Positions 1 to 63,426 of a DNA stretch of 63,426 nucleotides are shown piece by piece. Each line of letters opens with the position of its first letter. Positions within the stretch are counted from its first letter, which is position 1. The position numbers and the translations under genes were made by a program. Under the pieces are notes generated by a model that saw only the letters and a program-made list of their open reading frames with translations, was not told the origin of the DNA and ran no database searches. This stretch comes from Rhizaria sp. SCN 62-66 (Eukaryota). Location of the stretch: contig MEDY01000012.1 of the NCBI GenBank assembly GCA_001724265.1, positions 186,001-249,426 of the forward strand. The letters run 5' to 3'.

Positions 1-3000
1 CGTTTGAGCGCGCCACGTACAGAGTAGGACAGCCTTGTCGCACCCATGCACACGCTGCACGCGATAGCACTGCAACGTCACCGACCTCCTCGTCTCGCTG
101 CTCAGCCGCAGCCGCATTCGTGCAGCTTGCACTGACCAAAGCGTCAGCTGCAGTTATGGCGGCAGCAGTAGCGGCATCACCGAGTGCGATGCGCGCACCG
201 GCCGTGAGAATGCGCCAGTGTGACGCGACACATGAGCGGTAAAACAGAGATGCGTGACGCAGGTTCTCCTTGTTGTTCACGCTTGCGTCGTTAGCATGCG
301 CGAGAGATGCAACAGCGGCGCGCAAGACACGTGGAGGGATACAGAGGACCACGGCGGCAACGGCAGTGTTGCTCGCCCCAGAACCGCTGTTATCACCACC
401 GTCGACGATGCACGGGTTGAACCCGCGAATGCACATCGCACTCGCACTATTCACAACACTTGCGTCGTCAATGTGCGCGAAAGCTGCGGCCACTGCAGAT
501 ACGTTGAGAGCTGTGCCAGCGCCGTAGACTGGCGCAGTGTCCCACTCATGCTCCGTGTGCGTACTGCTTGCGCTCACGCTAGCGCTCACACTGTCGCTGA
601 ACTTGCTGCGTACGTAGCCATTCAGCACAACCACAAAGCCGTGGTTGGACTCGTCGTTCTTGCCGTTTGTGAGCATCTGCCCGTGGGAAAGTGGTTTGAC
701 CTCAGCACCGGAGAGCAACACCTCAACAAAGCTACCACGACCACTAGCGGTACCACAGTCACTTAGGTTGTTGGTACGACCAGCAAGAAGGTTAAGAGTC
801 GCCCTGACAATCACTTCCTCCTCGGTGAATTGAAGCGCACCACGAGCATTCTTAGATGAGTTCACATCCACTGACTCCTTAGCGGCGGTCTCGGTGAGTG
901 CATGTGCAATCGACGGGAAGATCTGTGCCATGATACGCGCCTTGGCAGTTTGTGCAGCAGGGTGAGAACTTGCTGCAGCAGCAAGCTCTCGCTCGGTCTC
1001 TTCCTCCGCTTGCGCCGCGGCTTCAGCTTTGGCGTTTGCCTCGGCAGTGACGGCAGCAGCAGCAGCTGTGGCAGCATCAACAGCATTGCTGACATCAGCG
1101 AGCTTGATCTTGCTCTCAACCTTCATCTTAGGCGTCGTCTTAACCGCTCCACCACGGCGGCGCGCGCGCAGTCCTTGCTGCTGTGCCTCGAAAGGACTAC
1201 TTTGATCGGTAGCGACATAGGTCAAGTCTCCAGTGGTGAGACTGCTAATGTCGCTCTCGTTGCCGCTCACGTCCCCGTCGAGCTCAACGTCAGCAGCGAT
1301 GTTCGCCACGTTGCCTGCGCGCGGGTGCCGCAGTTGTGTGGCGTTTCTGGGCGACACGGTGAGCGACTGCGGAACCGACTGATGGCTCTTCGGTGACTGC
1401 GACTCTGTCGCACGCGATTGGGGACTGGTGAAGCCGGATTCCGTGCCGCCGATGGTGACAACACCGTCTTGGCCGTCGATCTCAACATCGCCCCGTTGCT
1501 GTTCACTAATCGTCGCTCGCGCAGCGTTGCCCTTCAGACTCATCCCAGCGGTGTCATCATCCGAGTATGCAGCATCATGATCGCTATCAACATCGCTGCC
1601 GCTTGTACTTGTGCTGTCGCTGCTCCACGTATCTTCCTCTTCGTCTTCGTCACTCACAACGTCATCTGTACCCAGCACCTTGCTGCCCTTCGCTTTGCCC
1701 CGCCGCCCAGCCCGAACACGAGTCGCATCGCTGCTCATCGCAGCGTACTGGGTCCCTTCTGGGTCTGAGTCGTCTCCGTCCTCGGCGTCCTCCTCGAGGT
1801 TGAGACGCGCCTGCTCTGCGTCCGCAGCGGCGACGAGCGCTGCCGCTGCGGTGGCCGGGCTGGGCAGCTGCGGCAGTTGCGGCAGCGCCATGGATAGTGA
1901 CAGCTCAAGCGTCACTGGCGACGGCGACATCTCGCCCTGTGACTGCATCAGCAGTGAGTCATCCTCCTCCTCGTCATCGTCACAATTGACACTCTTTGAC
2001 TCGCTTGTAGAGCTGACGAGAGAGCGCGCGCGCGTCGACAGCGCCGTCGGCAACGGCAACGACGACGCAAGCGTTGCTAAGTCAGGCGCATGCGACCTAA
2101 CTCTGGCACCAACCCGCGATGCTGCCGCCGCCGCCGCCGACGCCGCCGCCGCCGCCGCCGTGGCCGCGGCGGTCGCAGTCGCCGTGGCCGCGGCCGCCGC
2201 GGTGGAGGACGCCTGCGAGATGCGCGCGGGCGGGCGCGGGGCGCGCGAAACGGCCAGCCCGAGGCAGCGAAGGCCGGCGACAACTACGCGGCGCGCACGC
2301 CGACGCGTGCTGCGCAGGATCGAGCGGATAATGATGCGTTTAGCGGTCAGCGAGCGTTGGTTTCCGAGTGCACGGTGGTACCAAATGCGTGCCACGATAC
2401 TTGCCGTGAGCAGAGTAGCAAGAATAAACGCGGTTGTGCCCGCAATAATAAGCCGCGCAGACGGAAGAGGGATGGATGACGAGAACATGAAAGAAACAGG
2501 GGTACTGTAGCCAAACCCAAACAGACGAGAAAATAACGACACACTCACGACGCTCGCAGCGGCGCTAGAATGCTCCACCGTCGTGTCGACCGCTGCTGCA
2601 AGCGTAGCTGCGTCGAGATCATGCCAGTAGATGTCGACCAGCACGGATAAGTAGCGGTAGGACTCAACCGTTGCCACTGCAATGCTGAGCAAAGTGATGA
2701 GCGCGAGTGCAGTGACGACGGGCAGAGACATGAGAAAACTAAAGACACCGCTGATCGTCTTATCGGCGCGGCGACGAGTCTGCTGCTTGTTGATGTTATT
2801 TCCAACGTCGCCACTCGCGCTGGGAACCGTGTTGTTAACAGCGATATCACCCGAGTGAGAAGATTTGCCCTCACTGTTGTACATGTTGCGAGCATCAGCA
2901 TCGTTATGGTTGTCGCTTTTGTGGAATCTGGGGGCAAAGAGGTCAACCGTCTCGAAGTCTTGCTGCTGGGCGGATGCGCTCCCATCAGGGCGAGTCACAC

Positions 3001-3703
3001 TGGCAGCATGCACCCCAGAGACACGGTTGCTGTCGCTTGACGACAGTTGTTGCAGCTGTTGACGTGTCCGTGAGAGCGAGCGCGCGTGCGAGCGCGAGCG
3101 CGAGCGTGACCGCGAGCGCGCCTGCTGCGCAGCGTGCGATGGCGAGTGCGCAAACGATTGCGGAGGCAGGGCGGGATTATGCTGCGGCTTGAAGGGGCTA
3201 CCAGTCGTCTGCAGGGGGCTCCTGTTGGATTGCAGGGGACTCTGGCCGGACTGCAGGAGGTTTTTGGTCTCTGTTTGCGAGGGCGTGTGCAAGCGGCGGC
3301 GCAGCAGCGGCGAGCCAAGAACGCTTGTACTAGCGATCTCGGCTGCGCCAGTGCGCACACCAGTACTAGTCGTGACGACGGGCACAGCAGCAGCCGTCGT
3401 AGTTTGACTGTCTGCTGCTGGGGTGTTTGCGGTGTTGTTGCTGCCGGTGTTGGCGATCCCGAAGTTGAAGCTAGCGGCACCGCTGCTATTGCTAGTACTA
3501 CGGGGAGTTGGGAGACGGCGAAAACGAGTGGCCTGCTGCGGCAGGGCCAGCCCACGAGACGCATTCGTCGTGCCTGAGCCTGAGCCAGCAGCCTCGCTTG
3601 ACTCTGAACTTTGTTGCTGTTGCGCGGGCGACCTCTGACTAGCATCAGGAGTAAACACGCTGAGGCCCAGGCGCCCAGGGGACGGCGCACGCGTAAACGA
3701 CAT
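1..3703 (-). CDS. Large hypothetical membrane protein (>1230 aa), 3' end beyond window start; two hydrophobic segments, S/A/D/E-rich low-complexity regions
   Basis: ATG at 3703-3701 (MSFTRAPSPGRLG...) with an in-frame TAA upstream at 3727-3725. The frame stays open to position 1, so it is absent from the ORF track (no stop). TM-like stretches FSFLMSLPVVTALALITLLSIAVA (~2740-2670) and LIIAGTTAFILATLLTASIVARIW (~2450-2380). No family recognised. Confidence 0.75.
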   Translation of the reverse strand, partial: MSFTRAPSPGRLGLSVFTPDASQRSPAQQQQSSESSEAAGSGSGTTNASRGLALPQQATRFRRLPTPRSTSNSSGAASFNFGIANTGSNNTANTPAADSQTTTAAAVPVVTTSTGVRTGAAEIASTSVLGSPLLRRRLHTPSQTETKNLLQSGQSPLQSNRSPLQTTGSPFKPQHNPALPPQSFAHSPSHAAQQARSRSRSRSRSHARSLSRTRQQLQQLSSSDSNRVSGVHAASVTRPDGSASAQQQDFETVDLFAPRFHKSDNHNDADARNMYNSEGKSSHSGDIAVNNTVPSASGDVGNNINKQQTRRRADKTISGVFSFLMSLPVVTALALITLLSIAVATVESYRYLSVLVDIYWHDLDAATLAAAVDTTVEHSSAAASVVSVSLFSRLFGFGYSTPVSFMFSSSIPLPSARLIIAGTTAFILATLLTASIVARIWYHRALGNQRSLTAKRIIIRSILRSTRRRARRVVVAGLRCLGLAVSRAPRPPARISQASSTAAAAATATATAAATAAAAAASAAAAAASRVGARVRSHAPDLATLASSLPLPTALSTRARSLVSSTSESKSVNCDDDEEEDDSLLMQSQGEMSPSPVTLELSLSMALPQLPQLPSPATAAAALVAAADAEQARLNLEEDAEDGDDSDPEGTQYAAMSSDATRVRAGRRGKAKGSKVLGTDDVVSDEDEEEDTWSSDSTSTSGSDVDSDHDAAYSDDDTAGMSLKGNAARATISEQQRGDVEIDGQDGVVTIGGTESGFTSPQSRATESQSPKSHQSVPQSLTVSPRNATQLRHPRAGNVANIAADVELDGDVSGNESDISSLTTGDLTYVATDQSSPFEAQQQGLRARRRGGAVKTTPKMKVESKIKLADVSNAVDAATAAAAAVTAEANAKAEAAAQAEEETERELAAAASSHPAAQTAKARIMAQIFPSIAHALTETAAKESVDVNSSKNARGALQFTEEEVIVRATLNLLAGRTNNLSDCGTASGRGSFVEVLLSGAEVKPLSHGQMLTNGKNDESNHGFVVVLNGYVRSKFSDSVSASVSASSTHTEHEWDTAPVYGAGTALNVSAVAAAFAHIDDASVVNSASAMCIRGFNPCIVDGGDNSGSGASNTAVAAVVLCIPPRVLRAAVASLAHANDASVNNKENLRHASLFYRSCVASHWRILTAGARIALGDAATAAAITAADALVSASCTNAAAAEQRDEEVGDVAVLSRAACAWVRQGCPTLYVARSN

Positions 3704-5243
3704 ATCAGTGGCAAGCTGACTCGCTTAGCGAGTGTTCGTGTCAATCACCAGAGAAGGCCGCAGGTAGAGTTGACGAGATTAGTCAAGCTCGAAAGACTTA
3801 GGTACGCGCTTCGTGAGTTCTATAATAGAACAGAAATACAGGAAGATAACCAAGCAATATTACGTGTGTGTTAGTATACAAGATCACGCATGTAAACGAC
3901 AACGCTATGCATGTCGTGTAAATCGCACATCAGTTGTAAGAAGAGACATAATGTTTTGCAGGCGTGGCGCGACGCGTCTCGTTTGGAAGGCCACTCACAG
4001 AAGCACTTAACGTCCACATTTCAAATTATAATAAAGTGAACACATACTAAATAAAATATGAAATCACACTACAGTACTGGTATCGTTATTTGAAAGAGAC
4101 ACATGCCACACAGCGATGCAGAAATCTCACGCCAGCTCAGACCTGCGCCCAGCACTCTTTTCCGGTTTGCGCATTGCAGTCCGAGATTGCTCTGCTGGTC
4201 GCGCACAACCACACGAATTTACATCGATTCAGACTAAAATTGCATTCAAAGGCTCGAAACCTAGCCGGATAACTTAAAACGTTTCGTGATTATGTCAAAG
4301 CTACAATGTAGAACGCATATATCATTGATGTTTGCATTTCGTTACACGTGCTTCTCCTCGTTACCTGCAACGGAACAACTGCAACAAATGGTCTAACATC
4401 CACGAGTTTGCCAAACAGTACAGTAGCAACATTTCCATATGATTTCATAGTGTTGTGTCAACTGCTATCAGTTACCACGCTGTATTGAGCCACTATGCAA
4501 TGACAACATGACTTGAAGTTTTGTGCAATGAGATCTCTTCATAATATAGAGCATAAACAGCTGATTAATAGATAATAAATTTGTAATTTAGAGCCAGTAT
4601 ATTTACCGGTATTTCTAGAAATTTGCCCTGTTTGATTTAGTAAAATTTGCATTTCAAAAAATACATATAAAAACCAGGTATCATGACTAGCTTTGCGTAC
4701 TAGCTTGCTCATGAGAGGAGTCTTGGCGAAGGGACATGCTGGATGCAACTTGCTGTTCGACCCACCCTTGACCACAGTCATAGCCAGTTGGTGACGGAGC
4801 AAACGAACCCAAATCTTTCAAAGAACTTTATGCGTCTCCACGCTCCTGTATAGCACTGCAAGTGAGCTATCCCGACTGAATCATGTGTGCCTTATGTGGT
4901 TTCATTTGAGAGGATCCTGATATTCGCGCGTGATCTCCGCGCTATCTCGCGCTGCCAGCGACCTCAACCGCTGGACATATCTCCTTCGCCCACGTCCCTC
5001 TCACCCCATTTCCCGCTACATGGCCCGCATCATGGCCTATTAAAACAACGCTTAACTATGTATCACCCTCTGAAAACTTCATCGTTTTTTTTTTGTTTGC
5101 AATCGATGCGCACATGCTCTCTCTGACTGTCGCTTTCTACGTGCCCCCTCGCCTCCACTGGCCGTCTCCTCCCTTGTACCCTCGTCATTTCCCTCCGCTT
5201 CCGCGACCGTACCTTTCATCTGCAGCCCCGCGCCTTCTCCAAC

Positions 5244-6661
5244 ATGGCTGACGAGATTATGGACCCCTCCCTGCAGAACATCATCGACTCCAAGACCCTC
5301 CGCTGGGTCTTCGTCGGTGGCAAGGGTGGTGTCGGTAAGACCACCACGAGCTGCTCCCTCGCTGCCCAGCTCGCCAAGCACCGCGAGTCCGTCCTCCTCA
5401 TCTCCACGGACCCCGCGCACAACCTCTCCGACGCCTTCGGCCAGAAGTTCTCCTCCAAGCCCACCCTTGTGCCCGGCTTCGACAACCTCTTTGCCATGGA
5501 GATCAACCCCTCGACCGAGATCTCTGAGGAGCTTGAGAACGCCGAGTCCAAGTCCTTCTTCTCCGAGATCGCCACCTCGATCCCCGGTATCGACGAGGCC
5601 ATGTCTTTTGCCGAGCTCATGAAGCAGGTCCAGTCCATGTCGTACTCGACCATCGTGTTCGACACCGCCCCCACGGGCCACACTCTCCGTCTCCTATCCT
5701 TCCCCACCGTCATCGAGAAGGCATTCGAGAAGATCAACTCGCTTAAGGGCCGCTTCTCCGGCCTCTTCGGCCAGGTCGCCGGCATGCTCGGCATGGGCAA
5801 CCAGGACGAGTCGTTCATGGGCAAGCTCGAGGAGATCCAGACCTCAGTGCGCCAGATCAACGCGCACTTCCAGAACCCTGAGGTGACGACCTTCGTCTGC
5901 GTCTGCATTCCCGAGTTCCTCTCCCTCTTCGAGACTGAGCGGTATGTAACTCTTGCTTGCATTTATTAACAGAACCTCACACGTTATATCATATGTTGCT
6001 ACTTGAGGTCCTTCCTGGACCACCACATGCCCACCTTGTTTGTCGATGCCAAAAAACACTACCTTACAACATTTCACGAAGCCAACATCTCACTCTTCTT
6101 ATGCCATTTTCTCTTTTGTTCCTCGTAACTGCAAGTACAGTCTTGTCCAGGAGCTCACCGGCTTCGGCATCGAGACGTCCAACATCGTCGTCAACCAGGT
6201 GCTGTATCCCGACGATGGCGCTGAGTGCCGTAAGTGCGCGGCCCGCCAGCGCATGCAGGGCAAGTACCTCGACCAGATCGACGCGCTCTACAGCGATTTC
6301 CACGTTGTCAAGATGCCCATGCTCGACGAGGAGGTCCGCGGCCAGGTACGTCGCGCTCCCAAGCTCTTCCACTCAAACGACCAAACTTAGCAGGCTCTAA
6401 TATGAACATGCTCTCATGTGTGACTACATGTCAAGCAATCATGCAGTCCAAATGATGTTTCATTCTCTGTAACACTTTAAGGAACGCTTCTGGTTATAAA
6501 TTTCTATCACTATGCTCACATATGTCTTCTTAACTCGTTGTCTCTGGCTGTTTCACTCACAGGATTCCCTGCTCAAGTTCGGCGGCATGCTCGCCTCCGG
6601 CATTCCCGACAAGTATGCCCTCACCGACGCCACCGAGCTCGCCAAGATCAAGCGCTGCTAA
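5244..6661 (+). CDS. GET3: Get3/ASNA1/TRC40 ArsA-family ATPase; exons 5244-5941, 6141-6345, 6563-6661
   Basis: [11 protein letters not shown]-loop, [29 protein letters not shown] and CxxC (CRKC). GT-AG introns restore the frame; TAA stop. Confidence 0.96.
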
Positions 6662-7311
6662 GTGCGACGCTGCTCTGCGCATGCTCGCAGGATGAGAACT
6701 AAGCTCTGCTGAGAGAGGCATGCGCGCGTGTGGACGTGTTTGTGGTGGTTTAACTTTCTTTACTCAAGCTCAAGTGCTTGGACTAAAGTCGTGCTATCGT
6801 CGTGGTTTTGGAGTTGTTGTTGTTGGAGTTGCTTTTGTGCGGAAAATTACATGGCGTTACGTATTAACAAAGTTAGCATGATCAAAAAAAGAAGAAATTA
6901 TTAATACAACTGTGACTAATGTTTTGTTTTCAACTGTCACAACTACGGTAATGTCACCAACTCGAGAGTTTTTGATGCATCGATCTTTGAATAGATATTT
7001 GAATATAAAGTATCACTATGTATCGCCACACTCACTACTTGTGACGCGGTGTTGTTTACGGGTGGTAATCAAGTTGTTCATCCATCAACTCACTTCACGA
7101 CACGTGGAGTTCACTCAGTCATGTAGATCTGATATAGTACCACCAATTTAAAAAATTCAAGAGGTATTACCATCAAACAATGAAACAAACGTTGTTAGTT
7201 CAACAACAAAAAATAGTCCCCACATATATCAAGCCCTACAATATCATTTACAAAGCACTGTGAAACATGTTCCGTGGCACTACGGAAACACTCATAAGTC
7301 GGCTGACAAGC

Positions 7312-10212
7312 TTAAGACGACGGAGACATGACATCCTTAGCAGCGGTTGCGCCAGCCCGACGCCCAAACACGACACACTCCGCGAGCGAGTTGCCACCGA
7401 GCCGATTGCGGCCGTGCAGCCCGCCCGAGGCCTCGCCGCACGCGAACAGGCCCTTGATGGGCTCGAGCGCGTGGCGAGATGCGCCAGTCACGCTGGGGGC
7501 GCGGAGAGCGCGCGCGTTGGTGTCGATCATAATCCCTCCCATTGTGTAATGAAGTGAGGGAGTCACGATCGCAACGGCCCACTCCGAGGGGGCGCTCGCA
7601 TCGCCGTTGATGGCATAGGGGGAGTATGTGTCAGCGAAGGGAAACGTGCGCTTGCCAAAGTTCTCACTGTCATCATTCGCAACACTACTATTCGAGCGCG
7701 AGTAAGACAGAAGGCTGGAGTGCAGTCCAGCGGCGGCCACAAGCCACTGCGGATAGCTGTCACTGTCACCTTCGCTGCCACTGTCGCTGTCACTAGAACT
7801 CTTGGTCTCACTCTCTGCATTGTTCTTGATCTTCTTCGTGTCAGCAATGGTAATGCCTGACATCTTCACAGCAGAGCAGAACAGACGCGCGGCCAACACC
7901 GAGCTCTTCTCACTGCTGCTCCGAGTGAGCTTCGCCCACTGTGCAGCAAACTTCCGAATCTCAGCGTCAACAGCGTTGCTGTGCCCACAGTCACTCAAAA
8001 TGACGCCCCACGCGCCCATGTCAGTACTGTCGACATCCTTGTTGCTGACAAGAGTGAACAGTCCCTTGGATGCGTAGAACTTTGCCGGACCAACGCCAAA
8101 CTCACGGACAGAAGCCGGGGAAAGCAGCAACGCCGCGGTGTGCGTCGAACGCGCGTAGATACGAGAGGACACGTGGTCACGAGTGCTGGAGATGATGAAA
8201 AAATAACATGTGAACAGATTTGCGGTTAGCTAATCGTATAATACTGTTTAGCTTGCTGCTGGAAATAGACCATTAGGTTTCGATGATATAAGACAGAGTT
8301 GGTTCCAAGGTCGTGCTTGAGCGTACCTAAGCTCGTTCACAAACCGCTTACCGGTCGTGAGATCAGCTAACACGCCGCCAACACCGCGCAGCGCCTCGGG
8401 GGCGAGGAACTTGGTCATCGCGTCGCGATCAGAGGGCATCACAAAGCCGGTGGGGTGAACCTGGACGTGGTTCATGCCGGTCAGCGCGGCGCCGATTTCC
8501 TTCATTTGAGGACAAAAGCAACGAATATGATAAGATAAAAACAAGGTTCAGCAATGACAATTCGTTATAGCATGCACTACACATGATCAGTTAGCGAGCG
8601 GTTTATGCAATTTCATGTTGCAATTATGAACAGAGGCATCGCAAACAAATACGCACCTCAGCGATATCGAGGCCATCGCCTGTGGCCCACGGTCCGTTTG
8701 TCGTGGGCAAGTTAAGCTTTGCCAGCTGGGGATTCCACCTCTGTAGCTGCTTCGTTGATGCAGCAAAGCCACCTGACGCCATGATGACCACCCTTGCGTG
8801 AATCAAATGCTTGCCAGCCTTAGCACCACTCGCGGCCGCCGTGGCAGCATCCTTGGACTTTGCAACATTCTCGTACCAAATGCCCTGCACGCCCCCGCGG
8901 CAGACCTTTTGACCTGCAGCACCGTCCACATCGGCGTTGACGTTAGCGCAAGCGATACCGGTGACGCGCACGCCAGTCGCGACGGTCACCATCGCAGCGT
9001 ACTTGCCGTCTTTGGCCGCGAGCGCAGCCTTGAGCCCCGCAGTGACCGCAAAGCCGACGGGTGGGGTCAGGCCCCTGGCGTCCGGTCCGGGCCGGTGCGT
9101 GCGCGCGGCGCTGTGCCCGCCGAGCGCGGTGAGCTTGGCCAGCGGCGCGACGCCGTGCTACTCGAGGAAGGCAACAGCGGCCGCGCTGTCCGTCACCAGC
9201 GCGGAGACCAGGACGCGCATGCTCGCGGGCACTGCGGAGTCGCCCGCATTGCTGGCAGCGCCCGTGCTAGTCGCCGTGACGACCGCAGGGTCCGAGTAGG
9301 CCAGACCGAAGTTGTCGTGGCTCTCGGCCCCGCTGTTGTCGCTCGTGCTCGCATGTGTGCTGCCGACGTTGTCAGCGTTGCTCGCGCACGACGCAAGCGT
9401 GTCCTTCACAAACAGCTCAACACTGTCGCCCTGAGCCCCACCGAGGCCTTTGTAGTACTCGATCTGCACGGGCGTGCCGACGGCGTTCTGTCCCGACGAC
9501 GCCTTCGCAGAGTTGCCGCCCAGCGCGGACTCCTTCTCCAGCAGAATGACCGTGGGCAGCCCAGCGGCACGCGCGGCGGCGGGGGACGCCGTGGCGGCCG
9601 CGGTGTCAATGCCGGAGGCGGCTGCAAGAGAAAGAGCGGTGTCGACGAGCTCGATGGCGGCCGAGAGGCCGGCGAGACCACCGCCGACGATGACTGGCGG
9701 AGGGGAGAAGTAGAAGATATGAAGGATATGACAATATGAAAGGCACGAATCATAAAGATAGGGAGCAATAAAAAACACAATTCACCTTAATGTCGTAACC
9801 ACTTCGATCAACGACAACTCACATATCCATAATAATGGTCGATTTCGAGGCAGAGCTGAAGATCACTCTTTAATGACTCTAACGTACCCACGCAAGAGGA
9901 GTCTTGAGGACACTTAACGTCGCCAGTCTGCTCTTCAAAAGCAAGAACAACGTTTTTGTTAGCGTTACCACCCGTGACAGTCGCAGCAGACGCAGCACCA
10001 GAGGTTGCGGTCACCGTGAGCGGCACCGCTGACGCAGCCGCAGAAAGCAGGCTGGCTGTGGCGGCAGCGACTGACTTGGCTGCTGCGGCGGAGGAGCTCG
10101 ACTATGAGAGACTGAGCAAAGTCCACGCAACACCTGAGATGCCAATGATAAAGGACACCACCGCGATCCACCCAGAGACACGTTGCCGCTCGTTTGTATG
10201 AGCTGGCGGCAT
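7312..10212 (-). CDS. Osm1/Frd1-like FAD-dependent fumarate reductase with N-terminal hydrophobic anchor; exons 10212-9888, 9693-8657, 8499-8327, 8185-7312; two in-frame TAG codons
   Basis: Motifs VVIVGGGLAGLSAA (formed across a splice junction), LGGNSAKASSG, LGGHSAARTHR, TTNGPWATGDG, VQVHPTG, LAPEALRGVGG, RFVNEL, LHYTMGG and GLHGRNRLGGNSLAECVVFG. TAG at 10104-10102 and 9160-9158; TAA stop. Confidence 0.9.
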
Positions 10213-11022
10213 CTGTGACTCGAAGGACGCATCAAGTTGGAGGGGACGTTGACAGAAATAGAGATATTGAGCTCAAAGCAGCTTGCTAACAAGAGTAATA
10301 TTATGGTATAATCTCAGACAGGTATTAAATCCATGGCATTCAGCTGCAGCGAGTTTAACGGTCGCTGCGATGAAATATTGCTTCTGCTAAATCTGCTAGC
10401 AGACTCATTCATGATAGTGGTTGTCATCATAGTCACGCCGCTGAGGAGATGCTGAGTCATGCGCGAAAATGACTCTACAGAGACTCAAAACGAATTGGAA
10501 GCAACGAGAATACAGCTTGGTATACAATTATCTTGCAAAGGGAGATGATTAAAGACTTTAATGAGTGTATTCGTGTCCGCCCACTGTGTTCAACGCAGTA
10601 TGTGACTTGGAAAGAATTATGAACAACGAACAGGGAAGTGGCGGATGCGATGAGTAAAGAAGCACAAACAATTAGCGCTGAGGAGTGTGTCATGTCAGAA
10701 TAGCAATAACATGCGTCATCTACAGAACAATTTCATTGTCGACCTGCATCCATGCGCATGCGATTGCAGTCCATGTTCAATGTTCAGAATGTACACTCTG
10801 GCTGATTGTGAGTGCCAAATTTAAAGCTAAGTACGATGAAATAGGAGTTCAAAAGGTATCAAAACAAAAAGCGGAACAAAAAAAAATGAAAAGAAATAAT
10901 ATGAATGAGTTAACTATCCACAGTTGAATGACAGCGTCTCAAATAACAATCGGGAGACATAATCTTTCTTTCTGAAGTATCACACCAACACAAAGCATGA
11001 AATCGGTGCTTGTGTTGTTAAT

Positions 11023-14000
11023 TTACGCGCGGGGATCAAAGATGAGCTTGTAGTTCCTCTGCGTCCTCTTCTTAAGCACAATCTTCCACATCTCGGCATA
11101 GTTGCCGTCCGCCGCGCCCGCTCCTGCCCCTGATCCATCGACCGCGGCGTTGGAGCCGTCGCCGAGGCCGGGCGACTCGATCGCGGGCGAGTTGTTCACG
11201 ATGCCGCCGGAGTTGCCCGAGCTGGTGCGCTGCGCGGAGTAGGCCTGCATGGCGCGCGTGAGGGCGTCGCGCTCGGCCGAGTCGAGCTCGAGCGCGTCGG
11301 GCGTGCCGCCGGGGTGTGTATAACGCGCCACGAAGGCCTCGAGCAGCAATGCGACGACAACGTTCATAAGCACCACAACGGTGCAAAAGAAGAAGCAGAC
11401 GAAGAAGACGCGCGGCCAGTGCGCCTTCATGGCGACTGTGAAGCCTTCGACGGTGAGGTTCCAGTTGTTGATGATCTGGATCTCGAACAGCGTGACGAGC
11501 GCGTGCGTCAAGTCGTTGAAGTTGTTCTCCCAGTAGTTGTTGTTGGCGTAGTACGTCTTCATGAAGTCCTCGTCCATCTTGCCCTGTGCGATGAGGTTGC
11601 GGAACAGGAAGATGCCGAGCATGGCAAAGAAGTAGAAGCAGCCGAAGAGAATCATCGCCAGGGTGCGGAGCGCGGGCCACACGCCCTTGACCGTGCTGAT
11701 GATCGCGCGCAGGCCGGCGAACCGCAGCAAGTGCCGGATGATGCGGAACACGCGCAGTAGCGGCAAGTCCCACAGTCGCGGGTTCACGGCTGCGCCGCCG
11801 GCTTTCGCGAGGCCCAGGACGACGCTGGCCGTGACCACGCAGAGGTCGAGCTTGGAGACGAGTCCGAGCCCCCAGTAGCGACTAGGTCCGTACGAGTACA
11901 TCTTCAGCACCATCTCGACCACGTACCAGCCCAGCAGCACGGCGCCGACGGCGTCGAGCACCTTGGGCCGCGGCAGCACGCCCTCGAGGTGCAGCGTGAT
12001 ATACACCGCGTGCACCACCACGACCGCGTCGATGCAGGCCTCGAAGGCAGAGAGGCGGACCACGTGGCGCACGCGGCGCCGCGCCGCGCCGCAGACCTGG
12101 TCGTCGGTCGACCGGTGCTTGCGGTGACCGTGCGCGGCCAGGACCAGGTCCCTGCTGTTGTTGCTGTTCGGATCACTACTGATGTTGCCGCTGCGAACGC
12201 CCGCCGTGGCGTACGGCGGGACGGGAGTCTGCGCGTTGCGACGACCGGTGATGGAGCTACTCTTGCTGTTGAGAGTTGTGACCGTGTTCGCGTTGACGGC
12301 CGAAACGACGCGGGGAAGCGCGTTGCCGCCGTTGCCGGCCGGCGCGTTGTTGCCGCCACGGCCGTCTTTGGCATACGAGAGCGCGTTCACCAAGCCTCCG
12401 TCGCCGGTGCCGCTACCATCCGCGATCTCGGCGCCCAGGGCCCCGACCCCGTTGTTGCAGTGGTGGTAGCGGCCGCCGCCGACGTAGCTCGAGCTCGCGG
12501 ACAGCGACGACGGCGACGGCGAGGGTGACGAGTCGCGTAAGTACCCGCCCGTGTAAGGGGCTCCCGACGACGTGTAGGTGTCCGTGCCCGCAGTCACCTG
12601 TACCGACCGGTCATCACCACCAGTTGCATTCACAGTAGTCGCAGAGCCATTCGCGGCGGCAGCGGCGGCGGCGGCAGTGCCGGCGGCGTCTGCGGCTGCG
12701 AGCACCGAGGTGTGCTTGGGCACGCGCGAGCTGCGGATGCGGCTTGAGTTCAGAACAACAGGAGCGTTGATATCACCGCCACCCGCAGTCTTCGTAGCCG
12801 CACTCACAATGTCGGTCTTGGACTCAGCGTTTGCGCTAGCGTTGCTGCCGTGAGCGGGGGCCCAGGGCGAGGCGAAGTGGGCGGTGCCGCCAACAACACG
12901 CGTCGGGTTCGCGCTCGCGTCATCGGTGTTGCCGACATCAGCACTGTCGTCAACTTGCTTTTGGTATCCGTCGTGCTGCTTTTGCTTCTGCTTCTGTTTC
13001 TTCGACTGAGTCTGCTGTGCCTGCTGTTGGTCGCGCCCCTGACTCTGCTGAGTCTGCTGAGACTGCTGCTGAGACTGCTGCTGAGACCGCTGCTGCTGCG
13101 ACGGCGGCGGCGGAGGGCGGTGCTGCTGCCTGAACTGCACGTCGATGTAGTCGCAGAGTCGCACCCACTCCCTGGCATCGAGCGAGCCGGTGTGCGTGAT
13201 GTCCATAGCGTTGAAGATGATGTCGATCTGCTCAACCGTCAGCGTCGGCCGCACGTAGCGCAGGAAGCGGTGGAACAGCGGCTTCGTGATGCGCGCATGC
13301 GCCAAGTAATCGAGCTCTAGGATGCTGTCCGGCGACGTTAGCGCTCTCGAGTCCAGGAACGTGCGCAGGATCGCGTTGGAGCCGTGGGCGGCGCTGAGGC
13401 TGGCGAGGTTTCTGCTGTCGCCGACGCTGTTGCTCTCGGCGGCGGCGCCCGCGTCGGGCGCGGGCAGCGCTTGCAGCTCGGAGACCGCGACGCCCTTGTT
13501 CTTAGCGGCGCTGCGCGTCTTGGATTTGCCGTTCTTGCTCTTGGAGCCGCTCTGAGCGATGGGGCTCGTGTCCAAAGACAAGCCGTGGATGCCGACAACA
13601 CGGACGCCGGCGTCGACGGCGGCCTCGGCGCCGTGGGACATGAGAGGGCTGTTGTTGCTGGAGCTGCGGAGCGAGCCCGCGAGGCCCTGGCCCAGCCTCA
13701 TGCCGAAGCCGGGCAGCGCGACGCCGGCGACAGCGCCGGTGGCAATGCCGTTGCTGTTGTTGATGCTGATGCCGTTGCGAGCAATAATCGCGAGGTCATC
13801 ATCATCATCGTCCTCATCATCATCCTCGTCTTCGTCGCTATCGTGCTCGCTGCCGCAGCCACAGTTGCCGCTGCTGGTGTCGCAGTCGCATTCCCCGTTG
13901 CAGTTCTTGCCCGCCGGCTGTGGACTCGATGGGCTGTTACTGAGTGCAGACCTCGGAGTCTTGTTGGCACCGCGGCGCCTGACCCCGCCGCTGCTCGCAG

Positions 14001-16374
14001 TCGCATCGTTGTTGCCGCCGTCCGGACCGATATTGCCGGAGTTCGCGACAACACCGTTCACACTGTGCCTGCGGCTGCCGCCGCGACTGCCGCTGCCGCC
14101 GATGCCGTACGCGTTGCTGTTGTTGACCGCCGCGGCCGTGGCGGCAAGCGCAGCGGCGGTGACGGAGCCCGAGCGCAGTGACCGCACGACGGCCCGGTGC
14201 TCGAGCAGCGTCGACTCGGTCTGCAGCAGCGACCACTGGTGCTTCTTGGCCGCGATCGCGTTGGCCGCGTTCGCGGACGTCGTGCTCACAGTCAGGCCCA
14301 ACCCGCCCGCGGCGCCGTTGCCGCTGCCGGGACTGCTGCTGTTGTGGCTGCTGGCGCGGGCCAGCAGCGGCGGGAGGCCGCCGCCTGCGATCGCCGCCGC
14401 AGACTTGCCGATCGAGCCAGCCTTCACGCCAACGCCTTGGCCGCCGCTGCCGTTGTACTGCTTGCCGTTGGCGCCGGCCTTGCCAGCCGGGGCGGGGTTG
14501 TAGAGCCCCGGCTGCAGTAAGCCGGCGTCGTCGTCGCCGCCGTCTTCGTTAGCGTTGGGCGCGTTCGTGCTGTTGTTCGCGGCTCGCTGGTTATACGAGA
14601 CCGACACCCCGCGGCCGCGGTCGAGGTAAGCGCGGCCCTTGGCCTTGGCCTCTGCCTCGCCGTGGCGCACGGCTTCCTCGGCGGCGAGCGCGCAGGCCTG
14701 GGGGTCGGACAGCACGAGGAGCTCGAACGCGGCGCACAGACACATCGTCTGGATCTTGGGCACCTCGGCCACGATGTCCTGCGCGCGCTCCTGGAAGCGC
14801 GTGTACACGGCGGCGAGAATGAGGTTGAACATGAGGTAGAGCGCGATGAGCAGGTAGATGATGAAGTAGAGCGCGGTCCAGTTAGCAGCCGAGTACGAGT
14901 CCATCATGACATCGGGGAAGTTGGCCGTGGTGAGCAGGATCGTCATCGAGTACGCACTGATTTCGAAGTTCTCGAAGTTCGGGTTCGGCCCGATGGCAAG
15001 CGCGTTCTTGCTGAAAAGGAAGAAACCCAGGAAGGCGAACGAGAGAATGGTGACAGCGATGAGCGTGACGACCTCGAAGACGGAGGAGAAGGTGTGTGCG
15101 ATGACCGTGACCATCTTGCGCAACACGCGCCCGCGCTCAATCATGAAGAAGGGCCGGATTAGCCGCGACACGCGCACGTTGGAATCGTGGTACGCGGGAA
15201 CTGTGAGCCACACGGCCATGTCGGCGAGCGTCAGGACAATGGCCAGCACCTGCGCCGACGCCCAGGTCGGCGCGGCGCACACGCGGGCGGAACAGAGAGA
15301 CGGACAGAGCGGACGAGCCACCTCGGGGTCGTGGCAGAAAGCCCAGAGCCGGGCCTCGACAAGCAGAAAGAACAGGATGCCAAGCTCGAGGTACGTCATG
15401 GCCTGGCGCAGCGCGTGCGAGTCTGCGTACTCGAACAGGCCGATGCACATGTGCACCGCGGCCAGGGACGCGCCCAGGCGGCGCCACCAGCGGTTGTGTA
15501 GCATGTCGTACACCGCCAGCGGCGACGGGCCGGGGTACATCGAGGTGGACGCGTACGTGGCTGCGCCGCCGCTCTCGTCCTCGTCATCGTACTGGTAGGC
15601 GTAGTTCGAGCTCTGCTGCTGGGGCCCGCTGCTGCTGTTGATCGGGGCCGGTGCGCAGCCGTCGTCGCTCATGGCAACGTATTCATGCGACGAAGCCCCA
15701 TTGCTGTGATCGCCAAACATCGCGTCGCCGCTCTTCACAATCGCGTTCGCGCTCTTGCCGCTCGGGTTGGCTCTTCCGCCACCGTTGCCGGTCTGGGGCA
15801 GAAACACACTTGGCATCGCGTGGCCCGTACCAGCGCCGCCAACAGCGGCACTAGTGCGAGGATCAGAGCTGTGGTTCATCGCGCTCTGGATGCCCAGGTT
15901 GTTGATGCTGCTGCTGTCGTTGACCGCGGTTCTGCAGGCCGCCGCGCTCGCGATCCGGCGCCGCGACGCGCAGCAGGGAAACAGCGTGCCCTCCTCTTGC
16001 ACACGCACCTGCGGTGGCCGGCCTTTGACGGCGTCAATCAAGTACGTCCGCGCGACGCGCAGGTGCTTCGGAACGGGCTCTCTCGCGTCGCCGCCGTCGC
16101 CGTGGGCGGTGTTGGTCTCGGCGCTGCCGTAGTCCTCCCCGTCATAGGGCGCCTCCTCATGGACGACTACAAGCTCTTCAATGCCGCCCGAGAACACGTC
16201 GGGGGAGAGCGGGGAAAAGAGCCCGTTGATGTCCTCCTCGGTATCGTTGTCGTAGACGTAGTTGGTCGCGTTGGGGTCCGTAATGCGGTACACCGAGGCC
16301 TGAGTGGGGAATGTAAAGCTGTTGCTGCTGGGACGAGCCGGGCGGGCCGCACCGGCGTTGCGCAGGATCGGCAT
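11023..16374 (-). CDS. TPC: Two-pore channel (TPC), single exon, 1783 aa, very long low-complexity linker with an EF-hand-like motif
   Basis: Two 6-TM repeats. Pore 1 ILLTTANFPDVMM and pore 2 TLFEIQIINNW; S4-like RVSRLIRP and LRVFRIIR; DITHTGSLDAREW loop in the linker; TAA stop. Confidence 0.92.
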   Translation of the reverse strand: MPILRNAGAARPARPSSNSFTFPTQASVYRITDPNATNYVYDNDTEEDINGLFSPLSPDVFSGGIEELVVVHEEAPYDGEDYGSAETNTAHGDGGDAREPVPKHLRVARTYLIDAVKGRPPQVRVQEEGTLFPCCASRRRIASAAACRTAVNDSSSINNLGIQSAMNHSSDPRTSAAVGGAGTGHAMPSVFLPQTGNGGGRANPSGKSANAIVKSGDAMFGDHSNGASSHEYVAMSDDGCAPAPINSSSGPQQQSSNYAYQYDDEDESGGAATYASTSMYPGPSPLAVYDMLHNRWWRRLGASLAAVHMCIGLFEYADSHALRQAMTYLELGILFFLLVEARLWAFCHDPEVARPLCPSLCSARVCAAPTWASAQVLAIVLTLADMAVWLTVPAYHDSNVRVSRLIRPFFMIERGRVLRKMVTVIAHTFSSVFEVVTLIAVTILSFAFLGFFLFSKNALAIGPNPNFENFEISAYSMTILLTTANFPDVMMDSYSAANWTALYFIIYLLIALYLMFNLILAAVYTRFQERAQDIVAEVPKIQTMCLCAAFELLVLSDPQACALAAEEAVRHGEAEAKAKGRAYLDRGRGVSVSYNQRAANNSTNAPNANEDGGDDDAGLLQPGLYNPAPAGKAGANGKQYNGSGGQGVGVKAGSIGKSAAAIAGGGLPPLLARASSHNSSSPGSGNGAAGGLGLTVSTTSANAANAIAAKKHQWSLLQTESTLLEHRAVVRSLRSGSVTAAALAATAAAVNNSNAYGIGGSGSRGGSRRHSVNGVVANSGNIGPDGGNNDATASSGGVRRRGANKTPRSALSNSPSSPQPAGKNCNGECDCDTSSGNCGCGSEHDSDEDEDDDEDDDDDDLAIIARNGISINNSNGIATGAVAGVALPGFGMRLGQGLAGSLRSSSNNSPLMSHGAEAAVDAGVRVVGIHGLSLDTSPIAQSGSKSKNGKSKTRSAAKNKGVAVSELQALPAPDAGAAAESNSVGDSRNLASLSAAHGSNAILRTFLDSRALTSPDSILELDYLAHARITKPLFHRFLRYVRPTLTVEQIDIIFNAMDITHTGSLDAREWVRLCDYIDVQFRQQHRPPPPPSQQQRSQQQSQQQSQQTQQSQGRDQQQAQQTQSKKQKQKQKQHDGYQKQVDDSADVGNTDDASANPTRVVGGTAHFASPWAPAHGSNASANAESKTDIVSAATKTAGGGDINAPVVLNSSRIRSSRVPKHTSVLAAADAAGTAAAAAAAANGSATTVNATGGDDRSVQVTAGTDTYTSSGAPYTGGYLRDSSPSPSPSSLSASSSYVGGGRYHHCNNGVGALGAEIADGSGTGDGGLVNALSYAKDGRGGNNAPAGNGGNALPRVVSAVNANTVTTLNSKSSSITGRRNAQTPVPPYATAGVRSGNISSDPNSNNSRDLVLAAHGHRKHRSTDDQVCGAARRRVRHVVRLSAFEACIDAVVVVHAVYITLHLEGVLPRPKVLDAVGAVLLGWYVVEMVLKMYSYGPSRYWGLGLVSKLDLCVVTASVVLGLAKAGGAAVNPRLWDLPLLRVFRIIRHLLRFAGLRAIISTVKGVWPALRTLAMILFGCFYFFAMLGIFLFRNLIAQGKMDEDFMKTYYANNNYWENNFNDLTHALVTLFEIQIINNWNLTVEGFTVAMKAHWPRVFFVCFFFCTVVVLMNVVVALLLEAFVARYTHPGGTPDALELDSAERDALTRAMQAYSAQRTSSGNSGGIVNNSPAIESPGLGDGSNAAVDGSGAGAGAADGNYAEMWKIVLKKRTQRNYKLIFDPRA

Positions 16375-17871
16375 CGGTACAGGCGCACGGGCAGCTCACT
16401 GATGACGACCGTGGTGCAAGTGTCTGAACGATTTACTGATAGTGAACGGCGTGCGCGCGAGGCGCAGGGCAGGATGAAAGGTGTTGGGCGCGGAAGATCT
16501 CTGGTTGAGAAAAACCTAGGACGTTCTCGAGACAACCAAGGTTTCTGGATGGCAGCATAGCACGGGGCAGCAATTATAATACACGTTGTTTACGAAAAAT
16601 GAGTTTGAGATTCGCCAATCAATGAGGAATATCGTAGCCGATGGGAGGAGAGATGCCGAAGCAGCGACAGGAGTGTGCTCAGCTCGACCGCACAGCGCGA
16701 TGCCGTTAGCAGACATAACGAGAATCTAAATGCTTCTTGATTTGACTCACAGGTAGTACACATCATGTTCAACATGATATACAAGTTTCAACGCATCTTA
16801 ACGAATTTGCGAGGCACAGGGGAGTATAACTCCACGGCCTTCGCTCACTGCAGCCTCTCGCCGCCACGTAGCACTCCAGATGCCGAGGAAAAGAACTAAA
16901 ACAGAACATTCGGCATGTCTGAAGTGAAGTTAATCAATGCCCTTAGGTTTAAATTCTTGTCATGCCACACGTCCATAGTGGTTCTGCTTGGTACCACTTG
17001 AATATTTAACATGCCAAAACATATCATATACTCAAGAGTCTACGATTTGACCTGCACCAGTGTAAGAGACAAGTATGATTGATACACAGCAAGATGTTGC
17101 TTATATAACATCATATGATTTCCATACGCTTTACTAAGTGTTTTTTAACACGTTGACCTATGTTTCTAAGATGTGATGTGTCAACATGAGTGCATCTATG
17201 CCACGTAGGATCATTGGTGAGGACTGGACACTTCACGCCAAGTCATGTGTTTGAGTCAGGATTAAGCTCCCTCGTTGCCATCGCTGAACATATACAACAA
17301 AATCACAACCTATAGATAATGAAGTACATGGTGTACCATCTCCAAGTAACCCTACCTACTTTAAGCGACCTTAAAGTGTCATAATGAAACAACTTTCCTG
17401 ATATAACAACGCAAAAGATCATATCCTGCTATGGAATATTAATTGCCATAGTTAAGCGTGCAAGTTAAATAACATATCCTTGTTTAATATAAGTCCATCA
17501 ACGATTCAAGTCACAAAGTACCAAACAATATCGTTTTGGCTGCTGCAGTCAAAGCCAATGCCCGACTGGCCAGCAAAGCAAACGGCTCAGACTAGAAACT
17601 CTGAGAGTCTACCATGCGCCACAAATCCGTCATGACGAACTCAACACCAATGATTGATTCACCCCTATATAACAGAATGCGATATTAAAATTGTGTCACA
17701 GGAAACCTTCACTATATTCTTCTGTGATCTCATTTCTCATTGAACGGTTACTCTCTCCTCGTTCCCTTCCTCGATCGCTCTCTCCACCAGCTTTCCTCTC
17801 TCCCAAGCACTCAGACAAGCACACCACTATCTGTAAACTACACCCACGAGGAGGGTTTTTCACCGCCTTTA

Positions 17872-19438
17872 ATGAGCAACTACCCTTCGCACGGCCACGG
17901 TGCCCACGGGCACGATGACGACGACGACTACGACGGCGACGGCTCCGCCATGTCGCCGTCCCACTCGGCCGCCGCCGACGCCGAGGCCGCCGCCGCCGCC
18001 GCAGCCGAAGCTGACGCCGCCGAAGCTGCGCAGCAGTCGCAGGAATTCAAGGACATTATGATGGAGAACGAGATCCTTGCGAAGGAAAACCGTCTGTTCC
18101 ACGCGTACCTGCACCGCCACCTGCCCGACCTGCGCGACGACGAGCTCGACACGGTCGACCTGCCGCTGCCGCCCGGCGCGGCTCCCGCGTCGGGCAACAT
18201 CCCGCTCGCGCTCAAGTTTGCTATGGCGCTGCAGGAGCAGGACCTGCGCGTGCAGCAGCTCAAGGAGCTCAGCGACAAGGTCGCCGAGGACACGTCGCTG
18301 CTGCGCGCCATTATCGAGGCGATCAAGATCCGCACGGACGAGCTGCGCAAGGACACGTACGAGTTCCAGCGCGACGTCGTGGTCCGCGGCGAGCACCCGC
18401 GCTCGGGGCAGATCATGGCCGAGATCGTGCTGACGTTCCTCGCGCAGCGGCTCTCGTCGCGGCACTCACTGGCCCAGACGCTGACGTCCAAGGCTAAGGT
18501 GCTCAAGGACCAGCTGGGCAAGCTCGAGGCGCAGACGCAGTCGCGCGAGGGGCAGAAGGGGCGCCCGCTGTCGACGGACTTCCACCAGCTGCAGATCAAG
18601 AACCAGCAGTCTGCGCAAAAGGTGCGCGAGCTCAACGCTGACCTGTTCCGCGCAAAGTCGTCGACGGTGCGTGTCGTGCAGCAGCTCAACTCGCGCCGCA
18701 AGGAGCTTGCAGAGGCCACGGCGCGCGGCGCGCAGCTGCAGAGCGACAAGAAGGAGCGCTCACTGGCCGCGGAGAGGCTCACGACGGAGCTGGCCACGGT
18801 CAAGAATGAGGTCAAGGCCGACCAGGTACGGCGAGCAATAGGCCGTGACGACATGTCTTTTGATGAAGCTAATAGCAGTCTATGATTAGTATATCATCGT
18901 GAATGATCTATAATTTGACATAATCTATTAAACTAACACTTTCTCACTTTCGTATCGTACTTGCGTTTGTCTTATCTTTTTCCTCCTCACAGGCCCGCCA
19001 GCGCGTGCTGACGGTGCAGCAGAGCAACCCCGACGTGCCGCACGTGATCGACTACGTGCAGCAGAAGGCGCTGGCCGCCGAGCTTACGGCCGAGGTTCGC
19101 AACTGGGCGCGCAAAGTCGAGATCGCGCACATGGCCGCCGCCAGGGCCAGGTACGTCTATGGTGTCGCCGTCACTAGCTATCACAGATAATGAACGGGAT
19201 TTGAACCATGCTATTGATTTGTCTACGTTGTGCTGGAGTGATGTGCGATCATTTGATATGAAATCATATGATAGCTCGACTAATCTCTCACTTCCGTTTT
19301 TGTTGATTATGTCGTTCCCGCAGGCAAGCGCTGGCGCGCGCGACGGCGCTGCGGACGCAGCAGGCCGAGGCGGTGCGCAAGAGCCTCCAGGCCGGCGGCT
19401 CCATGTTCCTGCCCCCGCTGGCAGGGGCGCGCAAGTGA
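17872..19438 (+). CDS. CCDC113: CCDC113/CFAP263-like ciliary coiled-coil protein; exons 17872-18825, 18993-19150, 19324-19438
   Basis: ENRLFHAYL, YEFQRDVV, DFHQLQIKN and PHVIDYVQQK...WARKVEIA match recalled CCDC113 motifs. Canonical introns; TGA stop. Confidence 0.8.
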
Positions 19439-20169
19439 ACAAGATTGCCGTGCGCCTAAGTCAAATCAAATGACATGCAAACAAAGAGCAACACAAGTCA
19501 ATGGTATTGTGCCACACTTCTTAGTCTATGTTGCGTTAATTTGGAGTACTTTATTGATGCTTTGTATTTTGAACAGGATTATAACTCGGGCCAGTGAAAT
19601 AATTAAAATACATGCACGTATTCACCGTAGTTACAAACAGATCACGACAACATAGCGCGTTCAGTTGCAAGCCACCAATTTATAAAAAAACACATGTTAT
19701 TTAGGATGCACAAGAGATTATCGGGGTGAAATAAACATCCTTCAACTTAGCATTCGCAGAATCATATACATTGCAAAATAATTTAGTAAACACAAGCTCA
19801 CAGTCGCTTGTTCTCGTTGTCGCTCACATAATTGCGATCTTCAGGGGACGGTGTAGTATGCGGGGTCTCTCGCACAGTGACACTTCACGCTCACATTCAA
19901 ACGTCCATACGTATGGTTACACATTCACACACGTTGCCTAGGGTGGTTAAAGAAAACATGACTTCATGTTGAAATTGTTTGATCGCACACATGGTTACGA
20001 TCCAAAAGAAAAATGGGAACTAAAATAGTTGTTCCTCGTTACGCCATCTTGATTGCAAACAGAGTTATTCACCTGTCCAATGCTCACAGACACTCGCTGT
20101 CAGTCCGATGTCCAGTCGCAGCAAGGCTGGCGGCCACTCAATCTCGATGGCTTCTATGGGCGCGTCACC

Positions 20170-21062
20170 TCAGTGGGGTTGGGGCACGTGGCCGTCGACG
20201 TAGAAGTTGCGGCTGAACTTGGGCAGCGTCACCTTCATGCCGTCCTGCGCCTTGGTGAGCGTCAGCTGGCACGCCAGGCGCGAGTTGGGCGTCAGGCAGG
20301 CCGCCTGTGTTGTGGTTACAGCGAGACACCAACGAAAGCAAAGAGTGTCCGAGAGCAGTGAGACAATGGCATGAACGCAAGCAAATTAAAGGGATATATG
20401 CACAGGATGGAAGGTCAGAAACAAGAAACTTCAAAACACGTTAAAAAATCAAAGTACAAGAAACATAATAAAATAAATTATCGAATAAATGACATATATC
20501 ATGTTAAATCTATGCATTTTGTTCGTACCTGGTCGAGCATGTCCTCCTCCTTCTCGGTGGCCTCGGGGAAGGCGTTGAAGGACTTGTCGTCATCGATGAT
20601 GACGTGGCACGTCGAGCACGCCAGCGAGGCCTCGCACGCACCCTCCAGGTACAGCACGGGCGTCGTCTCTTGCAGCACGCGGCACAGGAAGAGCAGGTTG
20701 TCGCCGACCTTGCACGTCACCGGGTGTTCGGTGCCTGCACGGTCTGTGATGTGGATGGTGAGCTTGTCGGCGCAGTCGCGCGGCGGCAGGCGCTCAAAGC
20801 CGCCGTGCGGGTCCAGCTCAACGTTCAACGCCAGCTCGGCCGCGCGCTTGGGGTCCACGGGGCGGGCGACGGCGCCGAAGGTCTTCGCAGCACCCGCAGC
20901 GGAGTCGCTCGAGAGAGAAGCGAAGGGGGAATTGATGACGCTACCGCTGGCGCCAGGTTGGATGCGGGGCAGAACGCGCGTCGTAGCAATCGAGCAGAAC
21001 GCGGTGGTGATGATTGAAGTGGAAGCGATGCGCGGAGCAGCGCGGATGGCCTTTGTAAGCAT
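20170..21062 (-). CDS. FDX2: Mitochondrial adrenodoxin-type 2Fe-2S ferredoxin; exons 21062-20529, 20304-20170
   Basis: EGACEASLACSTCHVI, EEDMLD, SRLACQ, C-terminal RNFYVDGHVPQPH; presequence-like N-terminus; TGA stop. Confidence 0.93.
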
Positions 21063-21330
21063 TGCTGTTGGCGGGGTAGGAAGATGCGAGGCGGGAAGGC
21101 CGAAGGTGCGGGATCAGAAAGTGAATATTTGGGCGCAATATAACACTATGCGTAGGATAATTTAGTAGGAATGCCAATGAGTTAGCGTTAATATATGCTT
21201 GATTTGCCATACGCGCACTGACGGACGTATGCGTCTGTTTTACTCACTCTCCGCACTTCCTTTCCGTCATCCCTCTCTCAGTCTCGGTCCCCCAACCACA
21301 GCGTCAGACTCGCTCTGCACACTCGCAAGC

Positions 21331-22620
21331 ATGTCCCACCGCCCGGTGGCGTCTCGTGGCCACTGCGATTTATACAAGTCAGACTTGACTCTACTGCGCC
21401 CGGGTCAATGGTTCAATGACTCCCTTATTCACTACGCCTTCGAGTACGTAATGCAATTTCGACCACAACTGCAAACCCCATCATCACTATGTTATCTTGC
21501 GTCGTATCTCGGTGCGACAAGAGTACTTCAACTAAGCGTGTATGCCCTGTTTACTCGTATAACTCTGCTTTTTATTTCTAGAGTTATTTCTGACGAGTGC
21601 AGCAATATCACTCTGATCCCGCCTCAAACAACGTTCGTGCTGCTACATGAACGCGACGACGACGACTTTGCCGACACCGCAATAGGTACTTTCAACACCA
21701 ACAAGGCTCTTGCGGCCTTGGTTATAGGGTCCGGCATTGAGGACAACTCTGTTGAGAAGGCAAAGCTGTGCTTCAACCGGTTCCCAGCGCTCTTTGCACT
21801 GAACGACCACAGCAGCAACAACACCAACCACAGTCACAATTCGAGCCCCAGCAGTCCGGGCAGTAACAGCAACATAAGCGGCGTCGTCGGGCTCGCTAGC
21901 GGCAGCGCGATGACGGTGGGCAACAGCGGCGGCGTCGGCGAGCACTGGACCGCGTTGCTGTGGCTGCCGCCTTCTCTCGCACCGGACTCTGTGCTGCCCA
22001 CTGACGACCGTCTGCAGCAACCGAGTGGCCCTAAGCAGCGAAGCGGTCAAGATGAGTGCGCGAGCGCCTGTGCGCGCAACGACGGTGGGCAGTTCGTGCT
22101 GCTGGACTCGCGCTCACGGTCGGCGACCGCGGTGCCGGTGACTGTGAGCACGCTCGCGCACCGGCTGCACGCTCTGCTGTTCGCGCACAAGCGCAAGCAG
22201 CTCACGAACAATAGCGATGCCGCGACTAACGAGGCCGGTGTGAGCGCGTGCGTTGATGAGAGTGTGGCTGTGCTAGCCGGTGCTGCTTCTGTGGCCGTGG
22301 CTCAGATGCCAGCTGTCGCGAACGCGGTGTCGTTGTGTCGTGATTTGTTCGACCGAGCGCTGCCGCAGCAGGCGAACTCGTCCGACTGCGGGCCCTTCGT
22401 CGTATTGTACGCGCGCATCATCGCGCAGCTGACGACGAGCAACGAGGCTGCAAACAAAAATCACAAATTTGTTAACCGTGAGAATGGGTCAGTTATGCAA
22501 TTCAACAATGTGGCTGTGAACGTTGCAATGCGGGCTATTGTGACTCAAGCAACAGCAGATGCGGCTGCTGGTATCCGTGACTGGTTACACACATGTGTCT
22601 TATCCATGGACAAGAATTGA
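21331..22620 (+). CDS. SENP8: SENP8/DEN1-like Ulp1 (C48) protease; probable intron 21444-21581
   Basis: LYKSDLTLLRPGQWFNDSLIHYAFE, catalytic EHWTALLW, FVLLDS and QQANSSDCGPFV; TGA stop. Confidence 0.82.
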   Translation: MSHRPVASRGHCDLYKSDLTLLRPGQWFNDSLIHYAFEYVMQFRPQLQTPSSLCYLASYLGATRVLQLSVYALFTRITLLFISRVISDECSNITLIPPQTTFVLLHERDDDDFADTAIGTFNTNKALAALVIGSGIEDNSVEKAKLCFNRFPALFALNDHSSNNTNHSHNSSPSSPGSNSNISGVVGLASGSAMTVGNSGGVGEHWTALLWLPPSLAPDSVLPTDDRLQQPSGPKQRSGQDECASACARNDGGQFVLLDSRSRSATAVPVTVSTLAHRLHALLFAHKRKQLTNNSDAATNEAGVSACVDESVAVLAGAASVAVAQMPAVANAVSLCRDLFDRALPQQANSSDCGPFVVLYARIIAQLTTSNEAANKNHKFVNRENGSVMQFNNVAVNVAMRAIVTQATADAAAGIRDWLHTCVLSMDKN

Positions 22621-23309
22621 ACGCAAGGTGACCAAACAACTTTCACACAATCATCGAAGCCGTAACTGGTGACGTGCGTGTTGCTACACGAAGACGTCGA
22701 ATAATGTTCGGCACTATGTGACGGGTTGACTACTCCGACGATATATCAATAAGATCAGATATGTGTATGTATATGAGCATGCATATTACATGATGCGCAT
22801 GGTGTATATGGAGGTATCATGCCATCACACGAATTTCATGTTCGGGGACTGGCAACACACGACATACATAACTATGGTGGTGCAGTGCAGGGAGACGGGG
22901 TAGGTCAGAGTGCTGAATCGTCTCCATGTCGTGTTTGGTGATCAGAAAACGAATATTAATATGTCCAGATTATATCCAGATACATATCTATGTATCAATG
23001 TGCAATTACAATGAGTTTGACAGTTTGTGGCAACTATTGAACATTCCTCACGGTGAGGTGAGAAAGCACGTTGTTTTGTAGGACTCTAGTAAATGCATTC
23101 AAATCTGACATGATTTATGACACACCGAACGTGCATTTTAAATTTGAACACGGTGCATATGTTTCTCTCACACGCTCTCGTTTGGTGTTCTATTTATTTT
23201 TGATAGATGGCTGAAAATAACCTATCTAAGAGCGATAAGGTAGTTGCCTACATTGAACCAACATCGCCCCGCACGAAAGGCATCATTTACCGCGGTTTTC
23301 AGATCATGA

Positions 23310-24845
23310 ATGAAGTCATTCAAGAATACCGCGTTGTGTGTCGGTGTTAACGTTGACACTGTCATCGACGTTGTATGCGAAGGCGAACGCACCGGTGGCA
23401 TCTTTCGCGAGCCTAGCTTCCCCGCCACTTCTGACTTTGACAAACGCCCTAACGTCAAGAAGCCGAGCGACAAGAAGGCGACCGCTAAGCAGTCCAGGGC
23501 TAACGAAGGCGAAAGAAACAGCTATTGGACGCCTGAACTTCGCGCCGAGTTTCTGACTATGCAGGGCATCGGCGTGACCCCTGAAGAGCAAGCGGCCGCA
23601 AGGGAGGCTGATCGTGTCCGGAAGGAGAAGGAGGAGGCGGAGCATCGGGCCAAAATGACGCCTGAGGAGCGCGCCGAGACTGACACACGGCAGGCAACGC
23701 GCGATGCACAACAGAAAGTTGTCGACGATGCTGTGCAAGTTGCGCTGCGGGCGCGCGCGCGTAATCTAGCGGCCGCAGCAGCCGCCCACAAGAGCGCTGA
23801 CACTCCAAGCACGAGCGGTCGGAGTCGCCGCAATAGCAGCACGAGCAGTAGCAGCAGCCTTGCCAACGCGACTGAGAGCGCTGCTGACGTGAAAGAGATC
23901 GACGACAACACGCATATCGACACCAACATCCGCGTGAGTCCGGGGGGCTTCCTCCAGATCGGCGACTACCCCTACGAAGGCGTATTGCTGCTCACCGACG
24001 TCGACCACCCGGCGGAGCTCTACGCGCCGCTTGTGACGCGCATTTGGTGGCCGGCGGACATGCCGATGCCCGAGATGCGCCCGCGCCCGCTTGTGGGCAG
24101 GGGGCTGCGGCTCTCATTTATGTTCGCAGTTTGCCGCCGCGGGCTCTTCTGCTTCAAGCTCAAGGACGGCGCCTTCAACGGCGACGACTTCCTCGAGTGG
24201 GCGTAGCAGTTCGAAGACGAGGCGCACACGGTCTTCCCCACGCTGCCTGAGGCGCCGACGCTGCTGCTGGACAACACGCGCATGTTCACCGCGGAGGCGG
24301 AGTGCGTGATTGAGTCCGGCGGCGCCCGTGTGCTGCGCACCGGCAAGTACACGGTACCCGCGCCGCCGACGCGCGGCCGCGGCGTCAATTTGGTTGCGAA
24401 CATCGAGAAGAAGCTTAAGAACAAAGGAGTCGTGTACCTCGACCGCGCCGCGCTCAAGACAGCGATGTGCGAGGCGTACGAGGAGGTCAAGGCCAACGCC
24501 GAGAAGGAGTTCGACTTCAGCGAGATCATCGACCACCAGTTGCGCGCGTGCCATGACGGCATCCAGAAGGACATGTTCTACCGGCCGATGACGGAGGCGA
24601 TGTCCACGCACGCCGTCGGAATCCGCAAGGGGTACATTCAGGTGTGGGTCGACATGAGCCTCGACGACAGCAGCGGTGACCGCGGCAGCGGCAGTGCGGG
24701 CCGTGGTCGCGGGCGCGGGCGCGGTCGTGGTCGCGGCCGTGGCAGCAGCCGCGGCGGGGCCGCGAGGGCGGGCGCTGGGTCGAGGCAGAAGCGTTCCAAG
24801 CCTGACTTCGATCTCGACAGCTATATCAGTGACGATGATGAATGA
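23310..24845 (+). CDS. Tc1/mariner-IS630 (DDE_3-like) transposase-derived protein with in-frame TAG at 24204-24206 and C-terminal RG repeats
   Basis: ORFs 23310-24206 and 24282-24845 share a frame and join through the TAG. RGLRLSFMFAVCRRG...GAFNGDDFLEWA*QF...LLLDNTRMF...GARVLR follows the DDE_3 pattern, but the PPYSPDLNPIE motif is degenerate. TGA stop. Confidence 0.65.
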
Positions 24846-25260
24846 GATTATGGCGATGGCTCTGAAGAGGAAGATCGGAAGACTCACAAGAAGATTGGCA
24901 AGATGGTGAGGTGAGTATACGTACTACGCGTGTTTTGTATTTTTGTCACAACAATGACAACCCTTGATTACCCGATAGAATGATAGATCCTGCAAATTGA
25001 TTAAGATCCTACAAATACTTCGGACTACAACTCACAATGACTTTTTCACAGTAATAAAGACCTAACTTATAAGTAAAGACACTAGTATGTTCTGAGTGTA
25101 TTCACAATAACACGTGTTGTTAATTTTCTTTGAATGTCGGCTGCTCACAATAATCATTAATGCATCCGTGTCGGAATCTAATTCTGTCAAATTCATTATC
25201 TATATAGTTTCGATGTACATATGTACGTTAGTTTTTCTGTGAACGTGACGCTGATACGTG

Positions 25261-27390
25261 TTATTTCTTATTGTTGCTCTTGACACCTCGGTTCGGGCTC
25301 GCTTGCCTCGCCGCCGCAGTGCCGCTGTTGTTGCTATTGCTCACAGTCACACGATTCACACGGGGAGTGCTAACAGTCACAACTACACCGGTCGCAGGCG
25401 CAGCATCACTGTCAGCAGAAACGTTCACTATCAAACCAGACTCAGACGCGGCGTTGCTCGCGCCTGCGTTCGTGTTCAAGCCCTTGAGTCCGGTGTCAAG
25501 ACCCCTGAGCAGGATCTCGGCCTCCTTCTCGCGCTCCAGCGTCTGCACGCGCGCGCTCGCCGCCGCGGCCTCCTTGCGCGCCGCCATCAGCTTTGCCGCG
25601 CCCTTCTCGACCTGCGTCTGCAGCACCGCCACGCGGTCCGCCAGCGCAAGCACGCGCTCACGATCGCGGCCCGCGCGCTCCTCCGCCGCGTCGTTAAGTT
25701 TAGCCGCGCGCGTGAGCTTTGCGCACTTGCTCTCGAGCGCGGCCTCGCGCTGCAGCGCCGCCGAAAGCTCTTGCTCCGCCAGCGCGCGAGAGAGGTGCAT
25801 CGCGACGGACATGCGCTCAGCAGCGGCCAGAACGCCCTGCAGCGAGTCGCGCTCAGTGGTGACAGCGGCGAGCGCGGAAGTTAGGCCGCCCAGCTCCGCC
25901 CGGGCCGAATCGAGCGCGGAGAGCGCGGACCGGCGCGATGCCGCCGCGGAGGCGGCTGCGGAGGACGAGGACGAGACGCGGGACAGGAGGAGCTGCTGCT
26001 GCAACGTCGCGTACGCGGATTGGTGGGAGAGAATGAGCGTCGCCTGCTGGGACGATAGCAACTGGAGCTGCTCAAGGCGCGCGAGCAAATCGCGGTGGTC
26101 GCGGCGGAGCGCGGTCAACGCAGCGACAGCGGCGGCTGCACTCAAATTAGCGTCACTCTCGCTGATCAACGCGGACGTTGAGTCAGCGGCGGATGTGATG
26201 GATCGAGGAAGTGTTCCATTAGCAGCACCGTTGTCAAAGACGACCAAAGCAGAGTCTGGCGTCGCGCTTGTGGCACTAAAGTTAAAGTTGTCAGCGTTAT
26301 TGTTCTTCATGTGACACGCACAAATGCAAGTCGTACTGTTACAAACAGGGCTGGCTGTAGCGTTCAGTTTCTGTTGCTGTTGCTGTCGCTGTTGCTGTTG
26401 CTGCTGTTGGGCCGGTGACGCAACAACCAGCGTCTGCAGCCGCGGTGTCGACGTCGCCGCAGCGGGATGCAGCGTCGCCGACGCGGCTTGACTTAAAAGC
26501 TCGACGCGGCGCGCCATGTCCCCCGAACTGAAGCCGCCGCCAAGAGCGCCCGCGCCGGCGCCTGTGTGCGCGGTCGGCGGGAAGCCGACGGGGGCGACGA
26601 GAGAGACGACGCTGCTGCTGGTGCTGTAGCTCGTATTCGCGTGCGCGGTATTGTTACGGTTAGCCTCGATGTGCGCGACCTGGGGCGACAAGTAGTGCGT
26701 TGGCGCCAGCTGGGCGGTGAAGCGAGACTGGTTCATCTGCAGCTGAGACTGTGAAGGCACGCGCGCGACACCGGCATGTCCGCCACTGCTTCTCGTGGTG
26801 CTGCTATAAGCCGGCGCCATGTTCCCCGGTGTATGCGCGAGAGAGTATGGCGCGAGCGGCCGCGCGTGTGGCGCTGCGATCGGCAGCATAGCAGCGTCCG
26901 CTTTGGGCGCACCAAGCGACACGTTGGCAAGCAGCGTGTGCGGGGACTGGCGCGACGCAGCAGCAGCAACAGCAGCAGCAGAGAGGGACTTGGTGTCAAC
27001 GCGCGACGGGGTCGACGTCGCGGCGGTGGCGGAGGACTCGCTGGCGCCGAACGTGCAGACGGGCTGCTGCGAGTAGATCGAGTGCGAGTGGTGCAGCACG
27101 GACGGCGGCGTAGGGGACAGGGCGCTCGACGGATGCAGCGACAGGGTGGCGCCAGAGACCGACTGTGTCGCTGAGCCTGGCAAAATCAGAGAACCGACAG
27201 CGGCGTTGCGCAAAGATGATGAAGCGGATGAAGCCAAGGCAGGGCCAGACCCAGAGCCAGAGCTAGTGGAGGAAGCTGCTGGAGCGCTGCCGTAGAGCGT
27301 GTGCCCAGAGCCTGCACTGCTGTGGAACGCTGGAGGGGAACGGGCCTCAAGCACCCGGCCCTCGGGCGTGAAAGGTACTTGCGTAGACAT
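25261..27390 (-). CDS. Hypothetical protein, S/A-rich disordered N-terminus and C-terminal coiled coil
   Basis: Long single ORF; first ATG at 27390 (MSTQVPF); heptad-like A/L/E/R-rich C-terminal part; TAA stop. Confidence 0.7.
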   Translation of the reverse strand: MSTQVPFTPEGRVLEARSPPAFHSSAGSGHTLYGSAPAASSTSSGSGSGPALASSASSSLRNAAVGSLILPGSATQSVSGATLSLHPSSALSPTPPSVLHHSHSIYSQQPVCTFGASESSATAATSTPSRVDTKSLSAAAVAAAASRQSPHTLLANVSLGAPKADAAMLPIAAPHARPLAPYSLAHTPGNMAPAYSSTTRSSGGHAGVARVPSQSQLQMNQSRFTAQLAPTHYLSPQVAHIEANRNNTAHANTSYSTSSSVVSLVAPVGFPPTAHTGAGAGALGGGFSSGDMARRVELLSQAASATLHPAAATSTPRLQTLVVASPAQQQQQQQRQQQQQKLNATASPVCNSTTCICACHMKNNNADNFNFSATSATPDSALVVFDNGAANGTLPRSITSAADSTSALISESDANLSAAAAVAALTALRRDHRDLLARLEQLQLLSSQQATLILSHQSAYATLQQQLLLSRVSSSSSAAASAAASRRSALSALDSARAELGGLTSALAAVTTERDSLQGVLAAAERMSVAMHLSRALAEQELSAALQREAALESKCAKLTRAAKLNDAAEERAGRDRERVLALADRVAVLQTQVEKGAAKLMAARKEAAAASARVQTLEREKEAEILLRGLDTGLKGLNTNAGASNAASESGLIVNVSADSDAAPATGVVVTVSTPRVNRVTVSNSNNSGTAAARQASPNRGVKSNNKK

Positions 27391-27890
27391 TATAGTGCCA
27401 GACGATAACAAAGAATGCGCGGACGCAGGCGCAGGAGGCGCTGAATGTGTCAGCAGTTCAGGATGAGTGACGAGTAACGGACTACGTCTGGCTCGAATGA
27501 AAGACAAATCTGTGGAAATGAATAATCAAATGTGCAAAATTATTAGTTGTTATTAGTATGTGTAAAGTGAGTTACATACGCGTCAACGGATACTGAGTGG
27601 CGAAACATGCAAACAAAATGGGAGTTCAGTCTGTAAGAGACGTTCACAGCCACATACCACTTGAAGACGCAATCGAGACGCACACGTGTTCGAGATCGCA
27701 TCAATGACAATATATTCTACAATAGCACCAACATCAAAACTCGTACAAGTATCATCACTCTAATTCAATGAAACACAAGTCATACTTCGCGTTGAATATT
27801 ATGCGGCAGAACAGCTGAGGGGCACTTCCAACAATGAAAGACCAATGAGATGGGAGATTGTGAAGTCTAACGCTACGAAGGATGTATTAT

Positions 27891-28436
27891 TTACTGAGCA
27901 CCGGCAGCAGCACGGGGAGGGCGGTCACCACGGGGGGGGCGGTCGCCGGCGGGGCGGTCACCACGGGGAGGGCGGTCGCCGGCGGGGCGGTCGCCGCGGG
28001 GGGGACGCTCGGTGTTAAAGGTGCCGTCGCGGGAGCCACGGTACGAGGCAGCACCAGCGGCACCACGGCCGCGGCGAGCACCGCCGAAGGCGCCAGCGCC
28101 CTCAGTGCGCTGAGCCTGCTGGGAGAAGGAAGCAGCCTCGGGGAGGGCCTTGGCGGGCTTCTTGAAGGTGTCGGGCATGATGTCAGCGGCAAGGTGGAGG
28201 TAGTTGCGGAGGTACTCAACGCCGGCATCGGTCAGGGTGATGTAAGCAGTCTGCCAGGCGAAGACACGGGTGGCGAGCTTCTTGGAGCAGAGGCTGCGGC
28301 AGAGCATCTTGACGTAGAGGTTGGGGGCGTCAATCTGGGGGTGCTTCTTGAGGGTGATGTCGGCGGGGATCGCGATGGCGCCCTTGGCGAAGACGTGCGA
28401 GAGGACACGGAGGCGGGAAGCCTTGTCGATGTACAT
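27891..28436 (-). CDS. RPS10: 40S ribosomal protein S10 (eS10) with repetitive GDRPPR/GDRPA tail
   Basis: MYIDKASRLRVLSHVF...HPQIDAPNLYVKMLCRSL...FAWQTAYITLTDAGVEYLRNYLHL; strong codon bias; TAA stop. Confidence 0.93.
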   Translation of the reverse strand: MYIDKASRLRVLSHVFAKGAIAIPADITLKKHPQIDAPNLYVKMLCRSLCSKKLATRVFAWQTAYITLTDAGVEYLRNYLHLAADIMPDTFKKPAKALPEAASFSQQAQRTEGAGAFGGARRGRGAAGAASYRGSRDGTFNTERPPRGDRPAGDRPPRGDRPAGDRPPRGDRPPRAAAGAQ

Positions 28437-28439
28437 TTT

Positions 28440-28835
28440 CTGGAGAGTATAAAACGGCGGGAATACAGCAAAAGGTAGCAATGAACAATATAAGCAAGGG
28501 TCAGGTGAGCAAATGGGCGATGCAGGTGGAGTGACGGAGACACCACAAGAACAGAAAAGTGGAGCTAGGACCATCAGTGGGCGTCCAAATGGGTGCGCAG
28601 CAATCTACTAAGGAAGACCGTGAACCCCCGGATCACGAAATAGTATTGTCAAAGCCAAGGTCCCCCGCGAAGAACGTAGCGGCAGGTCGCAAGCCGGCGC
28701 CAAGCAACGCTGGCTAACCAACCCAGGCTTGCTGGCTCCAGCGCCCTGACAGAGCACAAAACGTTCCGCCAAGAACAATTTCACGTAAATATGTGGTGGA
28801 TCACAAAGCAACAAACTCGTGATAGTTATACGTAC
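28440..28835 (-). other. Probable 5'-UTR intron of RPS10 (396 nt)
   Basis: Donor CAGG|GTACGT at 28835; acceptor CTCTCCAG|AAAATG immediately before the start codon. Confidence 0.55.
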
Positions 28836-29430
28836 CCTGGAAAGTGCAGGTTCGTGCGTTCAAAAGACTTCGAATAGCGCGGTCCGGTCGGTCGTCTCGT
28901 TGCCGCAATCGGTCGGCCGGGCAGGACCGTGCCTGATCTCGAAGTTAAGCCGAGCCAAATCATTTTTCGGCCCTTCGACCAGCCAGCAGCCAAGAAGCAA
29001 GATCGTCAGAGCAAGGAATGAAACAGATCGCTCCTGACCACAATGCGAACGTTGATATCGAAAATGTTGGCATTTGTCATTATTCGAATCAATTGAGGTG
29101 CCATTCATCTTTTCGGGATCCTCCCAAACAAACAAGATCAGTCTGCCGGTGTAGCTGAAAGCACGCCTCACACCAACGGATTGTCTCGCTGAACATTCCG
29201 CAGAACGCATCTACAACCCGGCGCTCTATCTACTTTGTTCTGTAAGCACACACTTCGTGGTAGGCTATGTCTGTTCGATGACTAGATGTTGTTTTTTTGT
29301 CGAACGACTCTGAGGCTGCGTTGGCTTCATCGATGAACTTTGCAACCCCTGGCATCCTCTCATCTTAACGCAACACTTCACCTCAAACCTCATCACACAC
29401 ACCGCTGTCCTCTCCTCGCTTCATAGACAG

Positions 29431-30543
29431 ATGGGTGCCCGTATGCGCGTCGGCGGTTTCCCCGAAACCGTCACCAAGGAGGCCCTCTCGGCCGAGTTCT
29501 CGAACCACGGCACCGTCGTCGACGTCTGGATCGCACGCAACCCCGGCGGCTTCGGCTTCATCGAGATGTCCACGCCCGAGGAGGCCGCCGACATCATCGA
29601 GCGCCTCAACAACACCGAGATGCTCGGTGGCACCGTCACCATCACGTCCGCACGCCCCCGCGGCGAGCGCGCGCCCCGCGGCGGCGACGGCGCTGCCGGC
29701 GGCGCAGGCCCCTCCGGCACTGGCGGCCCCGGCGACGTCAAGTGCTACAGTTGCCAGCAGTTGGGCCACATGTCGCGCAACTGCCCCAACAGCAGCAACC
29801 GCGGTGAGTGCTACAACTGCAATCAGCCCGGCCACATGGCGCGTGAGTGCCCGCAGCCGCGCAACAACGACCGCTCTGCGCACCGCAACAGCAGCTTCAA
29901 CCCCAGCTCTGGCGGCCGCGACCGCGAGCGCGACCGTGGCGGGTACGATTCGCGCCCGCGCTACGACGACCGTCCCCGCTACGACGACCGGCCGCGCTAT
30001 GACGACCGCCCCCGGTACGATGATCGCCCGCGCTACGACTCCCGGCCCCCCTACAACGGCGGCGGCTACGGCGGTGGCTACAACGATTCGCGCCCCCCCT
30101 ACAACGGCGGCGGCGGCGGCGGCGGCGGCGGCTACGGCGGCGGCTACGACAACCGCGCCCCCCCCAGCAGCTACGGCGGCGGCCAGGGCGGCTACAACGA
30201 CTCCCGCCCCCCCTACAACAGCGGCAGCAGCTACGACAGCCGCGGCCCCTCGTCCTACGGCGGCGGCGACCGTTACGGTGGCGGCGGCCGCAGCGGCGGC
30301 TACGACCGCGGTTATGACCGCGGCTATGACCGTGGCTACGACCGTGGGCACGGCCCGGACCAGGGCCGCCACCGCTCTCCGCCCCGCGGCGGCGTCGACG
30401 GGCCGGCCATCGGCGCGCCGGTCGGCGGCGACTACCCCACCGGCAGCACCAACAGCTACGGCGCTGACGCCGGCCACGGCGGCCCCGTCGGCGGCGACGT
30501 CTATGCACCGCGCGACGCGCCCGCGGGCGAGTATCAGGGCTAA
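29431..30543 (+). CDS. RRM plus two CCHC zinc-knuckle RNA-binding protein (SRSF7/RS2Z-like) with G/Y/R/D-rich tail
   Basis: RRM VDVWIARNPGGFGFIEM; knuckles CYSCQQLGHMSRNC and CYNCNQPGHMAREC; TAA stop. Confidence 0.88.
   Translation: MGARMRVGGFPETVTKEALSAEFSNHGTVVDVWIARNPGGFGFIEMSTPEEAADIIERLNNTEMLGGTVTITSARPRGERAPRGGDGAAGGAGPSGTGGPGDVKCYSCQQLGHMSRNCPNSSNRGECYNCNQPGHMARECPQPRNNDRSAHRNSSFNPSSGGRDRERDRGGYDSRPRYDDRPRYDDRPRYDDRPRYDDRPRYDSRPPYNGGGYGGGYNDSRPPYNGGGGGGGGGYGGGYDNRAPPSSYGGGQGGYNDSRPPYNSGSSYDSRGPSSYGGGDRYGGGGRSGGYDRGYDRGYDRGYDRGHGPDQGRHRSPPRGGVDGPAIGAPVGGDYPTGSTNSYGADAGHGGPVGGDVYAPRDAPAGEYQG
29944..30051 (+). repeat. Coding 18-nt tandem repeat, six units YD(D/S)RP(R/P)
   Basis: Read directly: YDSRPR (YDDRPR)x4 YDSRPP with synonymous variation. 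A further (YDRG)x4 lies at 30301-30348. Confidence 0.9.
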
Positions 30544-30981
30544 GGGGGTACTTGGTCTGAGTCAAGCTCACTTGATTGACCGGCGGCGCTTCATTTGAAC
30601 GACGACGAGTATATTAAATTGAACTTTGCGGAAACAAGATTGTGTGGAGGCAAAGTTGCCTATGAAAAGAAAGTAAAAATAGAGAAAGACGAATAATATC
30701 TAGAGTTGGAGCTTTTAGTTGTGATCATAATGTAAGCGCAGAGTTGCGGTAATAATGGAAGTGCCTGAGTATGTTCATTGTCAAAACGTTACCTAATCAT
30801 AACCATCAAGAATAAAAGTATACTATAGTTATGCAACATGTTTATAGTGACGACTGTTCAATTCAACACATTCGGCTCCAATGTATCATCAAAGATGTAT
30901 GAAATTGCTAAATAGCGTGATGCGATCCGATCCCTTCAGAAATCGTAAAACTGGTGGGGGCTGTCTACTGTTGACACAAGT

Positions 30982-32545
30982 TCACTTCATGTTCCATAGA
31001 CGGAGATATGTGTTCATTTGTGCCACTGCAACGGCATCTTGCACCTGGCTCTGGTGCCCCAGTCCCGGTCCTAGCTGTGGCTGCAGTTGTCCCTGGTGCG
31101 AGTCGTGCTGGAAGTGTGACGAGTAGTTGTTGGGCCTCTGCGTCACTGCGTCGATCTGGCCCGCGCCAGCGTCACCATCGTCGTCACTGTCGCCGTTATC
31201 CAAGTTCATGTTCATGTCGTCATCGTCGGCATTGCAGCCGCCGCCAGCACTATTCAGGTGGCACACAGCCGCTGCACCCGCAGCAGGCCCGCCCGCATAG
31301 CCCTGCTCACAGTCACCGTCCTGCTGATGCTGCACATGCTCACCCTGCAGTCCACAGGCGACGCTCATCGCGGTCTTCTCCCTCTCCAGGTCAAGCCTCT
31401 CGCGCTCCCTGCGCCGCTCCTCGATCGCGCGCTCCTGCTCCAGCACCGCAGCCGAGCGCGCGCGCCGCACCACCGCGCCCACGGTCCCCACGCGCGCCCG
31501 CGTCATCGCCGCCACGCCCGTCTGCGGCAGGCACTGCGGGTTCGCCGCGCCGCCCGTGGTGCCCGTCGCGGGGTTGTACCGCGGCGCCAAGATCGCGCGC
31601 ACCTGCGCGGCGGCCACGGCCGCAGCGGCGTCGGCGGCGGCTCCACGGGCACCCGTGCTCGCGCGCGCCAGCTCAAACAGCCGGTCAGACTGACCCCCGC
31701 CAGCGCCTTGGCAATCGTCGCCGTTGTCAGGGCTCGAGGTCACATCAGCTACGGGGTCGTAGCCGGCGTCACCGTTGCGCAGCCGCTCCGCGTCCTCGGC
31801 CGCCTGCTGAGCCAGGATGCGCGTCCGCAGTAGCGCCAAGTCACTCGCGCTGCGCCCGCCGGGTCCCGTGCCCGCGCCACCCGCCGTGCTGCTGCGGCTG
31901 CTAAGGCCGGCGCCGGCGGGGGGGATGCCGCGGGCGACCTTAGACGGGGACGCGTTGGGGCCCACCGACCAGAACGCGACGCCATGTTGCTGCGTACGCT
32001 TCATGCGGCGATGGCGCTCGTCAGCAAGGTGATCACGTAAGGACACCAGGCGGGCGGGCGTGGCGGTCGCATTCGTGGTGTCGCACATTTGCCCAACGCT
32101 GGCACTGGCAGAGTCATTTGCGTTCGTGGAGGACTCATCGTCAACCTTTGAGAAACAGAAGATGAAGAGATGCCTCGTGAGATATATTAGGTGCATGTTG
32201 ACACATGTGTAGCACATTCAGTGTAATATAGTGTTTAATGAAACATTTTCAAACCTTACCACACTGGAGAGCTCGAAATATACATTTATCAGGTCAATGC
32301 CTAAGTGTGTGTTGATGTACCTGGATGACGCCTGCAGCAATGTCTGCGAAGGTTTTGAGAAGTGGGTTGGTGGCATAGTCCTTGGGAAGACCAGTCATGA
32401 AGAGAGGGTGTGACAGCGCATCAGGTGTGATTGCAGCAGGCTCACGTGGAGTCAGGTGGCGTGTGAGGTCGTACCCGGGCTTGTACTTGTACTCGTCCGC
32501 AAAGACCGGCTTGTCACTGCCACCACTGGGATCTGAGTCGTTCAT
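30982..32545 (-). CDS. Hypothetical protein with TTC4/Cns1-like N-terminal motif; exons 32545-32321, 32145-30982
   Basis: HPLFMTGLPKDYATNPLLKTFADI in exon 1; phase-0 intron CAG|GTACAT...AAAG|GTT; ends AQMNTYLRLWNMK TGA. Confidence 0.7.
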
Positions 32546-33069
32546 TTCTTGAAATATTATTGAGGTGGAGTCTTTGATATACGTCTGACTTTGTGTTCAG
32601 TAAGGGCCAACTGTTTGTGACGATGGAATAAAGAGAACGGGGTAATAATAGATCGCGCTTTTGTTCTCTGTCCCTAGCCGTTAGCGTTTCACTTCGCACC
32701 GCATTTTCGCAAAGTCAGCCAGCTGCACGCAAGATATCTCCCGATCAAATCAAGATGAGTATTTGTTAACACCATGTTCGTTAACTATCCGCAACATAAG
32801 CTGCCTTGGACTGAGGGCTTCATAATGTGTTGCATTCATCGAGACTTGTCAAGCTACAAGTGTTACAGAGCGGTGAGGTTTGTATTTAAAGAATAAAACA
32901 CACGCATGTCCACTCATTATCATCATCATCAATATAACATTAACCACCATCATCTTATCATCACCAATACCACCACAACTTCTTCATCATCATATAATAA
33001 AATACCCTTCCTCTCAGCAGCTCAACAAAAGCAAAACGACATCTCCTCGCTTCCCGCAGTCTTGCGCTT

Positions 33070-33121
33070 GTGCTTGATCACTCACTTACTCGGTCGTGCT
33101 TGATCACTCACTTACTCGGTC
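33070..33121. repeat. Perfect 26-nt tandem duplication overlapping the MCCC1 stop codon
   Basis: gtgcttgatcactcacttactcggtc at 33070-33095 and 33096-33121. Confidence 0.9.
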
Positions 33122-36100
33122 TCCTCGAAGACAATGACCTGCTTGCCGCCCTCGACGAAATCGCCGGTGGTGAAGAGCACGGACTTGACCGTGCCGGCCT
33201 CGGCCGCGCGGAGCACGTGCTCCATCTTCATCGCCTCCATGATCACCAGGGGCTGGCCCTGCGCGACGACGTCGCCCGCCTTGACGTTGACCTTGACAAT
33301 CTTGCCCGCCATGGGCGCCACGGCGCCGTGGCCCGCGGCCAGGGACGCGCCGTACGCCTTGACGGGGAGGCGGAACGTCGAGTGCGAGCCGTGAGTGCCG
33401 TACACGTGTACCTCGTTGGTCGCAGCGTCGACAACGACATCGCCCTAAAGTGGACAAAATAACGCAAAAATGAATAGTAAGTAAAAATCGATGAGTTAGT
33501 TGCAATTTGTAAACAAATCATAGTTTGATTGAGAATTATCTAAAACCGAAACGCCTGGGCGAATTGAAAGAAAATAGTTTAAAGCTAATTGTTGGAGTGT
33601 GACGGACCTGCATCATGACGTCGCCGATGATGGCGACGGCGGAGCTGGCGGCGGTGAGGTCGCCGCGGACAGAGACCCAGGTCTTGCCGGCGTCGACGGA
33701 CATCTCGGTCACAATCGCGTTGGGCTTTGCCACGGAGCCGTGGGGCAGGTAGCGGGGCTGGCGGATCTGGACCTCGACGCTCGCCTTCTTGTCGCCAGTT
33801 CCCTGGGAGAAGCAAAGACAGGGAAAGGGTTCAACGACGGACAGGAAAAAGATGGACGTGAGAGCCGTGAACTCTTACATATAACAAGTAACGCAATTGA
33901 GATGTGTTGATCAAAGAATACTATTCACTGAGAATTTAGAATTTGTCATTAAACAAAAAAACTATGTTGTGAGATTGACATACCTGGCCGGCAACCTCGA
34001 GGGAGACCTTGCGGACGGGGGCATCGTTGTTGACGCGGAAGGTGTTACCATTGACGCCCCAGGGGCCGGTGGCCGCGGCGGGGGAGCCGGGGACGACGGC
34101 GGCGGCGGCGAGAGCAGCCTGTTCCTTGGCGAGGAGCGTGAAGGCGGCGAACATGGTGACCTCAGTCGCGGGGGCCTTGGGGACGGGGACGAGCGTGTCG
34201 AGGTACGTTGCGATGAACTTGGTGGTGACGCCGCCCTGCTTGAACGCCTCGTGCTCGATGACGTTGCGCGCGAAGGCGAGGTTGGTCGGGGGACCGACGA
34301 TCTGGTAGTCCTCGAGCGCAACGAGCATGCGCTTGAGGCACGACTCGCGGTCCGGGCCCCAGGTGACAAGCTTGGAGATCATGGGGTCGTAGAAGATCGA
34401 CACGTCGTCGCCCTGGCGCACGCCGGTCTCGACGCGGACGTCCGCGGCGAGCGCGGGCGCAGTCAGGTGGGTGAGCTTGCCCGTGCAGGGGAGGAAATTG
34501 TTGTGCGGGTTCTCAGCGTAGACGCGGAGCTCGAGCGCATGGCCCGTGGCCGTGACGGCGGACTGGTCACGGACGGGCAGGGGGAAGCCCGCAGCGACGT
34601 GGAGCTGCCACTGGACGAGGTCCTTCTGGACGATCATCTCGCTCACGCAGTGCTCGACCTGGAGTGTAATCATGCAGCAACAACAATTCATAGAAAACAA
34701 TGAGATAAGTGAGATTATGGAACTAGATTTGAGATTGTACAAAAGAAATCACATGCAAACAAGTAGAACAAACTGCACACATGTGAAATTTCTGCGTACC
34801 TGAAGGCGGGTGTTCATCTCCATGAAGAAGTACTCGTTGGTGTCGGCGTCGACGATGAACTCGACAGTGCCAGCACCGACGTAGCCGACGGCCTTAGCGG
34901 CGTCAACGGCGGACTTGCCCATCTGCGCGCGGAGCTCCTCGGTCATGCCGGGCGCGGGGGCCTCCTCGAGGACCTTCTGGTGGCGGCGCTGCACGGAGCA
35001 GTCGCGCTCGTAGAGGTGCAGCGCGTTGCCCTGCTTGTCGGCGAACACCTGCGGAGGAATAGCAGAGGCAAAAACAAATCAGCATGACAGCAAGATATTA
35101 GTGAGCAAAGTACATGTTCATACATGCATGAAAAAGACATCCCGGTCGTACTCAAAACAATGTGCAGAGAAACAAAGTCCACGGATCGTGCAAAAGATCT
35201 GAGAGATGGTTACGAACCTGGAACTCGACGTGGCGGGGGTTCTCGATGTAACGCTCGAGCAGGACGCGGTCGTCCTTGAAGGACGCGAGGGCCTCACGAC
35301 GGCAGCCCTCGAGGGCCTCCTCGAACTCGGCGGGGGAGCGCACGATACGCTGCGCGATACGCACGAGGCACGAGTCGGAACGAGGTAATGCAAGAAAAAA
35401 AAAAAAAAAAAAAAAAAAAAAAACAATGATAACATACATCAAGAACACAAGTATAATGGCCCCACATCATTTAGACTTGGATTAATAATATGATCTTCAT
35501 GGTGAAATCGATTGTGAGATATCGTTTGGAACCTACCATGCCCTTGCCACCGCCACCGAGGACGGCCTTAAGCATGATGGGGTAGCCGGTCTTGGCGGCC
35601 TCGGCGGCCAGGAACGCGGTGTCCTGGTTGTCACCGTGGTAACCGGGCACGCAGGGCACGCCGGCGTTGAGCATGATGTGCTTGGAAGCGGACTTGGAGC
35701 CCATGGCAGTGATGGCGGGGACGGGAGGACCGATGAACTCGATGCCGCTGTCGAAGCACGCCTTGGCAAAGCCGGCGTTCTCGGACAGGAAACCGTAGCC
35801 GGGGTGGATGGCCTGTGCACCGTGCTTCTTAGCGAGCTCGATGAGGTAGTCGCCGCGGAGGTAGGACAGCGCGGAGGGCGCGGGACCGATGTTGTAGGCC
35901 TCGTCGGCCATCTTGACGAACATCGAATTGGCGTCGGCGTCGGAGAAAACGGCAACAGTCTTGACGCCAAGCTCCTTGCACGTGCGGATCACGCGGCAAG
36001 CGATCTCACCACGGTTGGCAACTAAGTTGAAAGAAGGCAACGGCAGACACAAAGAACGACGAAGTGAGGGTAAGGAGGGCCAGTTTAAAAAGTAGTAAGA

Positions 36101-36631
36101 GAAAGTGATGATAATGGTGTGTGTCGTTGAATTGTAGCTATAGCGCACTATATAGTGCCATATCTACGATGAACCTAGAATAAACTGTTACAAAGTCGTG
36201 AACAAGGAGTTAAGACGATGTTAGAATGACGTACTGAGGATCTTGTCGAAGTTGCGGGGGAGGGCCTTGTCGACGTAGAGACCGCAGTTGGTGCGCTCAA
36301 TCTGAGGAGTCCAAGCGAGATCATTGGACTTGGGGGCCGTAGAGAACGGCACGGGGGCGGGCGCCGCAGCAGAAGACGAGAAGGCGACGGCGGGGGCAGC
36401 GGCGACGGGCGTGGCAGGGGCAGGAGTGGCAACGACAGGGCTGGCATTGTTAAGGCCCTTGGAAGAGAGAGGCGCGGAAGGAGCGGTCACGGAGACGGTC
36501 GCGGAGGCAGCGATGGGCGTGGAGAGAGCACGGGTGGACACGGCACGAGCGCAGACAGCAGAGACGACCGAGGACGTCACGGGCTTGACAGTGGCCGAGA
36601 TGAGGCGCTGAATCGACTTTGACGCGCGCAT
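33112..36631 (-). CDS. MCCC1: 3-methylcrotonyl-CoA carboxylase alpha (biotin) subunit; exons 36631-36235, 36021-35537, 35349-35218, 35048-34800, 34658-33984, 33802-33608, 33444-33112
   Basis: [62 protein letters not shown] and biotinyl EAMKME; long presequence; TAA stop. Confidence 0.9.
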
Positions 36632-37416
36632 CGTCGCACTAAAACAAGCCAAGGACACGATACCAAAATGAAATATTAAAAGAACCAAGTCAGATATCGC
36701 AGGAACTATGCAATAAATTTCATTTCAACAGCCATATCAAGCACGCATAATCACGAAACAACCCCGTCCGAGGAGGGTCTTTTCGTCACTCCGTCGGCCT
36801 TCCCATTGCTCGGTGACCGACCGCCAACCACGACTGTGAGGGCGCGAGCGAAAGTTCGCCAACCCACCGTGGACGAGCTAAAAATCGGGATGTAGCGAGA
36901 CGCATGTGGGTCTGTTTGAAACACGAATATGATTGAATAATAGATTTGTGCGAGGGCTATCCAGGTACAAGTTAGTTTACCGAATTGACGATGGTAATCC
37001 GGATTATGAGACTGCATTATCGCCTCACCGGATCTCTCCCAGAGTGAGTCGACCCAATCACTATCACCCACCACAACGCATGACGATGGTGGTCTAGACG
37101 ATATAACAGGGTGGTTCTGTGCCATAAGTGTTCTGATATATATGCTTGTGCTACTGTTGTTTCTGCCAGATATTGCCTACCCCCTGCTACCCTGTCCTCA
37201 GTAGCCTTCACTGACCAGGCTGACTCGTATTACCACAAGTCCATCCGTCCGTCTAGCGGCGCCGAGTCGCCTTCAGTTTGGAGTAAAGCAGAGGCAACAT
37301 GTCTATATTGCTCTCAAGTATCTCTATTCGCTGTTGTATGTACATAGTCTCACGTCTCCCTCTTCCTACATGTCCCATTGTCTCTCGCTCATCCCACCGC
37401 AGGCACTAGGTCTCCG

Positions 37417-39870
37417 ATGCCGGATAACACCCAGGCGCCTTCAGACGGTACGTGTATAGCAACAGCACGAACGCAACCGCGTGTATCTGACTTTTATCTT
37501 CTGCTCTACTTGCTTTGATTTGGATCCGCGACTATCTTGCCTTTAAAACGCACGCTAAGATAAGCCACTCTCTGTCTAATCAGTATCACACACACACTCA
37601 CTAACATGCATCGTGATCGTACTCTTTCTCATTCTATTATCCTGGTCGTGGTCATTCATGTTGTTTCATGTCCCCTCGTAGATTTGTTTGTGGCCCGCTC
37701 CGACAGCTACACGCTGCTCTCCGAGCTGGGCGCGGGCGCGACGTGCAAGGTCTACCGCGCGACGGCCACGCTCAAGGACGGCTCCACGGCCCCCGTGGCC
37801 GTCAAGGTCATGGACCTCAGCCAGACGGACGACTGGGACATGGTCTTCAAGGAGGTCTCGCTCATGCGCGGCATGAAGCACGAGAACCTGGTCAACATCA
37901 TCACGTGCTTCTGTGAGGGCGAGCAGCTCTGGATCGTCATGCCGCTGCTCTCCGCGGGCTCCATCCGCTCCGTGATGCAGGTCCTTGCGCCCAACGGCTT
38001 CACCAACGAGGGCGTCATTGCGAGCATCCTGGCGGGCGCGCTGGCCGGGCTGGTGTACATGCACAAGCACTCGTACATCCACCGCGACGTCAAGGCCGGC
38101 AACATCCTCCTCTCCAGCTCCGGCTCGCCCAAGCTGGCTGACTTTGGCGTCGCCGCGACGACGACGAGCTACGGCACCACGAAGCGCCACGCCCACACCT
38201 TCACGGGCACGCCCTGCTGGATGGCGCCTGAGGTCATCTCGCAGGACCAGGTACGTTCGCAACAAACAACAAAACGTGATATATATCCATCAAACCAAAG
38301 ACTCACTATCACATAAGCTGCAATTATAGTGCGTTTGTGCTGTGTTCCATCACTGTGTTAAATACTACTGTCGTAACATAACTTAATCTCATTTCACTTT
38401 GGTCATTCCTATTTTTCAACCTAACACCCTTGTTGTTGGTAACAGGACGGCTACAACACCGCCGCCGACATCTGGTCGCTGGGCATCACGGCGATGGAGC
38501 TGGCCTTCGGGCACCCGCCCTACGCCAAGATGCTGCCGCTCAAGGCCATGATGGCGACGATGGACTCAGACCCGCCGACTCCGGAAGTGTACAATGAGCC
38601 CGCACGCGTCAAGGAGATGAGCAAGGACTTCCGCAAGTTCATCGCGCGCACGATGCAGAAGGACCCCGCCAAGCGGCCCACGGCGGCCGAGCTGGTGTCC
38701 GACCCCTTCATCAAGAAGGCCCACGGCGCTGAGTACCTCGCCGAGCATCTCATCGCCAAGTACGTCTTCGTTGCACCAGCCGTAGCAATGACTTGCAGAA
38801 CACGAATGAATGTGTTTGACGTCGTATATACTTACTGGAGAAACACTGACATATGTGCCTGTATTGAATAATTTTAATATGTGTATGTGTTTTGCGTGTG
38901 ATCGGAGCCTAAATGTCTTAAATCCTATCAATACCTCACATTTCTGACACTTTTCTTTGCTTTGCATCCTGTCCCCAGGCTCCCCAGCGCGCATCTGAAC
39001 CCCGAGGTCAAGGGCGCACCGATCCAGCTCCCCACTGCGCCCAAGGCGACCGCGGATGACGCTAACGGCAGCAACGGCTCCGGCTTCTTCTTCGAGGACT
39101 TCCAGGCCGCTCGCGAGCAGCTGCTCAAGCAGCAGCAGGCGGCGCAGCAGGCGCAACCCGCCGCCGGCGGCGCTGCCGGTGACGCCGCGGCGTCGGCGGC
39201 GGCGTCGCCCGCGCAGGGCGCCGCAGGCGTCAGCGCCGCGGGCGCGGGCGCGGACGTGGCGACGACGCAGGCGATGCTGCAGCAGATGCAGATCAGCCCT
39301 CAGCAGCAGCAGATGCAGCAGCAGCAGCAGCTGTTGTTACAACAACAACAGCAGCAGCAGGCGCAGCTGCAGGCCCAAGCGCAGGCGCAGGCTCAGCAGG
39401 ATGCATACAACCAGCAGCAGCAGCAGTTGCTTCTTCAGCAGCAGCAACAGCAGCAGCAGCAGATGCTCCTGCTTCAGCAACAGCAGCAGCAGCAGCTCCA
39501 GCAGCAGCAGCAGCAGGATCCCGCCCTTGCGCTCCAGCAGCAGCAGTTGCTGTTGCAGCAGCAGCAACAGCAGCAGTACCTTGCGCAGCAGCAGGCCCAG
39601 CAGCAGGCGCAGCAGCAGCAGCAGCAGCTGTGCATCGACCCGTCGATGCTGGAGAAGGCCGGCGCGGCGATGGGCCAGATCCAGACGCAGCTGACGGCGC
39701 TGGCCGAGCGCGTGGCCACGACTACGGACCCCAACGAGCTCGCGATGCTGCAGCAGCACATCTCGCTGCTCCAGCAGCAGCTGCAGACGCACCAGAACGC
39801 GCTCCAGCTGCAGCTCCAGATCGCGGCGCAGCAGCAGCAGCTGCAGATGCTGCAGGCGCAGCAGTATGCG

Positions 39871-39903
<33 letters not shown>

Positions 39904-39962
39904 GTGCAACAGCAGCAGCTGACGCCGCAGCAGATCCAGTATCTGCAGCAGCAGCAGATGCT

Positions 39963-39998
<36 letters not shown>

Positions 39999-40011
39999 CC
40001 AGCAGCAGTAA
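37417..40011 (+). CDS. STE20-family (OSR1/SPAK/Fray-like) Ser/Thr kinase with polyQ tail; exons 37417-37447, 37682-38250, 38446-38759, 38979-40011
   Basis: GAGATCKV, VAVK, HRDVKAGNILL, LADFG, TFTGTPCWMAPE, DIWSLGITAMELAFGHPPY; TAA stop. The start is uncertain because an upstream acceptor lies at 37402. Confidence 0.88.
39301..40008 (+). repeat. CAG-rich coding repeat (polyglutamine)
   Basis: Many CAG runs with occasional CAA, in the kinase frame. Confidence 0.95.
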
Positions 40012-41372
40012 GCACCGCAAGTCCAAACGGGTGTCTCTGCTATCTGCTTTACGACCCGTATGTGGCTGTGTTGGTTTGCGTTGATGTATTTTTATTACTT
40101 TTTTTTGAAGTTTGTCTAGTCTGGTGTGTTGTGAATCTAGCACTCGCTTGGAAGTACAACAGAGCCAACTTGTAATTTTTGTCTTTGCAACCGCTTATTT
40201 TGTTTTCGTGCTTTGTGTTGCTTTTCAGTGTTGCCTTTTGATGTGTATCTACTGGTTTGCCGTTTGTACGACGTACGTGTATGTCTTGTTATGGGTTTTC
40301 ACATGCATGCATGTCTGTGGTGCTGGTTTGATTAGTCTCTTTTAGTTGAGGCTGTCCCCCCCTGGCACAGGCGAGGGAGAATCCATGGGCAACCATGCCC
40401 GCCGGTCGAAACGTGAACCATATATGCATGGAAGACAATCATTCGTCAGGTGAACGCGGTATTATTATCATCAAGTATATTTTCCTGGCTGTCTGTCTGT
40501 TTATGTATTTTGTAATGTCTATTCATAGTGTGTATAAGTTCAAAGTATAAGTAATAGTACACAAGTGCGTTTTGTGTGCGGCGACACTAGTGGACGGAGT
40601 ATCGCAGTCGCAGTGGTCACATTTTTGAAGACAGCGTGCTTGTGCACGTGTGTTGCTGCTTTATAACACAATAGGCGATCGTTGTTGCACGGTTGGGCTC
40701 GCTGGGTCTTAATCATAATCGCTGTGTTGCTCTTCTCGGCAACATTGCGACTTGCGCAAGCGATGTTAACACGCGCCTAGTACAGTGTAAGCCATACATA
40801 GGTTGGAGTAAATGAGTTCTCAAATAAAAAACAATCGTATAAAAAGACGCACCATAGTTTCAACTTGATTAACTTCGCTTCATGAAGCCTTACCCTGCAA
40901 AATGTGTTTTAACCACGATTGTTTTTTGTGCTCCGGTCAAGTGCCCATCCGGACAACGACGTAACTTGGTCAATCACCAAGGATATCTCGGCAGTACGTC
41001 TGTCAGTACTCGCAAATTATTCGTTAGTCAGCATTTAGACTGCTTGTTAATTCATGTTTAATATTCATTGCGTACTAGATGGCGTTTTTTCTGCGTTTGC
41101 ACTCGGAATGCTAGAGGTCTCTGAACTGGACCTTCGACGAATGCGTCATCGCGAAAATCACGATTTAAACCATGTTTGAGTCAGGTTTCATCAATTTAGT
41201 TGAAATACCCAGACTGCGCACATTACTTCAACTTGCATTGGCGCTGCTATTATTTCGTTAGACGATCAGCTCTGTTACTAAAACCATTTCTCATCCTGTC
41301 TCTTAAAACATCGCATCTCGTATGTCCTCTCCTGATGTTTAGACAGCCCCGCGCGGCTTTTCTCAGCTACCC

Positions 41373-43210
41373 ATGCCACCCAAGTCGTCTGCTCAGGCAG
41401 CTCCCCGCCCTCCGGAGACGGAGAAAGAGGCAAATCAGCGCGTCCTCAACGCCCTGAAGAAGTACTACGATGACACCATCAAGCCCCTCGAGAAAGCATA
41501 CCGCTTCGATGCGTTCCACTCACCGCCGCTGACTGCGGCCGACATCGACGCCGCGCCCATCGTCACGTTCATCGGCCCCTTCTCCACCGGCAAGTCGTCC
41601 GCGATCAAAAAGTTCCTTGAGCGCGAGCCGCCTGGCATGCATATCGCCCCCGAGCCCTCCACTGATCGGTACGCGAAACTCCTCATGATGCATAATTTAG
41701 TGAAATGATATATCGTTTAATCCACTCATCTTTCGGCGCCTCACCTAAACTCACTCTGATTTTGGTACGTTACTTTACCCAACGCAGCTTCATGGCGATC
41801 ATGTACGGTGAGCACGAGCGCGAGCTCCCCGGCAACGCGCTCGCGTCCATGGCCGAGATGCCTTTCCGAGGCACGCAGCAGTTCGGCATGGCGTTCCTGA
41901 ACCGCTTCGTGGGCGTCACGGTCAACAGCCCCATCCTCAAATCGCTCACGTTCATCGACACGCCCGGCGTGCTGTCGGGTGAGAAGCAGCGCGTACATCG
42001 CGCCTACGACTTCCCCCTCGTCATCGAGTGGTTTGCGGGCCGCTCCGACCGCATCCTCGTGCTGTTCGACGCGCACAAGCTCGACATCAGCGACGAGCTC
42101 AAGTCTGCGCTTGAGGCGCTCACCGGCAACGAAGACAAGGTCCGCGTGATCCTAAACAAGGCCGACCAGGTGACGGAGCAGCAGCTCATGCGTGTTTATG
42201 GCGCGCTCATGTGGTCGCTCGCGCGCGTCTTCAAGTTCCCCGAAGTCGTCCGCGTCTTCGTCGCGTCGCTGTGGGAGAAGCCCTATAAGAACAAGGGCAC
42301 CGAGGCTTTGCTGCGGGCCGAAGAGGAGGACCTGCTGGCCGACCTCCGCTCGCTGCCGCGCAACTCGATCATCCGCAAGGTCAACGAGATAGTCAAGCGC
42401 GCGCGCCAGGTCAAGGTGCACTCGCTCATCGTGAACCACATGCGCGAGCAGTTCGGCTTCTTCGGCAAGGCCGACACGCAGCGCAAGATGCTCGACGACC
42501 TCCCTGAGCAGTTCAAGCAGGTCATGCGCAAGTACGGCCTCTCGGTCGGCGACTTCCCCAACGTCGCGCGCTTCCGCGACGCCATCAAGGAGTTCCCCAT
42601 CCACGAGTTCCCCAAGCTCAACCCGAAGCAGATCGATGCGCTCGACAACGTGCTCGCGGTGTCCATTCCGGACCTGGTCAAAGTGCTCCCGGGCGACAGC
42701 AGCATCAACAACCGGCTGCCGCAGTACCCCGCCGGCGGCGCCGCTGGCCACATGCACGGCCTCGGACTCAACAAGGGCCTTGGGGGCGGTGACGGCAACA
42801 CGAACCAGGAGGAGGACGTCGAGGGCATGCCCAACGTGGCTGGGCAGGCCGGCGCCGCGGGCGGCGGGTTCAACCCCTTCGAGGACGACCCCGACCGCGC
42901 GGCGGTGAGCGTGCCGTGGGGCATCGACGCCAAGCTCGTCCGCGAGTACCACAACGACCTCTTCCAGATGCGCCTCATGAATGGCAAGCTCCCGGGCTCG
43001 GCAGCGCGCGAGCACTTCCTCGCCTCGGGGCTCACGATGAGCGAGCTTAAGCAGGTCTGGAACCTCTCCGACATCGACAAGGACGGCTACCTGGACCCCG
43101 ACGAGTTCGTCGTCGCGAGCTACCTTGTCGACCAGAAGCGCCGCTACGCCGTGCCGATTCCCACTGTGCTCGAGGAGAGTCTTGTGCCGCCGTCCAAGCG
43201 CAACCTCTAA
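41373..43210 (+). CDS. EHD1: EH-domain-containing dynamin-like ATPase (EHD/RME-1); exons 41373-41668, 41788-43210
   Basis: GPFSTGKS, APEPSTDRF, PGNAL, DTPGVLSGEKQR, FDAHKLDISDE, LNKAD, NPF and a C-terminal EH domain (WNLSDIDKDGYLD); TAA stop. Confidence 0.95.
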
Positions 43211-43647
43211 ACACTACGACTCGACAAATACGTCTGCGATTCAGATCTGCTGGTTTAAGCGGGGCATTCTGTGAGCAACTTGTCGGTTGTATATAAAATA
43301 TAGAGCTCGTGTAAATATACGTGTACATGTAAGGGTATGGGGGTTGATTTAGTTCTGATGTTGCCTTGATTGTTTTGTTCTTTAGTTTTCTTTTTTATTT
43401 CCTCCCTCTCTTTTAATTCTATTTTGGTTAAAATCAGTGTTGCGTGCGACACTTGTGAATAAACTGCTTGTTGCATGGCATTGATTAGAAAACCGGTGTA
43501 CATGTATTTTTGTAACTTACAGCTAAAGAACTACGTAAACATATTTGCAAGCAAGCAGCAAATCATAAATATGGCATTTGTGTTACCACGATCAGAGTGG
43601 CCTGAAGAGAGTATGTGATATATGCTTGTGTTGTGTCAACATGTTGA

Positions 43648-45978
43648 TCACTTGCGCTTGAGCCTCACGGCGTACTCAAACACCCCTTCGAGGACCGACT
43701 TGCTGAACCACAGTTCCATCGCGCTCACGACCTCGTCTGACACGGAGCTCTGCCCGGCCTCCTTGGCCAGCAGCGCCGTGCGCGCAAGCGCCTGCGCGTA
43801 CAGGCGGCTCGACTTGGCGGCGTCTGCGCTGCGGCCCGTACCTGCGCTGGAGAAGAGCTGCATCTTGCTCTCGAGACTCATCGCGAAGGCCACAGCGGCT
43901 GAGGCGTGCGAGCTCGCGACCGCGGCCCGCACCGCGGGACTCGCCGCCGCGCCCGTCTGCAGCACAAAGAGGTAATCCGCGAAGGCTGACACGGCGTAGA
44001 ACGGGTTGTTGGTGACCCACGCGCGCAGCTGCCGATCCGTGCGGGGGAGCTCGAACACACGCGCGCCGAACGCCACCGCGGCCTCAGCGGCGGCGGCCGC
44101 GTCGGCGGCGTGCCCGTTGCCGCCCTGTCGGGTCATCGAGGCCAGCAGCGCGGCCAGCGTCTGCAGCACGCGCTGCGCGGCGCGCGCGTCGGTCGTCTCG
44201 GCCGCAATGCTCGCGAGGTGTTTCAGAGCCGCAGCCGAGTCGCCGGCGCCCGCGTAGGCGCGCAGCGCGGCGACGTGCGTGTTCTGCGCGGGCTCCAGCT
44301 TCTGCTCGGTGAGCGCGCGCGTGAGCGTCGCGATGGCAAGGGTGAACTCCTTGCGGTCGATGTGCATGTTCATGAGGATGTTGATGGTGACGATGTCCTG
44401 CTGCACGCCCAGCGTCTGCATCGCCGTCGTGATCTCGTGCACGCGCTCAACGCTGCCGCCCGCGTGCAGCACCGACGCGATCATTGTGTTGAAGGACGAT
44501 GTCGACGCATTACCCGCCGCGACCTGGGCATTGATCACCGCGGGCATGGCGTCGATGCGGCCTTCTTTCTTCATCAACTGCAGGATCGTGCTCAGCGTCG
44601 CCGAGTCCGGCGCCACGCCGCGGGAGATCATGACGCGGTGCAGCGCCAGCGCCTTGTCGCGCTGCCCCGCCTGGTCGTACATCGTCATCAGCACGTTGTA
44701 CAGCGGGGAGCTGTCCGCGACGCCGACCTCGCCGCGCTGACACATACCCAGCAACTCGGCGGCCGAGTCGAGCGAGCCCGCCACGCAGAACAGCCGCATC
44801 GTGGCCGAGATCGTAAATGCGTCCACAGGCACGCCGAAGGCCGCGTAGGCCGCGCGCATCGCGCTGCGGCCCGTCAAATGCGACGCAACCTCCTGAATCG
44901 GGGTTGGGCATTTAAAAAAAAAAAAAAGAGATGATCATAGTTAGAAAAGATGAGCGTTGAGAAGAAAATATTGAAAATCCAAGAAAGCAATGGTGTTAAA
45001 AATAACATAGTTACAATGGTGTGAAAATGTAGAAGTTAAGCCACGTACGTGGTTGCTGCAGACCTCGATCGCGCGGCTCTCGACGACTTTCTCGACCTCC
45101 GCGATGAGCTTAGCGTATGCGGGCGCCGTGTCCTTAAATAGCACGTGCTGCAACGCGCGGCTCGTCGTCTCGGCCAGCGTCAGCCCGCAGAAGCCCTCGG
45201 GGAAGAAGCGCGGCGACGCCAGCAGCGCGGGGGTCTCGACGGTGTCAGCCAACGCGCCGAGGATCGAGTTAAGCGCCGAGGTGGGCAGCGCGTCTGTGAG
45301 CGAGGGCCAGTGCAGGAACAGGTACACGGCCCAGCCGACGCGGCCCGAGGAGCGCGCGCACTGGATGAAGGCGGCGTACGTGAGCGGCGGCAGCGTGACA
45401 CCGGCCGCCGAGAGCGAGAGGAATGAGTAGAAGATTTCCAGGTCCGTCGCGGTGTGCGTATCGAGCAGCTTCAGCAAGTCAATCGCGTTCAGCGCGACGT
45501 CGCGCGGGAAGAGTAGCAGCATGCGCTCGATGGCGACGGCGATGTTCTGGAAATCGCGGTCGGGGAGCGGGTGCGTCAGCCCTGACGGCGAGGGATACGG
45601 TGGCGCGAAGCCAGCGGCTGAGAGCGCGCGGCGGTACTGCGGGTAGGCGAAATTGCTGTCCCAAACGTCGGTCATGGCAAGGGGGGGCGTGGCGCTCGGT
45701 AAAGCGGCATAAGCAGCAGAGGACGTGGCGGTCGAGAAAGCGGCCGCAGCGGTTGTGTGAGTGACTGGCGCTCGCACCGCAGACACAGGCTGTGTTGTGG
45801 CAGCAGAAAGCGCGGGGAGCCGCTGCGAAGAGAAGGCACGGAGCTTGGGCGCAGTTAACGGGAGTGGCCGGCCAAAAACAGAGGAGAGAGACGACGCCAC
45901 GTGGAGTGGGGCTGAGACAAGGCTCTTGGACCGCAGCAACGACGCCAGAGGCCGAGTCAGACGGTTAATCTGACTCAT
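43648..45978 (-). CDS. Pentatricopeptide-repeat protein, probably mitochondrial; exons 45978-45049, 44892-43648
   Basis: ~35-aa repeats such as YNVLMTMYDQAGQRDKALALHRVMISRGVAPDSAT and DIVTINILMNMH; R/S/L-rich presequence; TGA stop. Confidence 0.85.
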
Positions 45979-46882
45979 ATGGGATCTAATAAAGCAAAAC
46001 AGCATAATACATAGATTTTTATCAGCTTATAGTCATCACATTGCTATTCAGCGGATGTAGAGAGCGTAGCATGATGGCTAAATTGAGCTTGCGGATCGTT
46101 GATGATAAGCAATCGGCCGTGGACCGAAAAACGTGCGATTGGAGACAGCAGTTAGCAACCAACTATCAATTATGAAGTGATAATGCTATAAGAGAGGATC
46201 ATATGTTGTCAAAGAGCTTGGAATACAAATATTTGTTTGTTTTTATTTTATATCTAATACATAAACTGGTCGTAGCTTGGTAACTAAGCAGTGAATACCC
46301 TTCTCTTGCGAAATCGTATTCTTGACTCTCAGACGATGCGCAACAAAGCTGGCTGCAAACGAATCTCGGTCGCGCCCACAGAGGATCGGACGTCTGCAAA
46401 CTTAGTTCAAGCAAAAGCGTTAGCCCCTGCTCGCGACGATGATCTCATAGACCGATGACTGAAGCGCACTGCTCCTGCAACGACACTGCTTGCCATTGAT
46501 TGTTCTCAACAACAACAGCGTGCTACTTCCAACAAAACGTACATAAATATACTGATATTAATTTCTTCTTGTTATGATTAATACAAATAGAACGCGTAGG
46601 ACAACGCTATAATACTGGTTTTGTTGCCCTAAACCACGCACACTCCGTCACAGCGTGACGGATGATGGTGACTTAAGGCGATTGTTGTGTTTAGTTTTTG
46701 TGGCGTTTTTGGCGTACTCCTACATGTCTTTGCTATTCTCAATATTATCACTCATAATATTATTACATATGGACTCTAAAATAACACTCTACTACAGCTA
46801 ATATGACTACAACAACAAACTACACGCTTCAAGCCGAGGCCTCGGCTTCGCAGCGCACGCGCTTCGCGACGACGACGCCCCC

Positions 46883-48574
46883 TTAGAGGAAGTAGTCGGG
46901 CGTGCGGCGCGAGACGTGGGGCTCGCCGCGGCGCGGGGCGGGGTCGAACTGGAGGAACGTGTACTCGAGGTGCTCGTCGATCTCCATGATCGCAGCCTAC
47001 AAAACAAACAGCAAGAAAACAAAAATAGAATTGAAACAATGAGATGCGAAAGAGAAGACAAGGGCATGGTTTCAGTAGATATTTTCAGAGTATAGTGAGT
47101 AATATAAAGTCCGGGCTGCTGTGAAGTGAGATTGAGACAAGACATACCTGGTTGCCGCAGCGGTAGCAGTAGTTAGGTGCGGAGAAGATAGTGACGACGT
47201 TCTTCTCGTGGCACCAGTTGTAGCCGTCCATGACGAGCTGGTGCGCGCGCGCAATTAGGGTCAAGCCGTTGGTGTGGTTGAACTGCTCCGACACGTCCTG
47301 GCCGAACGTGTAGCCGGCACCGCGCGGGGAGATGCCGTAAGAGCAGCGGTCGTCGGGGTCGGACCACAGGAGGTCGCACATGGGGCCTTCGTGGGGAACC
47401 TCCTGTGCGCGCAGACGCAAAAAGGGAAAAACCAAGAAAAGAAACAAATGGTGAGATATGTCATCAAGATGTGCGTCTCGTAGAATAATGTGGTGAATAG
47501 AAAGCCGTGTTGTCAAGATAGCAGGGGAAGAATCCGTACCTGAACGCGGTTGAGGTCCATGATGTGGTTGAGCGAGTCGATCGAGGGACTGAGGCCACCG
47601 TGGAGGCAGAAGATCTGCTTCTCGATGAGCGCCGTGAGCGGGAGGTAGTCGAACAGGTCCGTGAAGTGCTTCCACACGTTGGCCGAGCCATACTTGCGCA
47701 GGCACTCGTCGTAGAAGCCGTAGACCTGGGTGATCTGGCGCGACTCGTGGTTGCCGCGCGTGATCGTCACGCGCTCGCGGTAGCGCACCTTAAGCGCGAA
47801 CAGCAGCGATACGGTCTCGACGGAATAGTAGCCACGGTCGACGTAGTCACCCATGAAGAGGTAGTTGGTCTCCGGGGGCTTGCCGCCGATGCGGAAGAGC
47901 TCGACGAGGTCGTGGAACTGGCCGTGCACGTCGCCGCACACGGTCACGGGGCAGCGCACCTCCTGCACGTTCTGCTCCTCGGAGAGGACCTCACGTGCCT
48001 GTAAAGAGGGAAAAGTTGCCGCATCAGCGTATGAGTTGCGTGGTAGGCGCAGGGAGGGAGAGAGGGAAGGGCAAGGTGGGGGCGCGAGTCGGGTAACCGC
48101 GAAGGGCGGACGAGGGGAGGTTGGGGACGAGGAAAAAGACGGAATAGCGGGGATATGAGTTTGTGAAATGGGTAAACAATAAGGCGATAAGATAGGATTT
48201 AGAGCTCTGATTGCTCGTGGTGCCGCTTGGGAAGCAGGAGGAGCGGCGGCAGACAGGAGTCGCGCGTCGACTTCAAATTGTCTACGCGGTGAATCAAGCG
48301 CGGAATAGCATGCAAAACCACAACATCATAGCAATGACGCATATGCGACAGATAGATACACTCGTAGCATACCAACCCATTCAATTGTGGGCGTATTTGA
48401 CGACGACATGGACACCAACAAACCCTGGAAAGTGCCGCGCTGAGCGGCCGATAGATAGAGAGAACGTACCTTGACACAGAGCTCCTGGACCTCGGCTTCA
48501 GTGAGATATTCGCACCGCATGAGGCGCTCAATCCACTTGTCAATCTTGCCGACGTCTTGAAACTTCTTGTCCAT
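46883..48574 (-). CDS. PPP2CA: Protein phosphatase 2A catalytic subunit; exons 48574-48470, 47998-47540, 47402-47148, 46996-46883
   Basis: [29 protein letters not shown] and C-terminal [11 protein letters not shown] stop. Confidence 0.97.
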
Positions 48575-49054
48575 TGTTAACAATGTCCACCGTTCCAGAA
48601 GGCGTTGACTCGGGGTTCAAAAGACCACTTTTCCCCCAAACCCCAAGTCACCCCAAGCCAGAGAGAGCACAGACCGAGCCTGCTCACGGTCAGCGACCTA
48701 ACCTCGGGCACCCGTTGGACCGACCGAAGCGACTGAGACGATTAAAAGAGTTATTCGTCTTGTTATGGTTTGGCCGTCAAATTGAAAACGGGTACTGAAT
48801 TCGAAAATCAATTTAGCGTCTTATGCAATATTCGTTTTTGAATTATTTTACAGAACTCGTTATCCCTTGCAACTCGCACCTTACATCTGACTCACCACAC
48901 ACTGCCTCCCTCTCCATCTCTACCTTTGTGCTCTCTCTAGCTCCACGGTTCGCCCCTTAGCACTTGTACCACCCCTGCTAACCAAACCACACCCTCACAC
49001 AACCCCCGCTTCAGCCGCGCCCTTCCGCGCCGCTGCTTCCCCCGCGCCCGCAGC

Positions 49055-50983
49055 ATGGCCATGGGTCAGAAGAAGGGCGGCATCGCCTTTCTGAGCAAGA
49101 AGTCCTGGGCGACTGGCAACTACGCCAACATCAAGAAGGTGCAGGACGCCGAGGAGGCCGAGCGCCGCGAGCTGGCCAAGGCGGACGAGCTGCGCGCCGA
49201 GATCGCCAAGGAGCGCGAGCTGGAGCGTCTGCGCCAGCTGCAAGCTGACGCGGGGCTTGTCACCGCTAAGTCCACGCGCCTCGACTGGATGTACCAGGGC
49301 ACGCCCATGGGGCCCTCGGACGAGGACTACCTGACCGGCAAGGCCGTGAAGAAGTTTGCCTCCACGGCTGGCAAGGGCGCCGGGGCACTGTCGGCCGCCA
49401 CCGCGGGGTCCTTCGCGGCACCGGGGGGGGCAGGGACGGAAGCTAAGCCGCCGCCGCCGAGGATAACCTCCAGGGGTTGCGGCGCTGGCGTCGGGCTCGT
49501 GAACCTGCTCGGACAGCAGGCGTCGTCGGTCCCCCCGCAAAACACCGCCGCGAACGCCAATAGCAATAACAATAGCAATGGTGCGCCGTCGCTCTCGCAG
49601 TCGGTGCAAGCTGCACGGTCTAGTGCGCTGAGCGAGGCGCAGTCGCACATCCTGTCCCACGCCGACCCACTCAAGGCGGTCGAGGATGAGCGCCAGCGCC
49701 GCATGGAGGCCATTCTCAGCGACCCGGTCAAAATGGCCAAAATCCGCGAAAACGCGCTCGCGCTCGCCGCGCAACAGCTGCAGCTGCAACAAGGGGTGCT
49801 CGCGCCGAGCTCTGGCTCTGTGGGCACCGGTGTCGCGGCTGTGGGCTCCAGTAGCAACGCTGGTGACCGTGAGCGCGACCGTGAGCATCCTCGCAGCGAC
49901 AAGATGGACAAAAAGGACAAGAAAGAGAAAAAAGACAAGCGTCACAGCCGCCGCAGCAGCAGCTACAGTCGAAGCCGCAGCCGCAGTCCTCGTCGTGACC
50001 GCGACCGTGAGCGCGACCGCGACCGCGAGCGTGAGCGTAGTGATCGTGAGCGCAAATACAGCCGCAGTCGTAGTCCTCGTCGCAGTGACCGGAGTGACCG
50101 TGACCGTAATGACCGTGAGCGCGGTGACCGTGACCGTGACCGTGAGCGCGGCAGCAGCGCCCGCGACCGCAGCCGTGAGCGTGACCGTGGTTATGACGAG
50201 CGTGACCGTGAGCGCCATGACCGTGAGCGCGACAGCCACAGACGCACCCACCGCGACCGCAGCCGCAGCCGTGACCGTGAGCAGCGTGACCGTGAGCAAC
50301 GCGACCGTGAGCGCGACTATAGCCGTGACCGCGACCGTGACCGTGACCGCAGTCGCCGCAGCCGCAGCACCAGTCGTGACCGTGAGCGCCGCTATGACCG
50401 TGAGCGCTCTGACCGTGACGACCGGGACCGGGACCGTCATGATGCCAGCAACATTCAGTCCCAGCAGCAGCAGCCGCGCTCGCAGTCACGCTGGGGCACT
50501 GTACCTGCTCAGAACACTCACTCTAGCGCTGCTTCCTCGCACGGACAAGCGCGCTCGCAGCCTCAGCAGACACAGCAACATCGCCCTTTTTCGCACACGC
50601 ATGTGCAATCCTCTCAGAGTTACAAGCGTTCTGGCTCTGGCTCCGGCCCGGTCTCCGCGCTGTCTGCAGCTGAGCGCGCAGCCCGCCTGGCGGCCATGGC
50701 CGAGGCAGGCGTTGTCCATGACAGCGCCATGCGCGCGCGCCGGACCGTGGCCGAGGCTGAGAGCGCCGAAGAGCACGACCGGTTCGTCCGCGAGCGCGCG
50801 CTCGTCGACGTCAACAGCAAGGGCGACACCGCAGGCACCAGCACCGCGACCGCAGCTACAGCAACAGCAGCGGGCAGTGGCAGCGGGGAGGCGGTGCTGG
50901 TGGAGGCGACGCCACAGTTCGTGCTTCAGATGCGCAAGGAGGTCATGTTCGGCAGCATTGACAACAACAAGGACAAGCAGTGA
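49055..50983 (+). CDS. CWC25: CWC25-like splicing factor with RS/RD-rich region
   Basis: AFLSKKSWATGNYANIKKVQDAE, RLDWMY, EDYLTGK, DPL...DPVKM; TGA stop. Confidence 0.85.
   Translation: MAMGQKKGGIAFLSKKSWATGNYANIKKVQDAEEAERRELAKADELRAEIAKERELERLRQLQADAGLVTAKSTRLDWMYQGTPMGPSDEDYLTGKAVKKFASTAGKGAGALSAATAGSFAAPGGAGTEAKPPPPRITSRGCGAGVGLVNLLGQQASSVPPQNTAANANSNNNSNGAPSLSQSVQAARSSALSEAQSHILSHADPLKAVEDERQRRMEAILSDPVKMAKIRENALALAAQQLQLQQGVLAPSSGSVGTGVAAVGSSSNAGDRERDREHPRSDKMDKKDKKEKKDKRHSRRSSSYSRSRSRSPRRDRDRERDRDRERERSDRERKYSRSRSPRRSDRSDRDRNDRERGDRDRDRERGSSARDRSRERDRGYDERDRERHDRERDSHRRTHRDRSRSRDREQRDREQRDRERDYSRDRDRDRDRSRRSRSTSRDRERRYDRERSDRDDRDRDRHDASNIQSQQQQPRSQSRWGTVPAQNTHSSAASSHGQARSQPQQTQQHRPFSHTHVQSSQSYKRSGSGSGPVSALSAAERAARLAAMAEAGVVHDSAMRARRTVAEAESAEEHDRFVRERALVDVNSKGDTAGTSTATAATATAAGSGSGEAVLVEATPQFVLQMRKEVMFGSIDNNKDKQ
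49860..50440 (+). repeat. Coding GACCGT/GAGCGC-type repeat array (RD/RE/RS dipeptides)
   Basis: Read directly within the CWC25 frame. Confidence 0.85.
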
Positions 50984-51359
50984 TATATTGCATTGTTCTA
51001 TCTTTACAAAGTTTACCTATAATCTAATCGCTTAAATCGAAACGAACGATACTCAAATACAAAGATACATTCACTCATTGAAACTTCAGATTAAGAAACA
51101 TAGACTTTGTATCAAATGTGTTTGCTTGGACGCCTGCTCTGTGACCACAAAACATCAACAGCAACAAACACGTGTTTATAAAAGGCTCATTGGCCTAGGT
51201 TACTTTTCTCAGGGGCCTATTGGAATACATCACGTTTAACTGGCCATCACAGCGCCAAATACTAACTATAACACTATATAACGAACGAGAGTTACGCACA
51301 ACCCGTCACTTGCGTTGAGAGCATTCCCCCCTAAGACTATCTGCCTGCCGACAGCGGCT

Positions 51360-53304
51360 TCACAGCCACTTAGACATGTAGGGGCCGTCGAGCTCGTAGC
51401 CCATCTTGCGGTAGTAGTGGCGCGTGCCGACGCCGGCGATGATGGCGAGTTTCTCGCTGCCGTGCTCGTCGCGCGCGATGCGCTCTGCCTCTTCCAGCAG
51501 CAGCATGCCGAAGCCCTGGTGCTGGAACTTGGTCGGATCGCGCGCGTTGACCGGTACCGCGGAGCCGTAGACGTGGAGCTCGCGGATCAGGCTCGAGGGC
51601 TGGCCCACCAGCTCGGGTCGCGTCGTCTCAGCAGAGCACTGGCGCAGGCGAAGCAGCCCGATCAGGATGTCCTGCTTCGGGTCCTCGTACGCGAGGAACG
51701 TCTCCCAGCCTATGAAATTATCAATAACAAGAATAACAAGATAAGAGAATGAGTGAGAGAATGAAAGAGCGATTAAATGTTTGATCAGCATCACAGATTA
51801 AGCATCAAATAAGATAAGACTATGTCAACATCTGCGCAGATGTAGTCACGTACCTCCGTTTGCAGTATAGTCGCGGCGCACGAGCTCGACCTGCCCCGGG
51901 ATGATCTCCTCGTGGATCTGCTTGATGCCAACCTCGCGCGTGCGCACGTCACGACAATGCAGCCCCAGGTCCTTCATGCGCCGGTGCGCCAGGTCGCGCA
52001 GGTTGCCGTGGCCGACGCCCGACGTCACCAGCGGCATGGGGATGTCGCGCTGGATGCGGTAGATGCGCGTCCACGGCGGGACAAGCGCGAGGATGCGCGC
52101 GACAACGTCGACGAGCGTGTCGGGTGGGTAATTGTGGTAGCGGCCCGTCTTGTACAGCTCGTAGAGGCCCGTGCCGCGAATGACCAGCGTCGGGTACAGC
52201 TTGAGCCCGTCGGTGCGGAAGTCAGGGTTCGCAAAAAACTCTCGGAACTGCTCCAAGTCGCGCTCCATGCCCATGTTGGGCAGGTCCGGCATCATGTGCG
52301 CGATGATCTTGAAGCCCGCGTCCTTGGCCATCTTGAAGCTCTCGGTGACTGCGCGCACCGTATGGCCGCGGTTGGTGTCGCGCGCGACGTCCTCGTGGAC
52401 GGACTGGACGCCAACCTCGAGCCGCGTGCAGCCGTAGTGGAGCATCTCGTGGATGTGGCGCCGCTGGCAATAGTCTGGGCGCGTCTCGATCGTGAGACCG
52501 ATGCACCGCGTGCGCGACTGCTCGCAGAAGCGGATTGCCTCGGCCACGGAGCGCGAGCGGTGGCCCGACAGCGCGTCGTGCAGGTTGCGGATGAAGTAGT
52601 CGCGGTAATCCTCGGCCAGCGACATGAAGGTGCCGCCCATGACGATGTACTCGACCTTGTCTGTGGGGTGGCCCAGCCGCTGCAGCTGCTCTACGCGCCC
52701 GCGCGCCTGCTTGTACGGGTCGTAGCGGGCGCGGATGGCGCGCATCGAGGTCGGCTCGTAGCCCGTGTAGGACTGCGTCGAGTACTCGAAGTCCGAGTCG
52801 GGCCCGCCAGGACAGTAGACGCAGATGTTGCCCGTCATGGCGATGTGCGGGCAGCGGTGCGGCTTGGACATGACGGCCACGACGGCGACGCCAGAGGCGG
52901 AGCGGATCGGTTTGGCCATGAAGATGTCGCGCAAGACGGTCTTGTACTTGACGGGAATCGCGGCGATGACTTCGACGAGCTTGGGCGTCTGCGAGCCGTG
53001 CTTGGTGGCGATGCGGGTGCGCAGCGCGTTGGGGTTGATCGGCTTGCCGGCTTCGTAGAGCTGGATGGCCGTCGAGATGATCTCAGAGATTGTGCGCACA
53101 TGGTCCAGGGCCTGGTCCTCGGCCGTCTTCGGGGCGATATAAAAGTACAAAGCGAGAAAGTGGTGAGCTGCACTGTGTTGAAGAGAACGAGCAAGCAAGA
53201 TGGAAGCCGAGTGCAAGTGGGGCTGAAAGCGAAAGCATATAACGAGGGAGGCGTACCTTCTTACGACCGTGGCGCTGAACAACAATATCCTCTTCGTCGT
53301 CCAT
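51360..53304 (-). CDS. ELP3: Elongator subunit 3 (radical SAM plus acetyltransferase); exons 53304-53257, 53126-51854, 51709-51360
   Basis: [67 protein letters not shown] stop. Confidence 0.97.
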
Positions 53305-53673
53305 AACGTCAAACGTTCACCAAAGCTTATTATGACGATCGGAAGTGTGTCAATATTGTCGCGCAAGATCGCCGTCTCATCTCTGCAACAGCGCCGGTGT
53401 GGGGTCGAAAAAATCTGCGAGCAGCATGCGTGATTTAAAGCACCGCGCATTGAGGCTCGTTTTTGTGTGAGCCATTGGCTTTTCTTCGGATATAAAAGGT
53501 AGAACGGCAATCAGCACGTTTGGTTCTCTGCAGGGAATGTTAACTCCGCCCGCCACACGGTACGTGCAATCTTGCCGAAGCCCGTTTTAACATGCTGTTG
53601 ATCAGAGCGCTTCGGCGACGCATACCTTCCTTTCCCGTCCGCCAACCAGCCTTGTTTTATCTCTGTTTGGACA

Positions 53674-56600
53674 ATGTTTTTTCATAGATGGGTGACACTT
53701 GTTGTCCTCTGCATGATCATGACAGTGTTATTCCGCGCAGCCTTTACTATCACCACTGGTGCCCCTCTTTCAGTGTCGCATCAACATGACTCCTCGACAG
53801 TACGCTCACACCTCCACGATTTGTATAGCGATTTTATTCATATATATCACAACTTATTCGCGCGCCGCCTTGATTCCCCCCTAAATGACTTGTTTTGTAT
53901 GTGGTAACATGGTATTAACTCTGAATATTATGGTTCCACCGATATATCTTTACTTTTATCTCCGCCAACCGCTCACCTCGTGCTCGCTCTCTCGGCTCGT
54001 ATCACTCGCGTTTTCATGTGCCACAGACACAGTCCGTGTCAACAGTCAACGTTGCATTCCCGTCTATTGCGGCGGACCCTGTTGCAGCCGCCGCATTGAG
54101 CGCAATCATCACCGAAGCCTCGTATACATCGGTATCCGCCGCGCTCGCTTCAGCCTCTACCAACAATCACAACTCCACCCAGCAGCAACAGCAGCAACAG
54201 CAGATTGCAGTCGCCTCCGCTGCCGCCGCCGCGGCTGCCGTGAGCAAGATCTCCCTCTACCTTGATCAACATGTGCGCAAACACGTCTCGAGCGCAAGTC
54301 AGTCTTCTCACAGCAACGTCAACACAGCCGAGGGTCAGACAGACTACGTCGACATAACCGCGACGTCAACGTCAGCGCCGGCAGCTAAGTCTCCCCTTGC
54401 GCACTCTGCGGCGTCGCTGCTCGCTCCCGTAGCGCCTCTGCAGTCATCGCTCCTGTCGTACGTCCTGTTTGCGCTGCTGGAGCTCGTCTACGCGAACGCG
54501 GTGCCGCTGGCGCTGCTGGCCCTGTCGACGCTCATGGTTTGGCGCGTTGTGCAGGACGTCGTGGCCGTGCGGCGCCGCTGCGTGGACAAGCAGGGCCGCT
54601 CCGTGTCGGCCGAGGACGTGGTGTCGTACCGCGTCGACTACTGGCTGTCGTACTCGATCTGGTCCAAGCCTGTGCTGCTGATCGGACTCATCCTGCTGCT
54701 CGTCACGCTCGGTGGCATCGTCTTCGCTGTCGTCACGGGCGACACGCTGCCTGCGGCGATGTGGCAGGTCTGGCTGCTGATCGTCGACACGGGCGCGCAC
54801 GGTGAGTTCGGCCCTCTGCACCACCGCGTCATCGGGCTCGTCATGACCTGCTGCGGAATGGTTGTCTTCGGTTTCCTCGTCGGTATCGTCACCGAAGTCA
54901 TCGCCGACAAGGTCGACCAGCTCAAGAAGGGCCGCTCGCGCGTGATCGAGCGCAACCACACGCTTATCTGCAACTGGAGCGATAAGACCATTCCGGTCAT
55001 CAGCGAGATCTGCATTGCCAACGAATCCCTCGGCGGCGGCACCATCGTGCTCCTGGCCGACGAGCCCAAGCAGGACCTGGAGCACCGTGTCGCCGAGGCC
55101 GAGATCAACCTCCGCGGCTCCAAGGTTGTCGTCCGCTCGGGCTCTCCCATCATGCTCGGCGACCTCAAGAAGGTCTCGGCCCAGCACGCGCGCTCCGTCG
55201 TCGTCCTGGCGCGTGAAGCCGAGCTGGCGCCCGACGAGAGCGATGCGATGACGCTGCGCACCGTCGTCTCACTCATGGGGCTGGGCGCGGGCCACACGGT
55301 GTGCGAGCTGCGCGACGTGGACAACCGCGACATCATCCAGATCGTCGGCAAGAAGCGCGTCGAGTGCGTCGTCGCGCACGATATCATCGGCCGCATCATG
55401 ATCCAGGCAGCGCTCCAGCCGGGTCTCGCGCTCATCCTCGAGCGCATCCTTGGCTTCCAGGGCAGCGAGAGCTATCTGAAGGAGTTCCCCGAGCTTGTGG
55501 GACTCACGTTTGCGCAAGTCACCACGCTGTTCTACTCGGCCGTGGTGATCGGCATCCGCAAGGCCGACCCTGATGCGGCCAGCAGCGACGACGACGACGA
55601 CGACGACAACGCGGCTGCTGCCGACGGCAAGAAGGGCGGCAAGAACGCCAGCGACGGTGAGACATGCGACAGCGACGACTGTGTCGCGCTGACGACCGAC
55701 GACGGCGACGCTCTGAGGCCCTTTGCGCGCTCTCCGAGCATCAACAACGACGGCAACAATGCCAACAATGTGCTTACGCGCAATAGCGCTGCCAACAACA
55801 ACGCCAGCGCAACTGCGAGCGTGTACAGCTACGGCGGCAGCAGCAGTGGCGCCAGTGCCGCCGCGGCCGCCGCCGCCCTGGCCTCGGGTGGCACCTTCAG
55901 CTACACGCTGGGGAGTAATCCTTTCATGTACCACCGCGACCGCACGACGGGCAAGATCTACCGTGGGTTCCGTTCTTCGCAGCGCAGCGGCGCGGCCGCC
56001 GCCGGGGGCAAACTGCAGCGCGCCAACAGCACCAACAGCACGGGCGCGGGCGGGCTCTTCCCCAGCAAGGGCCTCGGCGGCGACGGCGCGTACCCGTTCT
56101 CCCCCACGCAGTCCAACACGGCCATCAGCGAAGAGGCGACGCTGGCGCTGGGCGGGCTGGGCGCGGCCCCGCGCGCGCCGCGGCTGCTGTGGCTGAACCC
56201 GCCGCTGGACACAGTGCTGGAGAAGGGCGACCAGGTCGTGGTGCTGGCCGAGGATGACGACTCGTACTGGCCCGATGAGCAGCGTCTGGCCAAGCTGCGC
56301 GCCGAGATCCACAAGCTCAACGCCAGCAACAGCAAGGCGGTGGTGGGTGCGAAGAAGAGCGCGACTGCCGGCATGCTCGCGATTGATCTGAACGCACCCC
56401 CGTCTCTCACTGACGTCAACAACAACAGCAACAGCAGCAACAACGCGAACGCTGACAGCAATAACGCGTGCAAGAACACAAGCCGCTGCTCACGCTCGCA
56501 CGCGCACACGGCGTCTGCGTCGCTATACGAGCCGCCGCGCATCAAGGCAGCGCGTGAGTGGATGCGCAAACACCGTTCCTCATCATCGTCCTCGCTCTCG

Positions 56601-59012
56601 GTCCAGCCCTCGCCCGTCTTCACCAGTGCAGACGCCCACGCTAACGCGAAACCCACCGCCAGTGCCAAGGTGCCTAGTAGTAGCGCTGACGATGACGGCG
56701 AGCACACGCTGTTTGAGCGCCGCGTGACGCACTTGCTCTTCATGGGGTGGCGCCGCGACATCGACGACATGATCATCGAGCTCGACGGCTACGTCGGCCC
56801 CGGGTCGACGCTCACGCTGCTGTCCGAAGTGCCCATCGCGCAGCGCGAGCTGGCCCTTGCGCTGGGCGGGCTCGACGTGCGCCGGCTGACCAACGTGGAG
56901 CTGCGCCACAGCGTCGGCTCCCCACTCTCGCGGCGCCACCTGAGCACGCTCGACATGACCTCGTTCGACTCGGTGCTGATCTTGGCCGACGAGACGTACG
57001 AGCAAGACGTGGCGAAGATGGACTCGCGCTCGCTCACGTCGCTGCTGCTCGTGCGCGACATGAACGAGCTTCACGAGACGCAGCTCGTCGAGCGGCTGCG
57101 GCGCCAGGGCGGTTCGCTCGTCGCCGCCGCGGCCACCGCCAGGGCCGAGGCCGAGGCCGGGCTCGGGCTTCCCGTGCTCCGCACCCACCACGGCCGCACC
57201 GTCTCGACCTCGTCCTTCGCCGACACCAGCGCCCTCAGCGGCATCGGCGCGCACGCCGCCGCGAGCGCCGCGCACAGCACGCACAATGCGAGCACCGTGC
57301 TGAGCGCCAGCGCTTCCGGTCTTCTCGCCGCCCCCGCTGCCGCCGTGGCGGGCGAGAGCAGCGCGGGCGCCGAGGGCTGCGACGACGGCGTGTCGAGCCA
57401 CGCCAGCAGCGGGCTTGGCGGGCTCAGCAGCGGCGTGTTCATGGGTCGGCCCGGCATCGCGCGCGCGCGGTCACTGGGTGCACAATCGCACTCATTCCCC
57501 AAGTCCTCTTCCGCCAGCTCCAATGTCGCAACAACCGCGAGTATCTGTGACGAGGACGACGAGTGCGGCAATGCTGCGGGCGCTGCGGCGGCGGCGGCGG
57601 CGGCGGCTGCAGCGGGCGACGACGGCAGCGACCTCGTCGTCGTCACCAACGCCAACGCTGCGAACGACGGCGCGAGCTGTGTGGACAACGGCAAGACCCC
57701 CAGTGGCGACATCGTGGTGGCCAGCCACGACTGCCCCGGCTCCGGCGTGACCGCGTCTGTGGCGCACCCCGCGCGGTCGGCCGTGGCGGTCGAGACCGAG
57801 TCCGACTCCGTGGCCTCGGCCGAGGTCTCCACCCCGCTGTCGCAGCACTCATCCATCACCACCACCGCCAACGCCGCCGCCGCTGCTGCAACTGCTGCTG
57901 CCGCTTCCGCCGCTGCGACGGCGCGTGTCTCTGCTGCTACTGACTCAGCTGCGACTGATGCGACTGCGGTCAGCAACGGCAACAGCGTGACGTTCCGGAC
58001 CAATAGCAACACCACGACTCTCACCGCGCCCGCTAGCATCAGCTTCTTCGACATCAACGCGGTCTCTAACACTGATAGCGCGGCCAACACTGCTGTCGTC
58101 CAGGGCCCCTCTGCTGCTGAGCAGCCGCACCAGAGTCTGCACGTGCAGGTGCAGGGCACGACGACATCGAGACCGATCGGCGACATCATCCCGCCCTCGC
58201 TGCGCCAGGCCATCCCCGCCGGCCTCCGCTTCCGCCGCCGCCTCGACTCCTTTGACGGCAGCGGCGGCGCGAACGCGGGCAGCAACGCCAGCGGGTCTGG
58301 TATGCCGCCGAGCCTTAATCGCCACAGCACAGTCGCGCTGTCGAACTCTGCCTACTCTACCGCGAAGCGCAACGCTGATGCTAACGGTAGCGCTACTGGC
58401 AATGCTGATGGCAAGGGCATCTCGCTCAAGGACATCGCACTCACGGTCACGCAAATCGACTCTGAGCAGCGCAGCAACGCCCACTCAAACGCCAATAGTG
58501 GTGCTAATGGCGACTCGGAGGATATGTTCAGTCCTTCCGACATGCTCACAGGCGCGGGTCTCACGGTCATCAGCGAGATTCTCGACTCGCGCACCAAGCT
58601 CCTTGTCTCCCAGGGCGGCTCCAGCGACTACGTGGCGTCGAACGAGCTCGTCTCTAAGGTCCTCGCCATGGTGGCCGAGGAGAAGGCCATCGCGGAGCTG
58701 CTCAACGAGCTCTTCTCCGCCGAGGGCAACGAGATTTACATGCGGCCCGCGCGGCTCTATGCCGAGCTCGGGGAGAAGGCCAGCTTCTGGGAGGTCTCCG
58801 CGCGCGCACTGGTGCGCGGCGAGGTCGCCTTCGGGTACCTGCGGCGCCCGGGACTCAGCGACGGCGAGCAGGAGAAGGCCGACGGCGAGGAAGATCTCGG
58901 CGCGGTCGGGTACCTGATGCTCAACCCCACCGACAAGGGCCGGCTCGTCACGTGGGGCCGCGAGGACATGCTTGTGGTGATCTGCTCGCGGTGCGGCAAC
59001 AAGGTTTATTAA
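53674..59012 (+). CDS. CASTOR/POLLUX/DMI1-like cation channel with large low-complexity insertions; exons 53674-53799, 54027-59012
   Basis: SYRVDYWLS, filter IVDTGAHG, LKKGRSRVIERNHTLICNW, RSGSP, SDAMTLRTV, AHDIIGRIMIQAALQPGLA, GWRRDIDDMI, DSRSL, ISEILDSRT, SNELVS and EGNEIY; TAA stop. Exon 1 is inferred from ACA|GTACGC and CACAG|ACA. Confidence 0.88.
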
Positions 59013-60186
59013 AGCAGGAAGCGTTACGAGTGAATTTTCGTCTTCATGTCGCACCTTCGCCGAGTTCTGCTTTATGTGATCATGTTGTTACGTTGCTGAA
59101 AAAGCGTCAAGTGTTGCTCCGTAATCCATCCTATACTTTTGTACTGTAATTCAATCATTTGTTTCGTTCTTTTTATCCTCCTTGTAGTATTTTAGTCACC
59201 GTTTGTTTCTGTGTTGTTCAGTCAAGTCGTGTCAGCCGCGCCTGCACTCCCTCCGTATCTGTTTATCGTCATTCCCTTTCATGTTGGCTTGGTATTGCTC
59301 GCGAAACTACGTCGTGTGCTGGCAGCTGTGCTGTTGCTGATGTAAGTCCATGTTTGTGTGTGTAATTCGTGTCAGTGGTTTTGCCCATAATCCTTGCTTG
59401 ATAGTGATGTGGTTCGTCAGTTTAACGAAGCCTATGCCACTTCCTCAAGCATGGAAATGATCACCTGCTCACACGCGTCCTCCAACATTCACGTGAACTT
59501 GTATTATCTGAAGCACGCGTATAGTTGCCGCAAAAATCATCTGCAATGATGAGCCGCCATCTCATTTGTCTTAATGTTCTGCTACCATCTGTGTAAAGAT
59601 CGAAACGACCACAAAGCTTAGCATCCCTTTCAGAACTAAGGAATGTTCATAGTACCATCGATCATATCTCACGCTTGATTATACCATAGAGCTTTGCATC
59701 ACCCTGTTTGTGGTGTTGGATAAGATAATAACATGCCTGCATCAGTCATCAGCTGAAATGTTGTATTGTTTTCTTGTTTGTGATAGCACAAGTATACAGT
59801 GTATTTGCACTGTGATGTGTGTACAATGGAAACGACGCAACTGCTGCTCTTCTTGTTATTGTTTGCTGCTGTCGCTTATATTGGTCTCTATCATTTCTAA
59901 ATGCTGTATTGTGCAATTACGCAAGTTTCTATTTCAATGCCTTGCTTTGTTTTCGTTCTTCGTTGATTGATTCACCTGTCCTAATAATCGCCTTCTTTTT
60001 GTTTTCTCCTGACTTCATTTTAAAAACACGCAAATAATCATACAAAATCACATCTGTATATGTTCGTTTCGAGCATAAGATTCTAGGTCAAAGATAATCA
60101 GGTGTATGAAACGTGCGTGCGTACATATTTGCATGCGAGACTAAATAAACATCAATAAATAATCGAAAAGAAGCGCGTGTGCACCT

Positions 60187-62373
60187 TTAGAACGAGGACA
60201 CGCTGCCAAGCACAACAGCGAGGCGGAAACCCGTACTCTCAGTATCTCTCCAGATGGGCGACGGTGACAGTCCGACGCCGCCAGCGCCACCGCTGCCCAC
60301 GGTCGCTCCGTCAGCCCGGCTCACAGTCATCACGTCGCCGCCACTGCTTGCAGTCAGCCCTTGCGCGTGACTGTTGCCGATTGGAGTAGGCTCAGCCCCG
60401 CGGCCGGGCTTCCCGGTGACGCTCTCGCTCTGCGCAGGCAGCGGCGGGAAAGCGTGGTTCAGCCGTGAATCGCAGGCCCAGGACTTGGTGAAGCCGGCCT
60501 CGAGTCCCCACAGCCGGCTCGGGGAGTGCGAGCGTAGCATCGCGCTGAGCGAGCGGTCCGGGGTCGAGGCGACGCGCAGCGAGTGGAGCCACTCCCACTG
60601 CGACGGCGACTATGACAGCGTTTGGACCGGAAGGGATTGTGACTGTGCTGCGTTGCCACGGCTGCTCGCCGGCACGAACGGCGCGAGAAGACTCATAACC
60701 GTGTTCGTCACCGTGCTCTGCGCCGCAGTCAGCACACCGACGGCGTCGCTGGTTGTTCCTGTGGCGGCGGCACCGAAGTCGAGCCGCGACTCGGTCGTGA
60801 GCAGCGAGGCGTGCACGACGCAGGCCGCGGCCACGGACGCCTGCGGCGACCACTGCTGCGGCTGACCGTGGGCAGCAGCGGGGCTGTGGGCGGGCTGGAA
60901 CAGCGGGGCAGTGACGCCGAGAGAGAGCGTTCCAACGCCGTTGACAACGAACGACGTCGTGTACGGAATCGGGGGTGGCGCAGCGAACAAAACAGCACCA
61001 TGGCCACCGCTGCTCGCGATAACATCGCTGCAGGCAACAGAGGCGGCGGTGTTGCTCTTAAGACTAGGACTAGAGCTAGAGCGTGTCGGAGCGAACCACC
61101 CGAGCACCGTCCTGACCGCGCCCGCGACGGCCGCGGCGGCGGCGTCGCCTTTGTGCTGCGGGACCGTGGCCACGGCGGCAAGCGAGAACGAGTCGTCGCC
61201 CGACTTGGGGCTGATCAGGTACTCGATGCCGGTGTCGAGCGTGACGGCGCCGCGACCGACGCCGCCCACAGTCACGGAGCTCACGGTCGCTGACTGTGAG
61301 CGCGAGCTAGATGACTGTGAGTCGCAGCCTGCTGTGGCATTCTGACTGTCATTGGTTAAATGGAAGCGTTTTGCAGCCATAACGCCCCATAACGAGCCAT
61401 CTGAGCAATATTTAACGCCAACACTGCTCTGTTTGCAGTCATACCGCGCCTCAGCGCCCCAGATCTCTGGTGCAGAGAAAGGCATCGCGCTCGCACTCTT
61501 CGACGCATCCTTCGCTGCAGCATTATTCGCATTCCCAGCATTATCGTTCCCATTGGCGTTGATCGCTGCAGTGTTACCGTCAAGACCACTGCGGGGGTTC
61601 ACAGGATTGCTGTTGCTGTCGCCGACGCTCTTGCTCATCACAGCGCATTGCCTACTCGGGGTGAGCGTAAGCGCGCTCGGCAGCAGCGCCGGCGGCTGCG
61701 ACGTGACGGCAAACCCGCGCACCGTAAGCCAGGGCGTCACGCGCGCCTCCAACTCAACGTCACTCACGCCGTCCGCGTCGGTGCTCGCTTTGACGACCAC
61801 GGCGGCACGCTGCCGGTGTGGGCGGCGCTGCGTCATCACTGAGTAGCACTCCAAAGACGCGGGCTCGGTGTGCGCGCCGTACACCGCAGCGCCGGCGCTG
61901 TCGTGGGAGGAGTTGCTAGGAGTGATCGGCGAGCAAGAGTCGAAAACGACGCCACTTGAACCACTGTTGATTGCTGTGCCCGTGTTTGTGGTACCATTGC
62001 GCGAAGGCAGCGGAGCAGGGCCGCTGAAGTACCCCACCTCGATGGCACGCGCACGCTCAGTCGTGAACGCAGAAGATAAAGCGTTCGTGAGCGCGTTAAA
62101 CGGCGATGTCGCGGTTGCATTCGAGGTGCCAGTTGAGCTTCCAGTTGCAACGGAAGCAGAGGAGGCATAGAGGCGTGAGAGCTCAACAGTTGCGTCAGCG
62201 CGAGCCTCGACGACCGCGGCGCGGTCTGAATACACGGCAACACGCAATGCAGTCGTGTTTGAGGGCTGCGAGGAAATTGACAGGATGTCGTCAGTGTGTG
62301 CGCGAAAGTATGCTAAGTCACCGGGGTTGTCTGGGCTCACTGGAGCGACGTAAGAGCCGGACAGCGCCTGCAT
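60187..62373 (-). CDS. Divergent Tom40/eukaryotic-porin-like beta-barrel with expanded loops; in-frame TAG at 60612-60610
   Basis: ORFs 60610-62373 and 60187-60540 share a frame and join through the TAG. N-terminal DNPGDLAYFRAHTDDIL recalls the Tom40 NPG motif; amphipathic strands (WGAEARY, SVGVKY, LDTGIEYLI); terminal FRLAVVLG; TAA stop. Family assignment is tentative. Confidence 0.55.
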
Positions 62374-62933
62374 CGTTCTATCGGTCTGTAAAGAGTTTGA
62401 ACACGGGAGGGATTGAGGGAGAAGAACGGCGATTAAGACAATGTCAGTAATAGATACTGATATTAATCAACATTAAAAAGCTGTCCTGGCAACAACTACC
62501 CTATTGACGATCAGCATACGTCAGAGCAGAGAGGATTGAGGAGTCGAAAGGACAGGAAGTTGACGGTAGGGGTGGCAGTACCGAAAAAGGGTAAAACATT
62601 TTTGTTTTTCCTCGCAACTCGCTCACGGCCCTCTCTTTTGTGCGGTTGTATGTAGGCAGGGTGCGGTCAATGACGCTTTGTATAAAATGTCTGGTGAGAA
62701 TTATCACATTTCTATCAAGTTTGTATTTGGTTCTGTTTGGAACATCTGTGGCACTCTGTTTCGAAGGGTCCTCTGTCGCGCCACTTCCAAGCCTTCTGGC
62801 TGCGCTCGCTTTGTTCTCTGTCACGTTTGTGTGCGTCCAGCTTGCTTCCACAACGATATTCAACCACGTTACTTGATTGCTCACGCCTTCTGTTTGCTAT
62901 TCCTGCTGCTTTTGTTGTCTCTGTAGGCCAGTG

Positions 62934-63426
62934 ATGTCTGCTGCTATTAACCGTCTTTACGAGGTTGTCGGCCGTAACAAGCCCACCGAGAAGAACCCCG
63001 CCCCCAAGATCTTCCGCATGAAGCTCTTCGCTCTCAACAAGCCCGTCGCCATGTCCCGCTTCTGGTACTTCCTTGCCAAGCTCAACAAGTCCAAGGCTTC
63101 CACCGGCGAGATCCTCGAGGTCACCGAGATCGTTGAGAAGAACTTTGCCCAGGTCTCAAGAACTACGGCATCACCCTCCGCTTCAACTCCCGCTCTGGCA
63201 CCCACAACATGTACAAGGAGTACCGCGCTGTCTCCCTGAACGCTGCCATCGACAAGATGTACGCTCAGATCGCCTCCCTGCACCGTGTCCGCCGCTCCTC
63301 CGTCTGGATCGTCGACACCACCGTGCTCCGCGCCAACCAGCTCAAGCGCCCCGCTGTCGCGCAGTTCATCAAGCCCGACCTCAAGTTCCGCCTCACCCAG
63401 CGCAAGCCCCGTCCTTCCTCCAAGGC
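62934..63426 (+). CDS. RPL18A: 60S ribosomal protein L18a (eL20), runs off the window end; apparent 2-nt insertion at 63156-63157
   Basis: YEVVGR...[22 protein letters not shown], then after the shift [23 protein letters not shown]. Confidence 0.93.

Follow-up and report, generated by a model that had tools for sequence, protein, structure and literature searches.

In-frame TAG codons in three genes

The window analyzed herein is a stretch of 63,426 nucleotides from an uncultured, GC-rich eukaryote with introns that occurs in wastewater and bioreactor samples. ELP3 proxies of this organism lie outside both the fungi and the animals that were sampled, and it carries a cilium-associated CCDC113 gene. 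The original prediction placed four in-frame TAG codons in three otherwise intact genes of the window, and both their coordinates and their contexts proved correct, with the frame open on either side of each TAG.

Two of the four TAGs are located in a FAD-dependent fumarate-reductase-like gene (FRD, 7312..10212, minus strand), which was recognized by its Pfam FAD_binding_2 domain and by tblastn against 30 homologues. FRD consists of exon 1 (10212-9888, with the ATG at 10212), intron 1 (9887-9694, splice sites read from the sequence), exon 2 (9693 to about 8657), which carries the FAD-binding region, exon 3 (about 8502-8329), exon 4 (about 8184-7315), and a TAA terminator (7314-7312). The TAG of exon 1 (10102..10104, context TCA-TAG-TCG) is within a low-complexity Ser/Ala stretch that follows a predicted N-terminal hydrophobic segment. 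The ATG at 10212 shares its frame with this TAG, and splicing from a phase-1 consensus donor (G/GTACGT, 9888/9887) to exon 2 at 9693 preserves that frame. The sole frame that links the ATG to the FAD-binding exon via a correct-phase donor contains the TAG, and no alternative ATG is present between the TAG and the donor at 9888.

The second FRD codon, in exon 2 (9158..9160, minus strand, context GAG-TAG-CAC), lies inside the FAD_binding_2 domain in the peptide context AAVAFLE-TAG-HGVAPLAKLTALGGHSAARTHRP. For 30/30 FRD homologues, a single tblastn alignment spans the site and is ungapped and conserved there, and therefore a residue must occupy the TAG position. The residue opposite the TAG could be placed by 25 homologues and is variable (S14, Q3, E3, H2, G2, D2, K2, R1, L1, and A1), where five extra gap entries in the tally stem from intron TAGs of other alignments.

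The second gene product, P0003, is encoded by an orphan gene of 511 codons (23310..24845, plus strand) that ends with TGA at 24843-24845 and contains a TAG at 24204..24206 (context GCG-TAG-CAG). The coding scores on either side of this TAG are 51.5 and 74.6, and the coding potential over 30 codons is 14.3 upstream and 14.0 downstream. Both flanks are GC-rich, with no intron signal and no AT-rich intron nearby. A weak DDE_3-like match (residues 262-330, E = 0.054) spans the TAG, and the only relative of P0003 in the database is its own N-terminal fragment, P0156. P0003 may have originated from a transposase, and its gene could be in decay.

The remaining TAG (60610..60612, context TCA-TAG-TCG) is found in the gene for P0004 (about 729 codons, 60187..62376, minus strand), which ends with TAA at 60189-60187 and is followed by AT-rich sequence. 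No Pfam family was found for P0004; its homologues are P0158 and P0160. P0158, a single ORF of 540 aa, aligns both before and after the TAG and contains the conserved region 3' of it. The TAG itself falls in a variable loop, where the homologue has an 8-residue gap, and the 150 nt that come after it have a GC content of 0.71.

Gene ends and introns in the window

The 22 complete genes of the window end in TAA (15) or TGA (7) and never in TAG. The original tally of 20 genes (12 TAA, 8 TGA) is replaced by these counts, while its statement that TAG is never used stands. If TAG closed 20% of genes, a share that is assumed rather than measured, 0/22 TAG ends would be observed with p = 0.007. Of the 22 gene ends, six were checked one by one: those of ELP3, FRD, biotin carboxylase, CCDC113, and EHD through homology or a Pfam domain, and that of GET3 by eye. 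The ELP3 terminator TGA (51360..51362, minus strand) follows the conserved C-terminus GPYMSKWL, as judged by tblastn with four ELP3 homologues. The TAA of the biotin carboxylase-type gene (33112..33114, minus strand) comes directly after the biotinyl domain, with positions 5-72 of the 73 in the Biotin_lipoyl profile ending 5 residues before it. The CCDC113-like gene ends with TAA at 19188..19190 (plus strand), since positions 128-174 of 177 of the CCDC113_CCDC96_CC profile continue in 18954-19187. An earlier TGA at 18883 was rejected as the end of this gene because it is intronic, with the donor CAG/GTACGG, and the profile continues beyond it. Based on an ArsA_ATPase match and three-frame reading, the GET3/ArsA gene ends with TAA at 6659..6661 (plus strand); a TAA at 5967 and a terminator-like TAG at 6388 were rejected, both being in introns with the donors GTATGT and GTACGT.

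The TGAs at 47515 and 34751 were likewise discarded as in-frame stops, as both are in introns with consensus donors. Every apparent in-frame TAA or TGA from the scan sits in an AT-rich intron, which bears out the prediction that the exons contain neither codon. The introns whose donors were read (n = 13) span roughly 65-195 nt, are visibly rich in A+T, and have GT-N-[CT]-G-N donors; the 3' end of the ELP3 intron is CATAG. Over 150 nt, the GC content is 0.31-0.57 after the true stops vs 0.65-0.77 after the four TAGs. The base directly 3' of the TAG is a pyrimidine at 4/4 sites, whereas a purine follows 16/22 true stops (Fisher estimate, p about 0.014). As predicted, no single readthrough motif is common to the sites: the codons that follow are TCG, CAC, CAG, and TCG, which share only the +4 pyrimidine. 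No tRNA genes were found in the 63 kb window with ARAGORN and Rfam, and Pfam scans of the window ORFs gave no match to the eRF1 family.

Recurrence of the TAGs and strain variation

Assembly slips were rejected as the source of the TAGs, which recur in independent assemblies. Two JGI contigs (L001 and L002), which agree with the window at TAG 9160, are 100% identical to it over 5,059 and 2,025 bases, and 0 differences from it were seen in the X2 and X3 run contigs. It should be noted that the X2 and X3 tables are identical and may be one data set, and that X2, X3, and the JGI contigs may share the source system of the window. A 298-aa fragment ending exactly at TAG 24204 is present on 6 contigs, and ORF fragments ending exactly at TAG 60612 are present on 3. 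In the polyA RNA run X6, one contig spans 24105-24327 and departs from the window by 1 difference, whose position is not listed. This contig was rejected as mature-mRNA evidence and proves nothing about TAG 24204, because the CCDC113 intron is retained in a second contig from that library.

The two FRD TAGs were compared with X4, a roughly 99% identical strain from a separate study. X4 retains TAG 10104, which is older than the split between X4 and the window strain, and the neighboring differences at 10111 and 10147 are synonymous in that frame. At 9160, the X4 codon is CAG (plus-strand 9160 A>G). The change between TAG and CAG would be synonymous if UAG encodes Gln; nonsense TAGs also arise from CAG more often than from any other codon. 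Apart from codon 9160, the FRD coding differences between X4 and the window are synonymous in 7 cases and non-synonymous in 2; downstream of TAG 9160, the synonymous share is 5/7. Because synonymous differences prevail, FRD is under purifying selection downstream of both TAGs.

Reading of UAG and comparison with known codes

Our current hypothesis is that UAG is probably a sense codon in this lineage, most likely for Gln, and that only UAA and UGA are stops. The evidence for this reading comes from a single 63 kb window, which contains four TAGs and 22 complete genes. The reassignment that the original prediction proposed is supported by the in-frame TAGs, the lack of TAG at gene ends, the recurrence of the TAGs in assemblies, and the retention of TAG in a gene under purifying selection. 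The choice of amino acid depends on a single polymorphism, because no TAG falls at a conserved Gln column and the sole domain site is variable. That prediction also favored Gln over Leu; the CAG of X4 agrees with this, but the variable homologue column leaves Gln a preference that is not established, and Leu or Ser could be the meaning of UAG instead.

Under a standard code, the TAGs would be nonsense alleles of recent loss-of-function or decaying genes, fixed in the strain or confined to one haplotype, and the missing TAG ends would be a sampling accident. The CAG of X4 at 9160 does fit a C-to-T nonsense mutation that arose recently in the window strain, and P0003 has its weak transposase-like match. 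Interruption by TAG only is to be expected and is not significant in itself, because, given the GC3-rich codon usage of the window, roughly two in three one-step nonsense changes would produce TAG (an estimate from codon counts). We nonetheless regard this explanation as quite improbable: 3/22 genes are hit, one of them twice, without any frameshift, TAA, or TGA; TAG 10104 is common to two strains; FRD has kept its 7 to 2 excess of synonymous changes behind a TAG; and the absence of TAG from gene ends would be a rare outcome at the share assumed above. Programmed readthrough under the standard code is not supported by the flanking codons, as the sites have no common context beyond the +4 pyrimidine and TAG ends none of the 22 genes.

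An ambiguous or leaky UAG fares somewhat better, though we still consider it unlikely. Here, eRF1 would still recognize UAG and end some genes elsewhere with it, while readthrough at poor termination contexts, via a near-cognate tRNA-Gln or a weak suppressor, would give full-length protein at reduced yield. The rarity of sense TAG, the +4 pyrimidines, and the non-conserved positions of all four TAGs fit such a scheme. However, TAG ends no gene in the window, no readthrough motif unites the four sites, and FRD would need two successive readthroughs even though it is under purifying selection. The TAGs could also be absent from the mature mRNA, through tiny in-frame introns (e.g., a GT...TAG intron at 60612 of 18 or 30 nt) or U-to-C mRNA editing. 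Each TAG ends in AG, 18-nt and 30-nt GT...AG stretches lie in frame at 60612 where the homologue has its gap, and the ELP3 intron closes with CATAG. The real introns, however, are longer and AT-rich with their own donor consensus, and nothing similar flanks any TAG; at TAG 9160, the homologue alignment has no gap and calls for a residue at the exact position. U-to-C editing in the nucleus is not known to be a general mechanism, and we deem removal of the TAGs from the mRNA extremely improbable.

If UAG is indeed a sense codon, it remains a scarce one. Sense TAG occurs 4 times in about 13,900 codons of the window vs 549 CAG, which corresponds to about 0.6% of the Gln codons and about 0.17 sense TAG per gene. 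Such scarcity is consistent with a reassignment that is young or incomplete, and it also leaves room for leaky readthrough. Together with the lack of a conserved residue at any of the four sites (0/4) and the +4 pyrimidine at all of them, it suggests that the reassignment is young. By analogy with other lineages that have such a code, UAG would be captured by a tRNA-Gln with a CUA anticodon or, alternatively, by strongly enhanced decoding by the near-cognate tRNA-Gln CUG, and recognition of UAG by eRF1 would be lost or weakened. TAG would first have gone as a terminator and then returned via CAG-to-TAG transitions at tolerant sites. It is possible, although we hold this tentatively, that the window represents an unrecognized lineage caught early in the change of UAG to Gln, with TAG purged from all gene ends and reappearing as a strain-polymorphic sense codon that is confined to weak termination contexts. 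If true, this would be a natural snapshot of a codon-capture stage that is no longer visible in established variant codes.

The proposed change has practical consequences, as gene callers that use the standard code truncate the proteins of this organism at TAG, and the fragments P0156, P0159, and P0161 are already in public protein collections. The scarce sense TAG and the TAG/CAG strain polymorphism could show an early phase of reassignment, and another independent case, GC-rich and recurrent in wastewater reactors, would be a data point on the origin of such codes. The nuclear genetic code seldom changes, and cases in which UAG is uncoupled from UAA are even scarcer. PMC5304391 and PMC11687900 name a handful of lineages with this separation.

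Among the closest known systems is Iotanema spirale (Metamonada: Fornicata), for which Panek et al. 2017 (PMC5304391) describe a nuclear code in which UAG stands for Gln while UAA and UGA terminate. This type of code corresponds to the former NCBI table 15. The paper gives 204 UAG in 126 genes, with hyperconserved Gln columns at 22/28, and terminators of UAA (104) and UGA (15) but never UAG (PMC5304391). The window resembles Iotanema in having in-frame UAG in conserved genes, no UAG ends, UAA as the first and UGA as the second terminator (15 and 7 here), and Gln as the likely meaning. It differs in its far sparser sense TAG, with 4 in 22 genes and none on a conserved column. Iotanema is an anaerobic gut flagellate known from a transcriptome, whereas the organism studied here is a GC-rich, intron-bearing inhabitant of wastewater known from metagenome contigs only.

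Ciliate genomes are typically AT-rich with tiny introns, unlike the window, which has 58% G+C, a GC3 of about 0.85, introns of roughly 65-195 nt, and GTACGT-type donors. According to McGowan et al. 2024 (PMC11687900), UAG, but not UAA, encodes Gln in phyllopharyngean ciliates and Protocruzia tuzeti; UAG is decoupled from UAA with a Gln meaning, as proposed for the window, and some of these ciliate cases were likewise inferred from uncultured MAGs (PMC11687900). UAG is read as Leu in the rhizarian exLh and as Ser in Scotinosphaera, as cited in PMC5304391 and PMC11687900. Both have reassigned UAG alone and kept UAA and UGA as stops, as would be the case here, but at the one informative site of the window the partner of TAG is CAG rather than a codon for Leu or Ser. 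Condylostoma, Parduczia, and the karyorelicts have context-dependent stop/sense codes in which a stop codon is translated inside genes, as proposed for the window, and in which the same codon also ends genes, unlike TAG here (0/22). Taken together, Iotanema and some ciliates already provide examples of the type of code proposed, and the organism of the window would add another case.

Four in-frame TAGs in three genes

The original prediction placed four in-frame TAGs within three genes, and homology, splice phase and coding potential bear this out: the TAGs are real and in frame. Assembly error does not explain them. Two JGI contigs, aligned over 5,059 and 2,025 bases, match the window at every position and include two of the TAGs, and contigs from two sequencing runs (X2 and X3) show 0 differences from it. 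The tables of these runs agree record for record, except in three depth bins and a small number of loose-end rows, although each run is filed under its own study and year; a single data set may have been entered twice. Six contigs carry a protein fragment whose end coincides exactly with TAG 24204, and three carry one whose end coincides exactly with TAG 60612; public contigs bearing these fragments reach 168 kb.

The two TAGs covered by the JGI contigs lie in a gene assigned by Pfam to the fumarate-reductase-type flavoproteins (FRD, 7312..10212, minus strand). All 30 of 30 FRD homologues span TAG 9160-9158 in one tblastn segment. The surrounding sequence reads AAVAFLE-TAG-HGVAPLAKLTALGGHSAARTHRP, and 25 homologues have a residue opposite the TAG. 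No intron fits at this position. The frame that holds TAG 10104-10102 opens at ATG 10212, encodes a hydrophobic N-terminal segment, and reaches a consensus donor, G/GTACGT, at 9888/9887 in phase 1, with no ATG between this TAG and the donor. The acceptor at 9695-9694 requires phase 1 to continue into VIVGGGLAGL, an FAD-binding motif; since donor and acceptor phases match, both TAGs share one frame. A GTGAGT at 9811 was rejected as the exon 1 donor because it is in the wrong phase, and the consensus GTACGT at 9887 fits instead. A metagenome scan with FRD exon 2 returned only two contigs, both identical to the window, and thus no diverged relatives for codon comparison.

The third TAG (24204-24206) interrupts P0003, an orphan gene on the plus strand (23310..24845). 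Coding potential is high on either side of this TAG, the flanks are uniformly GC-rich, and a weak DDE_3 match (E = 0.054) spans the codon. A homologue search with P0003 found nothing beyond its own fragment, and an AlphaFold2 model from the single sequence was uninformative (mean pLDDT 41.5). P0003 may be a domesticated transposase. Its sequence contains an extended helical region rich in Lys and Glu, as well as a Gly-Arg repeat and an acidic tail, and depth in the mapped runs suggests that it is single-copy.

The fourth TAG (60612-60610) lies in P0004 (60187..62376, minus strand), which matches no Pfam family and for which no relatives turned up in the search besides two metagenomic proteins, P0158 and P0160. 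P0158, a single called ORF of 540 aa from a different organism, aligns both before and after the TAG, which itself falls within an 8-residue gap of the alignment. Past the TAG, the alignment reads W.H.LR..TPDR...PS.LW.L.A...W.C..R..HA.P...ESV.GK, and the C-terminal end of P0158 resembles that of P0004. The open frame runs for 140 more codons to TAA 60189, after which the sequence becomes AT-rich. TAG 60612 was rejected as the true stop of P0004 because the homologue continues in frame. The N-terminal DNPGDLAYFRAH motif and the aromatic last residue of P0004 are features that we take to recall mitochondrial outer-membrane barrel proteins.

Gene ends, gene content and host

Gene ends were assigned by chaining high-scoring coding segments, and a subset was checked by homology (ELP3, FRD, the biotinyl domain, the CCDC113 profile past an intron, and the EH domain of EHD), with GET3 checked by eye. 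On this basis, the 22 complete genes terminate in TAA (15) or TGA (7) and never in TAG. The absence of TAG is as had been predicted (from 20 genes, with 12 TAA and 8 TGA); if TAG is assumed to close one-fifth of genes, 0 of 22 corresponds to p = 0.007. The companion claim, that modelled exons hold no in-frame TAA or TGA, also stands: the apparent exceptions in the scan (TAA 5967, TGA 47515, and TGA 34751) are intronic, each a short way past a consensus donor. TAG 6388, a candidate GET3 terminator, was rejected likewise, as it lies just inside intron 2 behind a consensus donor. The GC fraction over the 150 nt past the true stops is 0.31-0.57, and past the four in-frame TAGs it is 0.65-0.77.

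The window is 58% G+C by base counts (52-67% over 3 kb bins), with a GC3 of ∼0.85 in its coding frames, and eukaryotic genes are tightly packed across it. In addition to FRD, Pfam assigns GET3/ArsA, a large ion channel, a CCDC113-like ciliary protein (plus strand), a Ulp1-like protease, ribosomal protein S10e, an RRM/zinc-knuckle protein, a biotin carboxylase (minus strand), a kinase, an EHD-type dynamin, a PPR protein, a metallophosphatase, a CIR-like protein, ELP3 (minus strand), and a Castor/Pollux-type channel. ARAGORN and Rfam detected no tRNA genes or RNA families in the window, and an orphan ORF in the standard code (25264-27525, minus strand) matched only unnamed clusters in the Protein Atlas. 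Introns are roughly 65-195 nt and AT-rich by eye, with donor types GTACGT, GTATGT, and GTGCGT. The donor consensus is tight (AG/GTACGT, GTATGT, GTGCGT, GTTCGT) and CTAAC-like motifs are frequent near the 3' end; both could be useful for modelling genes, and perhaps for placing the organism.

The window DNA recurs in metagenomes from bioreactors and wastewater in several studies. Among the matches listed, its ELP3 is closest to two metagenomic proteins, P0036 (89% identity) and P0038 (86%), and the others reach ≤78%. In an ELP3 tree that places the organism through these two proxies, its own ELP3 being absent from the tree, the sampled fungi and animals form a well-supported clade that includes neither proxy. 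A genome-contig scan with P0038 returned solely a contig from a MAG labelled Ferrimicrobium sp. (L003), which is unrelated and has no bearing on the code. Positions 1-4096 of L003 hold an ELP3 of eukaryote type that lacks introns, shares 71% identity with P0038 and ends in TGA; eukaryotic DNA has probably contaminated this bacterial bin. A more distant relative is also present in runs X4 and X6: over GET3 exon 1 (5321-5495, plus strand), one contig has 14 listed differences, 11 of them at third codon positions, so that those samples contain a second, related species.

Strain comparison and the probable decoding of UAG

Run X4 belongs to a different study and contains a ∼99% identical strain, which was compared with the window over a 20 kb stretch. 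Among the differences listed, 10 places differ in the FRD coding sequence. Seven changes are synonymous (7480, 8864, 8930, 8984, 9041, 10111, and 10147), two are non-synonymous (7919 and 8133), and at 9160 the strain has CAG in place of the TAG codon; TAG 10104 is unchanged. By our own arithmetic, 7 synonymous changes of 9 gives p ∼0.003 if ∼28% of random changes are assumed to be synonymous. Together with the TAG common to both strains, this points to a coding sequence kept by selection behind TAG 10104, an arrangement that is difficult to reconcile with TAG acting as a genuine stop.

Taken together, we consider it quite probable that UAG is translated in this organism and that UAA and UGA are its only stop codons. 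If so, glutamine is the likely, if slightly less secure, assignment. The TAG/CAG pair at 9160 fits a synonymous transition under UAG = Gln and also fits a fresh nonsense mutation, so that alone it favours Gln only mildly. Against the reading, none of the four TAGs sits at a conserved Gln, and the ∼13,900 codons include 549 CAG, 81 CAA, and just 4 TAG.

The main competing explanation, which we regard as unlikely, is that UAG is decoded leakily or ambiguously. The base after the in-frame TAGs is T, C, C, and T, a pyrimidine in 4 of 4 cases, and a purine follows 16 of the 22 true stops, so the release factor may still partly see UAG; the context TCA-TAG-TCG is common to two of the four sites. Less likely again is that the TAGs are nonsense alleles under the standard code. 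Codon counts indicate that TAG as the only interrupting stop is expected even from random nonsense mutations, given the codon usage; the TAG shared by both strains and the absence of TAG from gene ends speak against this explanation. We hold it very improbable that the TAGs are eliminated from the RNA. An X6 polyA RNA contig runs across TAG 24204 and is discounted as transcript evidence, because X6 also passes unspliced (contig 18830-19090) over the CCDC113-like intron at 18826-18953 (plus strand), which contains the first in-frame TGA, at 18883. That read-across reflects intron retention, unspliced RNA, or DNA in the library; X6 contigs span little of the mapped stretch and are not reliably mature mRNA.

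Relation to known nuclear codes

A full-text literature search found no paper on UAG reassignment in a wastewater eukaryote. The code type that we favour, with translated UAG, is known from Iotanema spirale (PMC5304391) and, among ciliates, from Protocruzia and the phyllopharyngeans (PMC11687900). Since the type is already known, the window organism would be an added member, a further case in an unplaced, uncultured lineage. Sense TAG is rare in the window (4 in ∼13,900 codons), whereas 204 in-frame UAG codons in 126 genes are reported for Iotanema (PMC5304391).

Follow-up and report, generated by a model that had tools for sequence, protein, structure and literature searches.

An in-frame TAG within the catalytic core of an otherwise intact gene raises two questions: does UAG still end proteins in the organism concerned and, if it does not, which amino acid does it specify? 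Such a codon lies in an Osm1-like fumarate reductase gene on a 63,426-nt stretch of contig MEDY01000012.1 of Rhizaria sp. SCN 62-66 (GCA_001724265.1), hereafter referred to as the window, the relevant features of which are collected in Table 1.

Table 1. Coordinates of the three TAG-bearing genes of the window, their parts and their in-frame TAG codons.
Feature	Position	Strand	Remarks
Osm1-like fumarate reductase gene	7312-10212	minus	4 exons, 802 codons, then TAA
Fumarate reductase exon 1	9888..10212	minus	ATG, hydrophobic anchor, Ala/Ser-rich linker; start modelled
Fumarate reductase, second in-frame TAG (codon 37)	10102..10104	minus	directly behind predicted membrane anchor; common to window, X3 and X4
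Fumarate reductase exon 2	8657..9693	minus	GxGxxG, GGNS, GGHS and PTTNG motifs
Fumarate reductase, in-frame TAG (codon 287)	9158..9160	minus	window letters CTA; second strain CAG (Gln)
Fumarate reductase exon 3	8327..8499	minus	QVHPT, EALRG
Fumarate reductase exon 4	7312..8185	minus	RD of ELxxRD, HYTMGG, HGxNRLGGNSL; TAA end
DDE-transposase-like ORF	23310-24845	plus	DDE_3, E = 0.016, under curated cut-off
DDE-transposase-like ORF, TAG	24204..24206	plus	in frame; same letters in metagenome locus L001
Tom40/Mdm10-like beta-barrel gene	60187..62373	minus	single exon, 728 codons, TAA end
Beta-barrel gene, in-frame TAG (codon 588)	60610..60612	minus	in loop; conserved sequence beyond

The fumarate reductase gene and its two TAG codons

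The four exons of the gene joined in frame across three GT-AG introns of 141–194 nt with a GC content of 0.38–0.40. Exons 2 and 4 matched PF00890 above the cut-off, the best relative of solved structure was yeast fumarate reductase 2 (E = 1e-15), and homologs were 24–41% identical across most of exon 2. In an alignment of the window protein with the 119 non-self matches listed, the GxGxxG FAD motif, GGNS, GGHS, QxHPT, ExxRG, ELxxRD, HYTMGG and NRLGGNSL all fell on homolog-conserved columns. The initial annotation had read the frame as DSAAAVAFLE*HGVAPLAKLTALGGHSAARTHR, with the TAG 12 codons ahead of GGHS and with the downstream catalytic motifs and the splice sites intact, and this description was confirmed throughout: the forward-strand letters CTA give TAG on the minus strand at codon 287, GGHS starts at codon 300, the three introns have GT-AG borders, and QVHPT, EALRG, ELxxRD, HYTMGG, GE and HGxNRLGGNSL occupy homolog-conserved columns behind the TAG. 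The FAD-binding and catalytic motifs are shared with Osm1/Frd1 and the flavin domain of flavocytochrome c3 (PF00890; PDB 5GLG, 6KU6, 1D4C), whereas the window enzyme differs from these proteins in its long Ala/Ser-rich insertions (802 codons versus about 470–600), in being without a heme domain and in its two TAG codons. The hydrophobic stretch ahead of TAG37 was also present at the N-terminus of 49 of 117 homologs, and no in-frame ATG occurred between TAG37 and the FAD-binding motif. With both TAGs translated, the product would be a full-length, membrane-anchored enzyme of the soluble type. The start at 10212 is modelled, and a further short exon ahead of it could be contributed by an upstream frame at 10213–10460 (minus strand), which ends in M-D-L-I-P and has a weak GT.

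For a comparison of strains, four runs were placed on positions 5000–10500 of the window. Run X3, which comes from another study, was identical to the window over 7508–10345 (0 differences over 2,838 nt, both TAGs included), and the TAG is therefore no sequencing or assembly error. Run X4, from a third study, contained a strain less than 1% different from the window, in which 9160 A>G turns codon 287 into CAG (Gln; a single contig of depth 7.4, with the site 33 nt short of its end). Reads giving CAG had been named beforehand as grounds for dropping the TAG; the X4 strain does give CAG, whereas X3 gives TAG. TAG37 was kept in X4, where the piece covering 9612–10500 differed from the window only at 9991, 10111 and 10147, all of them synonymous. 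Across the exons (pieces listed), X4 and the window were separated by 8 synonymous and 2 replacement changes plus the TAG/CAG site, in line with the earlier claim that the gene is not a pseudogene, and pN/pS for the whole gene was 0.086, with roughly 505 synonymous and 1,472 replacement sites compared (P = 0.0005 under neutrality). Downstream of TAG37 the changes numbered 6 synonymous against 2 replacement (neutral expectation, P = 0.005; P = 0.011 with TAG/CAG scored as a replacement), which is not expected had an ancestral gene carrying this shared TAG ended at codon 37. The X4 pieces holding codons 37 and 287 are unjoined (gap 9193–9611), recombination could decouple the two sites, and contigs conceal heterozygosity; TAG in the window with CAG in X4 fits a synonymous pair and also a recent nonsense allele. 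Run X4 also contained low-depth contigs at 5261–5546, 6131–6662 and 8188–8322, about 82–89% alike and with introns at like places, which come from a related species sampled by that run.

Splicing offers little escape from the TAGs. The modelled introns of the window were 119–224 nt long with a GC content of at most 0.44 (n = 20, two of which match RNA joints in run X5). As previously asserted, no splice signal was found that would remove TAG287: within 120 nt there were 14 in-frame candidates, every one with a GC content of 0.56–0.80 and a donor score below 0. Even the best candidates removing TAG287 or the TAGs of the beta-barrel and transposase-like genes had a GC content of at least 0.56 and weak sites, and an intron spanning any of these three codons was rejected. 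TAG37 scored 8.3 as an acceptor, within the range of the modelled acceptors and equalled by 30 of 402 exonic AGs. The donors upstream of it reached at best 0.4 within 450 nt and 3.4 within 1,000 nt, introns from the best donors within 1,000 nt had a GC content of 0.42–0.54, and the 36 codons before TAG37 behaved as coding sequence (hydrophobic anchor, two synonymous strain differences). These scores carry some blur, as at least two modelled introns looked mis-chosen in the first scoring, where introns were chosen partly by consensus, and 2 of 20 training introns were misplaced by at least one base in the second (1,000 nt). With no good donor upstream and a coding-like stretch in front, an intron ending at TAG37 is unlikely, and we consider a splice escape at this codon improbable.

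None of the RNA-run pieces listed spans a TAG. Spliced pieces of GET3 in run X5 show that the organism is transcribed there, and among the pieces listed for this run one of 234 nt fell on exon 4 of the fumarate reductase gene; run X9 contributed one near-identical piece of 151 nt on GET3, and eight runs with small word shares were taken as no evidence. The missing RNA cover of the TAG sites is no evidence of gene silence.

TAG codons and gene ends across the window

A codon-score scan followed by manual curation yielded 22 genes or gene parts with 13,906 codons, which contained four internal TAG, no TAA and no TGA, in frames picked to be open to TAA and TGA. The TAGs were spread over three of the 22 genes, two of which have conserved sequence downstream of the TAG. 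Among 20 gene ends, 12 were TAA, 8 were TGA and none was TAG. Of the stop triplets in AT-rich non-coding DNA, 22% are TAG, a share at which its absence from all 20 ends has P = 0.007 (P = 0.015 for the 17 ends left when the three TAG genes are excluded). The weight of this comparison is modest, as protists with the standard code can almost do without UAG stops: at a UAG share of 4%, the level of a standard-code fornicate, P = 0.44. TAG accounted for 4 of 659 Gln-or-TAG codons (0.6%) and was the rarest codon (TAG 4, ATA 8, AGA 13, TTA 17). All four TAGs were located in genes with a GC3 of 0.71–0.78, the coding DNA ranging from 0.64 to 0.94; the ratio of TAG to CAA was 4:63 in low-GC3 and 0:28 in high-GC3 genes (Fisher P = 0.32), and one rule for both is possible. 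A random nonsense change would create TAG in about 70% of cases here, four TAGs out of four then having P = 0.23–0.28, and such a TAG would derive from CAG more often than from any other codon (46% with the transition bias set to 3). No tRNA gene was found in the window.

The codon context TCA-TAG-TCG is common to the TAGs at 10102–10104 and 60610–60612, which lie in unrelated genes, and may be a coincidence of Ser-rich sequence or mark a preferred context for read-through. Among the other genes, a Ste20-like kinase (38902–40011, plus strand) with a poly-Gln end tract contained 145 Gln codons (134 CAG, 11 CAA) and no TAG, and two intronless genes of about 1,600–1,800 codons with long low-complexity insertions resembled a Castor/Pollux-like channel (53925–59012, plus strand) and a two-domain ion channel (11023–16395, minus strand).

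The beta-barrel protein is divergent, with long insertions and no Pfam match, and its sole full-length relative among 1.84 billion representatives was P0364, an ortholog 45% identical to it; a search of the whole protein library returned four proteins, namely two pieces of the same gene, the full-length P0364 and one other. Identity to P0364 extended over 195 of 414 columns ahead of the TAG and 42 of 106 (40%) behind it, with matching C-termini, and the GC content was 0.71 behind the TAG and 0.37 behind the TAA. P0364 itself resembles TOM40/MDM10 clusters in features (0.93–0.94) and in predicted fold (low-confidence model).

The TAG of the transposase-like ORF is a weak witness, as the element may be decayed. 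A query with this ORF in the metagenome collection found a single copy, which is the same locus (1 of 4 loci, 2.8 kb), and no match in viral contigs. No clear terminal inverted repeats were seen, and the window held no interspersed repeat fit as a probe. An acidic tail stays in frame for 22 codons beyond the TGA of this ORF.

Residue assignment and competing explanations

Taken together, UAG is likely a rare sense codon in Rhizaria sp., and overall we put the probability that it is read as glutamine at close to 0.6; granted that it is a sense codon at all, glutamine is the likely residue. UAG would no longer end proteins, and UAA and UGA would stay stops (the NCBI table 15 code). As the rarest sense codon, UAG would arise from CAG by a single C-to-T change, new TAGs would drift and persist only in genes with weak codon bias, and at codon 287 TAG and CAG would be synonymous alleles. 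We would expect eRF1 to have lost or weakened its recognition of UAG, and a Gln-tRNA with a CUA anticodon, or a near-cognate Gln-tRNA, would decode UAG while sparing UAA, a line of reasoning that follows the published argument for ciliates (PMC11687900). Translation through UAG, its residue, the CUA tRNA, the eRF1 change and the lineage are what we infer from the DNA. The rare internal TAGs, the absence of TAG from gene ends and the CAG of the second strain suggest a young genetic-code change. A more specific scenario, an early stop-to-Gln reassignment in which UAG has gone from gene ends, is as yet the rarest sense codon and continues to segregate with CAG among strains, is put forward tentatively.

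Column 287 of the alignment contained Ser in 37 of 119 homologs, followed by Asp (17), Glu (16), Arg (10), Gly (10), Asn (9), Ala (8), Lys (4), Gln (3), Thr (2) and Val, Phe and His (1 each), with neither Leu nor Trp. The polar character expected by the initial annotation was thus found in the column, and support was also obtained for its preference for Gln over Leu, given Leu in 0 of 119 homologs and CAG in the second strain; the strictly hydrophobic column that would have spoken for Leu was not observed. Its view of this codon as the best site for identifying the amino acid did not hold, the column being variable with Gln in 3 of 119. This variable column speaks against Leu and does not name Gln, and taken alone its composition would point to Ser; the assignment to Gln comes from X4, which has CAG at this codon of a gene with few replacement changes. 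No TAG sits on a Gln-conserved column, codon 287 being variable and the barrel TAG lying in a gapped loop. Scoring by neighbouring residues was unstable across window sizes and was discarded for naming the residue: with one neighbour per side Gln came first, and with two or three it fell near the bottom and Ser came first or second.

The alternative that survives best, although unlikely, is that UAG specifies another residue, in the first place Ser and less probably Glu, Lys, Tyr or Leu, in which case the strain with CAG would carry a replacement that the variable site tolerates. Ser leads column 287, ranks high in the wider neighbour scoring and flanks two of the four TAGs in TCA-TAG-TCG, and UAG has been reported as Ser in Scotinosphaera (PMC11687900). 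However, the only alternative letter seen at codon 287 makes CAG, and per site this gene shows about ten times fewer replacements than synonymous changes; the middle position of TCA-x-TCN is most often filled by CAG (3 cases), Ser and Gln occur about equally often between two Ser (2.7% and 1.9%), and Leu is missing from the column.

Quite unlikely is the standard code, under which the TAGs would be nonsense alleles, either in decaying genes or on one allele of a diploid, with TAG37 possibly the acceptor of an unmodelled intron and the X4 gene intact where the window strain has suffered a recent CAG-to-TAG knock-out. This would agree with the predominance of TAG among nonsense changes here and their origin mostly from CAG, with the 19 of 22 genes free of TAG, with the decayed look of the transposase-like carrier and its tail past the TGA, with the acceptor score of TAG37 and with the heterozygosity that contigs conceal. 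It would also demand that 3 of 22 genes were broken, each by TAG, with no TAA, TGA or frameshift among the causes in the frames read, that a mitochondrial-type barrel lost its last strands, and that TAG is missing from 17–20 gene ends by chance; moreover, the donors before TAG37 are weak, and the preceding stretch encodes the anchor with two synonymous differences. Editing of the transcripts (U-to-C to yield CAG, or A-to-I to yield a Trp codon) or local read-through, with UAG a stop elsewhere, is very improbable: it accommodates the rarity of internal TAG, the repeated TCA-TAG-TCG and a CAG allele as the pre-edited form, but the four contexts, that pair aside, share no motif, column 287 contains no Trp, editing leaves the lack of TAG gene ends unexplained, and we know of no nuclear U-to-C editing of stops in protists.

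Relation to known codes and to the host lineage

Reading UAG as glutamine would place the organism with a few described eukaryotes. In the fornicate Iotanema spirale, the published account describes a nuclear code with UAG as Gln and UAA and UGA as stops, 204 UAG codons in 126 genes (about 8% of Gln codons) and a residue fixed by hyperconserved columns (PMC5304391); a change in the GTS motif of its eRF1 has also been reported, as has a share of 4.12% UAG stops in the standard-code fornicate E. mutabile (PMC9161772). The ciliates Hartmannula sinica and Trochilia petrani are described as having UAG as Gln with UAA kept, of recent and independent origins, in genomes of 27–54% GC where UAG makes up 18.5–31.8% of Gln codons and occurs in 78–84% of genes (PMC11687900). 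In the rhizarian exLh (Sainouroidea), UAG is given as Leu; the gene ends of Guttulinopsis are described as nearly all UAA (PMC5304391).

As far as these accounts go, the window resembles Iotanema in having UAG internally, unseen as a terminator at its 20 gene ends, with UAA as the main stop and UAG as a proposed minority Gln codon, and differs in its four TAGs in 22 genes (0.6% versus about 8% of Gln codons). With the two ciliates it shares the proposed code and the retention of UAA, whereas its TAG share is 0.6% against 18.5–31.8% and its coding GC3 is 0.64–0.94. Like exLh, which probably belongs to the same supergroup, it would split UAG from UAA; unlike exLh, it has a column 287 (a single column) with Leu 0, Val 1 and Phe 1 of 119 and a second allele that reads CAG. 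Membership among the users of a table-15-type code, alongside Iotanema, Hartmannula and Trochilia, is probable. The TAG share of 0.6%, far under the known 8–32%, is both the chief doubt and the chief interest of the case, a high UAG share among Gln codons being a trait of the described members and not part of the definition of the code. No report of UAG as Gln in Rhizaria was found in the literature covered, from which subscription papers were largely absent, and UAG as Leu in exLh was the one rhizarian nuclear variant that we found in print (PMC5304391).

The best named full-length matches of the EHD gene were chlorarachniophytes and a Cercozoa-labelled row, and no match was obtained in prokaryote genomes. 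In a quick tree of this one gene, built from 59 of 120 matches (all labelled and the top-ranked unnamed ones), the window was part of a 44-row group (SH-aLRT 97) with Lotharella, Norrisiella and the Cercozoa-labelled row, separate from the animal, fungal and plant rows and from Thecamonas and Blastocystis; an ELP3 search did not settle the lineage. Relatives of the organism were 86–90% identical to it in ELP3 and 73% in EHD. Judged by its sequence, the host is probably a GC-rich, intron-bearing protist of the Rhizaria/Cercozoa. Of the runs containing at least half of the stretch's words, three were labelled bioreactor or wastewater and one was unlabelled.

Overall, a known code in unusually low use has probably turned up in a new lineage. 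Few lineages have been described whose nuclear code treats UAG and UAA differently, and in the published cases compared here UAG was already common. If the early reassignment proposed above is true, this would be the first UAG=Gln code for Rhizaria in the literature covered, in the GC-rich genome of a common, free-living wastewater rhizarian, and it would permit a population-level test of codon-capture versus ambiguous-intermediate models. The onset of a reassignment could then be studied through the extent to which UAG termination is lost, the presence or absence of a dedicated tRNA and the selection acting on new TAG alleles. Reassignments at such low use would be invisible to annotation, as illustrated by the public protein set, in which the fumarate reductase is cut at a TAG (P0002, 206 aa) and the barrel tail downstream of its TAG is split off as a 117-aa protein (P0362). 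The barrel itself would, moreover, be of interest for the distribution of ERMES, as an Mdm10-like protein of a probable rhizarian.
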